Assembly (NCBI GenBank): GCA_964387845.1
Contig: CAYLXA010000009.1
Span: 42,098-106,097 of the forward strand
DNA length: 64,000 nt
Reading direction: 5' to 3'
Origin: an uncultured bacterium
GTDB taxonomy: Bacteria; Omnitrophota; Omnitrophia; Omnitrophales; Abzuiibacteriaceae
The notes below the pieces were generated by a model. That model was not told where the DNA came from, did not search any database, and saw only the letters and a program-made list of their open reading frames with translations. Below, piece by piece: positions 1 to 64,000 of the stretch (positions are counted from its first letter, which is position 1; every line of letters begins with the position of its first letter). A program made the position numbers and the translations under genes.

Positions 1-3000
1 CGTTCAGATAATCGCGTGCAAGCTTAAAATATTCGTTCTTAAAGCCCTGAAACCGCTCAAGCCAATCTGTTTGCTCAGGATCTATTTTTGAAAGCGCAAG
101 TTCGGTGGTTCTTTCCGCGTGATCAACAAGCTGAGTAATCAACGCTCGCATATCTTCAAGACTATAGGCCGTTGCGGTCTTTGAAGCTTTACTGTGTCCG
201 GCATTAGTATCTTGCGTTCCGGATTTGATTCGCCTAATTATCACAGCCGCCGCCAATCCAAGAACTCCGATAACACCGACGGCTACCTGCCCAAAACTAA
301 TCTCCGAAAAATAACCCTCAAAAGTTTCTTTCAAGCCGACGGACCGGACAATTGGCCCAAAAGCAAAAACCAGGACGCCGGCGGCAACAAACGCGCTTAT
401 CGCGAGCCACTTCGTCCGGCCGGTTAAGCTTTCAAGCGAATCCGTCCTTAATTCCGAGCGGCTACCGTAGTCGGGCCGGCTGTAAAATTGGCTCCCTTTT
501 TGATGGACCGTAAATCCAATCGAATGAATGAGTTGAACCGCTTCGCGCCGGTTAATGGCATATCCGAGATTGCTTGCTAATAAAATCACCTTATCAACAG
601 TGACTCGGCGAATATTTTTCAATTCATCTAAAACCTTTATGAAAAGATCATTCGAATTTTTCTGAGCACGTAATTCGGAGCGCGATAATTGCTCAACCGT
701 TTCCCGAACAAATTGCGGAACTTCGCCGGTTGCACGCAACAGTTCTTTTCCAACTAACGTCCGGCGATGAAAATCAGATATCGGACGGTCACTGATGGCA
801 TCAGTAAGAGCTTTAAAAAGGTTCGGATCATTTTGTTTAAGAACCTCTAAAGATTGCGCATCAACTTGCTGACGCAATTCCGAACGGTTCAGAACGGCAT
901 TGAGGACATCACGTAAATCGGAAACGGCTTGGTCGAGATTTTCGAAGTCAATTTCTTGATCAGACCCGGCGATTTTCAATTTGGAGCCGTTCACTTCACC
1001 CTTCAGTCCGATATGCCTCAAGTTGGCTTCGACCGTCCGAGCCGTCACTTCGGGATTAAAACTCGCCACTGGCGCCAAAAATTCTTTGTCACCCGCTCTC
1101 ACCTGAATTTTCCACTCCGAACCGAAGCCGGAAATCAATTCTACTTGCAATTCCGAACGTACGGATTCATTGGCCGCTTTGACAATACCCGTAAATTCAT
1201 CGGCTTTGAGACTGGCGCCGCCGATTAAGCCACCGTCAATGTTCTTCTTTGCGACCAGCGAAGCCGCATTCTTTGGATTCATACTGCCGCCGTATTGAAT
1301 ACGCAATTTGGAAGCAACATCTTCGCCGTAAATGGAGAGAACTAGAGCGCGAATATAACGCTGGACCTCATCAGCCTGTTCGGGTGTTGCGGTTTTCCCA
1401 GTTCCGATGGCCCACACCGGCTCATAGGCAATTACGACATTCGCCATTTGTTCGGCCGTTACATCTTTCAAACCTTCGAGGATTTGTTTTTCAATCACGC
1501 CAAATGTTTTGAACGCTTCACGCTCTTCCAGTAATTCACCAATCGCCAAAATCGGCTTTAAACCATTTTTGAGCGCGATTTTGACTTTGTCGTTGACGAC
1601 CGGATCAGACTCAGTCAGCCGATGATCAGCCGCTTTCTTTAAATTTCCGTGACGCCTTTCTGAGTGGCCGATAATGACATATTGAACACCCAAATCTTTT
1701 AACTGAGCATAGGATATCTGGCTCGTTTGAGCGCCCGGTTCTTCAGCAGACAGATCTTGAGCACCCAACGTAAGCTGCTTGCTACCCGGATAGATTGTGG
1801 TTTCTCTTAATCTTTTTATTTCTCTGACAACTTCATCAATATGAACAAAAGAAGGTGCGATAATAATTTCCGGGTCATTTTCCAATTGAGTATTTCCGAG
1901 GCTTACGACAATTTGCTCTGTCAAAACTTGAGCACTTATTTTATCGTTCACTGCCATCTTCCAATTGCCGCCGATGATTGGGGTGCGCTTCGCATTTTCC
2001 GCCCGCGCAAGCGCTTCGGAATCGATTTTAAGTTTTTCAATTGCTCTCTGCGCCTGAAATGAATTCCAATCATTCATGATTTCATCAAACTTTTGACGAA
2101 GCTTGGGATGCAGCCGCTCATACCGAGTCTTACCGTGAACAACCCCCTTCTCTTCAAACAGCCATTGCCGCCAACGGATTGCTTCTTTGGTAAACCACTC
2201 TAAATCCTGCTCGCTGACATCAAGCAACTTAGCTAGCGCCTCGTCCGTCATGTCAAGGCCTTCTCTACGAAACCCGTCAACTGTCGGCGTAAAACCAATT
2301 AGCATGGGCCATTTCTTAGCGTTTTTGGTTCCTCTCGGATCTTTTACGCGCTCTGATGACCATATATCACGCCGCACATTTTCCCTGAAACCGGGAAATT
2401 CCGGTTTTCCATCCGGGCCTTCTTTGAAAACGTTGTGAGTGATAAAAATAACCTCTTTCGGCTGATTCTCGAAAAATTCAAACATGTTGTTTGTGTGCGC
2501 AATTTCGTCTCCCGCTTCAAAATCACCGTTCGCAAATGGACTGGGGGTCAATGCGCCCACCGTTCCGGCTGCCGCAGCCGTCGCGGCGCTGATCATCATC
2601 AAACCATACAGAATACCAGTGGCAGTATCCGGTGCCTGTCTTAAGAAAAATCCGCCTTTCGGAAGTTTAACGCCCCATTCAACCACTTGGAAAGAAACCG
2701 GCTTGCCCCAATTTTCCGGCAAGAAATCTTTTGCATTATCCGGAATGGATACCGTAAAACGGCTGTTCGGATGTGCCCATTGAAGCGCAGCCGCATAAAT
2801 TTTCATCAGTGATTCAGCAACGTCTTCATTGATATGCGGAGAAAGTTTAATCAACCGCGATTTAGCTTCTTTTTTGTTGATTTTTTCGAGATCAAACTCC
2901 TCCAAAATCGCACGAATCGTATCGGATTTGTCCGAAAGCCAGAATTTTTCCAAATCCTTCACAGGAACAGCCTTGAGCGCAATGTCAATCCGTTTCGGGT

Positions 3001-6000
3001 CGGTCGATGACATTCCGTTCCAAACATACCAGTTTGGCTGGCCGATCGGTTTTGGCTTTCCGTCCTCTTCCAATCCTTCCCACCATTGTTCGACAACCGT
3101 GTCTGTTTCGGGGTCTAATCGGTAAGCACCGTTCGTAAAAATCGTTTTGCTGCCGGGCCCAATCATTTTCATGATGCGCGGATTGCTCTTATTGTTGGTC
3201 CCGACCAAAACGCCAAATGAACCCAGTTCGGGACTTTCTGCTTTTGGCCATCCATCTTCCGAAATCAACTCAGCCATATTAAGATCTCTAATAGGCGTAA
3301 TATAAGTTGGGTCTATGGGCTGCCCGCCTTCATCAAACAATTTGATGCCTGCCTGACCTTGAATCCAAGCAATGTCATCTCCATGAAATTCCACTTCCCA
3401 GTCTTCTTTCAAAGCATCGGGCACTTCAACAAACGCAGAATTGGTTTTTCCGACCGCGCTCGGGTAAGCGCCGAGAATACCGATCCGCTCGCCGGTCTTT
3501 TTGTTTATTAACACTTTGATCAGCATGTGTTCGGCAAGAAAATTCTTTTTCCGGAGCGCATCGTAGTTGGCTTGGCGAAGCGCTTCAAACTTCTTGCCGA
3601 AAAGCGCATTGCCGCCATATTCGGAGCCATAAGACAAAATTAACGCTTCATGCGCAACAAGAGCAAAGTAGCGGTTATCAATGGGATTTTCCTTTCGTTC
3701 GCGCTCAGCAGCTAACTTGTCCAGATCACCCGTCACATGAATGCCGCGCTCAAAAACGTATCCTTCTTTGATGGCATCCAGTGCTAATTTTCCGATTGCG
3801 ATTTTTCCTACTCGAGCCATTTTAATCATGTTGAGAGCAACGTAACGGCTATCGGTCAGCTGAATGCCGACCCGCCTTACTCCAGAATCAGGATCCGACA
3901 TCAAGTATGCAATTTTGTACATCTTCTTGCCCTTGTAGCCATCAGCCTTCATTAAATCTAAAATGGTTTGTTTCTTGCCCTCAGGGCCATCCGCCATCGC
4001 CCAATTATTGGAAGGGCCTTTGTCGTTGGAATCGTTGGTAAGCACCATCGTGCGGTTCGCTGTTCTCGCAACATCCTTCGGATGGGAGTGAGCGACATAT
4101 CTTCCGTCATTTGTTTTAAAATAGCGTCGGGATGTTTTCCCCCACTCAACTTGTTCTTCCTGGAGGCGATCTTCATCGGAAACGTCAACCCATTCCGATT
4201 CTCCCGCCCCGACAAGCTCGTGGGCATAATCAACAAATTCATGAACCGACTGAGGAACTCCTTTGAAATCATCCTCGCTTAAGTTAATCCGCAGTTCGCT
4301 GCGAGAAAGTGAAGGAATTTCACGGTCGCGGTACAAATCCAAAACATCAGACGGTTCCAATCCAAATCTTGTTATAAGAGCTGAGGCAAGCGTTCCGGGA
4401 TTCGCTTGGAGATGTTCTCTCGCTTCATTAAGCGCTCTTTCGCGCATTTCAGCTTCATATGCAGCAGTATCGCTTCCGCGGCCTCTTTGCGCATGACGAA
4501 CGGCTCTGAGTTCGCTGCGAGTCGTTAGAAGCTGATCGATAACTTCAATGGCGCTTGCAACCGTTTGAATTTTTTCAGCTTCTTCATCTGGAATTCTAAT
4601 ATCAAAGTCACCCTCTAGTGACACAACGAATTCGACAGTTTTCAACGAATCCCAATTCTCTATTAAATCTTCAAATCGAACATCATCATCAATGGGAATA
4701 TCTGATTCCAAACCGCTGATCTCTCTAAGTCGCCAAATAACTTGCCGCTGAATGTCACCGATGCTGAATATGCTTGCGCCGGCTGTGTCACCAGTGCGAA
4801 GTTCGCTCTGTTTAGCAGCGAGAGCATTGCTCGGCTCTGTGCTTTTTGCCCGCCGAAGAGAGAGACCATGCCTGTCAAGCGCGGCTGTGATTTCTTGAAT
4901 ATTCTCGACTGAAAAACGGGCTTGCCTGAGATCAGTCGCACTCATTTGGGTTAAGACGTTGACAGTCGTAACACCCTTAGTTCTTAACAGGCCAGCGAGT
5001 TTGACGGGCAAGTTTAATTGTGAAAAACGGATGCTTTGCGCAGCATTACCCCGAAGCTCCGAACGCGCAGCGGCTTTGATTGCTTCTTCCAAGAGCGCAA
5101 TGTGCTCATTGATAACGATAAACTCTGTGACTTGGAAATCCTGATCCTCCGGACTGAGCGTGGCTAAATTTTCATGCAGATAACTGACCAATTCGGCAAA
5201 CTTTGATCTCATAACTTGAAGCATTTCCTTCAGCTCTTCGGCGGAAAACCGGCTCAAATACTCTTTGTAAACGGCTTTCCGGTCAGAGGATTCAACCTGC
5301 GATTGCAACTGCGCAATCCGCATCTCTACGTTCCGGGCCAGATCTGCTGCAAAAGATTCCGGAGAAATCGGCTTATTTTCAAAAAGCACGGCTTCCATAA
5401 GCCCGCTCGGGCCTTCTTTTGTTTCCACCGTTCTTGCGTCGGCTACGACCTGATTAGAGTCCGCATGCTCAAAACCTCTCAACTGGATACCGTTCCGGAG
5501 ACTGACGCCGATCCATCCTCCACGGCCGCCGAAACGCTCGCCCATTCCATGATCCGTAAAAATAATGCGGGAATCAATTTGAAAACCACCGATCACGCCA
5601 CGTTTCTCGGCGTTTAGTTTGGTCGCAAATTCATGAAACGGCAGATGCCCGGTAAACAAACGGTTAAACCCGTTGACTTCGGCGAGTCTTCGCGCACCAA
5701 ACTTATTAATAGCAGCCGCCACATTCGGCACCTTGATCTCGGTCGTGTTGTCGGCATACCAGCTGTTTACCAAATTGAGCGCTTCATAAATTTCAGAAAG
5801 CGACGGGTTTGAGCGTATGTCGTGCGCAACAATGTCCAAGCCTTGCCAAACCGATGGATGTTCTTTGCTGCCTTTTCCTCGATATTCAATTTTCTTAGAC
5901 GGATCATCCTTGCTTCTGTAGGTGAAATAAAATTCACCTGTGCTCATATCCACCGGCAAAAACGCGTGCATATAAATATTTTGATAAGCATCGCGCTGAT

Positions 6001-8644
6001 ACAAATGAAACTGCGCTTTGAAGAAATCAGCTATCCGGTCAAGCGTGTGATTTTCCAGATAATTGGCCGAAGTCACTTTTGCATCGGCCGGCAAGTTTTC
6101 GTTCAACTCCTTGATAACCGCTGTTCCCCAATCCTTATGAAAGACCCAGTCTTTCGCCCACCACTCAGGTGACGTATAATTCTGCCGGTTAACGGCTTCG
6201 AAAACTTTTGCCCAGTCTTTGCCTTGATCCACAAACGATTGGAGGTCTTTCTTGAGTTCGGGAAGAATATCTTCGGACATCATCCGGATCGCTTCACGCC
6301 ACGCCTGATTGGACGGCAGTTCGGCATCAAAACCCTGTGCGGCTTCAATCGATGCATAAGCCTTTCTAAATCCCTCCAGCAAATCTTCCCACCAAGGAAT
6401 CGAAACGGTGCCGACCGCGCGGACTCCGGTGTAAATATCCACCAAATACCAGCCTCGGAACTGATTCCACAACCGGATCTGCTCGGCATCACCGTTCAAA
6501 CTGGCAGAAACTTGCTTGTAAAGACCGCTGCCTTCAACGCGTTTCTTGCGTTTTTCATCAGTCCATGCGCCGTTTACTTTAATTTCAAGCGTATCCCAAA
6601 ATTCTTTTTGCCGCTTTTCATGGAATGCGGTAAATTCGGCGAGATGTTCCGCCCACCAAGTTTTGGCTTTGGCTTCGGGAATTTCTTTCCGGTAGCGATC
6701 CGCGATTGCTTCTGCTTCCCGGTCACCGTAAAAATTATAGCCTTCGTAAAACGGCAAATGAAAACCCTGCAAATTCATAAACATCCACAAATCATGATTG
6801 CCCGGTATAAAATCAGACAGTCCCGCATCAATTAATTCTGCGGAACGATGAAATACTTTCACGCCGTAAGGCCCGCGATCCATCAAGTCGCCTAAATTAT
6901 GAAGGTAAATCTTGCGCCGCAAATCATCAAACGTAACGCCATGAACGGCCAGCTGGTCTTGAAGTGCTTTACTCGGATTCAATTTAAAATCTGCCGGCAG
7001 TTGACCGGGCAAAACTTGGTTGATTGCATCAACGATCAGTGCGTCAAAACGATCGATCGTTCCGTGCTGGTCCGAAATAACGGCTGCAATGGGAAAATCT
7101 CTAGACTCAGAGGGTTTTTCAAGCTGCGAAAGCAAATCAAATAGCAATTTCAGCTCTTCCTTTGACGGCATATAGGTAGTCGAAATGCTCTTTTCTCTCA
7201 GTTCAGAGCGGTTCTTACGATTGCTATTGTGATTGAGCTCAAAAATACGGTTAATCTGACCTGCAACAGTTGCAAGGTCACCCCGCACAGGCCATTCAAC
7301 TGTGACTAAGGTATCCCGCTCAACAATCGGTATCACGGAACTTCTGTGATCGCCTTTGGCTAATTGCACGCCACGAGTTTGAAGAAGAGTTGCTAAAGCG
7401 TGAGCGCTGCCTGCAAACTGAGGTTCCGCATGACCTGGAAAATAAACATCCAATCCTTTCTTCTTTAAATTTGGGATCACATGAACAGGCGCTTGATTAG
7501 AATTGACAAGGCCTGAAACTGGTAATTGGGCCGGTTGGCCAAGAGGATCGCTTGAATCGGCAACAGGAAAAGGACTATTCTTTGTCTTGGTTCTCTTTCT
7601 AAGAGCTTTTTTGCGGGTACTTGCTTCAGTTACCGAACCGCTGGCATGAGCAATCACTTCTCCGTCTTTATTATCGCGCTTCACTTCATAAAAAAGTACA
7701 TTTGTGCCGCCTTTCCGCTCAACTTTAAAAATTTGTAAGCGTATTTTCTTTCCGCGAGGGCCCACAAAGAAAACTGAATTGCGGGCGCGATTTAAGGCAT
7801 AATCTGAAATTGCTGCTTTAATTTCATCTATATACTGCTTCATATCGGCGGTTTCGGTGATGAAACTCGAAAATTCAAATTTCTGGATCTGCTGAGCCCG
7901 GAGTTCAGAGCGCAGCAGTTCGAGTGCGGTTTCGCGGGCTTCGGAATCTTGAGGGAACGCAAAGATGGTGTCCACCAAAACCAATTTTCCGTTTCGGATA
8001 TATTCCATAAAAGAATCGATTTCAGGCCCCGGGAAAACTCCTTTGTGTTCACCCAGCATGTGAGAAATGTGATGATTTTGCGAAACGCTCTTTAAACCAT
8101 TGCCGACATGGAAATGCAGGTGAGGCACTGTGATTTCCGTTCCACCGTTTACTCTCACTTTCAATTCTTTGCCCTGCCTAAAAAAGACCGTTAATTTTTT
8201 ACTGTCATCTGAACTTTCTATCGATGACACGCCGCCATACAAGAGAGCATCTTTTAATTGGGCAGACAAATTATCCGGCCATGCAATGGTTTGGAAATCA
8301 AGGGATCCCTCGCCCAAAAGGCCTCTGTGTTCTGTGGTTTGCGCTACAATTAATAGAAGCTTGTCCGCCAATTGATCCGCAAGCTGTTGGCTGAGCGGTT
8401 TATTCGGATCCAAAAACAACACTTGCCTGAGTTCGGAACGGAAAGAAGGATATTGCGCTGCAAATTGACGGAGTTCGGAAGCGGCTTTGCTCCAGACAGC
8501 GGCTAAATTGCGGACCGTAGTGGTGCCGGGCTTCGGCGCGAAAATAGTTTGCGGAATGTCCGAATATGCCATCGAACTCGAGAATGTAAACGCAAACAAT
8601 GTTGCGCTTGCCGTCATTTTGATCAGTTTATGTTTTAGATTCAT
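1..8644 (-). CDS. Giant mosaic polyprotein A. N-terminus at 8644; the gene continues past the left window edge, so it is C-terminally truncated by the window. At least 2880 codons in the window.
   Basis: ATG at 8642..8644 (revcomp of cat). Hand translation gives MNLKHKLIKMTASATLFAFTFSSSMAYSDIPQ... and stays stop-free down to position 2 in frame 2 mod 3. It contains, in order: a HIT-like HLHFHVGNG motif (~8100..8150), FBPase class 3, an RpoA alpha-CTD-like segment, an ACP-like segment, GTP-PEPCK, TIM and two C-terminal TM helices. It is absent from the ORF track only because no stop lies within the window. No obvious SD upstream. Confidence 0.75.
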   Translation of the reverse strand, partial: MNLKHKLIKMTASATLFAFTFSSSMAYSDIPQTIFAPKPGTTTVRNLAAVWSKAASELRQFAAQYPSFRSELRQVLFLDPNKPLSQQLADQLADKLLLIVAQTTEHRGLLGEGSLDFQTIAWPDNLSAQLKDALLYGGVSSIESSDDSKKLTVFFRQGKELKVRVNGGTEITVPHLHFHVGNGLKSVSQNHHISHMLGEHKGVFPGPEIDSFMEYIRNGKLVLVDTIFAFPQDSEARETALELLRSELRAQQIQKFEFSSFITETADMKQYIDEIKAAISDYALNRARNSVFFVGPRGKKIRLQIFKVERKGGTNVLFYEVKRDNKDGEVIAHASGSVTEASTRKKALRKRTKTKNSPFPVADSSDPLGQPAQLPVSGLVNSNQAPVHVIPNLKKKGLDVYFPGHAEPQFAGSAHALATLLQTRGVQLAKGDHRSSVIPIVERDTLVTVEWPVRGDLATVAGQINRIFELNHNSNRKNRSELREKSISTTYMPSKEELKLLFDLLSQLEKPSESRDFPIAAVISDQHGTIDRFDALIVDAINQVLPGQLPADFKLNPSKALQDQLAVHGVTFDDLRRKIYLHNLGDLMDRGPYGVKVFHRSAELIDAGLSDFIPGNHDLWMFMNLQGFHLPFYEGYNFYGDREAEAIADRYRKEIPEAKAKTWWAEHLAEFTAFHEKRQKEFWDTLEIKVNGAWTDEKRKKRVEGSGLYKQVSASLNGDAEQIRLWNQFRGWYLVDIYTGVRAVGTVSIPWWEDLLEGFRKAYASIEAAQGFDAELPSNQAWREAIRMMSEDILPELKKDLQSFVDQGKDWAKVFEAVNRQNYTSPEWWAKDWVFHKDWGTAVIKELNENLPADAKVTSANYLENHTLDRIADFFKAQFHLYQRDAYQNIYMHAFLPVDMSTGEFYFTYRSKDDPSKKIEYRGKGSKEHPSVWQGLDIVAHDIRSNPSLSEIYEALNLVNSWYADNTTEIKVPNVAAAINKFGARRLAEVNGFNRLFTGHLPFHEFATKLNAEKRGVIGGFQIDSRIIFTDHGMGERFGGRGGWIGVSLRNGIQLRGFEHADSNQVVADARTVETKEGPSGLMEAVLFENKPISPESFAADLARNVEMRIAQLQSQVESSDRKAVYKEYLSRFSAEELKEMLQVMRSKFAELVSYLHENLATLSPEDQDFQVTEFIVINEHIALLEEAIKAAARSELRGNAAQSIRFSQLNLPVKLAGLLRTKGVTTVNVLTQMSATDLRQARFSVENIQEITAALDRHGLSLRRAKSTEPSNALAAKQSELRTGDTAGASIFSIGDIQRQVIWRLREISGLESDIPIDDDVRFEDLIENWDSLKTVEFVVSLEGDFDIRIPDEEAEKIQTVASAIEVIDQLLTTRSELRAVRHAQRGRGSDTAAYEAEMRERALNEAREHLQANPGTLASALITRFGLEPSDVLDLYRDREIPSLSRSELRINLSEDDFKGVPQSVHEFVDYAHELVGAGESEWVDVSDEDRLQEEQVEWGKTSRRYFKTNDGRYVAHSHPKDVARTANRTMVLTNDSNDKGPSNNWAMADGPEGKKQTILDLMKADGYKGKKMYKIAYLMSDPDSGVRRVGIQLTDSRYVALNMIKMARVGKIAIGKLALDAIKEGYVFERGIHVTGDLDKLAAERERKENPIDNRYFALVAHEALILSYGSEYGGNALFGKKFEALRQANYDALRKKNFLAEHMLIKVLINKKTGERIGILGAYPSAVGKTNSAFVEVPDALKEDWEVEFHGDDIAWIQGQAGIKLFDEGGQPIDPTYITPIRDLNMAELISEDGWPKAESPELGSFGVLVGTNNKSNPRIMKMIGPGSKTIFTNGAYRLDPETDTVVEQWWEGLEEDGKPKPIGQPNWYVWNGMSSTDPKRIDIALKAVPVKDLEKFWLSDKSDTIRAILEEFDLEKINKKEAKSRLIKLSPHINEDVAESLMKIYAAALQWAHPNSRFTVSIPDNAKDFLPENWGKPVSFQVVEWGVKLPKGGFFLRQAPDTATGILYGLMMISAATAAAAGTVGALTPSPFANGDFEAGDEIAHTNNMFEFFENQPKEVIFITHNVFKEGPDGKPEFPGFRENVRRDIWSSERVKDPRGTKNAKKWPMLIGFTPTVDGFRREGLDMTDEALAKLLDVSEQDLEWFTKEAIRWRQWLFEEKGVVHGKTRYERLHPKLRQKFDEIMNDWNSFQAQRAIEKLKIDSEALARAENAKRTPIIGGNWKMAVNDKISAQVLTEQIVVSLGNTQLENDPEIIIAPSFVHIDEVVREIKRLRETTIYPGSKQLTLGAQDLSAEEPGAQTSQISYAQLKDLGVQYVIIGHSERRHGNLKKAADHRLTESDPVVNDKVKIALKNGLKPILAIGELLEEREAFKTFGVIEKQILEGLKDVTAEQMANVVIAYEPVWAIGTGKTATPEQADEVQRYIRALVLSIYGEDVASKLRIQYGGSMNPKNAASLVAKKNIDGGLIGGASLKADEFTGIVKAANESVRSELQVELISGFGSEWKIQVRAGDKEFLAPVASFNPEVTARTVEANLRHIGLKGEVNGSKLKIAGSDQEIDFENLDQAVSDLRDVLNAVLNRSELRQQVDAQSLEVLKQNDPNLFKALTDAISDRPISDFHRRTLVGKELLRATGEVPQFVRETVEQLSRSELRAQKNSNDLFIKVLDELKNIRRVTVDKVILLASNLGYAINRREAVQLIHSIGFTVHQKGSQFYSRPDYGSRSELRTDSLESLTGRTKWLAISAFVAAGVLVFAFGPIVRSVGLKETFEGYFSEISFGQVAVGVIGVLGLAAAVIIRRIKSGTQDTNAGHSKASKTATAYSLEDMRALITQLVDHAERTTELALSKIDPEQTDWLERFQGFKNEYFKLARDYLN
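190..430 (-). other. Two predicted TM helices near the window-edge end of A.
   Basis: WLAISAFVAAGVLVFAFGPIV and VAVGVIGVLGLAAAVIIRRI, preceded by SRSELRTDSLESL. Confidence 0.5.
1200..1995 (-). other. Module in A: triosephosphate isomerase.
   Basis: PIIGGNWKM (~1951..1981), IIGHSERRH, AYEPVWAIGTGKTATPEQA, YGGSMNPKNA (~1262..1295). Catalytic Asn, Lys, His and Glu are all present. It directly follows PEPCK with no RSELR between them. Confidence 0.9.
2030..4288 (-). other. Module in A: GTP-dependent phosphoenolpyruvate carboxykinase (PckG type).
   Basis: VARTANRTMV, then LAEHMLIKVLINKKTGERIGILGAYPSAVGKTNSAF (kinase-1a, compare FPSACGKTN), then EFHGDDIAWIQ. Preceded by RSELR at 4289..4303. Confidence 0.8.
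4289..4303 (-). other. Example RSELR site in A (codons CGC AGC GAA CTG CGG).
   Basis: Plus strand ccgcagttcgctgcg. Reads ...LSRSELRINLSEDDF at the N-terminal boundary of the PEPCK module. In frame with A. Confidence 0.9.
4540..4700 (-). other. Module in A: acyl-carrier-protein-like domain retaining the DSL phosphopantetheine-attachment serine.
   Basis: ENWDSLKTVEFVVSLEGDFDIRIPDEEAEKIQTVASAIEVIDQL. The ACP signature DSL-x-x-VE-L-x-x-x-L-E-x-x-F-x-x-x-I-P-D-E-E-A is present. Flanked by KQSELR and TTRSELRA. Confidence 0.6.
4870..5045 (-). other. Module in A: RNA polymerase alpha C-terminal-domain-like helix-hairpin-helix segment.
   Basis: FSQLNLPVKLAGLLRTKGVTTVNVLTQMSATDLRQARFSVENIQEI resembles the RpoA alpha-CTD (LELSVRSANCLK...GKKSLTEI). 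Confidence 0.35.
5070..7190 (-). other. Module in A: fructose-1,6-bisphosphatase class 3 (Bacillus Fbp type, metallophosphoesterase fold).
   Basis: Motif LGDLMDRGPYGVKVFHRS encoded at ~6868..6895. FIPGNHDLWM follows downstream. The block is about 700 aa. It is bounded by RSELR at ~7196..7210 and ~5052..5066. Confidence 0.55.
8534..8644 (-). other. Leader of A: Sec-like signal or leader peptide of the conserved family.
   Basis: MNLKHKLIKMTASATLFAFTFSSSMAYSDIPQTIFAPKPG. First RSELR at about residue 67. Confidence 0.6.
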
Positions 8645-8651
8645 GTTTTTA

Positions 8652-8679
8652 GTGATAAGTGATAAGTGGTAAGTGGTAA
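8652..8679. repeat. Four tandem heptamers in the 75-nt B-A spacer: GTGATAA x2 then GTGGTAA x2.
   Basis: Read directly: agtgataagtgataagtggtaagtggtaag. On the coding (minus) strand this is CTTACCA CTTACCA CTTATCA CTTATCA, ending about 10 nt before the A start codon. Confidence 0.7.
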
Positions 8680-8702
8680 GCAACTTAAAACTTACCACTT
8701 AC
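8669..8702. promoter_or_regulatory. Perfect 12-bp inverted repeat with a 10-nt loop between the stop of B and the start of A.
   Basis: gtaagtggtaag (8669..8680), loop caacttaaaa, cttaccacttac (8691..8702). The left arm overlaps the heptamer repeats. No U-tract follows on the transcribed strand, so it is not a canonical intrinsic terminator. Candidate RNA processing or regulatory stem, or a protein-binding site. Confidence 0.5.
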
Positions 8703-8719
8703 AACTTACGACTGAAAAA

Positions 8720-11700
8720 TTATGCGGCGCGTCCCAATTCGATAACGTTACGCAGTTCCGATCTTAAAGATTCCGCAATTTGAGTAATACCAAACGCATT
8801 AAACAGCGCCTTGACTTCGCTCCGGCCGACAAACACAACCTGGCTTGCATAACGCTTCAGCATTTCGGCTGACGTTGCGTCACTTTCTTTTGAAGCAATA
8901 ATCCTGAAATTCTTGGCACCCAATTTCCGAAGTTCTGAGCGCGCCTGGACAAAATCGCGCACAATCACAAAACGGTCTGAGTTTACATCCGCAACCGCGG
9001 CCCGGATGGCAGTTTCGCTGGCCGGATCAAGCGCAATGAGCGCCGTCGGATCGGCCGAATTTTCTAAAATAATCGGAAGTGCCCATAAGACATCCTCGTT
9101 AATCAAAAGGCCTTCTGTCAGAATATTACCGACTGCCGTTTCTACCCCGGCGCCATCCTGCGCTTGCATAAATTGACGAATAGCCGCTTGAGGTTCTTCG
9201 CTTCTGGCACGGGTAAACTGCCTCCGGCCTGCTTCGACTTTCGACCTGATTCGTGTAGTAACGGCCGCAGGAATCATGGAAGACGTATCCAACGAGCCAA
9301 ACGCAGAGCTCGGAACCGCAGTCAATCGCAATTCGGAACGGGTTTCTAGTTTCTGGTTTTTAGTTTCTGGTTTAAACTTGAAACTAGAGACTAGAGACTC
9401 GAAACTTTCCTTACGAAGTTCGGAACGCTCCCACTTACCCGTCTTTTCAAGCGTGTGCTGCGCAATTGCGTGTTTAGTTTTAATCAAAGACCCCAGATCA
9501 AGTTCAAATTCCGAGGATGTTAAAGTATATGTACCCGAAAATCTGGATTCCAATTGCTGGATGCGTTCCACACCTTCCAGAACCAAAACTTTTGTCATGT
9601 TCAACTCATGATCAGACTCAAGCCCGAGATCGATACGATGTTGGGTCCTGTTCACAACCGAAACGAGCGCAAAAAGTTCCGAGACCATTTTCCCGAATGC
9701 CATAAAATAGCTTTGAACTTCTTTCTTATCTTTGATGGCTTTTGCCCCGCCAAACCGTTCTATAAGTTCTTCGCCGGCTTTTTCAACCAAAGCTGATACG
9801 TTCCAAACAATTTCCCAATCACGCTGAAGCGGGCTTTGGTCTGGAATATCCCAGCCTTGCAGCAATTGACGGTCATTCTTCCACACTTCGGATTCCAAAT
9901 ATTTGAGTACTGCCGATGCAATAACTTGCGAATAAAGGATTTCGTTGGCGCCTTCAAAAATCGTCATGACACGGGCATCCGCGTTAGTACGGGCGACTTG
10001 TTCTTCAACCATAAACCCCGCACCGCCGCGTTTTTGAACCGCTTCACTTGTCAAACGGTTCAGAACTTCAGAGCCCCACGCCTTCGCGGCCGCAGCTTCA
10101 AGCCCTGGTTCCGAAACACCGCCGTCAAAAAGCCCGGCAAGTGAATAGCTAATAGACTCAAGCGCATAGGTGTAAGCTTCCATGTCTGCAAGCGTTTCCT
10201 GAACAGCGCCCCAATTGGCGAGCTGCGTACCGAACTGTATGCGATCGAGCGACCAATTTAAAGTTCTTTCAAATGAACGGAGCGCACCGCCCCAGCTTCC
10301 GGCTGCGACCGCCGTACGGCCGTGATTGAGAATCGACATGCCGATTTTATTGCCGTCGCCCAATTGGCCGAGCAGATTTTCCTTCGGAACCCGCGCATTC
10401 TCAAAATACACATCGACAGTCGAAGAACCATGAAGGCCTGTTTTGTGGTAGTCGTTGCTGATGGAAATGCCTGCCGCTTTGCGTGCTTCCGCATCCTTCG
10501 GGAATTCAACGATAAAAACACTCTTCTCGTTTTCACCCGTCATCGCAAATACGGTCATAACATCCATGAAACGGCCGTTTGTGATAAACGCTTTTTCGCC
10601 GGTAATTTCATAATATTCTTCACCGGTCGTTTCATCTTTTTTGAGCACCGCTTTGGTTTTTAAAACCGATTCGCGGTTTAAGCTGTCTGAACCATGCGCG
10701 GTTTCAGTCAACGCGTAAGCGCCGATCCATTCGCCGGTCGCGAGTTTCGGCAGGTATTTCCGCTTTTGCTCTTCCGTTCCGAATTTCACAATCGGAAGCG
10801 TTCCGACACCGCCATGAACACGAACGAGAGAACCCACCGACGGATTGGCATACCACGCCCACATATCTGCCAGTGTTTTCATAATCTTTTTAAAGTTACC
10901 CAACCCGTATTCTTCGGGAACTGACATCCCCAGCAAGCCCATCTCTCCTGCCTGCTGCAAAATGCCGCCCTCATCCTCAACTTTGACAGCGCCGCTATCA
11001 ATCTTTTCGCTTTCCGGAACTACCGCGCTCTTGAAGAAATTGGCGATGGCTTCATTCATTGCATTGATTTCTTCATGACCGGCTAAATCTTCCGGAAATT
11101 GGAGCGTGCCTTCGGCCACATTGGCGCGGCCATATAATAGGAAGTCGCCGGATTTGGGCGTACTTTCGGCGAACGGTACCAGTGCTTTGTCATTCTGAGG
11201 CGCAGCCGAAGAATCTACGGTCGCAGATCCTTCGCTTCGCTCAGGATGACCGGCTTTTGCCTTATCCAGCACTTCTTTTTCCATCGCGTCCATCATTTTC
11301 AGAGTATTGGCGCGAATCAAAAGAGCGTTCTTTCCATTTCTTGCTTCATAGGTAACGGGAACGATCGGCAGTTTTTCACGCGTGACTTTGATTTTGTCAG
11401 CCGCGGGAGCAATAGCGCGGATGTCAATCACATCGCCCGGACGGATGTCATGATTAAAAGTAGCCAGATCGGTCACATTCAGTAATAAATGACCGGGAAC
11501 GGCTTCCGCAGACATCCTGGCCGCTACTTTAATGGCTGCAAGAATATTGACAAGTCTCGGATCATTTGATTCGGCAATCACGCGTACACCGTTTAAATAA
11601 TCTTCCGTAACCGTTACGGGCAGAAGGCCGCTTGGATTTTCATTTGGCGATGACGTATCTTGAATGCGCGGGCTTGCAGAATCCGTAAAATCAAATATCT

Positions 11701-14700
11701 GCTTCGGAACCGAGTGCGTAACACCTTCGGACCATGCTTTCGCCTGATCGATTTGCGATTGGGTGGGTTTTGAAGTATCAAACGGCTCATCGGCCGGCCT
11801 TGGTTTCATATTGGCAACGATTTCTGCCACCACTTTCCCGGCTTGATTAACAACCTGAATCTTAAGCTTCGCGACACCATTTTCAGAAATACTCATGACT
11901 TCAATGACCGGTGTCACCACGTCGTCAAACTTCACGGGCGCTGAAAATTTCGCGCTTTCTACCGCACTACCCTCATCTCCGATGCCGATAAATTCATACC
12001 CGGGAAGCTCTTCCTGGGTACGGGCCAGCATTTTAGAAACCGTCAGAAGGCCATGTGCAACCAGAGCGCCAAATTTGGACGCTTCCGCGTATTCTTTGAG
12101 TAAGTGGAAACGGTTGCGGTCGCCTTCCATCGCGAAGAGCTTGACCATCCACTCGCGCATGATGAGCGCGTTTCCGAGAATCTTTTGGCCGGCGAATACG
12201 GAAAGTGCGTTGTCTTCCGTGCGCCCGCCCGGACGAAGCGCTAAGAGAAGTCTTGCGCGCGCCTTTGTATAACGTTCTTTTTCGGCATCGCTCAAAATAC
12301 CAGGGATTTTCATGGCGCGTTCCATTTGGATAAACGGAATGCGCGCGGATGCAGCATCTACGATTTCAAGCGCGCCGGTCACAGGATCTTTGAATCCGAC
12401 AGCGCCAAGGCCGCGGTCTTGATCGGCAACGGCGTAATCTTCGATAATCGCAAGGTCGCGCTCAGTTGAATTTTTCCATGCTTTTGCGTACGCTTTGCCT
12501 GCATCACTCTTGAGCCATTCTTTCTTGGCCGCTTTGCCTTCATCCGTTTTCAAATCAAATACGGGCATCGCACCGACCGTGTCAGCGCGTTGCGGACTTA
12601 ACAAGCGGTTAATTTCATCAACTTGATTGGCTTTTGCAAGTTTTCCCGCGAAACCCCAATTGGCGACACGTTCCGCTTCATGCGTTACATTTTCATCACT
12701 GGAATAACCATCGATCGCGTCAATTTTTGAATATGCCGTGAGAGCAATAAAAAGTGAGTGATAATAATTGTAACCTTTCGTTGTCGGATCATCTTCGGCC
12801 TCATGAACCATATTGCCGTCAACATCGAAAATCGCGGCCGTTACGCGGCGGCTTGCACGCATGATCGACTGCGTTTCCGATTCCTCAAACGCTTTTGCTT
12901 CTTGTTCGATTGCTTTAGGGTCAGAAATGCTGGGTACAATTTCAAACCCTCCCGTGAGATATCTATAATCATGTTCAAACTCGGATAGAAAACCGTCTAG
13001 CTCTCTGATTTCTTTTGCGCTTTGTGTGTTTTGATACACAATACCCGTAACAGAGGATGCGAGTAATGGGAAAATATCCTTAAGTCTTTCGATTGGATTT
13101 GACTTTGCAGTTTCAATCCAAATAATCTTTTCATGCTCGCCCGGGAGCATCAATCCTTTAAGTTTTTGTATAGAATCCTTGAAAGAACCGTCTTGCCACC
13201 ACGAAGCCGGTGCGGAATCTAAATTGATTTTAATGATATCCACCTCTGAATTCATTGCTATATTCAGAGCTTCATAGTCATTTACGTCAACACTTACGAT
13301 TGATCGTGCCAATGACACATCGCGCGGAACGAAAACTTCGGGCGGAAGAATAGGTTTGCTGTCGGCTGCCATTTTGTCGAGATCGGCCAGTTTTATTTCG
13401 GGTAATTTTTTGTAATCGTAATCCGGATGTTTGCGGATGACAGGCGGAAATTGGCCGAGGAATGGCTCCATTCCCTTCAAGTGGTTCGGATGAACGCTCC
13501 ACTTGCGGTTCATGCCGATCTTGATAAATTTTTCTGTGTCGGCTGTGGTCGGCTCAACTTCAAGTTTCACGGTAATGCCGGTACCCGCCACTTTTCCGGT
13601 TTTCTTTCCGGCTTCAACGATATCGAGAAGCGCTGAGCGCATATACGGAAATTGCTCATGCTGCACTTCATTTTTCCCGCCGGTTGCGGCTGTGTAATCG
13701 ACAACGCCAAGCTGTGCTTCTTCTACTTCCGGAGCAATTGATAAAATCCGTTCAGCGTTCAAAGTTCCACCGGGAAGTTCTGTGAGCACAAATACTTTAT
13801 GAGAACCGACGGGGCGATTGACCCATTTTTGTTCGGCTTGAATCGCACGCAGATTGGCAACACCGATGCGGACATCCTGCGGGCCGAATACTTTCGGCAT
13901 ATAAATACCGTCTATCAAATGGCCGATGGCGCGAAAGACGATGGAATAATCGCCCGCGGACCACTTGGTGCGCAGATTGTTCGGACGGAACAGAATCATC
14001 TGGTCTTTATGGAAACGCGCTTCTTCTTTTAATTGGAAGCGTCTATTGCGCGAATGAATCTCATCCCACTCGTCTTCTGACAACATCCGGTAATCCGAAT
14101 AATCGGTGTCATCCGGCAATTCAATAAGATATTTGTCGATCGGATCTTTTTCGTCGTTGGCCTGCAAAGCATTCTTTTTCAAGAAATCAACTTGCTCTTG
14201 TGTGAGGATTTCGCCCTTGAACAACCGGATCAATTGAATAATGACTTCGCGCGCAAGTTCCTTGCGGATGGTCGCTACGGCATCTTCCAAATCTAATAGA
14301 AGAATCGGAGCCTTCATGCCCGCGCGTGCGGCAAGCAGCATGAATTTCCAGTTATCACCGGGAAACACATTTTGGACTTCGCGCGGCATGTACTCCCACG
14401 CAAGCCGTGCGGCAACTTCATCAGCCGTCACATCGGGCTTCACGACTTTCCAATTTTCGTAGCGGTAATTGAGGTCTTTCACGGCATGAGCTTCATCATT
14501 GCCAAACGCGGTCAGCAATGCCTGCTTCACTTCCGCATTCGTCACTTGATCGAGCGAAATTTCCCGTAATTCGGAACGGACAAACTCGGGGCTCTTCAAT
14601 CTGTTGCGGTCAATTTTTTGAAGGTCGCCGGTGCGCGGAAGTGAGGAAACAATCACAACCCGCTTGGGTGCTTTGTAATGGGCAAGTGACTCTTTTGCGG

Positions 14701-17700
14701 ATTCAATAATCTCTTCTTCCCTGCCTTTTAATGCTCCGAACCAGGCTTCGGTGACAAAAGCAACCACCACTTCATCAAAATGGCCGACCAATTCGGCAAA
14801 GTCATCATCGGAAATAACGCCGGCCTCGCCGTGAACAACCTGATCAAAATAAGCAGGATCGTTGATTCCGACGACTGCAACTTCATTGACACCCTGAAAA
14901 TTAGAAATTACCTTTTCCACTTCGCCCGGATTTACATTTTGGCTGCCGGTGATAATGACGTTTTTCGTACGGCCGGTGATGGTCACGTAACCTTCGGAAT
15001 CTATTGTCGCCAAATCACCCGTACGGACCCACGTCAGGCCGATTTTTTGAGTTAAAGCCTCTTTAGTCGCTTTCGGATCATTCCAATATTCCCTCATCAC
15101 TTGCGGAGCCGAAACAATAAGCTCGCCTTCCTGACTGCCTGCAATGATGTCCCAAGTTCCCGGCTTCACAACACGCGCCACAACATCACGGTTTGGCTTT
15201 CCAACCGTTCCGGGTTTTTCGGCGTTAATCGGGTTCGTGATGGTGCTGGTGGCTTCGGTTAATCCGTAACCTTCGATCAAGCGCGCGCCGGTTGCTTCTT
15301 CAAACGCACCTTTTACTTTTCCGAGAGCGGAACCGCGGCTTAGACCGATCAAGCCCGGAAATTTCCGGCCTGATTGCGCCAGCGAATGGAAAATTGCGGG
15401 AACCGCAAACAACAACTTCGCGTTTGATTCGGCCAGCGTTTGCGCCAAGCCGTCTACAAATGATGCGGAAGTTTGATTATAAGGAAGGCGGGGCGCGAGA
15501 ATAATCGGCCGGCCTTGAAGCATGCTCGCAAACACCACATGCGTTCCGTAAGTTTTCGGCTGTAAAGGAATCACGGCCGGTCCCGGCTCAACATCCTTCA
15601 GCCAATCCTGATATTGTCCGAGCGTCGCTGCAATATTCGCATGCGTCTGTGCCACAATTTTCGGAGTCCCCGAAGTTCCGGTCGATGGTGAAAGCTGCGC
15701 AATATTTTTTTCATAAACCGGCCTTCTGGAAGGAGCGCCGTTCGTGGGCGTATTAAAAATGTCATCGAGCACTTTCGCGGTTCCGTGGCGTAGTCTATGT
15801 TCGCCCAAATCAGAAACATAAATCCTTAAATTCGGGAATTCCTGAACAATATTTCTCAAATCATCTTTGCGGTAATAGTCAGTCAAAATCACCAACGCTT
15901 TTGCGCCGGTTTCTTTGAGATGGCGGACGATATCACTGCGGTTCCACAAAGTTTCAAACGGAACACGGACGGCGCCTGCCCGCCAAATCCCGAGGTCGAC
16001 GGCAAGATCATAGGCCGAATTCGGCATCATGACGGCCACGCGGTCGCCTTTTTCAATTCCCGACCGAATGAGCTCTGCGCTGAACCGGCCGGCCCATTGG
16101 CCGAGCTGTTCGTATGTTATAGATTGATTTTCCATCGGAACCACGGCAGAAGCGCTTCTGGCCAGCCGGATGGTTTGCTTCGGATATTTTTCTATCGCAT
16201 CGTCAATCATTCGCACAATGTGGTAATTGCGTGCTTCAATTTCCGATGTCACCTGCGCTCGCATTGATATAGTTGCGTGATCAGGTACCATTGGCGATGG
16301 ATTTAAATCGAGGTCTTCCATATTAACCGGCTGCGGCGCATCCGAGACCCACTCTAAGAGCGAGCGCGGAATTGTGACGGAGTAGCGATCCGCAACTTCT
16401 TGAACCAGCGACAGGACACCTGCGGCGCCGATCTCGGTCATTTGCTTAAAAATGCCTTTTTCCCATTTGAACGCGAGCCGGACGGCAACGTCGATGCCCT
16501 CTTTGGCTTCTTCGGGGCTTTCAACATCCAGAATGGCATTTTCATCGATCAACTGCCATGCCACCAAAAATACGCCGCCCAAAATAAAATCACGGACCGC
16601 GCCCACAACATTATTCGGAAGCGTTTCGCCCGCGGAAAACTCAACTCTTCGGGCTTCATTAAATTGAGATTCAAAATCAAGCAAAGACGGAGAGGGCGCA
16701 TAAAATTGATCCGGATACGCGCTGTGCAGAATTCTTTGAGAGTTTGCCACAATGTCAGGCGCAATGTACTTCGCGACAAGCTCTGCCGCTCCTTGTGCGG
16801 CGCCGAGCGCCATTTTGAATGCTTCGTCAATGGTCGCGAAATTCACGTTTTCCATATTAACGCCGATGCCGCCCAAAATGGTTGCCGGAGCGCCTTCATC
16901 CGCGATCCGAAGCGCGTGATTGAGCACGGGAATAATCAAACGGCTTGTCACAAACCCCGGCTGGCTTTTTACGACAATGGCGGTTTTTCCGACCGTACGC
17001 ACGAACATTTTTGCGCGCTCGACGGTTTCCGGCGAAGTTTCTCTTCCAACCACAATTTCGACCAATTCATTCACGTGCGCAGGAAGCTGAAAATGAATGC
17101 CGATCACATATTGTTTCCGCTCGGCACTGACCGCTTCGGCAAGCTCTTCAATCGGAATCGTCGTGGTGTTGGTGGCTAAAATCGCACCTTCTTTCGCCAG
17201 CTTATCCAATTGCCTAAAGAGCGCCTGTTTCACGGCTTTGTCTTCAACCGCAGCTTCTATAATGATACCTTTTGAAGCCACTGCTTCCGGCAAGCTGGTG
17301 CCATAATCCAACAAGTTATCGAGCTGGCCGAGCTGGGCTTCCGATAATTTTCCATTTTCATGGGCTTTTCTAAAGCTATCTTGCAAGGTTTTCTGTGCCT
17401 TTTGAATCATTTCCGGTGAAATATCATAAAGCGACGTCCATAATTCGCCGTTCTGTGCGGCGACTTGCGCAATCCGCGATCCCATCTTCCCCGCGCCCAA
17501 TACTGCCACATAATTATCTTCATGACGCGAGCGCAACTCGGAGCGCGGCATTTGGACGAGCTCGGTGAGGACTTTCTTGCCGCCCTGAATGGAAACAAGC
17601 GTGAAGAAAACGGTCGTGCCGTTTGCTCCGGGGCGCGGCGCTTGGTCGACTAATATGATTCCGGAAGTTTTGCTTTTGGCGGCTTCAACGATGTCTGCCG

Positions 17701-20700
17701 CGGCAGCTTCGATATTGGGCGTCCAGATTTCAACCTGCTGGATACCTTCGCCGAATTTGGCAATATGTTTTGTAATCGTATTCCGCGGGCTATCAGGCGT
17801 ATCCGTTAAAATATCAAGGATTCTGGGCGATCCATCAGCCCCGCCGACGGTGATTTCGAACTCATTAACGCCGACACCTGTCGGAACATCGGAAAGCGGA
17901 TGATCTTGCTCGCCCCACAACACACGGATTTTGGCAAAATTTTCGGCCGATACGGCAAGCCCCGCCGAAGCAGCGCTGGAGTGGCCGATTGCGGGCAAGA
18001 GGTCTCTTTCCACGGGAACGGAATGATTGTAAATAACCGGATTTTGGCGGACAACATCAATCAATTGGTCGCCCGCAATCGCAAAAATCCGCGCTGCATA
18101 CTCTCTGATCTTGGGATCATCTGACACCAAGTCTGCGGTTGTGACGACTCGTGTTTTTGAAAACGGTTCGCGGGCATCGCGAACGAGCGGCTCGGGCTGC
18201 GGATTTGGTCCCTCACGAAACGCTGTGACCCCCACAAGCGGCGTAAGGCCGGCAACAATTTTTGCGGTTTTCATGTCTGCTGCGCGTGTAATATCAGAAG
18301 CTGAAACGGGCACATCCTGCAGCAAGAACTTCCTGGTTGCATCAATCAATTGGCTGGTTAACTCTTCAATCACGAAGGAACCGCCCAAGGGGTCACGAAC
18401 GCCCTCAAGGCCGGCTTCATATTCCAGTACGGCGACCGTGTCTTTGGCAAGCTGTTCCGCCCACGCACTCCAGCGGGTACGAATACCGAACGGAAGGTCA
18501 AACGGACGAACTTCGATTTTCTGGGCCCCGCCCAATTTCGCGGCGAATGCCTGAAGGGCACCGCGGGCGATGTTATTCCATGATTTTTCGGTTACAAGAG
18601 ATGAAGCATCCGTGCGGGCAATGATGCGAAGCTGTTGGGCTTCGGTGTCTTCGATGCCCTTCTCTTTCAGTAACGTTGCCCACAATTCCCGAGCTACACG
18701 GAATTTTGCCACATTTTCAAGAAATTGGTTTCCTGCATTTAATCGAAAAACAACTGACCGTGCGCGCTCGGTTTGTATTTTTGAGTCATCGGCTGCGAAA
18801 ACAAATTCAAGCGCTTTGTGCAGTGACCACGCCAATTCTTGCGCTGCCGTTACTCCGGTCTCACCGAGTTCAAAACCATTGACCACATAACTATTAGCCG
18901 CATCCTCGATTTCACGATTAATTCCGCCGGTGTAAGGAAATTGTGCCGACTCCGGCTGATTAAATGACGGTTCCGGAACAGAAGCCAATTGCGCTGATTG
19001 TTCGGTCAAGTAATTCCGAAGTTTTTCATTGAAAAGCGGTACAAACTCGCCTTCCCACGGCGTTTCACGGTCCGCAACGCCGAAAACATTTTTCAAACGT
19101 TCCGTAATTTCACCGATAGTCGCATAAGCTTCGACCGCTTCGATGATGGACGGCATCAGGTTGGTTGATTCGGACTTAGCGGCGGCTTCAACCGCGTCTA
19201 ACTTTTCCGCAACCAGCGTGTTATCTCTTTCTGATTTTAATTCTTCAAGCGCTTCGATTTGCTTGGTACGGAATGTATCGCCTTTCGAATCAACGCTGAA
19301 AATTTTAACCGGCGGCGCCAACTTGTCGCCTTCGGTTTCTATATTCACACCGACTACCTTTTTTGTTCCGCTGTCAATGGCCTTGGTTTCCTCATAGGCA
19401 TGTTGAAGCACGCGCTCATTTAAGTCGCTTAATACTTTGGTTAAATCGCTTTGCTTTACATATTCACCGAGCATGGACCAAACCTGGCGCTCGATACGGT
19501 CCGTCAATGTTTCCACATAACTGTTCTTGGCGCCGCCCAAAGGATCAATAAATTCGGTGATTCCGGTTTCATTCAAAACAATATTGCCGGTATCAAGAGA
19601 AATGGCCTGGCTTTCCGCCGTCGGGATAGCAATCGCCTCATCAAACGAAGTGGTATTAAATCCCTGAGCGCCGGTAAATACCGCTGTGACGGTCCGAATC
19701 GCATCACGGACAATATTGACATGCGGCTTATGAGCGCGTAAGTCGGTTCCGCCCGTGTAAGCCTGGACGCGCCAATGCATCGCGCGCGGATCTTGAACGC
19801 CGAAACCCTCCTTCATGATCTGCGCCCAAATGCGGCGCCCGGCACGGTATTTCGCGACTTCCTCAAGCGAATTCATTTTCACGTTCATGAAGAAGGAGAC
19901 CTGCTTGGCAACCTCTTCAACATTTTGGCCGGCTTCCTGCGCCACGGTTAAATATTCGATTCCGGAAACGAACGCGGAAACCAGTTCTTCAACAGCCGTC
20001 GCGCCGGCTTCACGCGCGTGATAACCGGTCACGCTAATAGTATTGAAATAAGGGACAGCGTCTTTAGCAAAAGCAAAAATATCGCGAATCAGCCGCAAAG
20101 AAGGCTTAAGCGGGAAAATAAATGTGTCGCGGCGGCCCACAGCCATTTCTTTAATAATATCGTTCTGAACTGTTCCGCGGAGTTCTTTTACATCCACGCC
20201 GGCTTTTTTCGCGGCCGCGATGAACATGGCAAGCAAAATAGAGGCAGGTGCGTTGATTGTTTTAGAAACACCGATTCGTTTCGCGGTCAAGAGCTTCATC
20301 ACTTCAGGCGTAAACAACGCTTCATAATCTTTTAATGAAGCAACCGAAATTCCGGCTTTGCCCACTTCCCCGAGTGTTAATTCGTTTGTCGGATCCAATC
20401 CTAGCTGTGTCGGGAGGTCAAACGCGGTGCTCAAGCCTGTAGCCCCTGCTTCAATTTGCTTCAAGAAAAGTTCTCGAGTTTCATCAGCAGTGCCAAAACC
20501 GGAATACTTTCGATTAACCGGAAGCCTGCCGCCAAAACGTCCGACATACATCGACGGATGAATGCCGCGCGTAAACGGATATTGTCCGGCTTGGCCAAGC
20601 ACGCCCAGCGCGATATGCAGCTCGCTCCTGTTCGCCGGCCGTCCGCTCATTTCAATGACTTGCGCAACCCACTCCGCAGGCGCGCCTACCGGTCCGCTAA

Positions 20701-23700
20701 CCGCCGCTTTGGCAGCAACCGCACCGACTCGTTCTTCAGGGGTCGGCTCTTGTGTCCCGGCGTCAAAATCGTATCCCTCTAACCACGCATCCGCATCAAA
20801 TCCCGAAGAAGCAGCGCGAAGCTCGCTGCGGATTCCGCGTACTTCTCTAAATTTCTGTTCGCTTTCTGCCGTAATCTCATCAACCGACCGAAGCAAACGT
20901 TTATTAAATTCTTCCGCTGTCATTTCTTGAATCTCTTTCAGTGCGATCGCAATATCTTGATCCTGCTGCTTCTTTTGCAAACGTTCGGTTAGCCGTTTGA
21001 TCAGAAACGCGCGAAATTCACGATGCTTCATGTTTGTCACATCTTCATCACCGATCGTGAGTAAAATTTGTCTGTATCGGATTCCCATGGACGGATCCAA
21101 CGCGAGCGCGGTGAAATGATTAAGCATTTCCTGGGATACATCGCCCATTTCACGGAGGACGGCTTCTTTGTTAGCATCGCCAACCGTAATCGGACCCGTT
21201 GTGCCGATCAGCCCGGCCGCGTCGCTGCCAGATGTGCCTTCAAGTAATTCTTCTGCCGTATAAGGCGCCTTGGCTTCTTCAACCGGGAAAACCCATTCGC
21301 CTGCGGCGCGCTCTGCTTGAAGGCGCTGCATTTCCGCGGTAAGGTGCGATTCAAAACTTGCAACCGAAACATCTAGAAGCTTCTCATAAGCGGCATTAAT
21401 TTTCTCGCCTTCTGCTTCGTTTTCTTTCGCGACTCTCTGGTAACGCTCCTGCATTTGTGTTTTGATTTCATCCAAAATTTCAGCCGGAGATTTATTTTCG
21501 ATATTAATTTCGGGAACAGTTTTTAGAATTTCGATGTAAACATCGCCGCGTGCCGGATCAGCCGCACGCGCAATCGCATAAGCTTCCGCCACCGCAAAAA
21601 TATCCGGAAGCCTATTTTCTATTCGCTCAAATAATTCATCTGTGTCCGGCTCAAGGCCCAAAGCTTCCTGCACGGCGGCAGAATCTGAATGAGCAATGGC
21701 CTGCCACGCTTCAAAAACAGCGGACGACAATTTATCTTCCGCCGGGGTTCTGGGCTCGTAGGCCGCGTAAGGATCGTAAACGATCCCCTGCTCTTTGGCG
21801 GTTTCAATCACTCGAAGCGCAAGTTTTATATTCCGGACCTGGTCACGGTGAACCTGTTTTTCATAAGCTTCGGCGATGGTTTTAATACCGCCTTCTTGAA
21901 CACCGGCCAAAATATTATTCTTGCCCGTTCCTTGTGATTCAACGGCCTTGGGCAAATCTGGCCACGAGAAAAGTTTTGCCGGAGGCGGAATAATTTCGCC
22001 GCGCATGATCCAGTCAACCACGGCAGATGCCTCAGAGCCTGACGCGTAATGCGAGCCCAGCATGACTTTGCGGCTTAGTAAAATGGAAACTTGCGTCATC
22101 CAGGTATTCGCCGCGTGATAACGAAGCGATAGCTTGGAAGTATCGTTCGGATAAATAATTTGAGAGAAGAAACCAACAAATGTGAGCGGGTTTAGAATTT
22201 GTTCACCGTCTTCACCATCCCACAGTACCACCGACACATCCGGGCCGAATGGGGTTCCGTCTTTTCGCTTTCCAAAAACTTCGCCCAGAGCCTCGCCAAA
22301 AGGCAGAACAACGGAAGTCTGATAAGCACTGAACGCTTTCTGCCGTTTTTCGAATTCACTATTTTCATCAGCGGTTGACGTGTCAGAAAGCACCTGCGGA
22401 GGGTCGGGCATCCGCTGAAAATACCGCCCGGCGCTTTCGGCAGACGCGTTTAGCTGCGCCTGAACTTTACTTAGAATTTCACGCACAACTTCTTCGGATT
22501 GGCCGAGTTCTGAAATGAATTTTTTATTTTCTAGAATGTTGCCAAAATTTCCTGATTTCACCTCATCAAAAATTGATTTACCGAATGAAAGCGGAATAAT
22601 GCTCTTCATTTTTTTGTCTTTGATTCCGCGTTCTTTTAAAACAACTTCGAATGCTTGGCGCAAACCGACCACATTTTGAACATGATCAAGGCGTAAAATT
22701 CCGTCCGGCACTTTACGGCCAAATTTTGTACGTTCGTCTAATAAACCCCAGTTCCGAATGACGGCTTCTTCAGCTTGATCGCGGGCAACTACAACAACTG
22801 TCGCGCGGTTTTTCTTTGCCTCAATCACAGATTCTTTTGCACGTTCATCGGACCCTGCGACCATGACTCGGCGCATTCTGGGAACGCGGTAACGATTACT
22901 GCGTAAATTTTTAGCACGGGCAAACATCACCGAAATTGGCGCATCATCACGCGTTCCGAAATGCTCGTGAGCAAAACCTGTGGCTCCGGCTCCGAAAAAT
23001 GCGGCTTGGCCGCCCATGTCATTCGGATCTTTTGGATCGCCTTCGCGAAGTGCTGCAAAATGTAATCCCGCCATCTTTTGGCCGGAAGAAAACAGCGCCT
23101 TATTCGGGCGTGCTCCGGGACGCCCAAGACGTTCCATTGCCTTGTCTACTGCAGCCACATAACTAGCTTCATCGGAAATGGATGTACGATAAATAACTTC
23201 GTCCGCGCCATAAACTTTTCTTGCCACTTCTTCATTTTGTGCACTTGAAACGGTTGTAATGACTTGAGCGCCTCGAAATTTTGCAAGCTGAGTTGCCGGT
23301 CCACCCGTACCGCCCGCGCCGCCCTCATTGAGAAGGACTTGATCCTTTTTAACACCAAGCACGTTTAGCGCGTGTTCAACCGTTGGATAAACAAGACCAA
23401 CAGGCCCTAACTGTTCAAAATCGTAGGCGCCGTCTTCTACCCGGACAACTTCGATGGCGCTCAAAACGGTTTCCTGTCCAAAACTGCCTTCAAAAGCATT
23501 TTTAGCTTCATACGCCAAAATGCGGAAACTTCGGTGCGCTTGCGCGCTTCCGCCGAATGCGTCCAGAACCAAAAGATCATGGGTTCCGCTGAGCATAATC
23601 ACCATATCGCCGACTTTGAGCGCATTCTGCTGGGACGCCAACGACCCGACTTCGGTAACGATCATGAGGCCGGCACTGCCGAGCACGGTTCCTAATTCTT

Positions 23701-25876
23701 TATGAAAACGCGCGATATCAATCGGAAAATCGCGAGTTGCCCATACGCCATTGGCGTTGATGTCGGCAAGGATGGTCCGCAAACGGACTTGATGCGGCTC
23801 AACTGGTTGAACGGAAATAATACCTTCTTCAAATACTTGGGTCGCAGGGCCCTTCCGGCCGCGCGGTTTTACCCACACCCTTTGATAAGCTTGTTTTTCA
23901 AAAGAACCGTCAGGAAGTTTTTCGGGCAATCTGCCGATGCGAAGCTGTTTCAGTAAATTAGACGGCGCATACTCGTCGCCTTCTAATCTTGATAATAGGT
24001 CAAGCTGATCAACGATATCCTCAATACCATGCCGAAGCGCCCAGCCAAACGGCCCGGAGGTGACAACGCCCATTTTTTCGCCGATTTTCCGGTAATTGGC
24101 ATCTTCGCGGGTAATCGCAAAAATACCGTCGTCAAACCGGATACCTTCTCCGATTTTTGTCGGAAAGTAAGTGCCCCACCGCATCGCTGTTTCAACATCG
24201 GCAAGCGTCGCGGTTCCGTCATCCACGGCCCTGGCGGCTTCGTTGACCATGACATAAAGCAGCCGGTTGGGATCAAAACTGCTGACATCTTCGTCGTATT
24301 TAATTTTCCAGCCTTTTTCTTGATTCCAAGTGTTGAAAAGCGAAATGGCTTCCGCATCATCCTCGGGCTTTCCTTTCGGATATTGATAAAAACCCTTGGC
24401 TGATTTGCGTCCGAGGCGTCCCTCCTCCGAAAGCGCTTGCACGATCGGATCCGGGCTGAAATATGAATTCAAGCCGTGATGCAGACTTTCCATGATGGAA
24501 TCGTTGGTATCGTGGCCGATCGTGTCCATCAAATCAAACGGATCCATCGGCATACCGAATTCTTTCGCAGCAGCTACAATTTGCTTAAAAGATGCCTGGC
24601 CCGTGCGCAGCAAACGAAGCGCTTCATTAAAATAGGCATAAAGGACGCGATTGACGATGTAGCCGTTGTTGTCTTTGACAACAACCGCGACTTTGTTCAT
24701 TTGCTTGGCGTAGGTTTTGGCAAGCTTGACAACATTTGAATCTGTGTGAGCAGTCGGCGCAATTTCAACCAACTTCATGAGCGGTACAGGATTAAACGGA
24801 TGAAAGCCGATAACCCGCTTCTTCCATGCGTCCGGCAAATCGGTAATCAAATCGCTCACCCGCAAAGATGAAGTAGTGGTGCCGATCATGCGGAGCGAAA
24901 CCGGCTTGCCCGCTGCCGCGCGCCTTTCAGCCTCCTCAACAACGGCCTTGAAAAGTGCTTTTTTGAAACTGGGGTCTTCGCTGATGGATTCAATCAAGAT
25001 TTCGGGGTCATCTGCGAGGAGCTCTGCTACGTGCTCTTGAATGGTTTCGCCCGTAAAAGTATGCAGGTTTGCTTTCCACGCATCGACTTGGGCGGTCTTT
25101 TCATGTGTTTTTTCGCTGATTTGTGCGTCAATTGCGGCCGCATCGGCTCCCTGCTCGGTTTTTTTCTTCTTCAGCGCTTTAATACCGGTCGATATTTCGG
25201 CGGCAGAATCCAGGGCGGCAACAATACTGTCTTTCCGGTTGGGATCAATCGCTTCATGCATTCGGTCGCGGTGGCGCGTGGCAATACCGACTTGAATACC
25301 GGATGTTAACGAATTAACCGCAACTCCCTTTCCTATAATACCGGCGCCGAAGACCGCTACACGCGATACCGAATGCGGAACATCATTGCGGAGTTCAGAC
25401 CGTACGATCGCGGTGTATGCGAATGCAACTTGCATCGGTGCGGGAATCACAAGCAATGAGTTGTTAATTGACTGGCGAATCGCCGATACGGCTCGCGCCG
25501 CAAAATTAGAAATGGAAGAGACAAGATCAAAAGAAGCGCCTGATGAGCGTACGCTTTCAGTCGCTGCAGAAACTTGATTGCCTGATGCCGGCGTTGTGTC
25601 GAGACCAGTTACAATGCTCGCATTAGGATTCAATTCCTCGTCAACGCGGGCTCTGCTGGTTTTTGCCGCCAGGCCAAGCAAGTCGCGGACTTCAGCTGAA
25701 ACACTTCCTGCGTTTTCGGCTGCTCTAGGCGGAATCGTGTCGTTTTGCTGGCTGACAGACGGAAAAATGTAAGAAACTTCGGAATAAGCGATCGTATTGG
25801 TAAATGAAAATGTGAGGACAAGGACTGCTGAAATAATTTTTTGAACTGATTTTGCCGGCGAATTTTTCATTTTCAT
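8720..25876 (-). CDS. Giant mosaic polyprotein B, 5718 aa, built from acyl-CoA metabolism modules.
   Basis: ORF-track ORF. ATG at 25874..25876, TAA at 8720..8722. A 17.2-kb stop-free frame, which is impossible by chance. N-terminus MKMKNSPAKSVQKIISAVLVLTFSFTNTIAYSE is a Sec-like leader. A-rich upstream region without a classical SD. Confidence 0.85.
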   Translation of the reverse strand: MKMKNSPAKSVQKIISAVLVLTFSFTNTIAYSEVSYIFPSVSQQNDTIPPRAAENAGSVSAEVRDLLGLAAKTSRARVDEELNPNASIVTGLDTTPASGNQVSAATESVRSSGASFDLVSSISNFAARAVSAIRQSINNSLLVIPAPMQVAFAYTAIVRSELRNDVPHSVSRVAVFGAGIIGKGVAVNSLTSGIQVGIATRHRDRMHEAIDPNRKDSIVAALDSAAEISTGIKALKKKKTEQGADAAAIDAQISEKTHEKTAQVDAWKANLHTFTGETIQEHVAELLADDPEILIESISEDPSFKKALFKAVVEEAERRAAAGKPVSLRMIGTTTSSLRVSDLITDLPDAWKKRVIGFHPFNPVPLMKLVEIAPTAHTDSNVVKLAKTYAKQMNKVAVVVKDNNGYIVNRVLYAYFNEALRLLRTGQASFKQIVAAAKEFGMPMDPFDLMDTIGHDTNDSIMESLHHGLNSYFSPDPIVQALSEEGRLGRKSAKGFYQYPKGKPEDDAEAISLFNTWNQEKGWKIKYDEDVSSFDPNRLLYVMVNEAARAVDDGTATLADVETAMRWGTYFPTKIGEGIRFDDGIFAITREDANYRKIGEKMGVVTSGPFGWALRHGIEDIVDQLDLLSRLEGDEYAPSNLLKQLRIGRLPEKLPDGSFEKQAYQRVWVKPRGRKGPATQVFEEGIISVQPVEPHQVRLRTILADINANGVWATRDFPIDIARFHKELGTVLGSAGLMIVTEVGSLASQQNALKVGDMVIMLSGTHDLLVLDAFGGSAQAHRSFRILAYEAKNAFEGSFGQETVLSAIEVVRVEDGAYDFEQLGPVGLVYPTVEHALNVLGVKKDQVLLNEGGAGGTGGPATQLAKFRGAQVITTVSSAQNEEVARKVYGADEVIYRTSISDEASYVAAVDKAMERLGRPGARPNKALFSSGQKMAGLHFAALREGDPKDPNDMGGQAAFFGAGATGFAHEHFGTRDDAPISVMFARAKNLRSNRYRVPRMRRVMVAGSDERAKESVIEAKKNRATVVVVARDQAEEAVIRNWGLLDERTKFGRKVPDGILRLDHVQNVVGLRQAFEVVLKERGIKDKKMKSIIPLSFGKSIFDEVKSGNFGNILENKKFISELGQSEEVVREILSKVQAQLNASAESAGRYFQRMPDPPQVLSDTSTADENSEFEKRQKAFSAYQTSVVLPFGEALGEVFGKRKDGTPFGPDVSVVLWDGEDGEQILNPLTFVGFFSQIIYPNDTSKLSLRYHAANTWMTQVSILLSRKVMLGSHYASGSEASAVVDWIMRGEIIPPPAKLFSWPDLPKAVESQGTGKNNILAGVQEGGIKTIAEAYEKQVHRDQVRNIKLALRVIETAKEQGIVYDPYAAYEPRTPAEDKLSSAVFEAWQAIAHSDSAAVQEALGLEPDTDELFERIENRLPDIFAVAEAYAIARAADPARGDVYIEILKTVPEINIENKSPAEILDEIKTQMQERYQRVAKENEAEGEKINAAYEKLLDVSVASFESHLTAEMQRLQAERAAGEWVFPVEEAKAPYTAEELLEGTSGSDAAGLIGTTGPITVGDANKEAVLREMGDVSQEMLNHFTALALDPSMGIRYRQILLTIGDEDVTNMKHREFRAFLIKRLTERLQKKQQDQDIAIALKEIQEMTAEEFNKRLLRSVDEITAESEQKFREVRGIRSELRAASSGFDADAWLEGYDFDAGTQEPTPEERVGAVAAKAAVSGPVGAPAEWVAQVIEMSGRPANRSELHIALGVLGQAGQYPFTRGIHPSMYVGRFGGRLPVNRKYSGFGTADETRELFLKQIEAGATGLSTAFDLPTQLGLDPTNELTLGEVGKAGISVASLKDYEALFTPEVMKLLTAKRIGVSKTINAPASILLAMFIAAAKKAGVDVKELRGTVQNDIIKEMAVGRRDTFIFPLKPSLRLIRDIFAFAKDAVPYFNTISVTGYHAREAGATAVEELVSAFVSGIEYLTVAQEAGQNVEEVAKQVSFFMNVKMNSLEEVAKYRAGRRIWAQIMKEGFGVQDPRAMHWRVQAYTGGTDLRAHKPHVNIVRDAIRTVTAVFTGAQGFNTTSFDEAIAIPTAESQAISLDTGNIVLNETGITEFIDPLGGAKNSYVETLTDRIERQVWSMLGEYVKQSDLTKVLSDLNERVLQHAYEETKAIDSGTKKVVGVNIETEGDKLAPPVKIFSVDSKGDTFRTKQIEALEELKSERDNTLVAEKLDAVEAAAKSESTNLMPSIIEAVEAYATIGEITERLKNVFGVADRETPWEGEFVPLFNEKLRNYLTEQSAQLASVPEPSFNQPESAQFPYTGGINREIEDAANSYVVNGFELGETGVTAAQELAWSLHKALEFVFAADDSKIQTERARSVVFRLNAGNQFLENVAKFRVARELWATLLKEKGIEDTEAQQLRIIARTDASSLVTEKSWNNIARGALQAFAAKLGGAQKIEVRPFDLPFGIRTRWSAWAEQLAKDTVAVLEYEAGLEGVRDPLGGSFVIEELTSQLIDATRKFLLQDVPVSASDITRAADMKTAKIVAGLTPLVGVTAFREGPNPQPEPLVRDAREPFSKTRVVTTADLVSDDPKIREYAARIFAIAGDQLIDVVRQNPVIYNHSVPVERDLLPAIGHSSAASAGLAVSAENFAKIRVLWGEQDHPLSDVPTGVGVNEFEITVGGADGSPRILDILTDTPDSPRNTITKHIAKFGEGIQQVEIWTPNIEAAAADIVEAAKSKTSGIILVDQAPRPGANGTTVFFTLVSIQGGKKVLTELVQMPRSELRSRHEDNYVAVLGAGKMGSRIAQVAAQNGELWTSLYDISPEMIQKAQKTLQDSFRKAHENGKLSEAQLGQLDNLLDYGTSLPEAVASKGIIIEAAVEDKAVKQALFRQLDKLAKEGAILATNTTTIPIEELAEAVSAERKQYVIGIHFQLPAHVNELVEIVVGRETSPETVERAKMFVRTVGKTAIVVKSQPGFVTSRLIIPVLNHALRIADEGAPATILGGIGVNMENVNFATIDEAFKMALGAAQGAAELVAKYIAPDIVANSQRILHSAYPDQFYAPSPSLLDFESQFNEARRVEFSAGETLPNNVVGAVRDFILGGVFLVAWQLIDENAILDVESPEEAKEGIDVAVRLAFKWEKGIFKQMTEIGAAGVLSLVQEVADRYSVTIPRSLLEWVSDAPQPVNMEDLDLNPSPMVPDHATISMRAQVTSEIEARNYHIVRMIDDAIEKYPKQTIRLARSASAVVPMENQSITYEQLGQWAGRFSAELIRSGIEKGDRVAVMMPNSAYDLAVDLGIWRAGAVRVPFETLWNRSDIVRHLKETGAKALVILTDYYRKDDLRNIVQEFPNLRIYVSDLGEHRLRHGTAKVLDDIFNTPTNGAPSRRPVYEKNIAQLSPSTGTSGTPKIVAQTHANIAATLGQYQDWLKDVEPGPAVIPLQPKTYGTHVVFASMLQGRPIILAPRLPYNQTSASFVDGLAQTLAESNAKLLFAVPAIFHSLAQSGRKFPGLIGLSRGSALGKVKGAFEEATGARLIEGYGLTEATSTITNPINAEKPGTVGKPNRDVVARVVKPGTWDIIAGSQEGELIVSAPQVMREYWNDPKATKEALTQKIGLTWVRTGDLATIDSEGYVTITGRTKNVIITGSQNVNPGEVEKVISNFQGVNEVAVVGINDPAYFDQVVHGEAGVISDDDFAELVGHFDEVVVAFVTEAWFGALKGREEEIIESAKESLAHYKAPKRVVIVSSLPRTGDLQKIDRNRLKSPEFVRSELREISLDQVTNAEVKQALLTAFGNDEAHAVKDLNYRYENWKVVKPDVTADEVAARLAWEYMPREVQNVFPGDNWKFMLLAARAGMKAPILLLDLEDAVATIRKELAREVIIQLIRLFKGEILTQEQVDFLKKNALQANDEKDPIDKYLIELPDDTDYSDYRMLSEDEWDEIHSRNRRFQLKEEARFHKDQMILFRPNNLRTKWSAGDYSIVFRAIGHLIDGIYMPKVFGPQDVRIGVANLRAIQAEQKWVNRPVGSHKVFVLTELPGGTLNAERILSIAPEVEEAQLGVVDYTAATGGKNEVQHEQFPYMRSALLDIVEAGKKTGKVAGTGITVKLEVEPTTADTEKFIKIGMNRKWSVHPNHLKGMEPFLGQFPPVIRKHPDYDYKKLPEIKLADLDKMAADSKPILPPEVFVPRDVSLARSIVSVDVNDYEALNIAMNSEVDIIKINLDSAPASWWQDGSFKDSIQKLKGLMLPGEHEKIIWIETAKSNPIERLKDIFPLLASSVTGIVYQNTQSAKEIRELDGFLSEFEHDYRYLTGGFEIVPSISDPKAIEQEAKAFEESETQSIMRASRRVTAAIFDVDGNMVHEAEDDPTTKGYNYYHSLFIALTAYSKIDAIDGYSSDENVTHEAERVANWGFAGKLAKANQVDEINRLLSPQRADTVGAMPVFDLKTDEGKAAKKEWLKSDAGKAYAKAWKNSTERDLAIIEDYAVADQDRGLGAVGFKDPVTGALEIVDAASARIPFIQMERAMKIPGILSDAEKERYTKARARLLLALRPGGRTEDNALSVFAGQKILGNALIMREWMVKLFAMEGDRNRFHLLKEYAEASKFGALVAHGLLTVSKMLARTQEELPGYEFIGIGDEGSAVESAKFSAPVKFDDVVTPVIEVMSISENGVAKLKIQVVNQAGKVVAEIVANMKPRPADEPFDTSKPTQSQIDQAKAWSEGVTHSVPKQIFDFTDSASPRIQDTSSPNENPSGLLPVTVTEDYLNGVRVIAESNDPRLVNILAAIKVAARMSAEAVPGHLLLNVTDLATFNHDIRPGDVIDIRAIAPAADKIKVTREKLPIVPVTYEARNGKNALLIRANTLKMMDAMEKEVLDKAKAGHPERSEGSATVDSSAAPQNDKALVPFAESTPKSGDFLLYGRANVAEGTLQFPEDLAGHEEINAMNEAIANFFKSAVVPESEKIDSGAVKVEDEGGILQQAGEMGLLGMSVPEEYGLGNFKKIMKTLADMWAWYANPSVGSLVRVHGGVGTLPIVKFGTEEQKRKYLPKLATGEWIGAYALTETAHGSDSLNRESVLKTKAVLKKDETTGEEYYEITGEKAFITNGRFMDVMTVFAMTGENEKSVFIVEFPKDAEARKAAGISISNDYHKTGLHGSSTVDVYFENARVPKENLLGQLGDGNKIGMSILNHGRTAVAAGSWGGALRSFERTLNWSLDRIQFGTQLANWGAVQETLADMEAYTYALESISYSLAGLFDGGVSEPGLEAAAAKAWGSEVLNRLTSEAVQKRGGAGFMVEEQVARTNADARVMTIFEGANEILYSQVIASAVLKYLESEVWKNDRQLLQGWDIPDQSPLQRDWEIVWNVSALVEKAGEELIERFGGAKAIKDKKEVQSYFMAFGKMVSELFALVSVVNRTQHRIDLGLESDHELNMTKVLVLEGVERIQQLESRFSGTYTLTSSEFELDLGSLIKTKHAIAQHTLEKTGKWERSELRKESFESLVSSFKFKPETKNQKLETRSELRLTAVPSSAFGSLDTSSMIPAAVTTRIRSKVEAGRRQFTRARSEEPQAAIRQFMQAQDGAGVETAVGNILTEGLLINEDVLWALPIILENSADPTALIALDPASETAIRAAVADVNSDRFVIVRDFVQARSELRKLGAKNFRIIASKESDATSAEMLKRYASQVVFVGRSEVKALFNAFGITQIAESLRSELRNVIELGRAA
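8750..8764 (-). other. Example RSELR site in B (codons AGA TCG GAA CTG CGT).
   Basis: Plus strand acgcagttccgatct. Reads ...ESLRSELRNVIELGRAA*. In frame (2 mod 3). Confidence 0.9.
8927..8941 (-). other. Example RSELR site in B (codons CGC TCA GAA CTT CGG).
   Basis: Plus strand ccgaagttctgagcg. Reads QARSELRKLGAK. The codons differ from the 8750 site while the peptide is identical. Confidence 0.9.
9341..9410. repeat. Low-complexity direct and inverted repeat patch inside B.
   Basis: ggtttctagtttctggtttttagtttctggtttaaacttgaaactagagactagagactcgaaac. gtttctggttt x2 and its partial complement aaactagagac x2. Encodes SFKFKPETKNQKLETRSELR. Confidence 0.5.
9900..11100 (-). other. Module in B: acyl-CoA dehydrogenase.
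   Basis: EMGLLGMSVPEEYGLG (~10922..10970), WIGAYALTETAHGSDSLN, KAFITNG, QLANWGAVQETLADME, GGAGFMVEEQVARTNADARVMTIFEGANEI. Confidence 0.85.
11800..12200 (-). other. Module in B: MaoC-like (R)-specific enoyl-CoA hydratase hot-dog domain. A second hot-dog-like segment lies at ~11200..11700.
   Basis: KFGALVAHGLLTVSKMLARTQEELPGYEFIGIGDEGSAVESAKFSAPVKFDDVVTPVIEVMS, encoded at ~11885..12085. Confidence 0.65.
13300..14420 (-). other. Module in B: HpcH/HpaI-CitE-like CoA-ester lyase (citrate lyase beta/malyl-CoA lyase family).
   Basis: GMKAPILLLDLEDAVA (~14285..14320), which matches the DLEDAV signature. C-terminal part ERILSIAPEVEEAQLGVVDYTAATGGKNEVQ. Contains an unusually long insertion. Confidence 0.55.
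14590..16260 (-). other. Module in B: AMP-dependent synthetase/ligase (acyl-CoA synthetase).
   Basis: SPSTGTSGTPKIVAQTHANI (~15640..15700), GYGLTEATSTITNP, WVRTGDLATIDSEGYVTITGRTKNVI, PRTGDLQKIDRNRLK. Followed by VRSELREISL. Confidence 0.85.
16400..17515 (-). other. Module in B: 3-hydroxyacyl-CoA dehydrogenase, copy 2.
   Basis: YVAVLGAGKMGSRIAQVAAQNG (~17468..17510), IGIHFQLPAHVNELVEIV, FVTSRLIIPVLNHALRI. Preceded by PRSELRSRHED. Confidence 0.85.
18300..20590 (-). other. Module in B: B12-dependent acyl-CoA mutase family (methylmalonyl-CoA mutase-like). Catalytic barrel plus a second inactive-type barrel.
   Basis: AGQYPFTRGIHPSMYVGR (~20532..20585), GFGTADETRELFLKQIEAGATGLSTAFDLPTQLG, ISVTGYHAREAGATAVEEL. 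A second barrel reads NSYVVNGFELGETGVTAAQELAWSLHKALEF. No DxHxxG B12-binding domain is seen in B. Confidence 0.8.
22900..23900 (-). other. Module in B: MDR-superfamily NAD(P)H oxidoreductase (enoyl or crotonyl-CoA reductase/quinone reductase-like).
   Basis: VWVKPRGRKGPATQVFEEGIISVQPVEPHQVRLRTILADINANGVW (~23837..23880) and cofactor loop EGGAGGTGGPATQLAKFRGAQVITTV (~23296..23330). Confidence 0.65.
23960..25370 (-). other. Module in B: 3-hydroxyacyl-CoA dehydrogenase, copy 1 (NAD-binding domain plus tandem C-terminal domains, FadB/Hbd-like).
   Basis: AVFGAGIIGKG (~25325..25358), FHPFNPVPLMKLVEIAPTAHT, NGYIVNRVLYAYFNEALRLL. A second C-terminal-domain repeat follows (LYVMVNEAARAVDDG). Confidence 0.85.
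25768..25876 (-). other. Leader of B: conserved Sec-like leader.
   Basis: MKMKNSPAKSVQKIISAVLVLTFSFTNTIAYSEVSYIF. Basic n-region, hydrophobic h-region, then A-Y-S before the acidic residue. Confidence 0.6.
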
Positions 25877-26049
25877 AGTTTTTCTTTTCCGTTATCTGAC
25901 TTTTTTAAAGTTTTGACTTAAAGAGCCAAAGCTCCCCCGAGTAATAAGACTGGGATTTATTGTCGGGTGGATTTATTTGTAGAACCGCAACTGAAAGTCA
26001 TGGGTATTACGGAAGTTCTTCCTTTCAATCAGATTTTTACGACAAGCAC

Positions 26050-26078
26050 AAGGTAACATACAGCTTAAACCAAGTCAA
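26050..26078 (-). promoter_or_regulatory. Candidate promoter for B in the 271-nt C-B spacer.
   Basis: On the minus strand: TTGACT (plus strand 26073..26078), 17 nt, then TGt-TACCTT (extended -10-like, plus strand 26050..26058). Weak -10. Confidence 0.2.
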
Positions 26079-26147
26079 ATTTTTTTTAAGATATTAGGTA
26101 GTTTTTTACATCTATAAGGGCTTATTTACCGAATATATAGTATAAAA

Positions 26148-29100
26148 CTACGCTGCCCGAGTCATGCTATTGTACAACTGCTTAGTCCTACTCATCTTAT
26201 CTGCAAGCGCAACAGTGCTAAATTTCACCTTCAAATCTTCTAATGCCTGCTGTGTCAAAATGACAATCCGAATCTGCTTAAGAAACGGGCTTACATCCTC
26301 CCGCACAACTTCGATTTCCCGGGACGAACCTTCCAAAGTTAGGTAGCCGACATCAAAGATTTTTCTTAATGTAAAGCGGCGGGCGGCATCCTTTGCGGAG
26401 CCGACGATCATGATTTTTCCGGAAGCCGGCAGCAGTTGGTTTAAACGATAAAGTAAATCTTTATCCTTCTCATCCCGAGTAATAACCGAAAAAGTCACCT
26501 GGTCACCAAACGCTTTTAAAAATGGGACCGCAAACGCCGAAAGCCCTTCATCAAAGAAGAGGCTGGGCGGAATAATAATACCTTGTGCGGCAGTGCTCTT
26601 TGGCGCCGAGCTCACCGCAGAGTCATTTCCCGTAAAGACTTTCCAAGACGCGGAAACTGCCTCTTCGTTTTTGGTCAACTCATCCGGCGAAACTTGATCG
26701 GCAATGGTTACAAATTCATCCGAATCATTTTCCAAAGCTTCCGGGCGAGTCTCTAAACTCTCAAAGAAATCTGAGCGAAGCTCCGATCTTTCTGCCGGTT
26801 TGGACGGCTTTGGCTTAAAAGCTTCAACCTCCTGATTGTTTTGGATAATCAAATCACGGCCCGCATCCGGATTGAGGCCTGCCACAAATTCGTTAAAGAG
26901 CATCTGGCTTGTTTGATGCGTCAAATCGCTTGATTCACGGCGGATGATCCGGTCGCGGCGAACTTTGTCATCGGTTTCAACTAAAACTTGAATATCCGGA
27001 ACGACGGACAACTCGGGCTTCGCCCTTGATAGAAGTAAATCCCCGAAAACACCAGCTACTAACACGATCTTCTTTCCGGATAATGCCTGCTTTAAATCCT
27101 TCTTAAAACGATTCACGTAAACATAATCGATCCATGTTTTATCCGCATCAGGCACAAACAGAAATCCGTCTTCATCCACGATACGCTGATCTTCCGGCAC
27201 GGTCGGAGGAAGATAGTCATCACTTTCGATATACTGAATATCCTCTGGAAGAACGCCGGCAGTCCCTTGCTTTGTGATGATTTGTGAAAAAGTACTTTGG
27301 CCGCTGCCTGACAGGCCCGCAATCCGGACCACAACCGGATCTCCTGGTTTTTCCGAAAGTTTGGCCCGTATGAGACCTTGTAGTTGAATAAGCCCTTTTT
27401 GAAGGCCGCTTGTGAGCAACTGTTCGGTAAGGGTATCTTCAAACTTCCTAAGTTCCGAACGCTTAGCCCGAGATGGCTCGATGGTTGATTCGAAAATTTC
27501 CCCATTTTCTCTATAGTAGCCAAGATTTCGAAAGCGCCAGTAACGCTGGTTGCGGATTTCGTCCGGGGATAATTTGGACAGAGCTTCTAAATTAACGCGG
27601 ATTCTTTCAACCATCTTTTGAACCGCGGCATTGTGGTCTAGGTGAGCGCCGCCTGCCGGCTCTTCAACAATTTCATCCACGATTTTAAGCTCTTTCAAAC
27701 GTTCCGGTGTCAACGCCAATGAATCGGCAAGTAAAGCCACGTGTTCTGGATCATAATCCCGGAAAATAATTTTGGAAGCCGATTCGGGAGCAATCACGGA
27801 ATAATAGGCGTTCTCTTGAATCAAGACCCGGTTGCCGAGCGCAAGCGCCATCGCGCCGCCTGAGCCGCCTTCGCCCGTAATCACAATAATCACGGGCACC
27901 GTCAGATTGGCAAATGTAAGCAGGTTGAGCGCCACTTCTTTGGCAATTCCGTTATTTTCACCTTCCGGCCCCGAAAAACCGCCCGGTAAATCTAAAAAGG
28001 TAATCACGGGGAGGCCGTTTGCTTCCGCGTGCTTCAGCAGCTGGCGTGAAAATTGGTAACCGCCATGGAGCGGCATTGCAGAATGCAGCCGTCCCTGTTC
28101 CCACTGGTAAAGGTACGAACCTGTCTCGTTCTCCGGGTATTTTTTCCTTTCGACTTTACCAGCTTGGCCTTTTTGTGTACCGATCACTACCACTTCTTTT
28201 CCATGATCCATGCGAACCACGCCGCCCACCACTGCCGGGTCTTTTTGATTGGGCCATACCGTAAACCGGCCTAACGCATTCATATATTCCATGACACGCG
28301 GCCTAAATTGGTCTTTTCCATTAATACGGGCTAACTTGACTACTTCAATCGCTGCGCGGCCGTTTTGTTTGGGTGTAAAATCATTGGGAATTTTTGGCAA
28401 TGCTACTGCCGGAACGGCTCGATACTTTCCGCGCAATTCTTGATCGCGGCCCGTTTGATAAAACCTTTCGATCAGGACAGATAAACGGGCTTTTTGGTCT
28501 TTCCGATGCAGAATTCCGTCAATTAAAAGCCCCTCGAACCAAATTTTTGAGTTCTGAAAATCGGCTCCCAGTAAATGAGCGGTTTTTTCGGTAATTCTTA
28601 AAAATTCCCGGGTCACCCGCTCGCCGGCAAATCCGATCCGGGCTTCGGGTTCTGCAAACAGCAAATCGCCCTGGTTAGAGAAACTGACGGCAGGGCCGGC
28701 AAGCGTGGGATCTGCCATCAATGAAATATAAAGGCCGCCTTCCCGTTTGTATTTGGCAATCGCAACGCTGACTTTGCCCAGCTGCATCATTGAAGTATTG
28801 CCTTCTAAAATGCGTGCGCCGCCTGACTGCGACACAATCACGAGCGGCAGACCTTCTTCATTGGCGCGTTCAACTAATCTCGCGATTTTCTCGCCCATGA
28901 CGGAACCAAAAGTTCCGGCAATAAAATAATATTCTAAAACGGCAATCGCTACTTTGCGGCCATTGATATAGCCAACGCCGGTCACGATGGCGTCCTTTTC
29001 TTTCATGCGCTCCTGATTTTCGGCGATGTCTTCCGCATAAGTTTTCTTGCCTTTAAAATTCAGAAAATCCACGGGTTCGAGGCCAGCATTCATTTCTTCA

Positions 29101-32100
29101 AACGGCTGATCTTTGTCTAAAAGCATGGCGAGCCTTTTTCGGGCCGGCAAATAATGATGCTTGTGGCAAAGCGGGCAAACGCCGTGGTTGGCGTGAAGCG
29201 CTTCCTCGTAAATCGAATCAGGATCATCAAAGGCATCTCTGCTTTTTGGAAACTTTGGATCATGTTTGGATTTCAAAATAGCGGATTCGAGTTTTGCTAA
29301 ATAATTGGTATCAAATTCACCGTTGATAAAACTCGGCATGACAGCCAGCTGCTTATATAGAAGGAGGGTTGTTTTGATGGGCGTTCCGTTTAACTGACCC
29401 TTGATCTCAAATTGATCCAGCGCTTCCTTTAACCGCTCAATAGCTTCGGTTCGGGTTTTTGCCCGGATGGTGAGCGTGGCAAGGCTCGAACTTCTGCTGA
29501 TATGAATCTTATCTCCCTCCTTGATATGAAGTTGGATGTCCACGCCATTCCCGGCAGGAGGCAAGGCTATCTTTTCAATAACCGCTTCCGGATATTTTGA
29601 AAAATCATGGGCGAAATCCTCGGCAAAAACCGACAGTTTGATCGTGTGATCCTGTGATTTGATATCCGGCTGCAATTTTATATCCGGAAGAGATTGTCCG
29701 CCCGCAATTGCGATCTGAAGCTGAATCAAATCAACGGGTTTTCCATCCTGATTGACAAATTCTCGGTTATCGATATTTCGGTTGATATCCAGAAAATAAA
29801 TTTCGCCGGATTGGGTCATCAGAAATTCCATTGTGCCAACGGTCTGATACATCAAGCCGTCTTTGCGCAAACCGGCCAGGATTGTCCGGACAGCGGACCT
29901 GATTTCCTCATCTTTATCCTGCGACATCAAGGCAGGCGGGGTTTCCTCGATTAATTTTTGATAACGGCGCTGAATAGTACCGTCCTGAAACGGCCAAATC
30001 GAGACATTGCCGAACTGGTCGGCTGCAAACTGAACTTCAATGTGCCGCACCTCCGGAACCAGCTTTTCTATGAAAAGGCCGTCATGCCTGAAATGATAAA
30101 CAGCGTTGCGTGCCAATTCGTTAAATATGCGCCGCATTTCATCTTGGTTTTGTACAAGGCCCAAAAGCCGGTCAACACCGCCAACCGCGGATTTCACCAA
30201 AACCGGATACCCCAGCTCGCCTGCCGCCCGGATTGCCTCCAAAGGCCCATCGACGGTAAATTCCGAGGACGGCGGCACTTTGATTCCATATCGCTGAATA
30301 CGCTCTTTAATGGTTTCCGGATTCTTGCCTTCGGACTTAAGAGGATGAATCCGTACCGCGCTGACGGTTTGATGATCGGGGCCGATAACTCTGATATTTG
30401 CTTCTTTTGCGGCACTGATCAATTCCGGTGTTTCCGACAAAACACCAAATCCCGGATGAATGACATCCGCCTTGGCCTGCTTGGCGGCATCTAAAATTCC
30501 GCGGATATTGAATGCCTTGTTCTGGATCCTGGTAATTTGTATTTTTTCATCCGCCAGGCTTAAAACTTTCTTCTGTGCGTCCAAATCGGTATACAAAATA
30601 ACGGTTTTAATGCCCATGGCTTTTGCTGCTTTAATCACGCGTTCTGCTAAGCGATCCACGAATGCGATGACCATTGTCCGAATTTCTAAAGATTTAACGC
30701 TTTTTGCGGCTCTTAACTCGCTCCGGGATCCTGTTTTTCCGGGTTTTGCTTTCAAAAACAGCCAATCCATTAAGAAATGATCTTTTTCATGTCCCTTGAG
30801 CACGCCTTTAAAAGCGCGTGTAATGATTTCTTTTCGGATTGTTTGAATTTCAGCTTCTGATCCGATCACTTCCGGCAAAATCGCCTCCGCCAAGGGAGCT
30901 GCTGTGAAAAACTGGATAAGATCTTGGCGGGTTGTTTGAACGGGGTCAAATTTTAGGGTTTCGACCGAAAGTCCGGCTGATTCTAAAGCCTTCGTATAAA
31001 ATTCAAGCGGGCGGTGAGCGGGAAAAACCTTTTGAAATTGGCCCGCATGGCCGTTCGTGGTCAAGTTCCGGTGATTGCTGTATTGGCCATCTGAACTCAG
31101 AATCTCAAGCGCCCTCGCGCGGACCTGGATCAATAGGTTTTCAAAACCTTCTACGCCAATTTCGCGGTCATTTCTTAAAATGCCGGGTGTTGATAACACA
31201 AGTTTACCATCCGGATGAAGTGTTTTGGCAATTCCCTCAAAGACATGCGCAATCTGGTTGACAGCAACCGTATGAATCAGATTAGGCGCATACACGAGAT
31301 CTATCAAACCTCTGGAAGCAGGGCCGAGTGCCTCGAAAATATTTTGATGCCCATTTCCCTCGGTTAATTTCTCAAGGAGATAGACGCGTAAATTGGGATA
31401 TAAGTCCTTCGGAAGAAGTTTGATTAGGTGACGCAAAAATGATTTTGATATATCCGCTGCAATCACTTGCGCATTGATACCGGCAAGTTTCAATAGACGC
31501 GCGGTCCCATTCCCGGTTCCTGCGCCGAGATGAACAATTTTTTGAATCCCGGGCATGCCCTCTTGGCGTTTAAGGCCCGCGATCCTTTCTGTTTTATCCA
31601 GCGACAATTGATACATGTCGGTTTCGGTCGATCGGAAAAATTCCCTCGCTGCTTGTGATGGTTCCTTTCCATCTCCTTGCCACGGCGGATTGAATAAATT
31701 GCGCAGTTCAGATTTAACGCTCTGAATCAAGCCCTGCCGGCCGTCTTTTGAATCAGCTAGTATTTGAATATATTCCAGTGCTTGATGCAGTTCTCCGGTG
31801 TGATGACTAGGATCGAAAATCTGATCAACGCCCAAATATTTTAGATAAGGGCCTTCATCTTCAGTGATGCCGCCTACAATTACTTTGATCCGATCTTTGG
31901 CGCCGTATTGATCCAATTCATTCATTAAATCGCGTACAAAATGAAGCCGCGCACCCGAAAGGCTTGAAATTCCAATGATGTCGGCGTTTTCATCAACTGC
32001 GGCACGTGCAATCATGGCAGGTGTTTGACGAAGCCCCGCATAAATGACTTCGAGCCCGGCATTTTTAAACGCGGCGGAAACCAAATTGATGCCGCGGTCA

Positions 32101-35100
32101 TGGCCGTCTAAGCCCGGTTTTGCCATTAAAATGCGGACGGGCACTTTGCTTTCGATTTTCCGGATCGGCGCTTGCCGGCTCGTTTTAGACGGAAATACGC
32201 TCTTTTTAAAATCACCAAATACGCCGCGCACGGCATCCATCATTTCACCGACGGTTGCTTCCGCGAGCGCGGCTTTAATAAAGTAAGGCATCACATTTTC
32301 ATTCTCTTCAGCTGCTTTTGTAATCTCGGCCAAGGCTTTCCGTACTTTTTCATTGTCGCGTGTTTGTTTCAGTTTTTCTAAATTACCCAAAACTTCGGCG
32401 CGGCGTTCCTCGTAAGATCCCATCCGCTCACGCAGCATTTCTTCGGTAATGTCAACTTTTTCCGCTTTTTCTTCCCTTACCCCTTGCCCCTTGCCCTTTA
32501 ATCCTTGTTTGGTGAGTCTTTCTTCCCGCAGCATTCCTTTTTTGGTCACTTCATCCTGAATGGCGTCGCGCATGTACTGCTCGACCGCTTCCTGGCCTTC
32601 GGTTTCATTTAATTGAATCAAAAATTGAATCAGCGCCGCGGCTTGATTGATAATTTCATCCGTGTATTTTTCAAGCAAATAACTGCCGCCGTTCGGATCC
32701 ACTTGCTTGTCTGCGATTTGCTTTAAAATTTCATGGCTTCTCAGCGCGACTTTTGCGGCATGTTCGGATGGCAGGCGCCTGTTCTCATCGTAACTATCCA
32801 AATGAAGCGTTTGCGTGCCGCCGTCAACCGCAACCAGGCCTTCCGCCAAAATGCGGGCGATATTGGCCGGCTCATCCACCCCTTCCGGATCTCCTTTTAA
32901 AGGAACGCCTGAAGTCTGTGTGTGTACCCGGAACATCAGCGCTTTATTTTTATTTTCATCGCGTGCTTTCAAAATATGGCGGGCAATAATAGCCCACAGT
33001 TCGCGCGCAGCGCGGAACTTGGCGGTTTCGTAGGTTTTGGTTTCGCCGGTTTCGTCCATCAAAAGCGAATCAAAGAAAAATGAAAATTGCTCGAGCACCT
33101 GATTCACGGTCACTTGGCTTCCCGGGCGCTGATTTTTGAAGAAATTCTGCGCATACAAAATCGCGTTCATCAGCGTAAACGCAACTTCCTGAACGGCCGA
33201 TGAGCCGGCTTCGCGCATGTGATAACCGCTGATTGAAATCGTGTTGAACCTCGAACCTGCGAAATACTCGAACATATCGTTTGCGAGACGCATGGAGCCC
33301 TTCGCTGAAATACCGTAATTGTTGCGCGTGGTTCTTTCTTTGTTGTTGTCGTTTTGGACAGTGCCGCGGAGTGTTTTCTTGGCGAGTTCGATTGCTTCGG
33401 CTTCTGACAAACTGCTGTCTTTCTGCATGAGCCGTTTCGTGCCGAGTGCGATATACATCGCCAAAATCGGCCCTGCGGATGCGTTGATCGTCATCGAAGT
33501 GGAAACTTCGCCGTCTGTGATGTCGATTCCGTCAAAAATGGTTTCCATGTCGCGGATCGAATCGACCGGTGCGCCCTCGGTTCCGATGTTGTAAATCGCG
33601 CGCGGGTCATCGGAATCAATGCCGACTTGCGTCGCGTTCTGAAACGCCAGACTGAATGCTTTGAATCCTCTTTCTAAAAACAGGCGGAATCTTTCGTTGG
33701 TTTCACGTGCCGTGCTGTAACCCGCATACTGCCGCGGCGTGACAGATTTGTAAGTCGCAAATGCGCCCCGGCGGAACGGATATTGGCCCGGCACCTGAAC
33801 GGCCGGTACATCGCCGAAATCAAAAATGCGCGGCACCGGCTGCGCTTCGTTGGGGTCTAAAAGCCCGATGCTGTAGATCGATTCGCCGCGCTCACGGAGG
33901 AACTTGGACATTTCATGATCGGGATCCTCGGGTTCAATGAATTCAATAACACCTAGGTTTTCCGGCAGTTCCAAGACCGCTATTTTTAGTTTTGCATCTT
34001 TATCTTCATATATAGGAAGGCCGAATGACGCCGCGCTGGAAACAGGAATCATGATGCTGACGCGTTCTTTGGCAATACTTTTTAACCTGTCGTCCTGAAG
34101 CCAGCTCTCCCTGGCTTTCTGAATCATGGGCTCCGCAATTTTTGAAATTTCTCCGGCAATCACCTTTTGATGGTGTGTCTCCCGGAGGATTTGCACCAAA
34201 TACGGAACCGATTGCTGAACGGTGATAAGCTCTTTCTCGGCAAGTTTTCTTTTAGTGGTCGGTTTTGTTTTTTGATTCAAATGAGCCAAATGCGCCGATA
34301 TCCGGAGTAAAAGTTCTGAAAATCCTTTTTGTTTTTCGCCGGTTGAAACGGTTTGAACCGCAAGCGGCTGCCATCCGTCTTCACGCGCAGGCTGTGTTGA
34401 AAGACCGGCTTCGAGGTCGTGAATGGCGACAAACGCGCGTTCCGTGTCCGCCTGGTTTAATACCGCAATATCGGGCGTTTCCATGGAACCTGCTTTCATG
34501 GTCTGAATTTCACCCAGATAAGCGGGACTTAAAGTCAAAAGAAGCGTGTCGGAAACTTTCCTGATTTCATCCTGAGTTTGGCCGGCGCCTTCGGTTTCGA
34601 TCAAAACAACATCCACGCCCATGTGGTCCATTAATTTGGCAACTTCATCCGTCGTTTTGGCAATGCCGCCTTGGCCGTCGCGCAAACTGACGCTTCGGAT
34701 CATGACGCCCGTGTCATCCGCCAAATTACCCATGCGGTACCGGTCTACGAGAAATGCCCCGCCCGAAGAGTCTGATGACGGGTCTACGCTGACGATTCCA
34801 ACCCGAAGACCCGTTCGCCTGATTTCGCCGGCAAGGTTTGCGATAAATGAACTTTTACCGACTCCGGGCGGCCCCGTGATTCCGATCCGGTAAGAATTGC
34901 GCGGCAGTTTTTGAATTTCAGAAACAACAACCGGCCGGATTTCTTCACCGGTACTTTCCATAAAAGTCATGAGCCGCGCAGCGGCGCGATGATCGCCTTG
35001 CTTGACCAAATTTAACAACTGACGGGTTTCCCACCAGATCAGCGGCATTGTGATACCGGATTTTCCGGAAGCGGCAATAACCCTTCTTTTAGCCGAAAAC

Positions 35101-38100
35101 TTTTCGAGATAATCCGCTAAATTTTTCTCATCCAAAATCCTGCCGGCAGGTTTATTTTCAAAAACCTGATAAATTACATCACCGTCAGATTGGCCGCCAT
35201 AAACAACAACTGCGCGGTCTTTCAAACTCGAAACTTCATGCGCAAGGAGGCCCTTCAGCTGCATGTCTTCTTCTGATTGGGGATCCAAATACACGATATC
35301 CGCATCTTCATCAATCGCGGCGCGCGCGATATGACGCGCTGCTTCCGGATTTTCCGATGTTTCCCGGACATAAATCACTTCGAAACCCTTTGAGCGGAAA
35401 AACTCCGCGGCAGCTAATGAACGATTTTTATCTCCAAGTTCCACGACCAGCGCGCGCCCTTTCGCCAATTTAAATTCCGAAGCAGGGCCCGCTGCCGGCT
35501 TGGAATGTACTTTTAAAAATTCTCCGTGCCGGCTGACGGCATCAATGAGTTCCGAAATTCCTTTGCCTTCGCCCTCAATCGCGACCGTTTCAATCACAGG
35601 CGGCATCCATTCGTCTTTCGCTTGAGGTTTTTGGAAAACGCGCTTTGCAATTTCCGCCGTTTCGCGGGCACCTTTTCGGTCGGCTTTATTGACAACCAGC
35701 ACATCCGCAACGGTCAAGTAGCTGTCCTTGCTGAGCGTTAAAATATCGCCTGACTCGGGCGGAATCGCAGCCACCATGGTATCCGTAATTTTCCGGATTT
35801 CTTTTTGGGATTGGCCGACACCTTCGGTTTCGATGAAAACAAAATCCTTTGGAGTTCCGGAATCAACTCCGTAAATATCAAACACTTTTGCGACTTGTTC
35901 GGTTGTTTTTGCAATGCCGCCAACGCCGCCGCGCGTCGCCATGCTCCTGTAAAATACATTTTCATCCGTCAGCAGTTCGCGGGAAAGCCGCATTCTGTCC
36001 GCCAAAATTGCGCCGCCCGTAACGGGGCTTGTGGGATCAATCGCGATCGCCGCAATGCGTTTTCCCTGCCGCCTGTATTGTACGATCATGTCTTCGACCA
36101 GCGTGCTTTTGCCCACACCGACCGCGCCTGTGACGCCGATTCGGCGCGGTTTTTGCTCGATATGAATGGCGTCCAATTTTTGATGAATCAATTCCGCAAC
36201 TTCACCGCCGTTTTCAATGAATGAAATCAACTCACCGGCTGCATGGTCATCGCCCGCGCGGACTTTTGAAATGAGCGTATCCACTTCGGCGTTTCGAAGT
36301 TCGGAACGCGAAGTCAAGGTTTGTGCCGCCAACCGGGCAAGCTTTTGGCTGTCCTCGCGGCGGCCACGTGACCCGACCCAAACCGCGATTCCGACCGGAA
36401 TCATAACAAAAAACATTGAAGTTCCAAGCGCATAAAACAGGCCGATTACTTTTTTCTGGAACAAAAAGTCTTCGTATGCATCCCCTAAGATTAGCTGCTG
36501 AAGATTTTCACCGTTTGCAAATAGAAATTCGGGCCTTTCGCTCAACACGGTATCGCGAAGGCGCATGACGTCCATGCTCGCATCATTGCGGACGATTAAA
36601 TAAGCGAAGTCGCGCCCGTCTGTTCCTGCTTGGATATCAATGCGGATAATTTTGTCGTTGATGTCCGGTAAAGATTTAATGCTCGAAAAGGAAAGGGCTT
36701 CTTTTATCCTGTCCTGCAAATACGCATTGTTGCCGAATTTTCCGCCCAATTGATCGTTGATCACAATCGGCAAGTCGGTACCTTTCGCTTCTTTAAGCGC
36801 ACGCTCGGCGGCGCGGACCGGATCCATATACCAAAAATAGGCCGCACTTGAGATCGGAAGCACAACAACCATCGCGATGAGGAACGACAGCAGTTTGTGC
36901 TTCGAAATCCAGCGCGGATATTGGCGGTACCAAACTCTCTGCTTTTTATCGATTCTATGAACCTTGCGCAGATAATCGAGAACCTTCGCCTCAAATAAAG
37001 AATATTTCTTCGGTAAATTTAGGTCAGTTGGCTGAGTTTGATCAGTCACCTTGCTTGTAACGTAACCGCTTGGTTTCAGAAAACCTTTTTCCCTAAGGTG
37101 GTTATAAATTTTCTCGGATTCCGTTTCGTTAAGCCAGGTTAAAGTGGGGCCATCGGACAAATAGGTAATTGCCGATCGGCTGGCGGCATCATCGTTATCC
37201 GGCGTTAGGTTGGCAAAATCACCGGCATGAACTCTTGCCCGCAGCTCTGAGCGCGAAGAATCTGCTTCTTTGTTCCTCGGTTTTGGTTTTAAAGAACTGA
37301 CGATACTTAGAGTTTCCAGTTCCTTCATGACATTGACGGTAAAAATAACGGAAACAGCGACTGTGATCATGGCGCCCGCAGTTAAAAGAGTAGGCACAGC
37401 AATCCACCAAGGCAATATTTGACCATCTAAAAGCGGATTCTTGGACTTGTCTCCCGTTCTCAACTCCGACCTGGCTTCCCTTTGAAGGAAAGTCGTTAAG
37501 CTCATCATAGCGGGCAGGCCCGATTCAGGCTTCGGAAATGGTTTAGCATCCCTCGTACGCACACCGGAAAGAGCCGCAATTAAGCGATACTCGGTATAAG
37601 GCATGATGGTTTGTGAAATCCAATGGGTGCCCCAATAAGCGGAGGCCGGCACTTGAGCGGCTTTGTTAACTGCCGTCACCGGATCATCTGAAGACAAGAA
37701 AACATCAGGGTCGGCGGTATGAAGTTCAAGCAAAATTAAGCCGTGATTAATATATTTTTCCCAGCGCTGGAAAAATTTGATAAGGTCGGCCGCCGCTACA
37801 ACCGCGGGCACTAATTTTCCTTTATCAGAATAGGAAGTCCTGAATCGTGTAGCGATTAACTCGCTCAAGTCATCAAGATTTTCAGGCAAGGGCTGTATGT
37901 TAAGAATGCTCTGAAGAAGCGCTCTGTCTGTTTTCAAGACAGCTTCTTTAAGAATCTCTCTTGCTTCGTCTATACTTTTAATTTTCAGCTTTCTTTCGTG
38001 AGGCAAAACCATCTGCATATGCAGAAGATCCCGGGCGCCGACCGGGCGGTTCATCCGCAATTCGCGGTCATAAATAACCATACGCCTGTCCGCCATGCTC

Positions 38101-39689
38101 TTCTTAATTGCTTCGTCATACTCTTCCGGGTTTGTAACATCGCCGAACAACACATCCGTGACGATACCTTCGGTATTTTCAAATGCTTTTAACGTGTTTG
38201 CTTCTCTTAGGCGGGATTTTTCGTTGTAGTCAGCAGCAATTACAACCAACGGATGTTCCTTGAGATGTTTGCCGCGCAAAGTGTTCTGAATAATGTGATC
38301 GACTGTTAATTTTAAAAGATGCCCGTCGCCTGCGCCCATATCCGCAATTCCGGCAGGCTGGGCTTCAATAGGCGCGTTAAAAATCCGGTCAACCCGCGCA
38401 ATAATATCTTGGATATAAGCTTTATGCGCAAAGCTGCTGCCCCAGATATCCATCACGCGGTCAATGTGGCCGTCCCGGTCAATACCAAGCGGATCCGGAT
38501 TTCCAAAAAGCATTTGGTCTAAAACTTTGTAGGATTTTAAATAGGATGTCGTAACGCCATAGCTGCCCACTTTCTTCATAAACGACAGCCCTTTGGGTGT
38601 GAGGCGGACTAGATGACGCTGATGCGGCTGCCGCTCGGCCAGACTATGTATTGCCAACAGGTCGAATGCTGCGTCTATAAAACCGCGCTGAAAGCTTTCG
38701 GAAATGAGCCCAATATCAAAACTATTGTTTTGAGCTTCTAATTGATTAAAGATTGATTCTCCGACTTGGACAATTTCGCCGTCAACATCGCGATAAACAG
38801 GCATACCGAGCGCCACCATCGTTGCGCTCATGATGATACCGTCGATTTGAGTCCGTACTTCCTCAATTACCCTGCCCACTACCCTTGAATCATGGTGCCT
38901 GAATATAGGACTGGATGAGCTTGGCAAACTCCATCCACGCGCACTTTGTTCAACCAATGCCTTATACTGCTTAAGTTCCACGTAGCGCCCGTCTTGGCTT
39001 GGTTGATGAAAATATTCATGAAGCCTTACAACGTCCGCGATTCCTTTAACCGGTGTTTCTAAATAGCCGGCATTTGCAAGCAATGCCGCAATCTGCCCTT
39101 TTTCCGTTAGTGAAAAAACGGTCTGCTGGTCAATGCCCCACATCCTAACCCACCCCTGCAGGGCAAGCGTCCGCATCGCTCCGTAAATGTTGCCTGCATT
39201 AAATTTTTCTCCATACGATGCAAACCTTGACTCTAAACTGGCTAAACTTAAGGATTCAGGCTGTGTCCAAGACCCGAATTGATAGAAAACACCCGCTTTA
39301 GATAAATAATGAAGTATGGGAATTGTCATAAGGCCGTTAATGTGCTGGAAGATCAGCGACCGAACTTCGCTTTCGGATACAGGGCCGATATTGGATCTTA
39401 ATTCCGACCTGGGATTAAAAAGCGTTTTGACAAACTGGACGGTGATATCCGCGAGCGAATGCTGCTCTAAGATTTTTTCTTCCGGAAGATCAAGTTCTTT
39501 TCTGAGTTCGGAACGGAATGCGGGCACCATATCCGCCGATTCCGGACGCAGCGTAGAATTATATTTCAGCGCCGAGGTCAGGTAAGGAATGTCGGAATAA
39601 GCGATAGAACTTGTAAATGAAAACGAAACTACAAGCAGTGCAGAAATTAACTTAAGAAAATAATTTTGTTTCATCTTATCCCTTACCAC
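26148..39689 (-). CDS. Giant mosaic polyprotein C, 4513 aa, built from methylmalonyl/propionyl-CoA modules. The likely true start is the ATG at 39672..39674.
   Basis: ORF-track start is GTG at 39687..39689. The in-frame ATG 5 codons downstream (39672..39674) is preceded by AAGGGA (plus strand 39679..39684) at SD distance, and lies 2 nt after the TAA of ORF X (GGT AAG GGA TAA g ATG). This indicates translational coupling. The leader from the ATG reads [28 protein letters not shown]. Confidence 0.85.
   Translation of the reverse strand: [4513 protein letters not shown]
26151..26700 (-). other. C-terminal conserved region of C.
   Basis: ...[34 protein letters not shown]...[30 protein letters not shown]...[11 protein letters not shown]. 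The FDEGL block is also found in E. Confidence 0.4.
26775..26789 (-). other. Example RSELR site in C (codons AGA TCG GAG CTT CGC).
   Basis: Plus strand gcgaagctccgatct. Reads [15 protein letters not shown]. Confidence 0.9.
26800..27380 (-). other. Module in C: P-loop nucleoside/sugar kinase-like (uridine kinase/PRK family).
   Basis: [22 protein letters not shown] (~27300..27345), [17 protein letters not shown]. Preceded by [12 protein letters not shown] and followed by [11 protein letters not shown] (26775..26789). Confidence 0.45.
27560..28330 (-). other. Module in C: carboxyltransferase alpha (AccA-like).
   Basis: [72 protein letters not shown] (~27855..27890), [14 protein letters not shown]. 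No biotinyl-carrier (AMKM) domain was seen in C. Confidence 0.85.
28340..29230 (-). other. Module in C: acetyl/propionyl-CoA carboxyltransferase beta (AccD-like) with a partially degenerate zinc ribbon.
   Basis: [22 protein letters not shown] (~29155..29200, only one CxxC pair), [60 protein letters not shown]. Confidence 0.85.
29260..30700 (-). other. Module in C: biotin carboxylase (ATP-grasp) with BC C-terminal domain. The glycine-rich ATP loop is partly degenerate.
   Basis: [11 protein letters not shown]..., [27 protein letters not shown] (~30185..30260; canonical KASAGGGGKGM), [33 protein letters not shown]. C-terminal domain [14 protein letters not shown]...FDTNYL. Confidence 0.65.
30950..31650 (-). 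other. Module in C: SAM-dependent methyltransferase-like, copy 2.
   Basis: [21 protein letters not shown] (~31495..31540). Confidence 0.5.
31790..33830 (-). other. Module in C: B12-dependent acyl-CoA mutase (methylmalonyl-CoA mutase family), catalytic barrel plus canonical B12-binding domain.
   Basis: [27 protein letters not shown] (~33740..33810), [20 protein letters not shown], and the B12 domain [34 protein letters not shown] (~32090..32190, DxHxxG present). Confidence 0.85.
33850..34060 (-). other. Module in C: glyoxalase/VOC-fold segment, methylmalonyl-CoA epimerase-like.
   Basis: [64 protein letters not shown]. Confidence 0.35.
34000..35050 (-). other. Module in C: MeaB/ArgK-family GTPase, copy 2.
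   Basis: [76 protein letters not shown] (~34860..34905). Confidence 0.8.
35250..36230 (-). other. Module in C: MeaB/ArgK-family G3E GTPase (mutase chaperone), copy 1. Followed by a Rossmann B12-binding-like domain that lacks DxHxxG.
   Basis: [77 protein letters not shown] (P-loop at ~36110..36160). Preceded by [12 protein letters not shown]. Confidence 0.8.
37800..38500 (-). other. Module in C: SAM-dependent methyltransferase-like, copy 1.
   Basis: [24 protein letters not shown] (motif I, ~38300..38370). Confidence 0.5.
39590..39689 (-). other. Leader of C: conserved Sec-like leader.
   Basis: (MVRDK)[35 protein letters not shown]. First RSELR at about residue 58. Confidence 0.6.
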
Positions 39690-41250
39690 TGCTTTCGTCA
39701 GATTCCCCTTTAATGTACCAGCGGCCGTTTTCCCATTTTTCCGTGAGCATGCGGCGGTAAAGTTCGGGGCCTTGGCTGAGGCCGACAGTCGGCGCGATTA
39801 CGACAACGTTAAAGCCAATCCGGTTCAGTTTTCGGATAAGGCGTTCTTTATGGAAACCGCCCGCGATTAAAACGGATTCGGGTTCCCGGTCAGCTTTGAT
39901 TTTCTCCGTGAGATTTTCCACGAGCGCCTGGTCGCGCATGTTGGCGATGCGGTAAAAAGATTGAAATTCATCGAGTGTTTCATCCAGTTTCGCCAAATTA
40001 GACGGTAACGAAATATTTTTTCCCTGCCCGCCGGCCTGCGCATTGAGAAAATTTTTCCATCCTGCGATTTTGAAGCGGTCGCGCTCGTCCATGAAAACCT
40101 GATACTGCTCAGGGACGAGCTCCAATTTGACAAGCGATTCCAGAATCACGAGATCGTTTGACATCCGGTAAACCCGCTTCCCTTCCGGTGTTTCCAAAAA
40201 TGCGTCTGCAATACGGTCTGTGAGCTTTGCTTTTTCATCGAAAAACGCGAGCGAATCAATCTGATCCTGCTTCCTCAAATACGGAATAGCGCCTTTGACG
40301 GACGGATACTTATTGGTATCGATCGAATTTTTTTCGGCAAGTTCGATTAATTTTTCGTAAAAATCGGCGCGCTTATTGGCGTCTTTCTCAACGCCGTGTT
40401 CCGTATCCAAAACCGCGCGCAGTTCTTTGGCATCGACGCGGCGCTGCATCTCACGGACCAATTGTGTGCGCTCGTAATCGACTTTTTCGAAATCGGCGGT
40501 AGATTCCAATTTAATCAAACTGGAAAGCACTTCGACGTTCGGATAATCCGAAATCGAGATATTTTTCTTAGCGGCGAACTGAAAAAGAAGTTTGGCTTCC
40601 TGGTGCAGGTTGTGTTTGGCTGTAAAATCCTCAAGCTGGGTTTCAAATTCTAAAAATTCCTTCGGATAGAGACCGGGCTTGACGGCATTCACCGCAATCC
40701 TGACCTGTTTGAGCTGGTCTAGCATGTTCTGCATGAGCGGCTCAACTTTGGTAAATGCAATCAGGTTTTCGTCATACAAAACCTGGCTTTCGATTCCCCA
40801 CAAGAGCAACGGATAGTCTTCCGTGAAGTTTAAATATTCTTCTCCCGAAATTTTGCCTTCGCGCATCAGTTTGGTGCCGATTTCAACGCGTTTCTCCTTA
40901 GGGCCCACGCGGTATTCCGACAAACTCACATCGCCGATTCCGCCTTCGACCAAAACAAGCCGGATGTCGCGCGCTTTGTGGAGCGACTCGATGATTTTTG
41001 CCATCGCTTTTTGAGCTTCAAAATTAACGTGTGCGTCTAGGATATAAAAGATATTGAAAGGCTTTGAGCCCGGATGGTATTCCGAAATGCGGCCGGTTTC
41101 TTCGGGAATCTTAATCTGCGCGATATCGGCAGGAAGCGACACTTTGGAGCTTGCTGAGTAAAGTTCAGGGGCGCCTAAAAAACTCAGGGAAGCTATCAGA
41201 GCTAGGCAAATTGCGGTTGTGCGAAAACGTGGAGTGAAAACCATATGCAA
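39676..41250 (-). CDS. ORF X, 524 aa. Signal-peptide protein with a tentative Tiki/TraB/GumN-superfamily hydrolase-like pattern. Candidate processing enzyme.
   Basis: Start is TTG at 41248..41250, 9 nt from the GGGAGG SD at 41260..41265. An alternative ATG lies at 41242..41244. Signal peptide MVFTPRFRTTAICLALIASLSFLGAPELYSAS. The N-terminal motif IFYILDAHV and C-terminal motif VLIAGGFHKERLIRKLNRIGFNVVVI resemble the two conserved blocks of TraB/GumN (hh-Y-L-G-T-H ... V-G-A-G-H-L ... G-Y-x-V). The match is weak. It has no RSELR motif. The stop is TAA at 39676..39678. Confidence 0.8.
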   Translation of the reverse strand: MHMVFTPRFRTTAICLALIASLSFLGAPELYSASSKVSLPADIAQIKIPEETGRISEYHPGSKPFNIFYILDAHVNFEAQKAMAKIIESLHKARDIRLVLVEGGIGDVSLSEYRVGPKEKRVEIGTKLMREGKISGEEYLNFTEDYPLLLWGIESQVLYDENLIAFTKVEPLMQNMLDQLKQVRIAVNAVKPGLYPKEFLEFETQLEDFTAKHNLHQEAKLLFQFAAKKNISISDYPNVEVLSSLIKLESTADFEKVDYERTQLVREMQRRVDAKELRAVLDTEHGVEKDANKRADFYEKLIELAEKNSIDTNKYPSVKGAIPYLRKQDQIDSLAFFDEKAKLTDRIADAFLETPEGKRVYRMSNDLVILESLVKLELVPEQYQVFMDERDRFKIAGWKNFLNAQAGGQGKNISLPSNLAKLDETLDEFQSFYRIANMRDQALVENLTEKIKADREPESVLIAGGFHKERLIRKLNRIGFNVVVIAPTVGLSQGPELYRRMLTEKWENGRWYIKGESDESSGKG

Positions 41251-41288
41251 TCAGCCCTACCTCCCTATTTAATTCTGATTCGTACGAT

Positions 41289-44200
41289 TTACGCCGAACG
41301 GAGCGTCCGCAATTCGCTGCGAAGCTGAATACTCAATTGCTCAACAATATCCCGGATGCCGAGCGCCCGATAAAGCGCGCTGACATCTTCGCGCGACACA
41401 TACTCGACAAGACTTTTGTAACGTTCGCCGAGACGCTCAAAAAATGCTTTTTCGCGCTTAGAAGCAAGAATGCGTGTTTTATTAGCACCTTTTTCGATTA
41501 ATTGCCGGCGCGCATCCGGATAACTTCTTGAAAATACCACATGATCGATTGAAATACCCTGAAGCACGTCCCGGATAGCGGCTTCACCGGTGCTGTCAAC
41601 CACAAATGCAATCCGGTCGACCTTCGGAACGATAAAACGAAGCGCCCACAAAAGCTCCTGGCCCTTTTCCGTTCTTTCGCTTTCGGCCAGCACAAGATCT
41701 TGAGTCAAAATCGTGCCAAGAACTTGATCGGATTGAGAAGGCGCAAAATAATCAAAGAAACGGATGGTGCTCGTGGGGTCATCATAATTGGGAAACCGCA
41801 GGTTTTCAACCGCTGCGTAGACAAACCCGCCAAGCTCTGTGCGCGCATTCCGATCAACCATATCGCCGAGCGTCGCAAAATCATCAACAACAGCACTTGA
41901 TGCCCTCAATTCAGATCGAATGCCGGATTTTTCACTGGTTGCGGCCAATTGAGATTCCGCGGATGGCCCTACGTTCCTCCGAACCACAATCTTTGAAATT
42001 AAATCCCTAATTCCGGAATCTGTTCTTTGATACGTACTCAAATTCGGTAATTTCAAACCTAAAGCCCCGGACAAACTTTTGAGCGTCGGGTGCTTAATTT
42101 TACCTTGAACCATTGATTGGAGCGCGACGCGAAGTCTGTCCCTTGTGGGGGCTGGTTTAGTTTCCATTTGGTCTTTCGAATTTCTGAGCGAACCTTCAGT
42201 GACAGCCCATTGTATGACTGCTTCAATAGCGGGATCGGACTTCCGATAGTTAACTAAAGTATCATAGGCGACATCCGCCTCAGCCGCTAACTCAGTTAAA
42301 GTTGTTTGCAGCCTACCTTCTTGGCCTAAGCGTTTCACCGTATCCAATATTCTGTCGCGGACAGACATCTTCGGAGTTTCTGTTTCTTCGCGCAACTCGG
42401 AACGGCCGGATTGTCGCGATCGGAAAGCCCGGATTCCTTCCATGAGCTGAGTGCCGGTGACAGCTATCGCTTCACTTGCACCGGAGCCACCCTGAATTTC
42501 TCGCTCAACATCTTTTATCTCCAGTGTATCAATGAACGCTGGGACCGTCTGATTATCAATATTCGATCCCGATGATTTCACATAATCGGCAAACAAACGG
42601 TCGATAGCAGAATTCACTTGGTCAGGAGTTGCCTCTGTCGCCCTTAATTCACTGCGCGGCTCCTGAATCCCGTCTGTATCAGAATCAGCCTGGCCGCTTT
42701 GCTCGGCTGTTTGAGCAACCGTAACGAAGTAGAAGGTCCCGCGTTTTGAAACACGGGCGCTTGGCACTGCGCCGGCTTCGGCTTGTTTCGGCATTGTTAG
42801 ATTGATTCGGTTTATCAGCCACTCCAAAGTAAGAAGATTGGAAACACGCTGATCTCCGTCACGATAGAGTTCGGCAATCAAGTAAGTTTGCCCCTCCACT
42901 TTCTCGGAAATTGCAATTTTGTAAGAATAAGGCTCGATCAGAAAAACACGCTGCTTTCTGCCCACATACTTGATTGCAATATGAAATGGGCCGCTTAATT
43001 CAACTGCTTTCCGGCCAAGTTTAAAATCAGATCTTTGCTTCGACAATTTAATAGGAACAACCCACAGCGCCGCCCAAAGGCCGGCTCCCAGCGCTGCGAA
43101 GCCGTACTGAGAAACAATATAAAAAAAGTCACTCGCGATGCTGACCGAACCTCCCAAATTATTTCTGAGCTCTGAACGCGAGGCAACTACCTCTGCATCT
43201 TCGGGGCCTAGATAAATTGTGTTTAAAATATCCTCGGGAATCAAAGCAACAATTTGTTTTGCAATAACGGCCGGAGCCCGAATGGCTGCCGATAAAGTAA
43301 AATTCGATATTTCAATGATCAGCGTTTCGTTGGCAATATCAAATTTAAAATTGACTATATCTTCATCTGGATCGGGATGTAATTTGATCTCAATGCGCGG
43401 AAGTATATCGAGATTACGGTGTGCACGGCCAAAAGCTGATATTAAATGTGAACGCAAATACTCTTGCGGAGTCACTTTCGCCTCTTTTGAAGCTGCTGAA
43501 GAGAAAGGTGTATTTGTCCGGTTTGCGAATGCCGAAAATCCTCGCTTGATTACTAAAGTGACTAACGAAATGACACCAGCGAATAAACCGCCGGCAATAT
43601 ATTGAGAACCGGCATACACCAAATCAGAATATTCGGATGCACGAAGTTCGGATTTCTCGGCGCTGCCGGCTTGCGTTTCCAATTCGGCAAGTAACTTTTC
43701 GGCTTCCCTATCAGCTTCGGCGCTCTTTTTAAAAAGCGACAGGAAGAGATATATGAGAAAAGTAGAAATAAAACTGACACCGATTGCTACCTGCATCGGC
43801 TTTGAAGGGTCATGCGAAAGCCATTTGGTTAGCTGGTAAACAACAAACCCCGAAATAGCAGACGCGCCGGCAGAAATCGCCAACCTTACCAGTGAATTAC
43901 GTAGTTCGGAACGGTGAGCATCATCCGAACTGGATTTTGGAGTTGAATTTTGATCTTTAATTTCACGAACAAAAAGTCGGAAGAAAATGCTCAACAGTAC
44001 ATTACCAATCCACAATCTGAATTTACGGGTTGAACTTTGGTCTGTGACTGAACTGCCTGCTACCGCGGCACTCATAAGGTCAAATTCATCGTCATTGTCA
44101 TTGGCAACCTGAGATCCGCTCGTTTGATTTGTCGCTTGTGGTTTTAAACGCCAATACGCAAGAAGCGTCAAGCCAATAATCGTTCCCACCACAATTAACC

Positions 44201-47200
44201 CAACCCAACCTGCAGCGGCTCCTGTCAGAATTTTTAACGGCAGGTTCAATTCCGACCACGCGCTGCGTAGTTCGGAACGATGAGTAGTAACGGGGACGGT
44301 AGACCCCACAACGCCAAGAAGATCGAAACGTGCGCTGCTGTCCACGCGCTGGTCTGCTTTTGTGATTAAATCAAAAAGAGACTGCAAAGCTTGTTTCTGA
44401 TTTTCGTCGCGGACTTGCGCAAAAGCAAGCTGCAAAGCAGCTTCGGCATGGCTAAGCTGGCCTTTATTGAAAATCACGGCGGCCTGACGGACTAAAGATT
44501 CTAAATCGACAATTTCCGTAGGAAGCGGGGCAAATGGAAGCGATTCAAAAAATTTCCGGCTCTCACGGTCAGCAAAAGCTTGAGGCGTAATGCCTTCCGC
44601 TTTGGCGCTTTGCAAAATAACTCTCGTGCGGTGTTGGATTAAAGCCGCGATAGAACTATCGGAAGAATCATGCCCCAAATGGCCGTCAACTCCGGTGACG
44701 CCACCGGCATTGGAAATATAATCCGGAACCGGTGTAATGCCCGCTGCTTTCAGCTCTTCCGCATCTTTCACCTTATCATAAAGCACATTATTCGTAGACC
44801 CGACAACGCCCTTTACTCCGGCAAACATTAACTCTTTTGCAGCATCCGCATTAATCACAGGCCCTCGGGCTGCCGGCACAAAAATATCGACATGATCAAC
44901 GCCCAGCCGGTTAAAATCATCTTTGAAATGCTTTGCCGGATTAAAAATCTTGGTTGTATAACCGCCGCCGGTTTTCGGTTCTTCCAAAAAGTGAAAGAAA
45001 CGGTTTTGGTCAGCGTAAGTTTTAAGCGCCGGATGATCTTCGAAAAGTTTATCGATCCTTCCCTGGCTTACATCCGAAGCGATGACAACGCCGCCTTCAT
45101 CCAAAATGGGCTGAATGACTTCGCTGCCGACACCACCCACGCCTTGAACTGTGAAAACTTTTCCCGCGATTTCGGGATTATCGGGAAAAATTTCTGATAA
45201 TAAACCTTTTAATGAAGCAATGATCCCAACGCCGGTCGGATGAGTCGGGACTTTGCTGTTTCCGGTTTCATCCGAATAAGGCACGATTGAAGTCGGCGCA
45301 AATTTAAACAGCAGTTCGGCGTCCCGGACCGAAATATTCATGTCTTGTCCCGTTAAAACACCGCCGCCGATTAAATTTCCTATTTTCTCAACTGCTTTAG
45401 CGTAACTTTCAAGAATCGCATCGCGTTCGGGAGACTGAACCGCCGGATTAACCTTGTGGCTTCGGATAGCCGATTTGGAGCCGCCGATTTTTAAACCATT
45501 AATACCGGCACCTGCATTTTTAAAACTCATTTCCTGAGAAAGTTCAAGAGCATCAATCAACGCATCGACATCGCTTTGATAGCTCAAAATTCGCGTGCCG
45601 CCGGTAGCGCGCCACTGCCCGTTTAGGACACGGCCTTTGCTCTGAATTTGGGTAAGCCGGTGAATGGCAACATAAGCGGTATAACCCAAGATCGGGTTGT
45701 CAATTTGAAATACGGCGTAATGCCGGTCCCAATGCTCACGGATCTGATCGACTGCTTCCGGAAAAGCCGCCATGAAATCACTCAAATTGCGCAATGCGTG
45801 GATTTCGGTGCCATCCGGCATCACCATTCCGTCAAGGCGCTTTGGGTCCAACCGGTTGGCTTCGATATCGTATAAACGCAAATCGGCCACAACAGCTTTG
45901 GCCTGCCCCACAACCGATTCGCCCTGCGAATGATAAAGCCCGATTTCAATCCGCTCAAAAATGCCGATTAACTGTTCAAAGGATTCCGCGAGAGATAAAA
46001 GTGTTTGCGCAGTGGGCGTACCGACAATATTAAATTTTTTTCTGGTTGAAAAATCTCTTAATACGGCAGCGAAACTCTGAAACTGGAAATTTAAGATTTG
46101 GACAGTCTTAAGATTGATTAATCCTGCATCAAGTACAACTTGAATATCGGTTTTGATTTTATTAAAAATCGGAGCGCGCACAACATCGCCCGCTACATCT
46201 CTTTCACTTTGTGTTGCCGCCGTTTCTTCCAGTTTCTGCGAACTGCTCTGAATTAACTGGACGCTTTCCAAAATAAGCCCCAGAACTTCACGAACATCCT
46301 TCTGCCGCAGCTCGGACTTTGCCAAATGGCTTGGCAAAGCCGAAGCAGTCCCGCGCAGTTCAGCGCGGGGCAGCTCGGCCGTTGATTTCGCCTCGGAGCG
46401 GGAAAGTTCTTCGAGAATAGAATCGGGTTGATTTGGATCGAGTATTTCCTTTAATTTTGCCAAAGCGATACTTCTATCTGAAAAATCTTTAACAGCCTGT
46501 ATCAATTCTGACAGCGCCTTGCCTGTAGGACTCGTCGGCGCTTCAGCACGAGTCCGATGTTTGTCATAGCGTAGCGAATCTACTAAAAGAAACGCTTCGT
46601 GGGCTTTGCCGTGAAGCTGCTTCCACCGATGGTATGTATTGGGCATATTTCGTTGGAAGCCTGCTAAATCTGACTCCAGTTGCTCAAATATTGATTGGGC
46701 TTGAATAAGGCTGCTGTGAATAAATCTTATATCCTTTTCGGTTTGATGAAATTCCGGAGCGCTTGGGTTGATCATGACCAAGACAGGAGGAAATTTTTGT
46801 TTCACTTTCTGAACCATAGGAATAAGTTGAGTTAAAATTTCTTCAAGAGTCGCGCGCAGCTCGGAGCGCGAATTCTTGAAAGCGTTGTTTCGGACGCCGG
46901 ATTGATACTTGAAAGAGGTGTAAACATAAGTAATCGCAGCACCAATAAGCCCTGCGCCTACGCCGATCAGAATATACAGCGGCGTTGATTCAATGCCGTA
47001 TCCAATACCGAGGATCGGAACGCTTACCGCGCCGGCGATGCCACCTGTAAAAAGACCGATAACCACGGAGTGAAGCACGCGCTCCCCTCGTGACATGTCT
47101 TTCAAAATACTGAATGACCTCGCCCGCAGCTCGGACTTTGCCAAATGGCTTGGCAAAACCGAAGCAGCCCCGCGCAGTTCAGCGCGGGGCAGCTCGGCCC

Positions 47201-49076
47201 TGTGAAGACGCTCCGTATCCACAGGTCTCTCGAGTTGTGGTTCCGAAGGAACTTTACGAACCTCGGAACGGCTATGCAATAATGGTAGTTTCGACAAAGG
47301 CGTACCTGCATTGCTATCGAGAAACTCTTGAACGAGCTTAGAAACTGTTTCCGCTTTTGCGTTTTCTGCTTTAACAGTAATAAGCCATGTTGGATAACTA
47401 TCCGCCCAAATAAACTGAAGGTCTTGATATTTCAAAAACCGTCGTGTTCCATAATAAGAATCGATAATTTCAACACCATTTTCATTTTGAGAAACAACCA
47501 CGCCTTGAATGTCGTCACTCTCCTTAATTTTTGCGTGCAGAAAATACCAATAACCCTTTACTCCAGGCTTATTATTCCCAAGATGAAAATGCATCCGATC
47601 CCAAAGATTCATCCAATCCTGGATACCTTCCACAACTTCAATAATTTCAATTTTCTTAGCTTTCTGTTTGGACTGCCGCAGCTCGGAGCGGGGCTTTTCG
47701 CCGTCACGCAGACGTGAATGCCGGGCTTGAGTAATGTGCGGCGTATCGTCTTCCACGGGCTCTTGAATATCCTTAGGATCTGCGCCGTGGCGAAGCTTTT
47801 GAAGATACGTCAAGTCAGCGTCTGCCTGCGGCGGCGTTTGGTCATCTTCCGATGCGTGGCGTAATTCTGAACGTTGGTCAGTTTTAGGTTGCGGTGTTAA
47901 TGTGGGCCACTCCTCCCAAACCCATTTCTTTCTCATACGTTCTTCCGCCGGATAATCAGTTGTACCAATCATGAAATGTGAGCCATGAGGAGAGAGCCAA
48001 TATTCATCCTCTGCACGGCCTTTACCAGAACTTACGGTCAGGACGAAATCTTGGTGTTCGCTAAGAATGGCGGTTACTTTTTCAACAAAAGCTTGTGTCG
48101 TGGCTTCATTCATTAAACGGTATCTCAAATTTGCTACTTCATCGTCAATGAAATCTTCAGAAGGCAATAAACCGCTTAAATTTAAATTTCTCACCTTCTC
48201 TTCAATGCTGTGAATAATTTGATTTTTTCTGATTTCACGCGCACTTAACACAGGAGCAGATTGATACGCCTTGCGCACCATGCGGTAATAAGTAATCGCA
48301 GCGCTAATAAGCCCTGTACCAACGCCGATCAAAACAGATGAGGCGGTCGATTTAATGTTGTATCCAGTGCCGAGAATCGGGACACTCAAAGAACCGACAA
48401 TACCTCCGACAAAAACACCGATGAGCAAGGTATTGGCAATAAGTTCTCCCCGCGACATACCCTTAAAAGCTCTTGCTCGCAATTCAGAACGGGATTCTGA
48501 TCGAGTTTCGATTGAAATTTGAACTTGATCGGTAGAGGCAACTATCACGTTCTCAAGCGCAGGCTTTAAGTCAAAACGGATAACTAACCAATCCGTACTG
48601 ACCGGAATGTTGCTTCCGTTGATTGAGATACCGGAAATACGGACATGGGACCAGGGGTCAAATTTGAGATGCAAACCGGTTTTTTGGCTGACGATATTTA
48701 AAATATCCAAAACGATTGAAGAGAGTTTCTTAGTTCCAATGCGCTGATTGTAAGAATACGGTTCTCCGTTGATGGTAAAATTGATATTCGACAGAGCCCG
48801 TTCGGTTGATTGCTCCGGAAGTCGTAATTCTGATTTTTTACCAAAATCATCCTCCGGAATTTCCAGTTTTGCGGGGATTTCAATGCCTGCTTTACGAAGC
48901 TCAGAACGCACGTTTGAGAACCCAGTGTGCGCTTCCGGATTTGCCCGTATGTGATAAACTTCGGAATTTTTAAGCGCAACAGAAGACGCAAAATCCGTGT
49001 AACCGACGGTACTAGTAAATGTAAAAGTGATGAGGAGTGTGAGCGAAATAATCTTCAAAAATGGCTTGCCGGACAT
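41289..49076 (-). CDS. Giant mosaic polyprotein D, 2595 aa. Contains TM modules, a Glu/Leu/Phe/Val-type dehydrogenase and a TetR-like HTH.
   Basis: ORF-track ORF. ATG at 49074..49076 with AAAGGGA 13 nt upstream. TAA at 41289..41291. Leader MSGKPFLKIISLTLLITFTFTSTVGYTD. It carries the largest number of RSELR-type motifs, about 18. Confidence 0.85.
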   Translation of the reverse strand: MSGKPFLKIISLTLLITFTFTSTVGYTDFASSVALKNSEVYHIRANPEAHTGFSNVRSELRKAGIEIPAKLEIPEDDFGKKSELRLPEQSTERALSNINFTINGEPYSYNQRIGTKKLSSIVLDILNIVSQKTGLHLKFDPWSHVRISGISINGSNIPVSTDWLVIRFDLKPALENVIVASTDQVQISIETRSESRSELRARAFKGMSRGELIANTLLIGVFVGGIVGSLSVPILGTGYNIKSTASSVLIGVGTGLISAAITYYRMVRKAYQSAPVLSAREIRKNQIIHSIEEKVRNLNLSGLLPSEDFIDDEVANLRYRLMNEATTQAFVEKVTAILSEHQDFVLTVSSGKGRAEDEYWLSPHGSHFMIGTTDYPAEERMRKKWVWEEWPTLTPQPKTDQRSELRHASEDDQTPPQADADLTYLQKLRHGADPKDIQEPVEDDTPHITQARHSRLRDGEKPRSELRQSKQKAKKIEIIEVVEGIQDWMNLWDRMHFHLGNNKPGVKGYWYFLHAKIKESDDIQGVVVSQNENGVEIIDSYYGTRRFLKYQDLQFIWADSYPTWLITVKAENAKAETVSKLVQEFLDSNAGTPLSKLPLLHSRSEVRKVPSEPQLERPVDTERLHRAELPRAELRGAASVLPSHLAKSELRARSFSILKDMSRGERVLHSVVIGLFTGGIAGAVSVPILGIGYGIESTPLYILIGVGAGLIGAAITYVYTSFKYQSGVRNNAFKNSRSELRATLEEILTQLIPMVQKVKQKFPPVLVMINPSAPEFHQTEKDIRFIHSSLIQAQSIFEQLESDLAGFQRNMPNTYHRWKQLHGKAHEAFLLVDSLRYDKHRTRAEAPTSPTGKALSELIQAVKDFSDRSIALAKLKEILDPNQPDSILEELSRSEAKSTAELPRAELRGTASALPSHLAKSELRQKDVREVLGLILESVQLIQSSSQKLEETAATQSERDVAGDVVRAPIFNKIKTDIQVVLDAGLINLKTVQILNFQFQSFAAVLRDFSTRKKFNIVGTPTAQTLLSLAESFEQLIGIFERIEIGLYHSQGESVVGQAKAVVADLRLYDIEANRLDPKRLDGMVMPDGTEIHALRNLSDFMAAFPEAVDQIREHWDRHYAVFQIDNPILGYTAYVAIHRLTQIQSKGRVLNGQWRATGGTRILSYQSDVDALIDALELSQEMSFKNAGAGINGLKIGGSKSAIRSHKVNPAVQSPERDAILESYAKAVEKIGNLIGGGVLTGQDMNISVRDAELLFKFAPTSIVPYSDETGNSKVPTHPTGVGIIASLKGLLSEIFPDNPEIAGKVFTVQGVGGVGSEVIQPILDEGGVVIASDVSQGRIDKLFEDHPALKTYADQNRFFHFLEEPKTGGGYTTKIFNPAKHFKDDFNRLGVDHVDIFVPAARGPVINADAAKELMFAGVKGVVGSTNNVLYDKVKDAEELKAAGITPVPDYISNAGGVTGVDGHLGHDSSDSSIAALIQHRTRVILQSAKAEGITPQAFADRESRKFFESLPFAPLPTEIVDLESLVRQAAVIFNKGQLSHAEAALQLAFAQVRDENQKQALQSLFDLITKADQRVDSSARFDLLGVVGSTVPVTTHRSELRSAWSELNLPLKILTGAAAGWVGLIVVGTIIGLTLLAYWRLKPQATNQTSGSQVANDNDDEFDLMSAAVAGSSVTDQSSTRKFRLWIGNVLLSIFFRLFVREIKDQNSTPKSSSDDAHRSELRNSLVRLAISAGASAISGFVVYQLTKWLSHDPSKPMQVAIGVSFISTFLIYLFLSLFKKSAEADREAEKLLAELETQAGSAEKSELRASEYSDLVYAGSQYIAGGLFAGVISLVTLVIKRGFSAFANRTNTPFSSAASKEAKVTPQEYLRSHLISAFGRAHRNLDILPRIEIKLHPDPDEDIVNFKFDIANETLIIEISNFTLSAAIRAPAVIAKQIVALIPEDILNTIYLGPEDAEVVASRSELRNNLGGSVSIASDFFYIVSQYGFAALGAGLWAALWVVPIKLSKQRSDFKLGRKAVELSGPFHIAIKYVGRKQRVFLIEPYSYKIAISEKVEGQTYLIAELYRDGDQRVSNLLTLEWLINRINLTMPKQAEAGAVPSARVSKRGTFYFVTVAQTAEQSGQADSDTDGIQEPRSELRATEATPDQVNSAIDRLFADYVKSSGSNIDNQTVPAFIDTLEIKDVEREIQGGSGASEAIAVTGTQLMEGIRAFRSRQSGRSELREETETPKMSVRDRILDTVKRLGQEGRLQTTLTELAAEADVAYDTLVNYRKSDPAIEAVIQWAVTEGSLRNSKDQMETKPAPTRDRLRVALQSMVQGKIKHPTLKSLSGALGLKLPNLSTYQRTDSGIRDLISKIVVRRNVGPSAESQLAATSEKSGIRSELRASSAVVDDFATLGDMVDRNARTELGGFVYAAVENLRFPNYDDPTSTIRFFDYFAPSQSDQVLGTILTQDLVLAESERTEKGQELLWALRFIVPKVDRIAFVVDSTGEAAIRDVLQGISIDHVVFSRSYPDARRQLIEKGANKTRILASKREKAFFERLGERYKSLVEYVSREDVSALYRALGIRDIVEQLSIQLRSELRTLRSA
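41292..41800 (-). other. C-terminal conserved region of D.
   Basis: ...LVLAESERTEKGQELLWALRFIVPKVDRIAFVVDSTGEAAIRDVLQGISIDHVVFSRS...QLRSELRTLRSA*. Confidence 0.4.
41904..41918 (-). other. Example RSELR site in D (codons CGA TCT GAA TTG AGG).
   Basis: Plus strand cctcaattcagatcg. Reads GIRSELRASSAVVDDF. Confidence 0.9.
42200..42375 (-). other. Module in D: TetR-family-like N-terminal HTH DNA-binding segment.
   Basis: MSVRDRILDTVKRLGQEGRLQTTLTELAAEADVAYDTLVNYRKSDPAIEAVIQ fits the TetR helix-turn-helix pattern (G..TT..IA..AGV..G.LY.HF.SKE). Confidence 0.45.
44650..45700 (-). other. Module in D: Glu/Leu/Phe/Val-type amino-acid dehydrogenase family.
   Basis: MSFKNAGAGINGLKIGGSKSAIRSHKV (~45425..45540, GGxK catalytic-Lys loop), VQGVGGVGSEVIQ (NAD loop), DIFVPAARG, AAGITPVPDYISNAGGV (~44700..44750). 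Confidence 0.7.
46324..46400. repeat. Copy 2 of a 77-nt near-identical direct repeat inside D.
   Basis: ccgcagctcggactttgccaaatggcttggcaaagccgaagcagtcccgcgcagttcagcgcggggcagctcggcc. Differs from copy 1 at 2 positions. Encodes ELPRAELRGTASALPSHLAKSELRQ. Confidence 0.8.
46930..47080 (-). other. Duplicated TM module in D, copy 2.
   Basis: VVIGLFTGGIAGAVSVPILGIGYGIESTPLYILIGVGAGLIGAAITYVY, preceded by KSELRARSFSILKDMSRGE. About 55% identical to copy 1. Confidence 0.55.
47123..47198. repeat. Copy 1 of the 77-nt direct repeat inside D. Contains a GC palindrome, 8-bp arms with a 6-nt spacer, at 47167..47188.
   Basis: cccgcagctcggactttgccaaatggcttggcaaaaccgaagcagccccgcgcagttcagcgcggggcagctcggcc. 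The palindrome is ccccgcgc-agttca-gcgcgggg. Encodes ELPRAELRGAASVLPSHLAKSELRA. Confidence 0.8.
48300..48450 (-). other. Duplicated TM module in D, copy 1 (two glycine-zipper-like helices).
   Basis: LLIGVFVGGIVGSLSVPILGTGYNIKSTASSVLIGVGTGLISAAITYY, preceded by SRSELRARAFKGMSRGE. Confidence 0.55.
48975..49076 (-). other. Leader of D: conserved Sec-like leader.
   Basis: MSGKPFLKIISLTLLITFTFTSTVGYTDFASS. First RSELR at about residue 56. Confidence 0.55.
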
Positions 49077-49251
49077 TATTTGTTGGACATCCCTTTCAAA
49101 ACTGAGATTCTCTTGCCAGACTTTTCCAAAGTTTTAAGCTTCAGAGCCAGAAAAATACAATGGCTGCTTTTGATAATGGATTGATCTTTTCTGCGCCTGA
49201 CTGTGAGTTGGATCATTTTTTCTGCCGAATTTCCTGCCGAAAATTAAGAAA

Positions 49252-49280
49252 ATATTATCATTAGAATACCTTTATTTCAA
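49252..49280 (-). promoter_or_regulatory. Candidate sigma70-like promoter for D in the E-D spacer.
   Basis: On the minus strand: TTGAAA (plus strand 49275..49280), a 17-nt spacer, then TAATAT (plus strand 49252..49257). About 170 nt upstream of the D start codon. The region is AT-rich, so a chance match is possible. Confidence 0.3.
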
Positions 49281-49330
49281 GTATATAAGGTATTTTTTTT
49301 AATATGATAAGATAACTTTGATACCTTTTA

Positions 49331-49345
49331 GTTCTATTATAGAAC
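49331..49345. promoter_or_regulatory. Perfect 7-1-7 palindrome gttctat-t-atagaac, about 20 nt downstream of the E stop.
   Basis: Read directly. Adjacent small hairpin agctt-atca-aagct at 49346..49359. With only a 1-nt centre it cannot form an RNA hairpin loop, so it is a candidate dimeric-regulator operator. Confidence 0.4.
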
Positions 49346-49364
49346 AGCTTATCAAAGCTCTTAA

Positions 49365-52300
49365 TTAGGCGCGCGATAGGACTATTTGGTATGAACGGAT
49401 GAATTGATCGATAGCTTCGACGGCTTTCCCAAGGCGGCCTCGGATACTGCTAATCATATCAGCCGTGAATAAAACAACGCTTGTGAAATAATCACTCAGT
49501 TCACTTCTCACGATTTCTGCCTCATGGCTTGAATCCGTAAAGTAAATGTTAGTCCGGATTCCCTTCGAACGCATGAGTTTGGCTAATTTTTCAGGCGTTG
49601 CGGCATATAAAATTTGTCTATCAATGGGAAGTGATGCATTGAGTTCATCGACAAAGCGAAGTTCGGAACGCGTGGGTGTTACAAATCCGATTCTCACATT
49701 CGACTGAGCTGCAATTTGAACATAATACGGCGCGAGCCCTTCATCGAACACAATGCTCCGCGCAAATACCCAGCCTTGGCTGGTACTATCGTGAATAAGT
49801 TTATCAGCAGCCATGGAGCGGTGAAGCTCGGAACGTAATCCGGGGTTTTGTTGAAGCTGGGTTCCAATGGCCTGATGCGCTTTTGTTAGAGATGAAAGCC
49901 TTGTATCAGTAATATTGAGGGCATCTTCTGCATTTAGCCTTTGGAAATCCGCGCTTGCTGTCCTTGAATTCCGAAGCTCGCTGCGGACTTTCCATGGATT
50001 GGACCTTTCCGGAGGATTTGTATACTTGTTACGTTCTGTTATTACTCGCTCAAGCCCTTCCTTTGCGCTATTGACAGCGGCCGACGCAGAAGCCCATTTG
50101 CTCGGATTAAGTAATTGCGTGCCATCCGGCTCTTCTGCAATTGGTGTTAAATGTTGAAGCTCGGCCCGCCGAAGATCGAGCTCTTTCTCTGCTAATGCGA
50201 CACGCGCATTTAAGATTGCTCCTTTTTGCTTGCTTGCTTCGGCTTCGGTCAATGCCGCCTGCGCTGCATTGAATGCTGCTTCAGCCGCGGCCACTTTGGG
50301 ATGAACTGTTTCAGTGCTTGCTCTTAATTCAGAACGCGATTCAAGAAATTGACGGTATGCTGCCAAGCTGGCAGATTCTGTGCGCGTATTGCCGTCTTTA
50401 ACAGTATCACCGGAAATATGCGCAAGCTGCTCACGCTCAAGCCAATCAAACACGATGCCGCCGGTTGAGATGTACCGATTCTTTACGCTTTCCGATTCTA
50501 ACGTTTCGCCGCCTTCGGTCCTGACGCGGACTTCATAGGAAGCAACAAAGGTCGGGTCGTTGGATGAAGCGCGAATCACGAAGCGCCCCGCCTCTTTCCC
50601 GGCTTCGTCTTTGAAGCGGATATCCGCAAACCGGTAAAGGCCGTCTTCGCCCTTGAAAGTTATGACTTCCCGGACTTTAAAAATACCGGCCGGCGATAAA
50701 AATTCTTTTTCTTTTGAGAATTCTTGAATTGCTTTTTCAACCGTCAGGTCACGGCCGAGCGCAATAATTTTCGGATTGGGTGTTGCTGTATCGCTATATT
50801 GATACCCCGTATCGTTGCGCGGATCTCCTGCCAATTTTTGCAAAAGCGACGCCTGAAACGGCGGTTGAAACCGCGTTGATTGTTTATAGGGTTTTGCATA
50901 ATGCTCGAATGCCGCTTCAAACGGAAATGGATTTTGTGTTTTGTGTTCTTGGGCGTATTGAGCAACTTGAATAACCGAAAGCACTGCCACTGCAATCGGA
51001 TTTTCGTATTCGCCGGTCACATCGAGCCACGCATGACCGGAGCGCTCGCTCAACATGGGGATACTGTAACCTTTCCCTTTTAATTCTTTGGCTTTTGCCT
51101 TCAAAAACGGGTAGCCGGAATCGGTTATAAATGTTTCAATTCCGTTTTCCCCGGCTGCATCTGCAACACCCAAAGTCGAAAGCACATCACTAATCACCGC
51201 CACATGCTCGGAGGAACGTGAATGATAACCGCCTCGATTAACCAAAAATGGGATGAGGATGGCCATTAAATTATCCGGCGGGAGCACAAGGAAACTGCCG
51301 TCCTTTCTCTTAATCACAATTGCTCCGCGATCGCCGTCCAAATCAAACGCGAGGCCGATATCAATATTTTCATCAGACATTTTGGTTCTTAATTCTTCAA
51401 GATTGGCCATAATAGACGGATCCGCTTTGTGCATTCCCGTAATCGACTGAACATCGCCGTTAATTAAAACGGCTTCGGCGCCCAAATTTTTGAATACAGC
51501 TTCCGCCAAATATCCGCTTGGTGTGTGGGCACCGTCAATCGCAATCCTAAGCCCTTCAAAGGGCTTTTGAAACATAACATACCCTGCGATCCGCTGCTCC
51601 CAATCTGATAATACTTTTTCCGGGAAATCACTCTTTCTCAATTGATCAGCCAAATTAAAAAGATTCGCCGCGCTACCTCCGATACCGGCAACTCGGCCAA
51701 CCAGCGTCGTTATGCGGACAGTATTAACATCTACGTTCAGCGCCCGGATATAACCTGACCTTTCGCCGGCATCGTGCACCATCCATCCGTAATCAGCCAT
51801 GTACTTTTGGACCATCGGAAGCGACACTGCTTTGATTTCTTGTGTCGTCAGACTCGCCAAGCGGCCTTCTTCGTCCTGTATGCTGACTTTTGCGCCGCGA
51901 ATTTCATCCGTGCTGGCCACATGGCTCGACGTCAGCAAAACACTGACGAGCGGCTGTATCTCGCGCACCGCCCAAGAATAAGAAGTTGCAGCATTCGGGC
52001 CGTCTTCTGCCGTATATACCACATCCAAACCTGCATATAAAAATCCTGCGGTCAAAGCTTCGACAAGTTCGGGTTCGATTTTGCGTGCATCGCGCGCAAT
52101 GACAACCGTTTCATTTTTAGAACCCGATTTCTTTGCCTTTTCAAACGCCATCCGTGCCCACGTAAGACCCCACAAAAACCAAAGCTTCGGCGACGGCGCA
52201 TGTTCTTTGTCTCGTGAACGGTAATCATAATCGCGCGCCATGAGTTTCACGAGCGTTTCATCTGCTTCGGTTGCCTTCATACGAATATATTTGGAGATCA

Positions 52301-55300
52301 GCTTCGTCGCATCCATCTCGGAAAGCCGTCTTAATTCGCTCCGTGCGGCAATTTCATTGCGCAAAGCTGAAAATGCACTGGATATTTTCTCGTTCAATTC
52401 CGAGACTTGCGCTGCGGTTCCGGCCGAAATCATTTCGGCCAGCTTTCCTTCCGCCTGAGAAGCGGCGGAACCTTGAAACTGCGACTGCAGCGACTGCCAT
52501 TTTTCCTGAATTTCCCTGGAACGTGCGTGGAGCTGCGTGGAAAGTTCTGAAAGCTCTTTCAAATTTTTTGATTCGATTTTTGTTTTCGCGGCAAGCTTGA
52601 CAATTTCCTGGAGTTTTTCCTCCCAATACCGGAAACCAAACAGCCATAATTTCCCGCTTTGAACTTTCAACGCCGCATCCAAATCACTCATTGCTTCGAT
52701 CGCCGCGCTAAACTCCGCATAAAACCGTTCGGCCGGATAAGGCGTAGCAGCAACTTCATGAAATGCGGCAGCGAACGGCTTTGCAACATTGTCCACCAAA
52801 GTTTTCAAGGCGGCTTCTTTTGCTTTTATGTCGGATTTGTCGCTATTGAGAGTTTTGCGTGCCGAAGGAAGCTCTGAAGACCTGACTGTATCGGTAACAA
52901 ATATCTGGACAGCGTCATTTTCAACCAAATCTCCCAAAACCTGCAGTTGCGGCATTGAGTGAGACTGGGCCGTATAAATACCCGTCAAAATATTTAACAA
53001 TTCTTTATCTTGGGCATCTTTCCAATCGACTGATAAGTTTGAAACAGAAATAGGCGTTTTGCCAATATGCCTAAATTTGCTGGTGATAAAAATTTTAATT
53101 TGGCTTTCGCTGATTTCAGGAGCTATTTTGTCAAATTCACCCGCACCAAAAGCTTGTTTAACAACAGCGGCCAAAACCTGCTTCAATGTATTCCGGCCAC
53201 CAACCTCCAATTTAAATTGCCGGACATTTCCGCGTATGTTGAGATTGATCACGAAATAAACCTTAGCACTTCCCTCGCCAAGCTTGGGTTGATTGGGCTG
53301 GATTACCGTTGTGCCGGCGGCAGGCTCTGAAGCATCCGGTTTAAAAGGTGATTCAAGCGTTACCGAATCTGCGCTTGGCGCTTTTACGGAAACTGAAATA
53401 ACGAACTTGGTCAAGCTGGCTTTAACAGGTTTGAGAGCCGGGCTGGCAGCAAATTCAACATCAGTCAAGACCGGTTTTGGCGCAGGTTTCTTGACTTCTT
53501 CTTTCTTATTTCCTTTAGCATCGTGATCGGCCTTGCGGGCTTCTTCAACTTCAACTTGCGGGACACTTCTTACCGCCTGAATGAATACAACACCGTGCAA
53601 AGACTGAAATTCTTCCAATGCCTCAATCATCGCCTCATCCCATTTCTCGGGGCGCACACCTTTCGCTAATTGATTCAGGAAATAAAGCCGGCCTTGATTG
53701 ACAGCATGAAGCTCTGAAATCGCATCCCAAATTTCGCCGATTTCTTTGACAACCTCCGGTGTAATCCTGATTTTACTGTCGGTCAACTTCTTTGCGATAT
53801 CATCCCTGAGCGCTTTTTCTTCGCGCAATTCCGAACGTCTTTCTTTTTTTGGCATCAAACTTAATTGGGGCAGCGAATCCCAAACCCAAACGGGAGCGTA
53901 AACATCTTCCTTCCACTCGTAAGTTCCTTGCAATCCCTCAATTGTATCCACCACATGGCTTTCTTCATGACCAGCACCAGGCTCCACGATTAGATCAAAA
54001 TCTTCGTGTGTTTCTAGAATTTTTACAGCCATGTCGATGAAATGCGGTTCATTGGCAAGATTTATATAGGTATCCCGAACTGCTTGCTGGGTGGCTGTTA
54101 TCAAATGCTGTTCTTTTAATTTCTGTTGAATCAGCTTGATTGTAATATTCCGCTTCAATTTATTGATCGCCCCTTTAACAACCGGCCTGTTGTCAAATAA
54201 AGTAACAAACTCGGGTCTCTGCTCTGTAATAGGACGTGATTCCATGTGACTGCCACCATACGGAGCCAAACCATGCTTTGCCTCGTAGCCATCTTGCTCA
54301 GGCCAAACTTCAACGTTTTCAAATTCGCCTGTTTCTACTGTTATCAAAGTTTCTACACGCCTGAAATCATCTTTTAGCTTCTCCAAATGCGGCAAAGCAC
54401 GGTCATCTTCAAGATGCCCCAAAGCAATAACCGCAAGCCGGCGAGTTTCTGGATCATGTGAAGACAGGTTTTGGATTAAAACGTCATAAATAGAATCAAT
54501 TTTTCTAATTACTATTTCAATCTCTTTTGAATTCCTACTATTCGCTAACCTATTAATCAATTGCAGTATGCTCCTCAATTGATCCAGCGAATACTGATTA
54601 ATCGCCTTCGGCAACCCCCACTTTAATAAGTTTGACACGTCTACTTTCTTATAAACCAATGTGTTGACTAACATATCGATCGCTTGCTTGATTGATTTTC
54701 GCTCCAAATCTTCAAACCTCCGAAGCGCGGTACGCACAGATGACCATGAGCCTATAGTTTGCCAAAAAGCGGTCCAAGTTAATTTACTCGCCCTTAATTC
54801 AGACCTCGCAAGAATTTCGAGAACCGCAGCACCGCTATCAAGATCAGCTGCTTGCAGAATTTGGTCGCCCGTAAATGGTGCTTTGCCTGCGTCTTTGGCA
54901 TAATGCACCAAATATTCGAAACCCGCTTGGCGCGCACCTTCGAATGCATCCGGGTCGTTATCAATCAAAACCGTGTTCCGGGCGTCTTCGCCTATCACAG
55001 ACCTGAATCGTTCCAGAACCTTATCGAAAAATTCGGGGGCTTTGCCTTTCTTCATGCCCAATTCGGATGAGAGGATCACCAGCCGGGGATCAAACAAATT
55101 TCCGTAGTGCTTCTTCAAAAACCGAAGTAAATGTTCTTTGCCTGCCAATTCGAAATTCACCACCACGCCGATATGGACGCCGTTATCTTTGATGGCCAAA
55201 AGTTTCTCGATCACTTGCTTGATGGCGGGATTTTCCGGACGCTCTCCGAAAAAAATGTCTTTAAATTCATCCTCGCTGAGCCCTTTAAATCCGTCCTTTT

Positions 55301-58300
55301 GCGATAAAAATTCACGAATTGACTCAAACCAGGGGTAAAAAGCGTCAGGATCCGTGTAAAGCGCTTCGCGAATAGGGTCATCTTTATGCGGAACGAGCAA
55401 ATTTTTTAACTTATTAAAGTCATCTCCGCTCAGATCTTCCTTCCGTAAGCCGGATTTGACAATCAATCCTTTGGCGACTAACTCGGCAAATGCGGGACTG
55501 CGTTCGTCCGCCAAAACACCGCCAAAATCGATAAACATGGCGTTTGAATCAAGTGCATTCCTGAGTTCAGAGCGGGCTTGGGCGGCTTTTCTAAATGCAG
55601 AACGTAAAACTTGAGCATGGTAGATATCATCGGTCAATCGAAGAAAAACACCTTCACCGCCCTGATCTTTTCGATTATTAACCAATGCTCCAAATGAAGC
55701 TTCGGCGAACATGTCCCGGACCATGTGAGGGCTCACGTTATGAAGATAGCCTTTCGCAAATCCGATAGCCGGAAGGCCTTTGGATTCTTTTCCTTGCTCG
55801 GGTACAAAGGAAACAAAAAATGGTAAAAATTTATCGGGGTTCGCCAAAACCTGCTGATAGCTGATATGCTGATCTCCCGTCCCCTGAATGACCCATTCGA
55901 TCCCGAAATCGACTAAATATTTTTTCAAATTAACAAACTTATCCCCGTCTAAATAAATAAATGGGACAAACTTCCGGCCGCTTTGGTCCGCATAATCCAT
56001 CGCCTTTTTAATAAGATTCGAAAGACGGTCGGTATTCTGCCAAGAAATTCCTTCTTCTAAAGAAATGCTTGCTCGAAACGCCTGTCCGCCAAATACCGGG
56101 TTTACACTGAGCTCTTTGGCCTTTTGCTGCGTCAGCGCGAATTCATGTTCAACTGCATCCGCCATCTGCAAATCTTGAAGCCAAGATTCCAAAAGTTTTT
56201 TGCCTAATTCCACATAAGGCTGCCGGGTATATAAATTTTCCTGTACAATTTTTGTTGCAGGATTATCCAAATCATTTAAATTAACATCGTTAACGGAAAA
56301 ACCTTTCTCCTTCAAAGCGCGGGCAATCAAGCGGTTTCCAACGACGGTTGTAGCAGTATAAAAAATGGAAAATAATTTTCCGATTTGATCGGCGATAAAT
56401 TGTTTATCAGCTTTTTTAATTTTGGATGATTGCCCAAGATTCAATTCATCGATATCAAAGACGTTAAAACCCACGGGAGGCATTTGAATATCGGCCAAAT
56501 TAATTACCAAGCGGTTTGGCTGCTTAAAAAAGCGTCTCCATTGCGGCTGTTTTTGCCAATCTCTTTCGCGGATGGCAACCAAATTTGCGAAACCTTTTTG
56601 CCAAATGCTTTCGTTGAAGTTTTGCTCCACTGATTTTGCAAACCAGAAAAGATGATTCGGAACTATCAGTGCCACATCAGAAATTTCATCGTTCAAAATC
56701 CGGTTTCCAATTTCTTCTCCGCTGTTTCCACCACGCTTAATGGCTGAATTTCTACCGATCCAATATTCCAAAGGATTTAATCGATGGTAAGCCAGAAATG
56801 TCATCATGTGCAGATCGCCCGTCCAGCGTCCGCCGACATTGTCGAACATGGCGCCGAATCCGGGCGCATCGTCGCCCAAAACTTTATCAAGGCCGGAATT
56901 TCGGATAAATGCGGAAAGCCGGCTTTCAGCCGGGCGATCGGTGGTTTCAAAAAACATATTGCCTAGGACGGTCGCGAAAATTTCTTTTACTTTTGCTTCA
57001 CCCATCACGCCATTCATCTTTTTAGCGATAATTTGAATAAGGCTTGATTTGCGAAATCTAACTTCATCAATCTTGAAGAGATCGCGAGCAGAACGTTCTT
57101 TGCCATCAACAAAATTAATGTCGTGAAGCGTGTTAAAAACCGTATCGGCAAACTTTTGGATGTCCGGGTGCGCTTTTGCATCACTCATGAAATCCGGTTC
57201 TAAATTTGTTTTTTCTTGGGCAACTTTTTTCAAAAGAACATAAAAAATTTCTGAGAAAATCATCATCGTTTCATCGGTAGATCCCGACTTTGAACTCGGT
57301 ATTACGGCAATCTGATCCCAGCTGATTTGTTTTTCATCCACAATATTTTCCAAGGCTTTCTCGTAATCTTTTCCAAGCTCATATTCACCAAGAATATCTC
57401 CGCTTGCGGGATCCACAACTTGAAACACGTCCGCGATACCTTGAAACGGCGTATGCTGGCCGCCGATTCCGGTTTTAATGATAAGTTTGATTGGTTTTCC
57501 AAGACGCTCTTCACGTTTGATGAAAAATTTTTTCAATCGGTTGACACCATCTACAAATTCTTGCTGGCCCGTGCGGCCGGTCTCGGGATTTACGTCTTCG
57601 CTATAATAACCTTGGGTTCCTTTTACAGCAAATGAGCCGTGAATGGCAGCGCCTTCCGGAACTCCATAACCATCTTGATCATAGCCACCCTTCAAAAATC
57701 GAGCGGCCATTTCCGCATTGCCCTTGGCATCGAGCGGCGTGGTCAACTTCTCCGCTAGAATTTTCGCTTCTGCCGTTTCAGCCGCAATTGCTTCCGTATC
57801 CATTTTTCTTAATTCAGAGCGGGAATCTGGCAGATGGGAATTATCTTTTGTCGAATGATTTCGCCTCAACCAGCTAACAATATCAGGCCACAAAAGAATA
57901 CCAAAAATGCCGCCGACGGAAAAAACAAGAAGCCCTGCGATTGCAAGCCAATTGGGCTCATGCAGTTCCGAACGGGATACAAAATAAACTTCATTGCCGG
58001 TTTGTGCTGAGCTAAAAACATTCCCAACCCGCTTTTCGTTTTCAAAAACAGGCGTTCCGTGCGCATCCGGAACCACTTCGAACTGCTTGCCGGCTGAGTT
58101 TTTGAAAACGACGATGTAATTTTTATAAATCGCCTTCCAGTCGCCAAAAACCGGTGTCCATTCGGACGTGATCCGGATTTTTCCGGTATCAATAGATTTC
58201 CGGCTCGTCGTTGGATGCCTAAAACTCGGGCTCATTTCCGGTGCAATAGCTTCCGGTGCTGGGCGTCTCGGGCGCCGCTTCTCGATTTCCTGCGGCGTCA

Positions 58301-61300
58301 AAAGGCGCGGCTGCGTGCCTTCCAGAGCCGTAACATCATGCTGATAAGGTTTATAGACAATATAAAAAGGGATGCTTCCTAACAGAACGACGCCGAGCGC
58401 AATTCTGAGAACGCTCATTTTCCGCGCGCGTGTCCAGAACGGCTTGCGCCCAGTTTCTGCTCTTAATTCCGAGCGGCTGAAAATGCCCGGCGTTACAAGC
58501 TCCGCTTCGCGGTTGTAGCGAAGCAGATCGGCCGCCAGGATTTTGTTGCCTTCGTAAGTTTCCAGCGTCACCCACAATTCATTGTCTGTTACGGGCCTTC
58601 CCAAAGCCTTTTCCATGGCCGCACGCGCTTCGTCAACCTCAGCTGGCGATTTCGTCCAATTTTTGGTAGATAGGAAGCGCATGCCTGCAAGATGAGGAAT
58701 TCTTTCTTCCCATGAAAGTTTTAAATACTCTTCGATCGGAAGATTCCGGACCCCTTTAACACCAACAGCCGCAATTTTCATATCAGGGCCTGCAACACCC
58801 GTTGACTGCCACATGTTGGTTTCGGCTTTCACCACAACCGCATTGCCTGACTTAGCCGGCTTGGCATCTAAAATGCGCGGGAACTTCCGGCGGCCGCGCT
58901 CGGCAATGGCTTCACGCTCGGCCGGTGTTGCCCCGCGCAGTTCTTCGATGAATTCCCTGTCCGCTTGACCATCCTGTTTATAAAGGCCTATCACATAGCG
59001 CGGCGTAAAAAATGCGACGGCATCGTTAAACCAATAAGAATCAGTGGGCTTTACAACATCACGGTTTGCAACCTGCTTTTTAACTTCTTCATCGGCGCTG
59101 GAAACAATGTCGTTGGTGATATTGATATTCGGGTCTTCGGCAAGCTGATGAGCGCCGTTGTCTTCCATAATGATTAAGCTGCCGCCTTTTTGTCCGGGCG
59201 CGCGCGGCGAAACTTCCGGCTGGAAATCGAGCTCGCGATCGAGGAAAAGCCCCAGGGTTCTCAGCCAAACTTTGTCAAATTTGGATGCGTAATTGTCCAC
59301 ATTCTTGACGAAGGCCCACTTTACACCGGCGTCAACCATACGCAAAAGCTCGCCGCTTACAATCATTTGATGAAAATACTCGCCGTGCCCCAAAGGATCC
59401 CGCTCGCCTTCAAAAACAACAGCGTTTGTGTCACCGCTCGCTAATTTTTCCTTTACTTCATTAGATCTTGCGAGCGCCGCTTGAAAAGTTTCATCAGATG
59501 TGAATTTGCTGCGCATTTTTTCCACTTTTTCCGGTTTTTCAACAAACTTGGCGCCGAGCGGCTGATGGAAAAATCCGACTTGTTCGTTGTGCAGGCCGTA
59601 ATGACGATTTTTTCCGAGCATTTCGTCGTGTTCCGGCCGGTATTCATCATTCGAAAGAAATCCGATTAGATTTTCCCACACCTTTGTGACCGGCATTCCG
59701 GCATTCCTTACCTCTTCAGCAACCGCACGGAAAAGCCGGGAAAGATTTTCGCCGAACTCACCGAAATAGGTTGTCACCTTTCCATCGCTTGTGCGCCCGA
59801 TAGGCACAGCCGCTTTTGATAAAATTTCGCCGTCTACGTCCATAGCCAGCACTTCTTCGGGCGCTTCTTTGGTGTTCATGCGTGAGCTTGCGCCCGCAAC
59901 CAGCATCGAAATATAGCCTTCGCCTCTATCCAGTGACTTGACGGCGATAGCTTCAAGCCGCAGGGCTTCCTGCGGGTCAATTTCTGTAATATCAAACACA
60001 TCTTCTTTGCGGCTCGCGCGGAACGGACGCGAAATCGGTGTAGTTGCCAATTCCCCCCGCCAATAAGCCAATCCGGTCTCAACTTCGCTTCTTAACTCCG
60101 AGCGTGAAGCTTCAAAACGGCTCAAATCAAGCGAGCCGGTGGCGAGAGCCGCCGCCGCTCCTCCCGCATCTTTGGATTTCTTGAATGTGCCCTCAACGAT
60201 GAAAGAAAGCGCCCCGAGATTTCCGGTATTTTGAACCGTCAGCTTGGGATGGCCATTCGTCAGTCTAATGTCACGAATATCGCTCAGCGTTACTTCCAGC
60301 TTACTATCTATTCGATCCGGCTTGAGCAGAGTGTCCTGAGTCGCGGTAGAACGCAAAGCATTCCGCACCGCACTTTTAATGGCTTGAGACAAACTCTTTT
60401 TTGTAAACTCCCGCTTTCGGCCTTCATCAGCTAAGGTCAATTCCGTGATTTTAACTGCAGATTCGTCCTCTGCTTTTTCTGATTGCCTGAGCTCTGCACG
60501 AGATTTAGCAGCAATTACTTTTACATTAATGAGAACGTTACGCGGCAGTGTGTTGATGGAAACGGTTGTCCGTGCCGGTTGGTCGCTTTCGGGTGGAAAG
60601 GTTGTTTTCCATATGGAGTTATACTCCGGAAAATCTCTTGCCATATCCGAAAGAGATACTCGCACCGCTAAGATGTTTTCCCACGAGGACCCCTCTTTTT
60701 CTAGCTGGGTCCGGATATTTTGAATGGCCGCTTGAACCTGCGCCCCGATTCCTTCCGCTCTGATCTCGCCATTGTCATTCTCAGGACCTACGGCCTCTAA
60801 AACAACAAGCTCGGCGGGTAATGACTCCGGCACTTTGGCAATTGCATTAACTTCAAATGCGATCGGCGTCGGCAGCGCAACGACTTCGATAATCGTGTGC
60901 TTGGGTTCATGGCCGACTTGTTTGAAATGCTCTGCCCAAACACGTTCAAATATCGCGCGCTCATCATCGTTATAATCTGTGAGAAACACTTCCATTTCCG
61001 TAATTGCCTTCCATGTAACACCCGCTGCTTCCAGAATAAATTCAACATTGGCAAAGGTTGAACGCATTTGGGTTGCAATATCACGTGAAAGAACTTTGCC
61101 TTTGTCATCTTGATGAACGCCTGGAATTCGGTCTGAACCAAGCTTGCGAGGGCCAACACCTGAAAGAAAAAGATGATCTTGAAACCGTCTGGCATGAGGG
61201 TATGCCCCAACTGCTTTCGGGGCGCGATCGCTATTGATTGCTTCGCCAATCCGCGGTTCAGCGCGACGAGGTTTTTCTCGATCTCTTATTCGCAATCTTT

Positions 61301-63677
61301 CATTCAAATCTTCATGGATTGACTTGTATCTTCTTTCCAATTTTCTCACTTCACTACCTGCCATATCCACTGCATGGGCTTGATGAGGATCGCGAAAAGG
61401 TCCATCACTTGCTTGCACCGTCATCAACCAATTCGCTCTTGCATTATTAAGTTGTCGTTCAACTTGAAACAGTTCTGCTTGAAGCTCAGCTATGCGATCG
61501 CTGCGCAGCTCGGCTCTGGCTTTGGTTGAAGGAGAAAACGAGAGAATGGGAGAATAATATATATTATTTAAACTTAATAAATAATTGATAAATAATAAAT
61601 ATTGTGGTAAGCTAGCGGCCGTAATGAAATCGAATGGCTTATTAACCGAATCGAAGCGTGACTTTATCCAGCGGTTTATGCTTAACCTGCTTTGCATTAT
61701 TGCTGCATCCGCCCTGGCTAGCAATTTCTTTACAGCAATGCCATTGGGTGTTAGGATTTGTCTTGGCAGTGGCGCTTTAGTTGCTCTTGTGATCGGATTT
61801 TTTATCAAATAAGGAGGAAATAACAATGTTTGGAGCACTGCTTGTACTATCCATGACTTTGATATGCGCTGCCATAATGATCGTTGATTACTATCAACGA
61901 AAGCACCGCCGTCATCACTCCTGATTTTTCCCGTTTCAGCGTTTTCCCGAAGTTCGGAACGGTCAATAGGCACAACTTTTGCCAGGTAATTTCTAGGAGG
62001 AATACGGAATGTGAGCGAATCTTCTATCGTTGGATGTTCAAAAACAAATTGATAATCTTGCCTCATGTTTTTGATTAACCATGCTTCTCTTACAAGCTCT
62101 CTTAGATTTGTGTGGCCCCAATCCAGAAAATGATACACGCCGGGGTCCTGCTTATGGGCATCAGTATATAACTTTATAACTGCTTCAATGGTAAATTGAA
62201 TCCATTCTTCCAGTTCTTGTGGATCTTTCAAACTCGCCGTCAAAGGACGTACAACCTGCCGTAAACTACGTCGTGGGATTCGAATGCCTGCCATATTAAT
62301 CTCGTTCTTCATGCGCCAGACGATAGGTTCAACGTCACGGTTTAGCATCACAAAATAAGTAACAAAACTTCCCACTGCACCGATACCCAATAGGCCTATG
62401 TGCCAGTTTTTCAGTAGAGAATCTGCTACTTCTGAGATTTGACGCAACTCGGAGCGGGATTCTCCAGCGCTAGGCGATTCCGCCAAAATGCGCGGCGGAT
62501 CCGTCTTTCTTTGTGGCGGAAAGTGATAGGCGTTAGGTTGTTTTGATTCACTTAACGTTTGACGCTTATCACTTAACGCTAGATTCGGAAGCCCGAGAAG
62601 CTCCCGAAATTCGGAGCGTTGAGCAGCTTTTACGAGTTCATAGCTACCGGCAAAAACAAAGCCAAGCGCGATAAACACAGAGGCTTTTGAAGTCGAGCTC
62701 ACATCCGGAATGAAGCTGTTCAGTATTTTGTTTACCAGATAGAGCAACATTGCAAATGGTATTGCAAGAACCATCGTCTCAAGGTCACTTCTTCTAAAAG
62801 CGCCGCCAGCGCTCCTAATTTTCCTCGTTTTAGTGCCTTCCCGAAGCCCAGACCTATCCTCAGACAAAATAGTTTGACTACCAGCTTCTTGCCCTGCCGG
62901 AACAACCAACACCTTTTGATATACCGTCGAAACGCTCCAGCCGCCTGTGCTCTCTTCCTGCAGTTCCAGTTTGTAACCTTGGTTCTTAAGCGCCCAGGCT
63001 TGCTCTAAAATCTCGCTGAGATAATGCTCTAACCCGTAAAAATTTCTAGAAAAGAAAGGCCCTCTTTTCTCTGCATGTAAAAGTACGTCGAGCTCAACTA
63101 GAAATTCGGTTACAAATTCATCAAACGCAAATTCGTTTGCTGACGGTTCGCTCTGCATTTTATTTTTGATAAACTCGGCCCCTTTTTGAACAACGAATCT
63201 GGGCAGGCGGCGGGATCTTCCATAATCATACAAACTTTTGTCTAGCCTATTTTCAATATTTCTGAGACGGCTAGCTTTACTCTTCGCCATCGCCAAGGCA
63301 ACGAGCACTGTAAATGCGCCTGACGCAAAAGCAGCCATCAGCATGAAGACCGAAACATCCGAAACGCGTAACTCGGAGCGGGATTTATCAATTGCGGAGT
63401 GCGAAGTGTCAAATGCGGATTGATCGCTTCCATTCCGCATTCCCTGCCTAGCCGGCAGGCGGGCGAAATCCGCATTCCGCACTGGAAGCCCGAGAAGCTC
63501 GCGGAGTTCAGAACGGCCTACAATGGAGGCGGCTAATTTCTTGGGAGTAACGGTGTTTAAACTTTTAAATGCGGAAATAACGGACGGTGCATCCGAGTAA
63601 GCAACGGAATTGGTAAAAGAAAAAGCAAGGACGAGCGTTAATGCGAGAGATTTTGTGAGAAATCGATTGAATTTCAC
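49365..63677 (-). CDS. Giant mosaic polyprotein E, 4770 aa, built from hexose-phosphate and UDP-sugar metabolism modules.
   Basis: ORF-track ORF. GTG start at 63675..63677 with AAAGAGG about 10 nt upstream. TAA at 49365..49367. Leader (M)KFNRFLTKSLALTLVLAFSFTNSVAYSD. Confidence 0.85.
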   Translation of the reverse strand: MKFNRFLTKSLALTLVLAFSFTNSVAYSDAPSVISAFKSLNTVTPKKLAASIVGRSELRELLGLPVRNADFARLPARQGMRNGSDQSAFDTSHSAIDKSRSELRVSDVSVFMLMAAFASGAFTVLVALAMAKSKASRLRNIENRLDKSLYDYGRSRRLPRFVVQKGAEFIKNKMQSEPSANEFAFDEFVTEFLVELDVLLHAEKRGPFFSRNFYGLEHYLSEILEQAWALKNQGYKLELQEESTGGWSVSTVYQKVLVVPAGQEAGSQTILSEDRSGLREGTKTRKIRSAGGAFRRSDLETMVLAIPFAMLLYLVNKILNSFIPDVSSTSKASVFIALGFVFAGSYELVKAAQRSEFRELLGLPNLALSDKRQTLSESKQPNAYHFPPQRKTDPPRILAESPSAGESRSELRQISEVADSLLKNWHIGLLGIGAVGSFVTYFVMLNRDVEPIVWRMKNEINMAGIRIPRRSLRQVVRPLTASLKDPQELEEWIQFTIEAVIKLYTDAHKQDPGVYHFLDWGHTNLRELVREAWLIKNMRQDYQFVFEHPTIEDSLTFRIPPRNYLAKVVPIDRSELRENAETGKIRSDDGGAFVDSNQRSLWQRISKSWIVQAVLQTLLFPPYLIKNPITRATKAPLPRQILTPNGIAVKKLLARADAAIMQSRLSINRWIKSRFDSVNKPFDFITAASLPQYLLFINYLLSLNNIYYSPILSFSPSTKARAELRSDRIAELQAELFQVERQLNNARANWLMTVQASDGPFRDPHQAHAVDMAGSEVRKLERRYKSIHEDLNERLRIRDREKPRRAEPRIGEAINSDRAPKAVGAYPHARRFQDHLFLSGVGPRKLGSDRIPGVHQDDKGKVLSRDIATQMRSTFANVEFILEAAGVTWKAITEMEVFLTDYNDDERAIFERVWAEHFKQVGHEPKHTIIEVVALPTPIAFEVNAIAKVPESLPAELVVLEAVGPENDNGEIRAEGIGAQVQAAIQNIRTQLEKEGSSWENILAVRVSLSDMARDFPEYNSIWKTTFPPESDQPARTTVSINTLPRNVLINVKVIAAKSRAELRQSEKAEDESAVKITELTLADEGRKREFTKKSLSQAIKSAVRNALRSTATQDTLLKPDRIDSKLEVTLSDIRDIRLTNGHPKLTVQNTGNLGALSFIVEGTFKKSKDAGGAAAALATGSLDLSRFEASRSELRSEVETGLAYWRGELATTPISRPFRASRKEDVFDITEIDPQEALRLEAIAVKSLDRGEGYISMLVAGASSRMNTKEAPEEVLAMDVDGEILSKAAVPIGRTSDGKVTTYFGEFGENLSRLFRAVAEEVRNAGMPVTKVWENLIGFLSNDEYRPEHDEMLGKNRHYGLHNEQVGFFHQPLGAKFVEKPEKVEKMRSKFTSDETFQAALARSNEVKEKLASGDTNAVVFEGERDPLGHGEYFHQMIVSGELLRMVDAGVKWAFVKNVDNYASKFDKVWLRTLGLFLDRELDFQPEVSPRAPGQKGGSLIIMEDNGAHQLAEDPNINITNDIVSSADEEVKKQVANRDVVKPTDSYWFNDAVAFFTPRYVIGLYKQDGQADREFIEELRGATPAEREAIAERGRRKFPRILDAKPAKSGNAVVVKAETNMWQSTGVAGPDMKIAAVGVKGVRNLPIEEYLKLSWEERIPHLAGMRFLSTKNWTKSPAEVDEARAAMEKALGRPVTDNELWVTLETYEGNKILAADLLRYNREAELVTPGIFSRSELRAETGRKPFWTRARKMSVLRIALGVVLLGSIPFYIVYKPYQHDVTALEGTQPRLLTPQEIEKRRPRRPAPEAIAPEMSPSFRHPTTSRKSIDTGKIRITSEWTPVFGDWKAIYKNYIVVFKNSAGKQFEVVPDAHGTPVFENEKRVGNVFSSAQTGNEVYFVSRSELHEPNWLAIAGLLVFSVGGIFGILLWPDIVSWLRRNHSTKDNSHLPDSRSELRKMDTEAIAAETAEAKILAEKLTTPLDAKGNAEMAARFLKGGYDQDGYGVPEGAAIHGSFAVKGTQGYYSEDVNPETGRTGQQEFVDGVNRLKKFFIKREERLGKPIKLIIKTGIGGQHTPFQGIADVFQVVDPASGDILGEYELGKDYEKALENIVDEKQISWDQIAVIPSSKSGSTDETMMIFSEIFYVLLKKVAQEKTNLEPDFMSDAKAHPDIQKFADTVFNTLHDINFVDGKERSARDLFKIDEVRFRKSSLIQIIAKKMNGVMGEAKVKEIFATVLGNMFFETTDRPAESRLSAFIRNSGLDKVLGDDAPGFGAMFDNVGGRWTGDLHMMTFLAYHRLNPLEYWIGRNSAIKRGGNSGEEIGNRILNDEISDVALIVPNHLFWFAKSVEQNFNESIWQKGFANLVAIRERDWQKQPQWRRFFKQPNRLVINLADIQMPPVGFNVFDIDELNLGQSSKIKKADKQFIADQIGKLFSIFYTATTVVGNRLIARALKEKGFSVNDVNLNDLDNPATKIVQENLYTRQPYVELGKKLLESWLQDLQMADAVEHEFALTQQKAKELSVNPVFGGQAFRASISLEEGISWQNTDRLSNLIKKAMDYADQSGRKFVPFIYLDGDKFVNLKKYLVDFGIEWVIQGTGDQHISYQQVLANPDKFLPFFVSFVPEQGKESKGLPAIGFAKGYLHNVSPHMVRDMFAEASFGALVNNRKDQGGEGVFLRLTDDIYHAQVLRSAFRKAAQARSELRNALDSNAMFIDFGGVLADERSPAFAELVAKGLIVKSGLRKEDLSGDDFNKLKNLLVPHKDDPIREALYTDPDAFYPWFESIREFLSQKDGFKGLSEDEFKDIFFGERPENPAIKQVIEKLLAIKDNGVHIGVVVNFELAGKEHLLRFLKKHYGNLFDPRLVILSSELGMKKGKAPEFFDKVLERFRSVIGEDARNTVLIDNDPDAFEGARQAGFEYLVHYAKDAGKAPFTGDQILQAADLDSGAAVLEILARSELRASKLTWTAFWQTIGSWSSVRTALRRFEDLERKSIKQAIDMLVNTLVYKKVDVSNLLKWGLPKAINQYSLDQLRSILQLINRLANSRNSKEIEIVIRKIDSIYDVLIQNLSSHDPETRRLAVIALGHLEDDRALPHLEKLKDDFRRVETLITVETGEFENVEVWPEQDGYEAKHGLAPYGGSHMESRPITEQRPEFVTLFDNRPVVKGAINKLKRNITIKLIQQKLKEQHLITATQQAVRDTYINLANEPHFIDMAVKILETHEDFDLIVEPGAGHEESHVVDTIEGLQGTYEWKEDVYAPVWVWDSLPQLSLMPKKERRSELREEKALRDDIAKKLTDSKIRITPEVVKEIGEIWDAISELHAVNQGRLYFLNQLAKGVRPEKWDEAMIEALEEFQSLHGVVFIQAVRSVPQVEVEEARKADHDAKGNKKEEVKKPAPKPVLTDVEFAASPALKPVKASLTKFVISVSVKAPSADSVTLESPFKPDASEPAAGTTVIQPNQPKLGEGSAKVYFVINLNIRGNVRQFKLEVGGRNTLKQVLAAVVKQAFGAGEFDKIAPEISESQIKIFITSKFRHIGKTPISVSNLSVDWKDAQDKELLNILTGIYTAQSHSMPQLQVLGDLVENDAVQIFVTDTVRSSELPSARKTLNSDKSDIKAKEAALKTLVDNVAKPFAAAFHEVAATPYPAERFYAEFSAAIEAMSDLDAALKVQSGKLWLFGFRYWEEKLQEIVKLAAKTKIESKNLKELSELSTQLHARSREIQEKWQSLQSQFQGSAASQAEGKLAEMISAGTAAQVSELNEKISSAFSALRNEIAARSELRRLSEMDATKLISKYIRMKATEADETLVKLMARDYDYRSRDKEHAPSPKLWFLWGLTWARMAFEKAKKSGSKNETVVIARDARKIEPELVEALTAGFLYAGLDVVYTAEDGPNAATSYSWAVREIQPLVSVLLTSSHVASTDEIRGAKVSIQDEEGRLASLTTQEIKAVSLPMVQKYMADYGWMVHDAGERSGYIRALNVDVNTVRITTLVGRVAGIGGSAANLFNLADQLRKSDFPEKVLSDWEQRIAGYVMFQKPFEGLRIAIDGAHTPSGYLAEAVFKNLGAEAVLINGDVQSITGMHKADPSIMANLEELRTKMSDENIDIGLAFDLDGDRGAIVIKRKDGSFLVLPPDNLMAILIPFLVNRGGYHSRSSEHVAVISDVLSTLGVADAAGENGIETFITDSGYPFLKAKAKELKGKGYSIPMLSERSGHAWLDVTGEYENPIAVAVLSVIQVAQYAQEHKTQNPFPFEAAFEHYAKPYKQSTRFQPPFQASLLQKLAGDPRNDTGYQYSDTATPNPKIIALGRDLTVEKAIQEFSKEKEFLSPAGIFKVREVITFKGEDGLYRFADIRFKDEAGKEAGRFVIRASSNDPTFVASYEVRVRTEGGETLESESVKNRYISTGGIVFDWLEREQLAHISGDTVKDGNTRTESASLAAYRQFLESRSELRASTETVHPKVAAAEAAFNAAQAALTEAEASKQKGAILNARVALAEKELDLRRAELQHLTPIAEEPDGTQLLNPSKWASASAAVNSAKEGLERVITERNKYTNPPERSNPWKVRSELRNSRTASADFQRLNAEDALNITDTRLSSLTKAHQAIGTQLQQNPGLRSELHRSMAADKLIHDSTSQGWVFARSIVFDEGLAPYYVQIAAQSNVRIGFVTPTRSELRFVDELNASLPIDRQILYAATPEKLAKLMRSKGIRTNIYFTDSSHEAEIVRSELSDYFTSVVLFTADMISSIRGRLGKAVEAIDQFIRSYQIVLSRA
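49368..50430 (-). other. C-terminal coiled-coil plus conserved C-terminal region of E, with at least five RSELR-type sites.
   Basis: ...KVRSELRNSRTASADF...GLRSELHRS...SIVFDEGLAPYYVQIAAQSNVRIGFVTPTRSELRFVDELNASLPIDRQILYAATPEKLAKLMRSKGIRTNIYFTDSSHEAEIVRSELSDYF...QIVLSRA*. Confidence 0.4.
50430..52120 (-). other. Module in E: alpha-D-phosphohexomutase (phosphoglucomutase/phosphomannomutase).
   Basis: ETVVIARDARKIEPELVEALTAGFLYAGLDVVYTAEDGPNA (~52085..52110), LLTSSHVAST (the phosphoserine-loop position), IAIDGAHTPSGY, GLAFDLDGDRGAIV (~51325..51350), PMLSERSGHAWL. Confidence 0.85.
54380..54480 (-). other. HEAT/PBS-lyase-like repeat in E.
   Basis: SHDPETRRLAVIALGHLEDDRALPHLEKLKDD. Confidence 0.35.
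54870..55560 (-). other. Module in E: HAD-superfamily phosphatase/hydrolase.
   Basis: MFIDFGGVLADERS (the DxG/D motif I-like FDxxGVL, ~55510..55550), HIGVVVNFELAGKEH, VLIDNDPDAFEGARQAGFEYL. Confidence 0.55.
55900..57750 (-). other. Module in E: glucose-6-phosphate isomerase family (SIS domains), divergent.
   Basis: KLIIKTGIGGQHTPFQGIADVFQ (~57420..57480), AVIPSSKSGSTDETMMIF (~57270..57310, the SKSGTT-ET signature), FDNVGGRWTGDLHMMTF (~56820..56860, GGR[YF]S-like). Confidence 0.7.
58700..59990 (-). other. Module in E: UDPGP-family nucleotide-sugar pyrophosphorylase-like (UTP-glucose-1-phosphate uridylyltransferase type).
   Basis: ISMLVAGASSRMNT (~59880..59930, compare L-N-G-G-L-G-T-x-M-G) and YFHQMIVSGELLRMVDAGVKWAFVKNVDNYASKFD (~59285..59330, compare NIDNLGA). 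Confidence 0.5.
60470..61240 (-). other. Modules in E: two tandem RidA/YjgF (endoribonuclease L-PSP) family domains.
   Basis: Copy 1: RAPKAVGAYPHARRFQDHLFLSGVGPRKLGSDRIPG...EMEVFLTD...HTIIEVVALPTPIAFEVNAIAKV (~60840..61240). Copy 2: ELVVLEAVGPENDNGEIRAEGIGAQVQAAIQNIRTQLEKEGSSWENILAVRVSLSD...TTVSINTLPRNVLINVKVIAA (~60470..60830). Confidence 0.75.
61561..61625. other. A 65-nt island of more than 85% AT inside the E coding frame that stays open in frame.
   Basis: gaataatatatattatttaaacttaataaataattgataaataataaatattgtggtaagc encodes SLPQYLLFINYLLSLNNIYYS. Contains -10-like TATAAT/TAATAT strings on both strands. Confidence 0.5.
61900..63150 (-). other. Internally duplicated module of unknown function in E (two copies, each ending ...TGKIRS-x-GGAF), plus TM helices.
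   Basis: Copy a: EFVTEFLVELDVLLHAEKRGPFFSRNFYGLEHYLSEILEQAWALKNQGYKLEL...TKTRKIRSAGGAFRRSD. Copy b: LEEWIQFTIEAVIKLYTDAHKQDPGVYHFLDWGHTNLRELVREAWLIKNMRQDYQFVFE...ETGKIRSDDGGAFVDSN. A third degenerate echo sits near 58300. Confidence 0.45.
63366..63380 (-). other. Example RSELR site in E (codons CGC TCC GAG TTA CGC).
   Basis: Plus strand gcgtaactcggagcg. Reads KSRSELRVSDVSV. Confidence 0.9.
63570..63677 (-). other. Leader of E: conserved Sec-like leader.
   Basis: (M)KFNRFLTKSLALTLVLAFSFTNSVAYSDAPSVISAF. First RSELR at about residue 56 (GRSELRELLGLP). Confidence 0.6.
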
Positions 63678-64000
63678 AGCCTTAGCGCCTCTTTCAGCAA
63701 ATTTTTGCCATTCATAAAAGCGCTGAGGCAGTCATGATTACCACATAGGAACGTTTTGAAACTCTTTATCAAAATCATGAACCCGGCTTCGCTCCCTTTG
63801 ATCGCGCAATTGCGGTTAAACCGCTGAGCGAAAGAGTAACATGCGGCTTTAGCTGAGTCAATAGATAAAGAAGTATATTAGGTTGTAATGTTTTTATATT
63901 GGGTACTAGTTGGTACTAATTGGTAAGATTAATAGATGGGGCGACAGCAAAAGTTCAATAAGCAAGTGCACCACTTGGAGTTAAAATAGTCGGGTATTAA

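What the first reader, a model, noticed from the sequence alone, without database searches (positions are those of the whole stretch)
49365..63677. Polyprotein E is a hexose-phosphate/UDP-glucose toolkit with internal duplications
Three modules, PGI-family, phosphoglucomutase and UDPGP-family pyrophosphorylase, form the G6P to G1P to UDP-glucose route. A HAD phosphatase, two tandem RidA domains, HEAT repeats and several TM helices sit alongside them. An unknown roughly 110-aa module is duplicated near the N-terminus, with each copy ending TGKIRSxGGAF. The pairing ELLGLP follows RSELR twice (RSELRELLGLPV and RSEFRELLGLPN).
Basis: partly seen in the sequence, partly recalled or inferred. Interest (0 to 1): 0.55.

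Follow-up and report, generated by a model that had tools for sequence, protein, structure and literature searches.

The report
Bacterial metabolic polyprotein punctuated by RSELR
A 4,770-residue gene from an uncultured Omnitrophota bacterium strings complete sugar-phosphate enzymes together, separated by the five-residue motif RSELR, and looks like a virus-style polyprotein that is cut into separate enzymes, which has not been described for bacterial housekeeping metabolism.

Summary

The "110-aa duplication" is a tandem duplication of a roughly 295-aa N-terminal unit (z=13.7). That unit includes the leader, which explains the two RSE(L/F)RELLGLP strings.

The main finding is the organising principle. 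RSELR-type pentapeptides occur 65 times in the five giant ORFs of the window, with synonymous codon variation. None of the 56 sites in ORFs A, B, D and E falls inside a mapped domain (P=6e-11). Their spacing matches the ends of free-standing homologues. In related genomes they mark the exact breakpoints of shuffled modules.

Other Omnitrophota lineages carry different motifs (ASSLG, AARLA, SSSP[LV], KDGG) at the same module boundaries. A TIKI-superfamily protein (ORF C here) is the first module of many such giant ORFs.

My best reading is a polyprotein processed at RSELR, possibly by the TIKI-like protein. Cleavage itself is unproven.

The parts
49365..63677 (-). ORF E, 4,770 aa, GTG start with an AGAGG-like ribosome-binding site upstream. 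Built as leader, about 20 RSELR-delimited segments and a conserved C-terminal cap.
62796..63659 (-). Duplication unit 1 (aa 7-294): signal-like leader, RSELRELLGLPV, spacer, RSELR, TM helix, orphan ~130-aa domain, RSGLR (degenerate site), TRKIRSAGGAF.
   Evidence: no homologues found
61899..62780 (-). Duplication unit 2 (aa 300-593): internal leader-like hydrophobic stretch, RSEFRELLGLPN, spacer, RSELR, TM helix, orphan domain, RSELR, TGKIRSDDGGAF.
   Evidence: z=13.7 against shuffles
60501..61517 (-). Segment 7 (aa 721-1059): coiled N-terminal part followed by two tandem RidA/YjgF (Ribonuc_L-PSP) domains.
   Evidence: E=3.9e-39, 2 stretches
60105..60500 (-). Segment 8 (aa 1060-1191): orphan 132-aa module.
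   Evidence: no family
58476..60104 (-). Segment 9 (aa 1192-1734): UDPGP-family nucleotide-sugar pyrophosphorylase module. It has a 61%-identical orthologue in L093, bounded by RSELR on both sides but with different neighbours.
57822..58475 (-). Segments 10 and 11 (aa 1735-1952): two small single-helix membrane segments of 167 and 51 aa. The second begins with the variant RSELH.
55575..57821 (-). Segment 12 (aa 1953-2701): PGI-fold double-SIS module. It belongs to an Omnitrophota/Elusimicrobiota family of about 700-aa 'hypothetical proteins'.
54807..55574 (-). Segment 13 (aa 2702-2957): HAD-IA-like module resembling YihX, with motif I DFGGV and motif IV DNDPD.
   Evidence: sequence
53838..54806 (-). 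Segment 14 (aa 2958-3280): HEAT-repeat module.
52344..53837 (-). Segment 15 (aa 3281-3778): orphan 498-aa module.
   Evidence: no family
50337..52343 (-). Segment 16 (aa 3779-4447): alpha-D-phosphohexomutase (PGM/PMM/GlmM superfamily) module carrying TSSH, DLDGDR, ERSGH and RASSNDP.
   Evidence: sequence
49836..50336 (-). Segments 17 and 18 (aa 4448-4614): small orphan segments upstream of the cap.
49368..49835 (-). Conserved C-terminal cap of about 150 aa (aa 4615-4770). It is shared by ORFs A, B, D and E and by polyproteins in related genomes, and ends ...SRA/RAA.
63501..63515 (-). RSELR site 1 (aa 55), the leader site followed by ELLGLPV.
63366..63380 (-). RSELR site 2 (aa 100).
62604..62618 (-). 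RSEFR site 3 (aa 354), the internal leader copy followed by ELLGLPN.
62442..62456 (-). RSELR site 4 (aa 408).
61947..61961 (-). RSELR site 5 (aa 573).
61503..61517 (-). RAELR site 6 (aa 721).
60486..60500 (-). RAELR site 7 (aa 1060).
60090..60104 (-). RSELR site 8 (aa 1192), N-terminal boundary of the UDPGP module.
58461..58475 (-). RSELR site 9 (aa 1735), C-terminal boundary of the UDPGP module.
57960..57974 (-). RSELH site 10 (aa 1902).
57807..57821 (-). RSELR site 11 (aa 1953), N-terminal boundary of the PGI-like module.
55560..55574 (-). RSELR site 12 (aa 2702), boundary between the PGI-like and HAD modules.
54792..54806 (-). RSELR site 13 (aa 2958).
53823..53837 (-). RSELR site 14 (aa 3281).
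52329..52343 (-). RSELR site 15 (aa 3779), N-terminal boundary of the PGM module.
50322..50336 (-). RSELR site 16 (aa 4448), C-terminal boundary of the PGM module.
49971..49985 (-). RSELR site 17 (aa 4565).
49821..49835 (-). RSELH site 18 (aa 4615).
49656..49670 (-). RSELR site 19 (aa 4670), inside the conserved cap.
49494..49508 (-). RSELS site 20 (aa 4724), inside the cap. This is the weakest variant and may not be a true site.
39676..41250 (-). ORF C (524 aa), the only ordinary-sized gene in the window and free of RSELR. It is a TIKI/Ere/ChaN/TraB-superfamily protein with invariant H74, E102 and H467. Its stop overlaps the start of polyprotein B. Candidate processing peptidase.
41289..49076 (-). 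Polyprotein D (2,595 aa, glutamate dehydrogenase module, 18 motif sites), same leader and cap.
26148..39689 (-). Polyprotein B (4,513 aa, 9 sites): methyltransferases, MeaB + methylmalonyl-CoA mutase + B12-binding, biotin carboxylase + carboxyltransferase.
8720..25876 (-). Polyprotein A (5,718 aa, 9 sites): 3-hydroxyacyl-CoA dehydrogenase, methylmalonyl-CoA mutase, acyl-CoA synthetase, HpcH-type lyase, MaoC dehydratase, acyl-CoA dehydrogenase.
2..8698 (-). Polyprotein F (at least 2,899 aa, runs off the left edge): same leader, 9 RSELR sites.

Best explanation
ORF E is a genuine gene of an uncultured Omnitrophota bacterium. It encodes a polyprotein precursor, not one working 4,770-residue enzyme.

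Architecture: a Sec/SRP-type signal-like leader comes first. About 20 segments follow, each separated by the pentapeptide R-[S/A]-E-[L/F]-[R/H]. A conserved C-terminal cap of about 150 aa ends the protein.

Several segments are complete proteins in their own right. These are a PGI-fold sugar-phosphate isomerase, a phosphohexomutase, a UDPGP-type nucleotidyltransferase, a YihX-like HAD phosphatase, a double RidA, a HEAT protein, small single-helix membrane proteins and lineage-specific orphans.

Proposed mechanism (inferred, not shown): a site-specific endopeptidase cuts at or next to each RSELR. This releases the enzymes in fixed 1:1 stoichiometry, and RSELR-delimited cassettes can be shuffled between polyprotein genes. 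The most likely peptidase is the TIKI-superfamily protein encoded by ORF C. It lies next to polyprotein genes in this lineage and is fused as the first module of the giant ORF in many other Omnitrophota. This identification is weaker than the cleavage hypothesis itself.

The released sugar enzymes would interconvert F6P, G6P and G1P and activate or dephosphorylate G1P. Substrate specificities are inferred from family membership only.

The N-terminal 'internal duplication' is a tandem copy of the whole leader-containing head unit.
For: Shown:
1. Motif frequency. Exact RSELR occurs 42 times in ORFs A, B, D and E against 0.03 expected. Counting variants and a sixth ORF gives 65 sites. The codons vary synonymously (CGN and AGR for Arg, TCN and AGY for Ser, CTN and TTR for Leu), so selection acts on the peptide, not the DNA.
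2. Placement. 0 of 56 sites fall inside Pfam- or family-matched stretches that cover 34% of residues, P=6e-11. Only the five motif positions are conserved.
3. Match to free-standing proteins. Segment 12 is co-extensive with 31 separately called homologues. Their median start is 3 aa after RSELR and their median end is 1 aa before the next RSELR.
4. Cassette behaviour. The UDPGP module is 61% identical to one in L093. The alignment starts exactly at RSELR and ends at the next RSELR in both genomes, while the flanking sequence is unrelated. The same holds for three modules of B against L091, where B's content is split into two genes.
5. Specificity to polyproteins. The motif is absent from ORF C and from ordinary-sized ORFs in L091 and L093.
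6. Other lineages. Different pentapeptides sit on both flanks of the same PGI-like module and are 30- to 130-fold enriched: ASSLG, R[SA]EVR, AARLA, SSSP[LV], KDGG.
7. Shared ends. All giant ORFs here share a leader and a C-terminal cap.
8. Internal initiation is not supported. Met follows the motif no more often than background, 28% against 26%.

Candidate peptidase:
- H74, E102 and H467 are invariant, and there are sub-threshold PF04187 hits.
- In 19 of 25 loci the C module is the first module of the same giant ORF as the PGI-like module.
- TIKI-family members Tiki and RRSP are sequence-specific endopeptidases (PMC6254334).
Against: - No direct evidence of cleavage exists. No proteomic data were available and no paper found mentions such sites.
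- A published reading treats such Omnitrophota ORFs as intact membrane-anchored multi-enzyme proteins.
- Two motif copies (aa 4670 and 4724) lie inside the conserved cap, and one (aa 573) lies inside the duplicated unit. Not every copy is therefore a clean inter-protein junction.
- Signal-like leaders on classically cytoplasmic enzymes, and on ORF C itself, leave open on which side of the membrane cleavage could occur.
- Many giant Omnitrophota ORFs show no enriched motif.
- Homologous PGM-PGI-like fusions of about 1,290 aa have no motif at their junction.
- TIKI-superfamily members also include esterases and a haem-binding protein, so ORF C need not be a protease.
Confidence: 0.6

Rival explanations
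1. E works as one intact, membrane-anchored multi-enzyme megaprotein (a covalent metabolon). RSELR is then a linker-embedded short linear motif used for docking, regulation or flexibility, not for cleavage.
For: The published interpretation of Omnitrophota 'multi-enzyme metabolic cluster' giants is as intact inner-membrane-anchored proteins. E has a leader and several hydrophobic helices. Uncleaved fusions of the same modules exist elsewhere, for example PGM-PGI-like proteins of about 1,290 aa without a motif. Some motif copies sit inside conserved units.
Against: - A docking or regulatory motif would not need to sit at every module boundary and nowhere else.
- It would not need to coincide with the ends of free-standing homologues.
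- It would not be expected to be replaced by chemically unrelated pentapeptides such as ASSLG or KDGG at the same boundaries in other lineages.
- Alternating membrane topology would place cofactor-dependent enzymes on both sides of the membrane if the chain stayed intact.
- Segments as short as 45-55 aa delimited by the motif make little sense as domains of a megaprotein.
Confidence: 0.25
2. Separate proteins are produced without a protease. The motif would mark ribosomal peptide-bond skipping (2A-like) or sites of internal translation initiation or re-initiation within a stop-less operon.
For: Co-linear complete proteins without stop codons need some way to be separated. SD-like strings are slightly more frequent near sites, 18% against 10%.
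Against: - Met is not enriched after the motif, 28% against 26%.
- Only five residues are conserved, with no upstream conservation. Known 2A skipping needs a longer nascent-chain element ending NPGP (general knowledge).
- Unrelated motifs in other lineages would each need their own ribosome effect.
Confidence: 0.05
3. The motif reflects a DNA- or RNA-level element, such as a recombination or integration scar or an RNA-processing site, that happens to translate as RSELR.
For: Module shuffling breakpoints coincide exactly with the motif.
Against: All synonymous codon families are used at every position, including both six-fold families for Arg, Ser and Leu. There is therefore no conserved nucleotide string. 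The breakpoint coincidence is equally expected if only rearrangements that keep a functional junction survive.
Confidence: 0.05
4. The giant ORF is an artefact: an assembly chimera, a frame error, or a string of decaying pseudogenes.
For: The window comes from metagenome-derived sequence.
Against: - 14.3 kb without a stop codon, next to four more such ORFs on the same strand.
- The identical protein is on an independent Logan contig.
- Related genomes from JGI, ENA and NCBI share the architecture.
- The modules keep family-invariant residues.
Confidence: 0.02

Closest known systems
Omnitrophota giant 'multi-enzyme metabolic cluster' proteins (Nielsen & Lui 2026, bioRxiv 10.64898/2026.06.07.730766) and Archaeovorin or Dockerin-type giants (West-Roberts et al. 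2023, bioRxiv 10.1101/2023.11.21.568195)
   Same: Same phylum. Many unrelated Pfam families tile a single ORF. The sugar-metabolism content includes PGM, HAD and HEAT. A signal peptide or TM helices are present. West-Roberts et al. already suspected post-translational cleavage.
   Different: [quoted passage not shown] They suspect C39 or S8 peptidase domains. Here there is a defined punctuation pentapeptide, a shared leader and cap, cassette shuffling at the motif, and a TIKI-like head module. E is 4.8 kAA, below their 10-kAA catalogue threshold.
Viral polyproteins (picornavirus, potyvirus or coronavirus type) processed by a virus-encoded site-specific protease
   Same: Complete proteins are joined by short conserved junction motifs. 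The junction sequence is lineage-specific. A candidate protease is encoded with, or at the head of, the polyprotein. Stoichiometric co-expression follows (general knowledge).
   Different: This is a cellular chromosome, not a virus. The cargo is housekeeping central metabolism. The candidate protease is TIKI-like, not chymotrypsin- or papain-like. Cleavage is not demonstrated.
MARTX toxins (multifunctional autoprocessing repeats-in-toxin)
   Same: They are bacterial proteins of several thousand residues that carry several independent effector domains released by proteolysis. One effector, RRSP, is a TIKI-family site-specific endopeptidase (PMC6254334).
   Different: MARTX are secreted toxins processed in the host cell by an internal cysteine protease domain. 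In MARTX the TIKI domain is cargo, not the processing enzyme. They have no RSELR-type punctuation and no metabolic enzymes.
Plastid-targeted polyproteins of Euglena and dinoflagellates (LHC, RbcS) joined by conserved decapeptide linkers
   Same: They are cellular polyproteins whose units are separated by a short conserved linker removed by an endopeptidase (from my own knowledge, not checked here).
   Different: They are repeats of the same protein, are eukaryotic, and are linked to organelle import. Here the units are different enzymes in a bacterium.
Glucose-6-phosphate isomerase (PGI, PF00342) and other double-SIS sugar-phosphate isomerases
   Different: No sequence model detects it. It is 749 aa, with about 370 residues outside the PGI core. 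The equivalent of the catalytic Lys is uncertain, because the His-to-Lys spacing is 38 aa against about 125 aa in PGI.

Membership tests
Phosphoglucose isomerase (PGI, PF00342) | Significant match to the family's sequence models | tested here: not met
   Pfam gave nothing at E<=10. NCBIfam PRK03868 gave E=0.082, 11.7 bits against a cutoff of 487. phmmer and a 32-sequence profile against PDB gave nothing. hhalign against E. coli Pgi gave probability 0.9%.
Phosphoglucose isomerase (PGI, PF00342) | Double-SIS PGI fold | tested here: met
Phosphoglucose isomerase (PGI, PF00342) | Catalytic Glu, His, Lys and Arg | tested here: inconclusive
   Invariant co-linear motifs suggest R332 (GGRWT), E404 (NES) and H652 (GDQH). 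K690 is doubtful because the spacing differs. No residue-level superposition was available.
alpha-D-phosphohexomutase (PGM/PMM/GlmM) | Domains I-III detected above Pfam gathering scores | tested here: met
   PF02878 30.0 bits against 22.5, PF02879 36.5 against 29.3, PF02880 22.8 against 20.7.
alpha-D-phosphohexomutase (PGM/PMM/GlmM) | Domain IV (PF00408) and equivalog-level assignment of substrate | tested here: not met
   PF00408 was not reported. The NCBIfam PgmG, GlmM and PMM/PGM models all score about 57-72 bits, far below cutoffs of 439-618. Specificity is unresolved.
alpha-D-phosphohexomutase (PGM/PMM/GlmM) | Active-site Ser loop, metal loop DxDxDR, sugar loop ExSGH, phosphate loop | tested here: met
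   Read directly in the translation: TSSHVAS, FDLDGDR, SERSGH, RASSNDP. The Ser loop is atypical (SSHV, not ASHNP).
UDPGP (UTP-glucose-1-phosphate uridylyltransferase family, PF01704) | Match above the Pfam gathering score | tested here: met
   39.3 bits against 22, E=4.4e-10, but only profile positions 163-250 of 413. The orthologous module in L093 also carries PF01704. There was no NCBIfam hit.
RidA/YjgF/L-PSP (PF01042) | Match above the gathering score, two copies | tested here: met
   133.8 bits against 27.3, two stretches.
HAD-IA phosphatase (YihX-like) | Match to HAD models and motifs I-IV | tested here: inconclusive
   There is no Pfam hit. Seven NCBIfam matches (six to HAD-type models) are all below their cutoffs, E 2e-5 to 0.09. 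BLASTP against E. coli YihX gave E=9e-7 across motifs II-IV. Motif I is DFGGV (DxG, as I recall for YihX). The motif II Ser/Thr is not evident.
HEAT repeat | Match above the gathering score | tested here: met
   HEAT_2 29.3 bits against 27.7. This is marginal.
Processed polyprotein | Several complete, independently viable proteins in one ORF | tested here: met
   Segment 12 equals free-standing homologues end to end. Modules occur in other combinations in relatives.
Processed polyprotein | Conserved junction motif restricted to boundaries | tested here: met
Processed polyprotein | Demonstrated proteolytic cleavage at the junctions | not testable with these tools
   No proteomic data were accessible. 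No literature was found.
Processed polyprotein | Dedicated protease | tested here: inconclusive
   The candidate is TIKI-like ORF C. No Pfam peptidase domain was found in ORFs A-E.
TIKI/TraB/Ere/ChaN superfamily (ORF C) | TIKI alpha/beta core fold | tested here: met
TIKI/TraB/Ere/ChaN superfamily (ORF C) | 2His/2Glu catalytic set | tested here: inconclusive
   H74, E102 and H467 are invariant, and the H74-E102 spacing of 28 aa equals that of RRSP H3902-E3930. The residue two positions before H74 is Asp (D72), nearly invariant, where RRSP has Glu-3900. There was no structural superposition of side chains.
Omnitrophota 'multi-enzyme metabolic cluster' giant proteins (Nielsen & Lui class 1) | Omnitrophota origin, many distinct Pfams with none dominating, signal peptide or TM content, length at least 10 kAA | tested here: inconclusive
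   Origin, architecture and membrane features are met. The length of 4.77 kAA is below their catalogue cutoff.

The most novel reading that the evidence does not exclude
A clade of Omnitrophota encodes much of its central metabolism as polyproteins. Each is built as leader, RSELR-delimited enzyme cassettes and a cap. A co-evolving TIKI-family endopeptidase processes them. In sister lineages that peptidase is the first module of the polyprotein, and the junction motif has drifted to ASSLG, AARLA, SSSP[LV], KDGG and other forms. If so, the record-size 'giant proteins' of this phylum are precursors and not functional megaproteins, and polyprotein gene expression is not confined to viruses and a few eukaryotic cases.
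Probability: 0.45. Interest if true: 0.92.

Novelty: new variant of a known kind. Interest (0 to 1): 0.8.

Why it matters
Two recent studies of Omnitrophota giant genes left open whether the products act as one chain or are cut, and one states that cleavage points are unknown.

A short boundary-restricted motif that is selected at the peptide level gives concrete, testable cleavage coordinates. Here these are the 65 RSELR-type sites, with analogous motifs in other lineages. A conserved TIKI-like head module gives a candidate enzyme.

If cleavage is confirmed, four things follow:
- Claims about the largest known proteins would need re-reading.
- Giant ORFs could be split informatically for annotation and structure prediction.
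- Bacteria would be shown to use virus-like polyprotein expression for housekeeping pathways, with cassette shuffling at the junctions.
- A new protease and site pair would be available for synthetic 'fuse-and-cleave' designs.

Independently of cleavage, segment 12 defines a PGI-fold family that no sequence model detects. This may explain apparent PGI gaps in Omnitrophota metabolic reconstructions.

Tried and rejected
- A homologue search with the whole 4,770-aa protein timed out.
- The word-indexed protein search never returned E itself or other giant ORFs, so it probably under-samples them.
- Sequence-level tests for PGI all failed: Pfam at E<=10, phmmer and profile against PDB, hhalign against E. 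coli Pgi. Only the fold comparison worked.
- A metagenome scan with segment 12 found no relative above 57% identity, so no orthologue of E as a whole was recovered.
- The duplicated N-terminal domain has no detectable homologues and no family hit.
- A profile of the C-terminal cap found only 8 proteins among 1.8 billion representatives, and one of them (P0069) is a false positive on Calx-beta-like repeats.
- BLASTP of E against itself at E<=1e-3 missed the internal duplication. It needed a restricted pairwise comparison and a shuffle test.
- No Pfam peptidase domain was found in ORFs A-E, so an embedded classical protease was not found.
- Literature searches for RSELR, Omnitrophota or Omnitrophica plus polyprotein, and bacterial giant-protein cleavage motifs found nothing relevant.
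- Internal translation initiation was rejected.
- A DNA-level repeat was rejected because of codon diversity.
- The cap as a protease was considered and set aside. No conserved catalytic-type residues stand out across the relatives.


Full report
**What is there.** The finding's coordinates are exact. Window 49365..63677 on the minus strand is a single 4,770-aa ORF with a GTG start and an AGAGG-like ribosome-binding site upstream. The identical protein is called on an independent Logan assembly contig. It is not alone. The same strand carries giant ORFs A (8720-25876, 5,718 aa), B (26148-39689, 4,513 aa) and D (41289-49076, 2,595 aa). A sixth ORF, F (2-8698, at least 2,899 aa), runs off the left edge. 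One ordinary gene, ORF C (39676-41250, 524 aa), sits among them.

**The organising feature.** Reading the translation shows the pentapeptide RSELR recurring between recognisable enzymes.
- Exact RSELR occurs 42 times in the 17,600 residues of A, B, D and E, against 0.03 expected from composition. With the close variants KSELR, RAELR, RSELH and RSEFR there are 56 sites, 20 of them in E. ORF F adds 9.
- Every synonymous codon family is used at each position: CGN and AGR, TCN and AGY, CTN and TTR. The peptide is what is conserved, not a DNA repeat.
- Only the five motif positions are conserved. The flanks show just a mild preference for small residues.
- None of the 56 sites falls inside Pfam- or family-matched stretches, which cover 34% of the residues (P=6e-11).
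- ORF C and the ordinary-sized ORFs of related loci have no copy.

**Module identities in E** (segments cut at the motif).
- aa 721-1059: two RidA/L-PSP domains, E=3.9e-39.
- aa 1192-1734: UDPGP, 39.3 bits against a cutoff of 22, partial coverage.
- aa 2958-3280: HEAT_2, marginal.
- aa 3779-4447: PGM_PMM domains I-III, all above their gathering scores. The translation shows TSSH, DLDGDR, ERSGH and RASSNDP. NCBIfam scores the PGM/PMM and GlmM models alike and far below their cutoffs, so substrate specificity is open.
- aa 2702-2957: no Pfam hit, seven sub-threshold NCBIfam matches (six of them to HAD-type models), and a pairwise match to E. coli YihX (glucose-1-phosphatase) with E=9e-7 over motifs II-IV.
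- Hydrophobic helices lie at aa 110-128, 301-319, 427-445, 1756-1774 and 1911-1929, plus the leader.
- The remaining segments (aa 100-720 outside the helices, 1060-1191, 3281-3778 and 4448-4614) hit nothing.

**The 'PGI' module.** Segment 12 (aa 1953-2701) has no Pfam hit even at E<=10 and no PDB sequence hit alone or as a 32-sequence profile. hhalign against E. coli Pgi finds nothing.
- Its relatives are about 700-aa 'hypothetical proteins' of Candidatus Omnitrophota and some Elusimicrobiota, roughly 50% identical. Some are fused to PGM, transaldolase or 6PGD/6PGL. This fixes the organism and is suggestive context.
- An AlphaFold model built on the alignment is confident (pLDDT 87, pTM 0.90).
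- Foldseek returns only glucose-6-phosphate isomerases in the top 45 or so hits.
- Family-invariant motifs run in the PGI order: GIGGQ, SKSGSTDET, GGRWT, QNFNES, GTGDQHISYQ, GFAK. Arg, Glu and His equivalents are probably kept.
- The Lys assignment is doubtful, because the His-to-Lys spacing is 38 aa against about 125 aa in PGI.
- I file it as a PGI-fold protein that works like a sugar-phosphate isomerase, not as a member of PF00342.

**The internal duplication.** aa 157-294 aligns with aa 466-593 at 26% identity, E=5e-6. The co-linear repeat really spans aa 7-294 against 300-593, with z=13.7 against 1000 shuffles. The leader, domain and tail parts are each separately significant.
- Each unit reads: hydrophobic leader, RSE(L/F)RELLGLP, spacer, RSELR, TM helix, orphan domain of about 130 aa, RS(G/E)LR, then (T)xKIRSx(x)GGAF.
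- The motif 'R[SA]ELRxL[LVM]GLP' is the first junction of the conserved leader in the sister polyproteins as well. A has SAEVRDLLGLA, P0070 has SELRSLVGLPA, and an L091 ORF has RAELRRLMGLS.
E carries a second, internal copy of a polyprotein head.
- The orphan domain has no detectable homologues.

**Shared ends.** A, B, D, E and F all begin with a signal-like leader of the form ..F(S/T)FT(N/S)S(V/I)AYS(D/E)... A, B, D and E all end in a conserved alpha/beta cap of about 150 aa. F runs off the window edge, so its end is not seen. A profile of the cap finds only eight proteins among 1.8 billion cluster representatives. Three are this window's own ORFs, four are related polyprotein-like proteins that carry the cap at their C-terminus, three of which also show RSELR-type sites, and one is a false positive. 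The lineage is rare in public data.

**Evidence that RSELR-delimited segments are the functional units.**
1. The 31 separately called homologues of segment 12 start a median 3 residues after the RSELR and end a median 1 residue before the next one.
2. Relatives found through ORF C show the same system with different module combinations. L091 is a JGI 525-kb contig whose C is 86% identical. L093 is from Candidatus Omnitrophica CG11, with C 63% identical.
3. The UDPGP module of E is 61% identical to residues 100-645 of an L093 polyprotein. The alignment begins exactly at RSELR and ends at the next RSELR in both, while the sequence outside is unrelated. L093 reads leader|UDPGP|glutamate dehydrogenase.
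4. Three modules of B behave the same way against L091, where B's content is split between two genes.

**Generality.** Loci sampled only through the PGI-like family show that this module often lies inside ORFs spanning the whole 22-kb locus.
- Several lineages have their own boundary peptides on both flanks of the module: A[AS]SLG, R[SA]EVR, A[AS]RLA, ASSP[VL], KDGG and (S/K)LASN.
- Tetrapeptide enrichments are 30- to 130-fold, for example ARLA 14 against 0.33, KDGG 10 against 0.19 and RSEV 8 against 0.06.
- Many giant ORFs show no such motif, so this is not universal.

**A candidate processing enzyme.** ORF C has no family assignment at threshold. Its homologues are found throughout Omnitrophota, with invariant H74 (IQDAH), E102, R121, E154, E249, R439 and GG-x-H467.
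- Nine of 32 members hit PF04187 ('Tiki superfamily, ChaN') below threshold.
- The H74-E102 spacing equals that of the His-Glu pair in RRSP. RRSP and Tiki are sequence-specific endopeptidases of this superfamily (PMC6254334).
- C-family modules occur in 25 of the loci chosen only for the PGI-like module. In 19 of them the C module is the first module of the same stop-to-stop giant ORF.
- In the RSELR lineage C is a separate gene wedged between polyprotein genes, and its stop overlaps the start of B.
- This is association plus fold, not proof.

**Mechanism.** I think E is most likely translated as a precursor and cut at RSELR into about 20 products. Among them, the PGI-fold isomerase, the phosphohexomutase, the UDPGP-type transferase and the YihX-like phosphatase would handle the F6P/G6P/G1P/UDP-sugar node.
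- Shown: the architecture, motif statistics, boundary restriction, cassette behaviour and module families.
- Inferred: cleavage, the protease and the substrates.
- Internal initiation is not supported, since Met follows the motif in 28% of cases against 26% background.
- A nucleotide-level element is excluded by codon diversity.
- The main rival is an uncleaved membrane-anchored megaprotein, which is the published view of such ORFs. It does not explain why chemically unrelated pentapeptides mark the same boundaries in different lineages, or why motif-delimited pieces of 45-55 aa exist.

**Open problems.**
- Signal-like leaders sit on classically cytoplasmic, cofactor-dependent enzymes and on ORF C. 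The side of the membrane where cleavage would occur is unknown.
- Two motif copies lie inside the cap and one inside the duplicated unit.
- The cap's function is unknown.

**Novelty.** Giant multi-enzyme ORFs in Omnitrophota are published. One paper suspects cleavage but states that cleavage points are unknown. The other does not mention cleavage, motifs or polyproteins. No paper in the searchable library mentions RSELR or Omnitrophota polyproteins.
- E as an object is another member of that class.
- The punctuation motif, the leader-and-cap frame, shuffling at the motif, the lineage-specific motif variants and the TIKI-like head are, as far as I can tell, new.
- Together they make the cleavage question directly testable.

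Noticed in passing
window 2-8698 (minus strand): A sixth giant ORF (at least 2,899 aa) runs off the left edge of the window. It has the same signal-like leader (..FAFTFSSSMAYSD..) and 9 RSELR sites. About 62 of the 64 kb are polyprotein-coding on one strand.
   Followed up: partly
window 39676-41250 (minus strand), ORF C: This is the only ordinary-sized gene, with no RSELR. It has a TIKI/Ere/ChaN/TraB-superfamily fold and invariant H74, E102 and H467. Its stop overlaps the start of polyprotein B by 14 nt. Homologues form the first module of giant ORFs in 19 of 25 other Omnitrophota loci.
   Followed up: yes
loci L003/L063/L072 (ASSLG), L051 (R[SA]EVR), L049 (R[AS]EAR), L079/L087/L039 (A[AS]RLA), L023/L033/L044 ([AS]SSP[LV]), L040/L074 (KDGG), L002/L062/L064 ((S/K)LASN): Other Omnitrophota lineages carry different strongly enriched short peptides in their giant ORFs, and in most of these loci the peptide flanks the PGI-like module. 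Several other giant ORFs (L006, L010, L005, L037) show none.
   Followed up: partly
window 8720-25876 (A), 26148-39689 (B), 41289-49076 (D): The neighbouring polyproteins are thematically coherent. A holds acyl-CoA metabolism: 3-hydroxyacyl-CoA dehydrogenase, methylmalonyl-CoA mutase, acyl-CoA synthetase, HpcH-type lyase, MaoC dehydratase and acyl-CoA dehydrogenase. B holds an IcmF-like MeaB + mutase + B12 block, biotin carboxylase + carboxyltransferase and methyltransferases. D holds glutamate dehydrogenase with many small membrane segments and 18 motif sites.
   Followed up: partly
window 49368-49835, 26151-26720, 41292-41780, 8723-9220 (minus strand): A conserved C-terminal cap of about 150 aa ends every complete giant ORF (..SRA/RAA stop). 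Only 8 proteins among 1.8 billion representatives match its profile. Its function is unknown.
   Followed up: partly
L091 11613-11969: In the closest relative (C 86% identical), a 118-aa gene with bAvd/23S_rRNA_IVP Pfam hits lies between the C orthologue and the next polyprotein gene. bAvd is the accessory protein type of diversity-generating retroelements. The window has no counterpart of this gene.
   Followed up: no
L091 and L093 against window B and E: Module content is reshuffled between close relatives. B's modules are split into two genes in L091. UDPGP is joined to glutamate dehydrogenase in L093. PGK+PGM, enolase and PPDK modules each sit in their own RSELR polyproteins.
   Followed up: partly
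E aa 1-30, 110-128, 301-350, 427-445, 1756-1774, 1911-1929; leaders of A, B, D, F and ORF C: There is a topology paradox. Sec-type signal-like leaders and interspersed TM helices precede classically cytoplasmic, cofactor-dependent enzymes. An intact chain would place enzyme blocks on alternating sides of the membrane.
   Followed up: no
tool behaviour: The word-indexed protein search did not return E itself or any giant ORF for a query taken from E, although E is in the collection. Giant proteins seem to be under-represented in that index, which can hide polyprotein relatives.
   Followed up: no

Follow-up and report, generated by a model that had tools for sequence, protein, structure and literature searches.

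We find that five giant open reading frames, all on the minus strand of a 64,000-nucleotide stretch of DNA (hereafter, the window) from an uncultured Omnitrophota bacterium, each open with a homologous N-terminal leader. The five leaders are far more alike than chance or unrelated signal peptides would give. On balance, we favor reading this shared N-terminus as a family-specific pre-pro export leader dedicated to modular proteins that are processed; we infer both the export and the cleavage. Four linked signatures characterize the family: this leader, the pentapeptide RSELR, a near-absence of cysteine and a conserved C-terminal domain (CTD).

All five leader peptides are present where the initial annotation had placed them, with the start of giant C at the ATG at 39674, where database protein P0001 also begins (39689 is an in-frame GTG further upstream). 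By rule-based features, the signal part (about 28 residues) is Sec/SPase-I-like, as had been proposed, with a basic n-region of net charge +1 to +4, an apolar core of 11-13 residues (mean Kyte-Doolittle of 1.3-2.6 in the best 11-residue window) and an unusually constrained c-region, F-[ST]-F-[ST]-[NS]-[ST]-[IV]-[AG]-Y-[ST]/[DE] (slash, predicted cut), that fits the -3/-1 rule with A or G at -3 and S or T at -1. In a hydrophobicity comparison, leader 19-mers scored +1.7 to +5.1 kcal/mol, similar to the ordinary signal peptide (+2.3) of protein X (39676..41250, minus strand; 522-524 aa; its stop codon is one base ahead of the giant C ATG), versus -1.8 to +0.9 for internal transmembrane (TM) helices. 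The similarity indeed runs past the predicted signal-peptidase site: beyond it come a variable spacer (about 27 residues) and a conserved closing box, RSELRxLLGLP. F19, F21 and Y27 are invariant in a MAFFT alignment of the five leaders, which share an RSELR about 27 residues past the predicted cut; the signal peptides have a median length of 28 residues, and the median distance from there to the first RxELR is 29 residues.

Translation, alignment and a profile HMM built from the five leaders delimit the leader modules, all on the minus strand. That of A (8465..8644) has a 28-aa signal peptide (…FTFSSSMAYS/D), ASELR at aa 55-59 and RSELR at aa 69-73; that of B (25667..25876) has a signal peptide of ~32 aa (…FSFTNTIAYS/E) and a degenerate first box, SAEVRDLLGLA. 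In C (39480..39674), a 27-aa signal peptide (…FSFTSSIAYS/D) precedes RSELRKELDLP at aa 54-64, and in D (48879..49076), one of ~27 aa (…FTFTSTVGYT/D) is followed by a spacer and RSELR at aa 57-61. The leader module of E (63480..63677), which scores 92 bits with the HMM and starts with GTG at 63677, comprises a signal peptide at aa 1-28 (63594-63677; predicted cut AYS/D), a spacer and RSELRELLGLP at aa 55-65.

The leader is highly specific. When the window was translated in six frames, the HMM matched only the five giant N-termini (next best E=0.25); among 1.84 billion representative proteins, it found only 31 matches (E<=1e-3), each of them aligning over roughly the first 70 residues, starting at residue 1. 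The signal of X, which had been thought related, is not: the HMM has no match in the X reading frame. The initial annotation had offered two origins for the likeness, a duplicated 5' cassette or a dedicated targeting signal. At the DNA level, leader identity is 0.57, 0.83 and 0.41 at codon positions 1, 2 and 3, and identical residues use the same codon in only 47% of cases, which points to old divergence under peptide-level constraint and argues against recent DNA duplication; the leader looks like a targeting signal. Its absence from homologous loci had been named as evidence against this idea, but it is present in Abzuiibacterium-like relatives within Omnitrophota (L002, L004, L007, L008), on giants flanking X where the X proteins are 63-86% identical. 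The leader marks a small family whose members seen so far all fall in an Omnitrophota lineage related to 'Candidatus Abzuiibacterium crystallinum', and which Pfam, NCBIfam and the literature searched do not describe.

Behind the leaders lie chains of cytoplasmic-type enzymes, mostly intact. Giant A (2..8644; at least 2881 aa, its C-terminus beyond the window start; 2 TM helices, 11 xSELR sites) carries metallophosphoesterase-like, ACP-like (DSL serine present), GTP-PEPCK and TIM modules. Giant B (8720..25876; 5718 aa, 8 RSELR sites) comprises three 3-hydroxyacyl-CoA dehydrogenases, methylmalonyl-CoA mutase, acyl-CoA synthetase, HpcH aldolase, MaoC hydratase and acyl-CoA dehydrogenase. Giant C (26148..39674; 4508 aa, 3 TM helices, 9 xSELR sites) has an AprA-like methyltransferase, two MeaB modules, methylmalonyl-CoA mutase with a B12 domain, a methyltransferase, biotin carboxylase with carboxyltransferase, and a P-loop module weakly matching Pfam AAA_18. 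Giant D (41289..49076; 2595 aa, ~8 TM helices, 16 xSELR sites) contains a Glu/Leu/Phe/Val dehydrogenase, and giant E (49365..63677; 4770 aa, 4-5 TM-like helices), an identical copy of which was found on a Logan contig, contains two RidA modules, UDPGP, HEAT and PGM. All five are on the minus strand. Pfam matches back the enzyme chains and the ACP-like module of the initial annotation; its TetR HTH was not detected.

These modules are punctuated by RSELR. The exact pentapeptide occurs 51 times in the giants versus 0.036 expected, in mixed codons, and Pfam domains contain none of 58 sites (P about 8e-10); the sites are placed at module borders. Across 181 sites, the flanks have no conserved context beyond the five residues. 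Motif-free enzyme junctions also exist (e.g., PEPCK-TIM, HpcH-MaoC-ACAD). In giant E, the 14 xSELR sites (minus strand) are at 63501-63515, 63366-63380, 62442-62456, 61947-61961, 60090-60104, 58461-58475, 57807-57821, 55560-55574, 54792-54806, 53823-53837, 52329-52343, 50322-50336, 49971-49985 and 49656-49670.

Cysteine is nearly absent: the window giants have 2 in 20,472 aa, both in an AccD Zn-ribbon remnant of giant C (A, B, D and E have 0), and 21 in 51,606 aa (0.04%) family-wide, versus 0.2-1.2% in neighboring non-family proteins. The TIM and PEPCK modules of giant A retain catalytic motifs and have lost conserved cysteines: TIM keeps NWK, GHSERR and AYEPVWAIGTG with Ala in place of Cys126, and the PEPCK P-loop reads YPSAVGKTN, where the canonical motif is FPSACGKTN.

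At the other end, the family shares a conserved CTD of ~190 aa, with RSELR at its start (19 of 20 aligned members) and [SA]A at its end. A low-confidence AF2 model gives the CTD of B beta-alpha secondary structure, and this CTD has no match in Pfam or NCBIfam. By family alignment, the CTDs (minus strand) span 8723..9340 in B (206 aa, RSELR start, ending …RSELRNVIELGRAA), 26151..26789 in C (213 aa, …MTRAA), 41292..41918 in D (209 aa, …RSELRTLRSA) and 49368..49985 in E (206 aa, …IVLSRA). The family plan is a leader, interchangeable cargo modules and the CTD. Syntenic giants are conserved at the two ends only, and the cargo between is shuffled among related genomes: a close relative allots the modules otherwise among its giants, and the same RSELR-bounded MeaB-MCM-B12 module follows a leader in P0013 and TM helices in giant C.

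In the reading that we favor, the leader would engage the Sec translocon with its N-terminus on the cytoplasmic side and the rest of the chain outside, and a cut would follow AYS. Apart from any stretches that later TM helices return, the chain would be exposed outside the cytoplasm; such exposure would explain selection against cysteine. R-[SA]-E-L-R would be read by a dedicated factor, in the simplest case an endopeptidase; the first cut would take off a pro-peptide of ~27 residues, and later cuts would release or mark modules, as in a polyprotein. RSELR-like motifs also occur at several positions within the CTD, apparently in helices, an odd placement if cleavage were their sole role. A search of the window for a protease domain found none. 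The candidate cutters are secreted X and trypsin-like modules embedded in relatives' giants. X belongs to the erythromycin-esterase (EreA)/TIKI/TraB/ChaN superfamily, with H74, E102, R121 and H467 invariant, and may be a maturation hydrolase; two L007 giants have an X-like domain fused behind a signal peptide, and in L008 a Trypsin_2 module that carries an H/D/S triad is flanked by RSELR. X is also present in Omnitrophota loci with no giants adjoining (L005 and L010).

Against export, the cargo either depends on ATP, GTP, NAD, CoA, B12 or biotin or is itself an ACP, none of them expected outside the cytoplasm. The paradox of a signal peptide on cytoplasmic enzymes, raised in the initial annotation, is real but uneven. 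It is real for B, since no TM-like helix was found after its leader; the internal TM helices of A, C, D and E could bring parts of the chain back to the cytoplasm. In C, and to some extent in E, the charges flanking these helices suggest that most enzyme modules end up back in the cytoplasm, so their cysteine purge is not explained by exposure. The cellular destination of the giants is a real puzzle. They constitute a rare, undescribed family in which intact, nearly cysteine-free metabolic enzymes are strung together with RSELR as the divider, and it is RSELR, together with the scarcity of cysteine and the conserved CTD, none of them in the initial annotation, that makes the leader interpretable.

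The window is almost filled by five giant open reading frames, all on the minus strand. Giant A begins at 8644 and runs off the window start (at least 2881 aa); the others are B (8720-25876, 5718 aa), C (26148-39674, 4508 aa), D (41289-49076, 2595 aa) and E (49365-63677, 4770 aa, with a GTG start), and a smaller gene, X (39676-41250, minus strand, 524 aa), sits between D and C. Scans of the window for tRNA genes and Rfam families gave no matches, and the protein of giant E has an identical record on a public Logan contig. By Pfam scan, the giants are chains of cytoplasmic-type enzymes. A carries ACP-like, GTP-PEPCK and triosephosphate isomerase (TIM) modules; B carries three 3-hydroxyacyl-CoA dehydrogenase modules together with methylmalonyl-CoA mutase, acyl-CoA synthetase, HpcH-type aldolase, MaoC hydratase and acyl-CoA dehydrogenase; C carries an AprA-like methyltransferase, two MeaB GTPases, a mutase with a B12 domain, and a biotin carboxylase with a carboxyltransferase; D carries a Glu/Leu/Phe/Val-type dehydrogenase; and E carries two RidA modules, UDP-glucose pyrophosphorylase and phosphoglucomutase. 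The initial annotation had described the giants as chains of cytoplasmic enzymes with an ACP and a TetR HTH. The Pfam matches uphold the enzyme chains and the ACP-like module, and no TetR HTH was detected at E<=1.

Several features lie between or within these genes. Sigma-70-like promoters occur at 26050-26078, 49252-49280 and 63833-63861 (minus strand), about 175-205 nt upstream of B, D and E, so these giants each appear to be served by a separate promoter and to carry a long 5' UTR. The promoter elements are TTGACT/TTGAAA, N17 and TACCTT/TACTCT/TAATAT, and the B and E versions have TTGACT-N5-TAAAGC-N3-ATGTTAC in common. A common element, AAAACTTT(A/G)(A/G)AAAAGTC(A/T)G, is present in the 5' UTRs of both B and D, 20-40 nt before the start codon (25896-25914 and 49117-49135, minus strand). 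The 75 nt that separate the end of B from the start of A contain a perfect hairpin (AAGTGGTAAG…CTTACCACTT, at 8671-8700) and, following it, CTTA(C/T)CACTTA repeats; the hairpin could be a terminator, an attenuator or a processing site. Giant D contains an internal duplication in which ELPRAELRG(A/T)AS(V/A)LPSHLAKSELR occurs twice, at residues ~628-652 and ~901-925 (about 47120-47195 and 46300-46375, minus strand). A glycine-rich TM hairpin (…VIGLFTGGIAGAVSVPILG…) follows the copy at 648 and the RSELR site of D at 197 and is absent after the copy at 921, which indicates repeated membrane-hairpin modules.

All five giants begin with a homologous leader, composed of a Sec-like signal peptide, a spacer and an RSELRxLLGLP box. 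The five leaders lie where the initial annotation had placed them and are alignable, with a core of F-[ST]-F-[ST]-[NS]-[ST]-[IV]-[AG]-Y-[ST]-[DE] in which F, F and Y are invariant. A profile HMM built from the five matched only these N-termini in a six-frame translation of the window (next best E=0.25), and an exhaustive HMMER scan of 1.84 billion representative proteins returned only 31 matches at E<=1e-3, every one of them beginning at residue 1-19 of its target. The 31 proteins range from contig-truncated fragments to 5710 aa. Searching a word-indexed database of 5.8 billion proteins with the same profile gave 76 candidates, none of which scored. The leaders thus resemble one another well beyond the level of unrelated signal peptides, as had been proposed.

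Five paralogous genes in tandem on one strand, with a short element common to the 5' UTRs of B and D, might have acquired their similar starts by recent duplication or gene conversion of a 5' cassette, a by-product with no dedicated role. We ran the DNA-level comparison that the initial annotation had suggested for its cassette hypothesis, and the outcome effectively refutes this explanation. Mean column identity is 57% in an alignment of the leaders plus 60 nt upstream; within the 19-codon leader core, identity at codon positions 1, 2 and 3 is 0.57, 0.83 and 0.41, and where two leaders agree in a residue, only 47% of the pairs also agree in the codon. The low third-position identity and codon sharing point to an old divergence under selection on the peptide rather than to a freshly copied cassette. 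The leader peptide is also kept in 31 clusters world-wide and in relatives whose X is only 63% identical, and it is present in four homologous loci of related genomes (L002, L004, L007 and L008), where its absence would have spoken against a conserved signal.

To describe the anatomy of the leader, we used 38 family members drawn from the window, the database representatives and the related loci. The predicted signal peptides have a median of 28 residues. Their predicted cut, A/G-Y-S/T|D/E, conforms to the -3/-1 rule: in all five leaders of the window and in most of the 38 members, position -3 is A or G and position -1 is S or T, with D or E next. From the cut to the first R-x-E-L-R the median distance is 29 residues (mostly 24-34), and this first motif is usually lengthened to RSELRxLLGLP; where it has decayed, an LLGLP-like remnant lies at an equal distance. 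In all five window leaders the n-region has a net charge of +1 to +4 before the hydrophobic core, and the apolar core spans 11-13 residues (best 11-mer mean KD 1.3-2.6). On the Hessa hydrophobicity scale, the best leader 19-mers score +1.7 to +5.1 kcal/mol, compared with +2.3 for the signal peptide of X and -1.8 to +0.9 for internal TM helices. The leader is thus about as hydrophobic as an ordinary signal peptide and unlike the TM helices, and so resembles a cleavable Sec signal with a short pro-region rather than a stable anchor.

The rule-based features (n-region charge, length and hydrophobicity of the h-region, small neutral residues at -3 and -1, and no Pro from -3 to +1) agree with general criteria for Sec/SPase I signals. 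Other classes did not fit the five leaders: none contains the invariant Cys +1 of an SPase II lipobox, or any Cys at all; no n-region has the RR of the Tat motif S/T-R-R-x-F-L-K, and there was no TAT_signal match at E<=10; and the G|F-T-L-x-E motif that precedes the hydrophobic segment of type IV pilin-like (class III) signals is absent. The initial annotation's overall reading is supported in part: the homologous Sec-like leader, with its charge, apolar core and -3/-1 residues, is confirmed at the level of sequence features, and the DNA cassette, the TetR HTH and the kinship with the signal of X (the leader HMM does not match X) are not.

Certain very large exported proteins have a conserved extra motif on a Sec-type signal peptide, confined to one class of such proteins and thought to tune or route export: ESPR (PF13018) in autotransporters and TpsA proteins, YSIRK (PF04650), and KxYKxGKxW in serine-rich glycoproteins. 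The leader is likewise a predicted family-specific signal peptide on very large proteins, but it is not a member of these families; for the first 80 residues of the five giants, Pfam at E<=10 gave unrelated marginal matches only and NCBIfam gave none. It also differs from them in that its conserved part comprises the h/c-region and the first ~40 mature residues rather than an N-terminal extension, and in that its cargo consists of cytoplasmic-type enzymes rather than adhesins or repeats.

The arginine motif of the leader recurs throughout the chains. The five giants contain 51 exact copies of RSELR, where their composition would predict 0.036, and 58 sites once K/Q/A-SELR variants are counted. 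Over 181 sites in the family the motif reads R(92%)-S/A(93%)-E-L(94%)-R, and the ten flanking residues on each side carry almost no information. Codons are mixed at all five positions, which indicates constraint on the peptide and rules out RSELR as a DNA- or RNA-level signal. The sites mark module borders. None of the 58 falls within a Pfam domain, although such domains cover 30% of the sequence (P about 8e-10), and many lie 10-20 residues ahead of a domain start (B 160 versus a Rossmann fold at 172, B 2779 versus 2790, C 2985 versus 2998, A 1449 versus 1469). About a dozen are followed 10-25 residues downstream by a TM helix. Some enzyme junctions, such as PEPCK-TIM, have no motif. A literature search for RSELR returned only the R package varSelRF and an unrelated active-site motif of PL7 alginate lyases.

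The chains are also nearly free of cysteine, with 2 in the 20,472 residues of the five giants. Both lie in C, in the sequence VCPLCHKHH (residues 3497-3506; window 29150-29190, minus strand), which is the first CxxC of a remnant AccD-type zinc ribbon in the carboxyltransferase module; His apparently stands in for the second cysteine pair of this ribbon. When the giants are read in either of the other two frames, TGY triplets are common. Across the 31 representatives, there are 21 cysteines in 51,606 residues (0.04%), and neighboring non-family proteins contain 0.2-1.2%. Judged by the motifs that remain, the purge is predicted to spare catalysis. The TIM module retains NWK, GHSERR and AYEPVWAIGTG, with the conserved Cys126 changed to Ala; the P-loop of GTP-PEPCK in giant A reads YPSAVGKTN, where the canonical motif is FPSACGKTN; and both the serine of the ACP and the DxHxxG motif for B12 are retained.

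At the other end, every complete member finishes with a conserved C-terminal domain (CTD) of ~190 residues. It starts at an RSELR in 19 of 20 aligned members, has an alternating beta-alpha pattern, and closes with x4-9-[SA]-A, often right after the last RSELR; in some members RSELR-like motifs also occur at three or four positions in its interior. An AF2 model from a four-sequence alignment was of low confidence (pLDDT 49.5), too poor for a fold search. The CTDs had no match in Pfam or NCBIfam at E<=10, including the type IX Por_Secre_tail, and a CTD-profile search of the 5.8-billion-protein word-indexed database gave 8000 word-sharing candidates, none of which scored. Leader, RSELR, cysteine purge and CTD form a linked four-part sequence code, which appears to be undescribed.

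The relatives show how this code travels. The closest named homologues of X are "hypothetical proteins" of Candidatus Omnitrophota, and all organism-named homologues are Omnitrophota, apart from one MAG labeled Deltaproteobacteria; none of its 86 matches has a functional name. One copy is 63% identical in the Crystal Geyser MAG "Candidatus Abzuiibacterium crystallinum" and another is 86% identical on a 525-kb metagenome contig. In the four related loci L002, L004, L007 and L008, the X-flanking giants have the leader wherever their starts fall within the locus and the CTD wherever their ends do, and all have RSELR and near-zero cysteine. Only the two ends of syntenic giants are conserved: D and its L008 counterpart are 26% identical overall, and their RSELR sites are not comparable because the interiors are not orthologous, which means that cargo is exchanged. 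A close relative divides the modules differently over its genes (MT+BC+CT, MeaB-MCM-B12, ECH-SDR-TIM and ACS-ADH-ECH-PEPCK), and the RSELR-bounded MeaB-MCM-B12 module lies directly behind the leader in the database protein P0013 and behind TM helices in C. With conserved ends and redistributed modules, the unit of evolution is therefore the RSELR-delimited module between constant ends.

A distant Omnitrophota locus (L009, X 34% identical) encodes, at 11559-20768, a phosphofructokinase of 1177 aa and a PPDK-PGK fusion of 1880 aa, both with hydrophobic leaders (…VSFIFTSIPSGAFAG…) and with an X homologue and PilZ genes as neighbors. These proteins have no RSELR and contain 0.25-0.27% cysteine, so the full code is probably lineage-specific, within a phylum-wide habit of placing leaders on metabolic enzymes. 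Two further features of the relatives were seen. At 4788-4796 of L002, from the close relative, a leader-bearing ORF (868 aa) is followed by one in-frame stop and then by a CTD-bearing ORF (1675 aa); the stop could stem from misassembly, or the pair could be a pseudogene or a genuinely split gene. In L008, the 85%-identity relative, a 118-aa gene (8578-8934) with 23S_rRNA_IVP/bAvd Pfam matches lies between X and the next giant; bAvd-type proteins are a kind of accessory protein of diversity-generating retroelements.

Taking these signatures together, we lean, with some reserve, toward the interpretation that the leader is a dedicated pre-pro export signal, that RSELR is read by a dedicated factor, and that the cysteine purge results from exposure. 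The leader would export the giant chain and be cut after AYS; R-[SA]-E-L-R would be recognized by a dedicated factor, most simply an endopeptidase, which would remove the pro-peptide and separate or mark the modules; and the lack of cysteine would be the mark of an unfolded chain exposed outside the cytoplasm, as in type V passengers. Cysteine paucity is a feature of large proteins that cross the envelope unfolded by type V or type I secretion. Few autotransporter passengers have even one cysteine pair (PMC9769942). The giants are similarly large and cysteine-poor, but they differ from type V and type I substrates in having no beta-barrel translocator, RTX repeats or TPS domain: Pfam detects neither a C-terminal beta-barrel nor an N-terminal TPS domain of type V secretion in the giants, and the CTD ends in Ala and is predicted to be alpha/beta.

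X and a module in one relative are candidates for the putative endopeptidase. X is a member of a superfamily of hydrolases, some of them site-specific peptidases; its AF2 model from a 51-sequence alignment has a pLDDT of 89.6, and H74, E102, R121 and H467 are invariant. Its stop codon and the ATG of C are one base apart (TAA G ATG, 39672-39678), which suggests translational coupling; in L001/L004 and L007 there is a 4-nt overlap between the X homologue and the leader-bearing giant that comes next. In L007, two giants (15460-20991 and 20991-21992) begin with what looks like an ordinary signal peptide and pass straight into an X-like (EreA/TIKI/TraB-type) domain; one of them also has fumarase domains and ends in …RELGRSA. 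X occurs without neighboring giants in L005 and L010, and its link to the giants is suggestive only. A leader-bearing giant of L008 (8906-18463), which also carries AceK kinase/phosphatase and MaoC modules, contains an RSELR-flanked Trypsin_2 module at residues 1809-2030 with an intact His/Asp/Ser triad. A search for protease domains in the giants of the window, trypsin-like modules included, found none.

Where the modules would end up depends on the helices that follow the leader. A simple, crude predictor gave inconsistent counts of TM segments, and we do not commit to full topologies. Past the leader, it finds no TM-like segment in the 5718 residues of B, 2 in A, 3 in C, about 8 in D and 4-5 in E. 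A functional leader would put B outside the cytoplasm, and with it the first 2700 residues of A, which contain ACP, PEPCK and TIM. For C, the flanking charges fit a path in which the leader leads out, TM1 in, TM2 out and TM3 in, which would return MeaB, MCM and the carboxylase to the cytoplasm, and the flanks of TM3 and TM4 in E suggest a cytoplasmic PGM likewise. The initial annotation had called a signal peptide on cytoplasmic enzymes paradoxical. The paradox stands for B and for members with a signal peptide only, and is softened in those with internal TM helices.

The main rival to export is a membrane tether, in which the leader, by itself or paired with the first TM helix in a hairpin, only anchors the chains to the cytoplasmic membrane, the modules act inside the cell as tethered, channeled multi-enzyme assemblies, and RSELR is a linker or docking motif rather than a cleavage site. 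The enzymes are intact and cofactor-dependent, many members have a TM helix 5-20 residues past the second RSELR, ~80-130 residues from the start, that would leave a short external loop, and the charges in C and E place their enzymes inside. We nevertheless regard the tether as possible but distinctly less probable than export. No TM helix follows the leader in B or in P0013 (1918 aa, complete from leader to CTD), and the basic n-region and acidic +1 residue of the leader predict an N-in/C-out orientation, with which the whole chain would be exported. The leader is no more hydrophobic than a cleavable signal peptide and is less hydrophobic than the internal TM helices. The cysteine depletion, about tenfold, is peculiar to the family, with 0.25-0.54% in distant Omnitrophota giants that have hydrophobic leaders, and life in the cytoplasm offers no reason for it.

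Constant ends around freely exchangeable cargo would also be expected if leader and CTD acted together as a bipartite sorting signal for some special compartment or particle, such as an internal membrane-bounded space as in some other PVC bacteria, vesicles or a surface coat. The organism falls within the PVC group, and cytoplasmic-type cargo needs a space that contains cofactors. We consider this improbable: it is pure inference, the window and the related loci contain no recognizable shell or dedicated translocase, and the available parts of the Omnitrophota literature mention no such compartment.

Giant genes are widely reported in Omnitrophota, with functions described as poorly understood, and the bacteria are inferred to be host-dependent episymbionts or predators. 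In two reports (Nielsen & Lui 2026, bioRxiv 10.64898/2026.06.07.730766; West-Roberts et al. 2023, bioRxiv 10.1101/2023.11.21.568195), "multi-enzyme metabolic cluster" giants are described, 94% of catalogued giants have a signal peptide or TM helices, and cleavage into smaller products is proposed, with the cleavage points stated to be unknown. By phylum of origin, by Pfam tiling with many unrelated enzyme families per chain, and by predicted leader and TM helices, the proteins of the window are assigned to these multi-enzyme giants. The catalogues cover proteins of at least 10 kAA, and the window giants, at 2.6-5.7 kAA (2595-5718 aa), fall below that cut-off. The catalogues report no shared leader, linker motif, cysteine bias or common CTD.

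Likenesses to two other systems are best treated as analogies, not memberships. A short, context-free motif at module borders, together with an RSELR-flanked trypsin-fold module in a relative's giant, recalls viral polyproteins with an embedded chymotrypsin-fold protease, if RSELR is indeed cleaved; unlike those polyproteins, the giants belong to a cellular organism and would yield metabolic enzymes, and RSELR also occurs within the CTD and is missing at some junctions. PEXEL (RxLxE/Q/D) in Plasmodium and RxLR in oomycete effectors are motifs that are cleaved and license delivery into a host cell. The leader has a comparable architecture of signal peptide, spacer (~20-35 residues, here ~27) and short arginine motif, but the motif sequence is different, is repeated throughout the chain and is bacterial, and any delivery into a host would be by analogy only.

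The most far-reaching version of the export hypothesis, which we put forward tentatively and consider doubtful, is that an ultra-small, host-dependent bacterium exports chains of intact, cysteine-free enzymes of central metabolism to the periplasm, the surface or the host cell by a three-part code: pre-pro leader, R-[SA]-E-L-R sites and C-terminal sorting domain. The exported set would include TIM, PEPCK, PGM, the methylmalonyl-CoA pathway and beta-oxidation. If true, such a system would combine polyprotein maturation with a bacterial counterpart of PEXEL/RxLR-type host targeting, and some of the cell's metabolism would take place beyond the cytoplasmic membrane.

The locus gives a concrete sequence code (leader, RSELR, CTD and cysteine purge) that defines one family and predicts both the cut points of its chains and a non-cytoplasmic environment for their cargo. 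If export is not real, the family would be a clear case of membrane-tethered, freely reshuffled multi-enzyme chains, with near-complete cysteine avoidance left to explain. If it is real, cofactor-dependent core enzymes would work outside the cytoplasm or in a host, and the metabolic reconstruction of episymbionts from genomes would change, as such enzymes are now counted as ordinary cytoplasmic ones.
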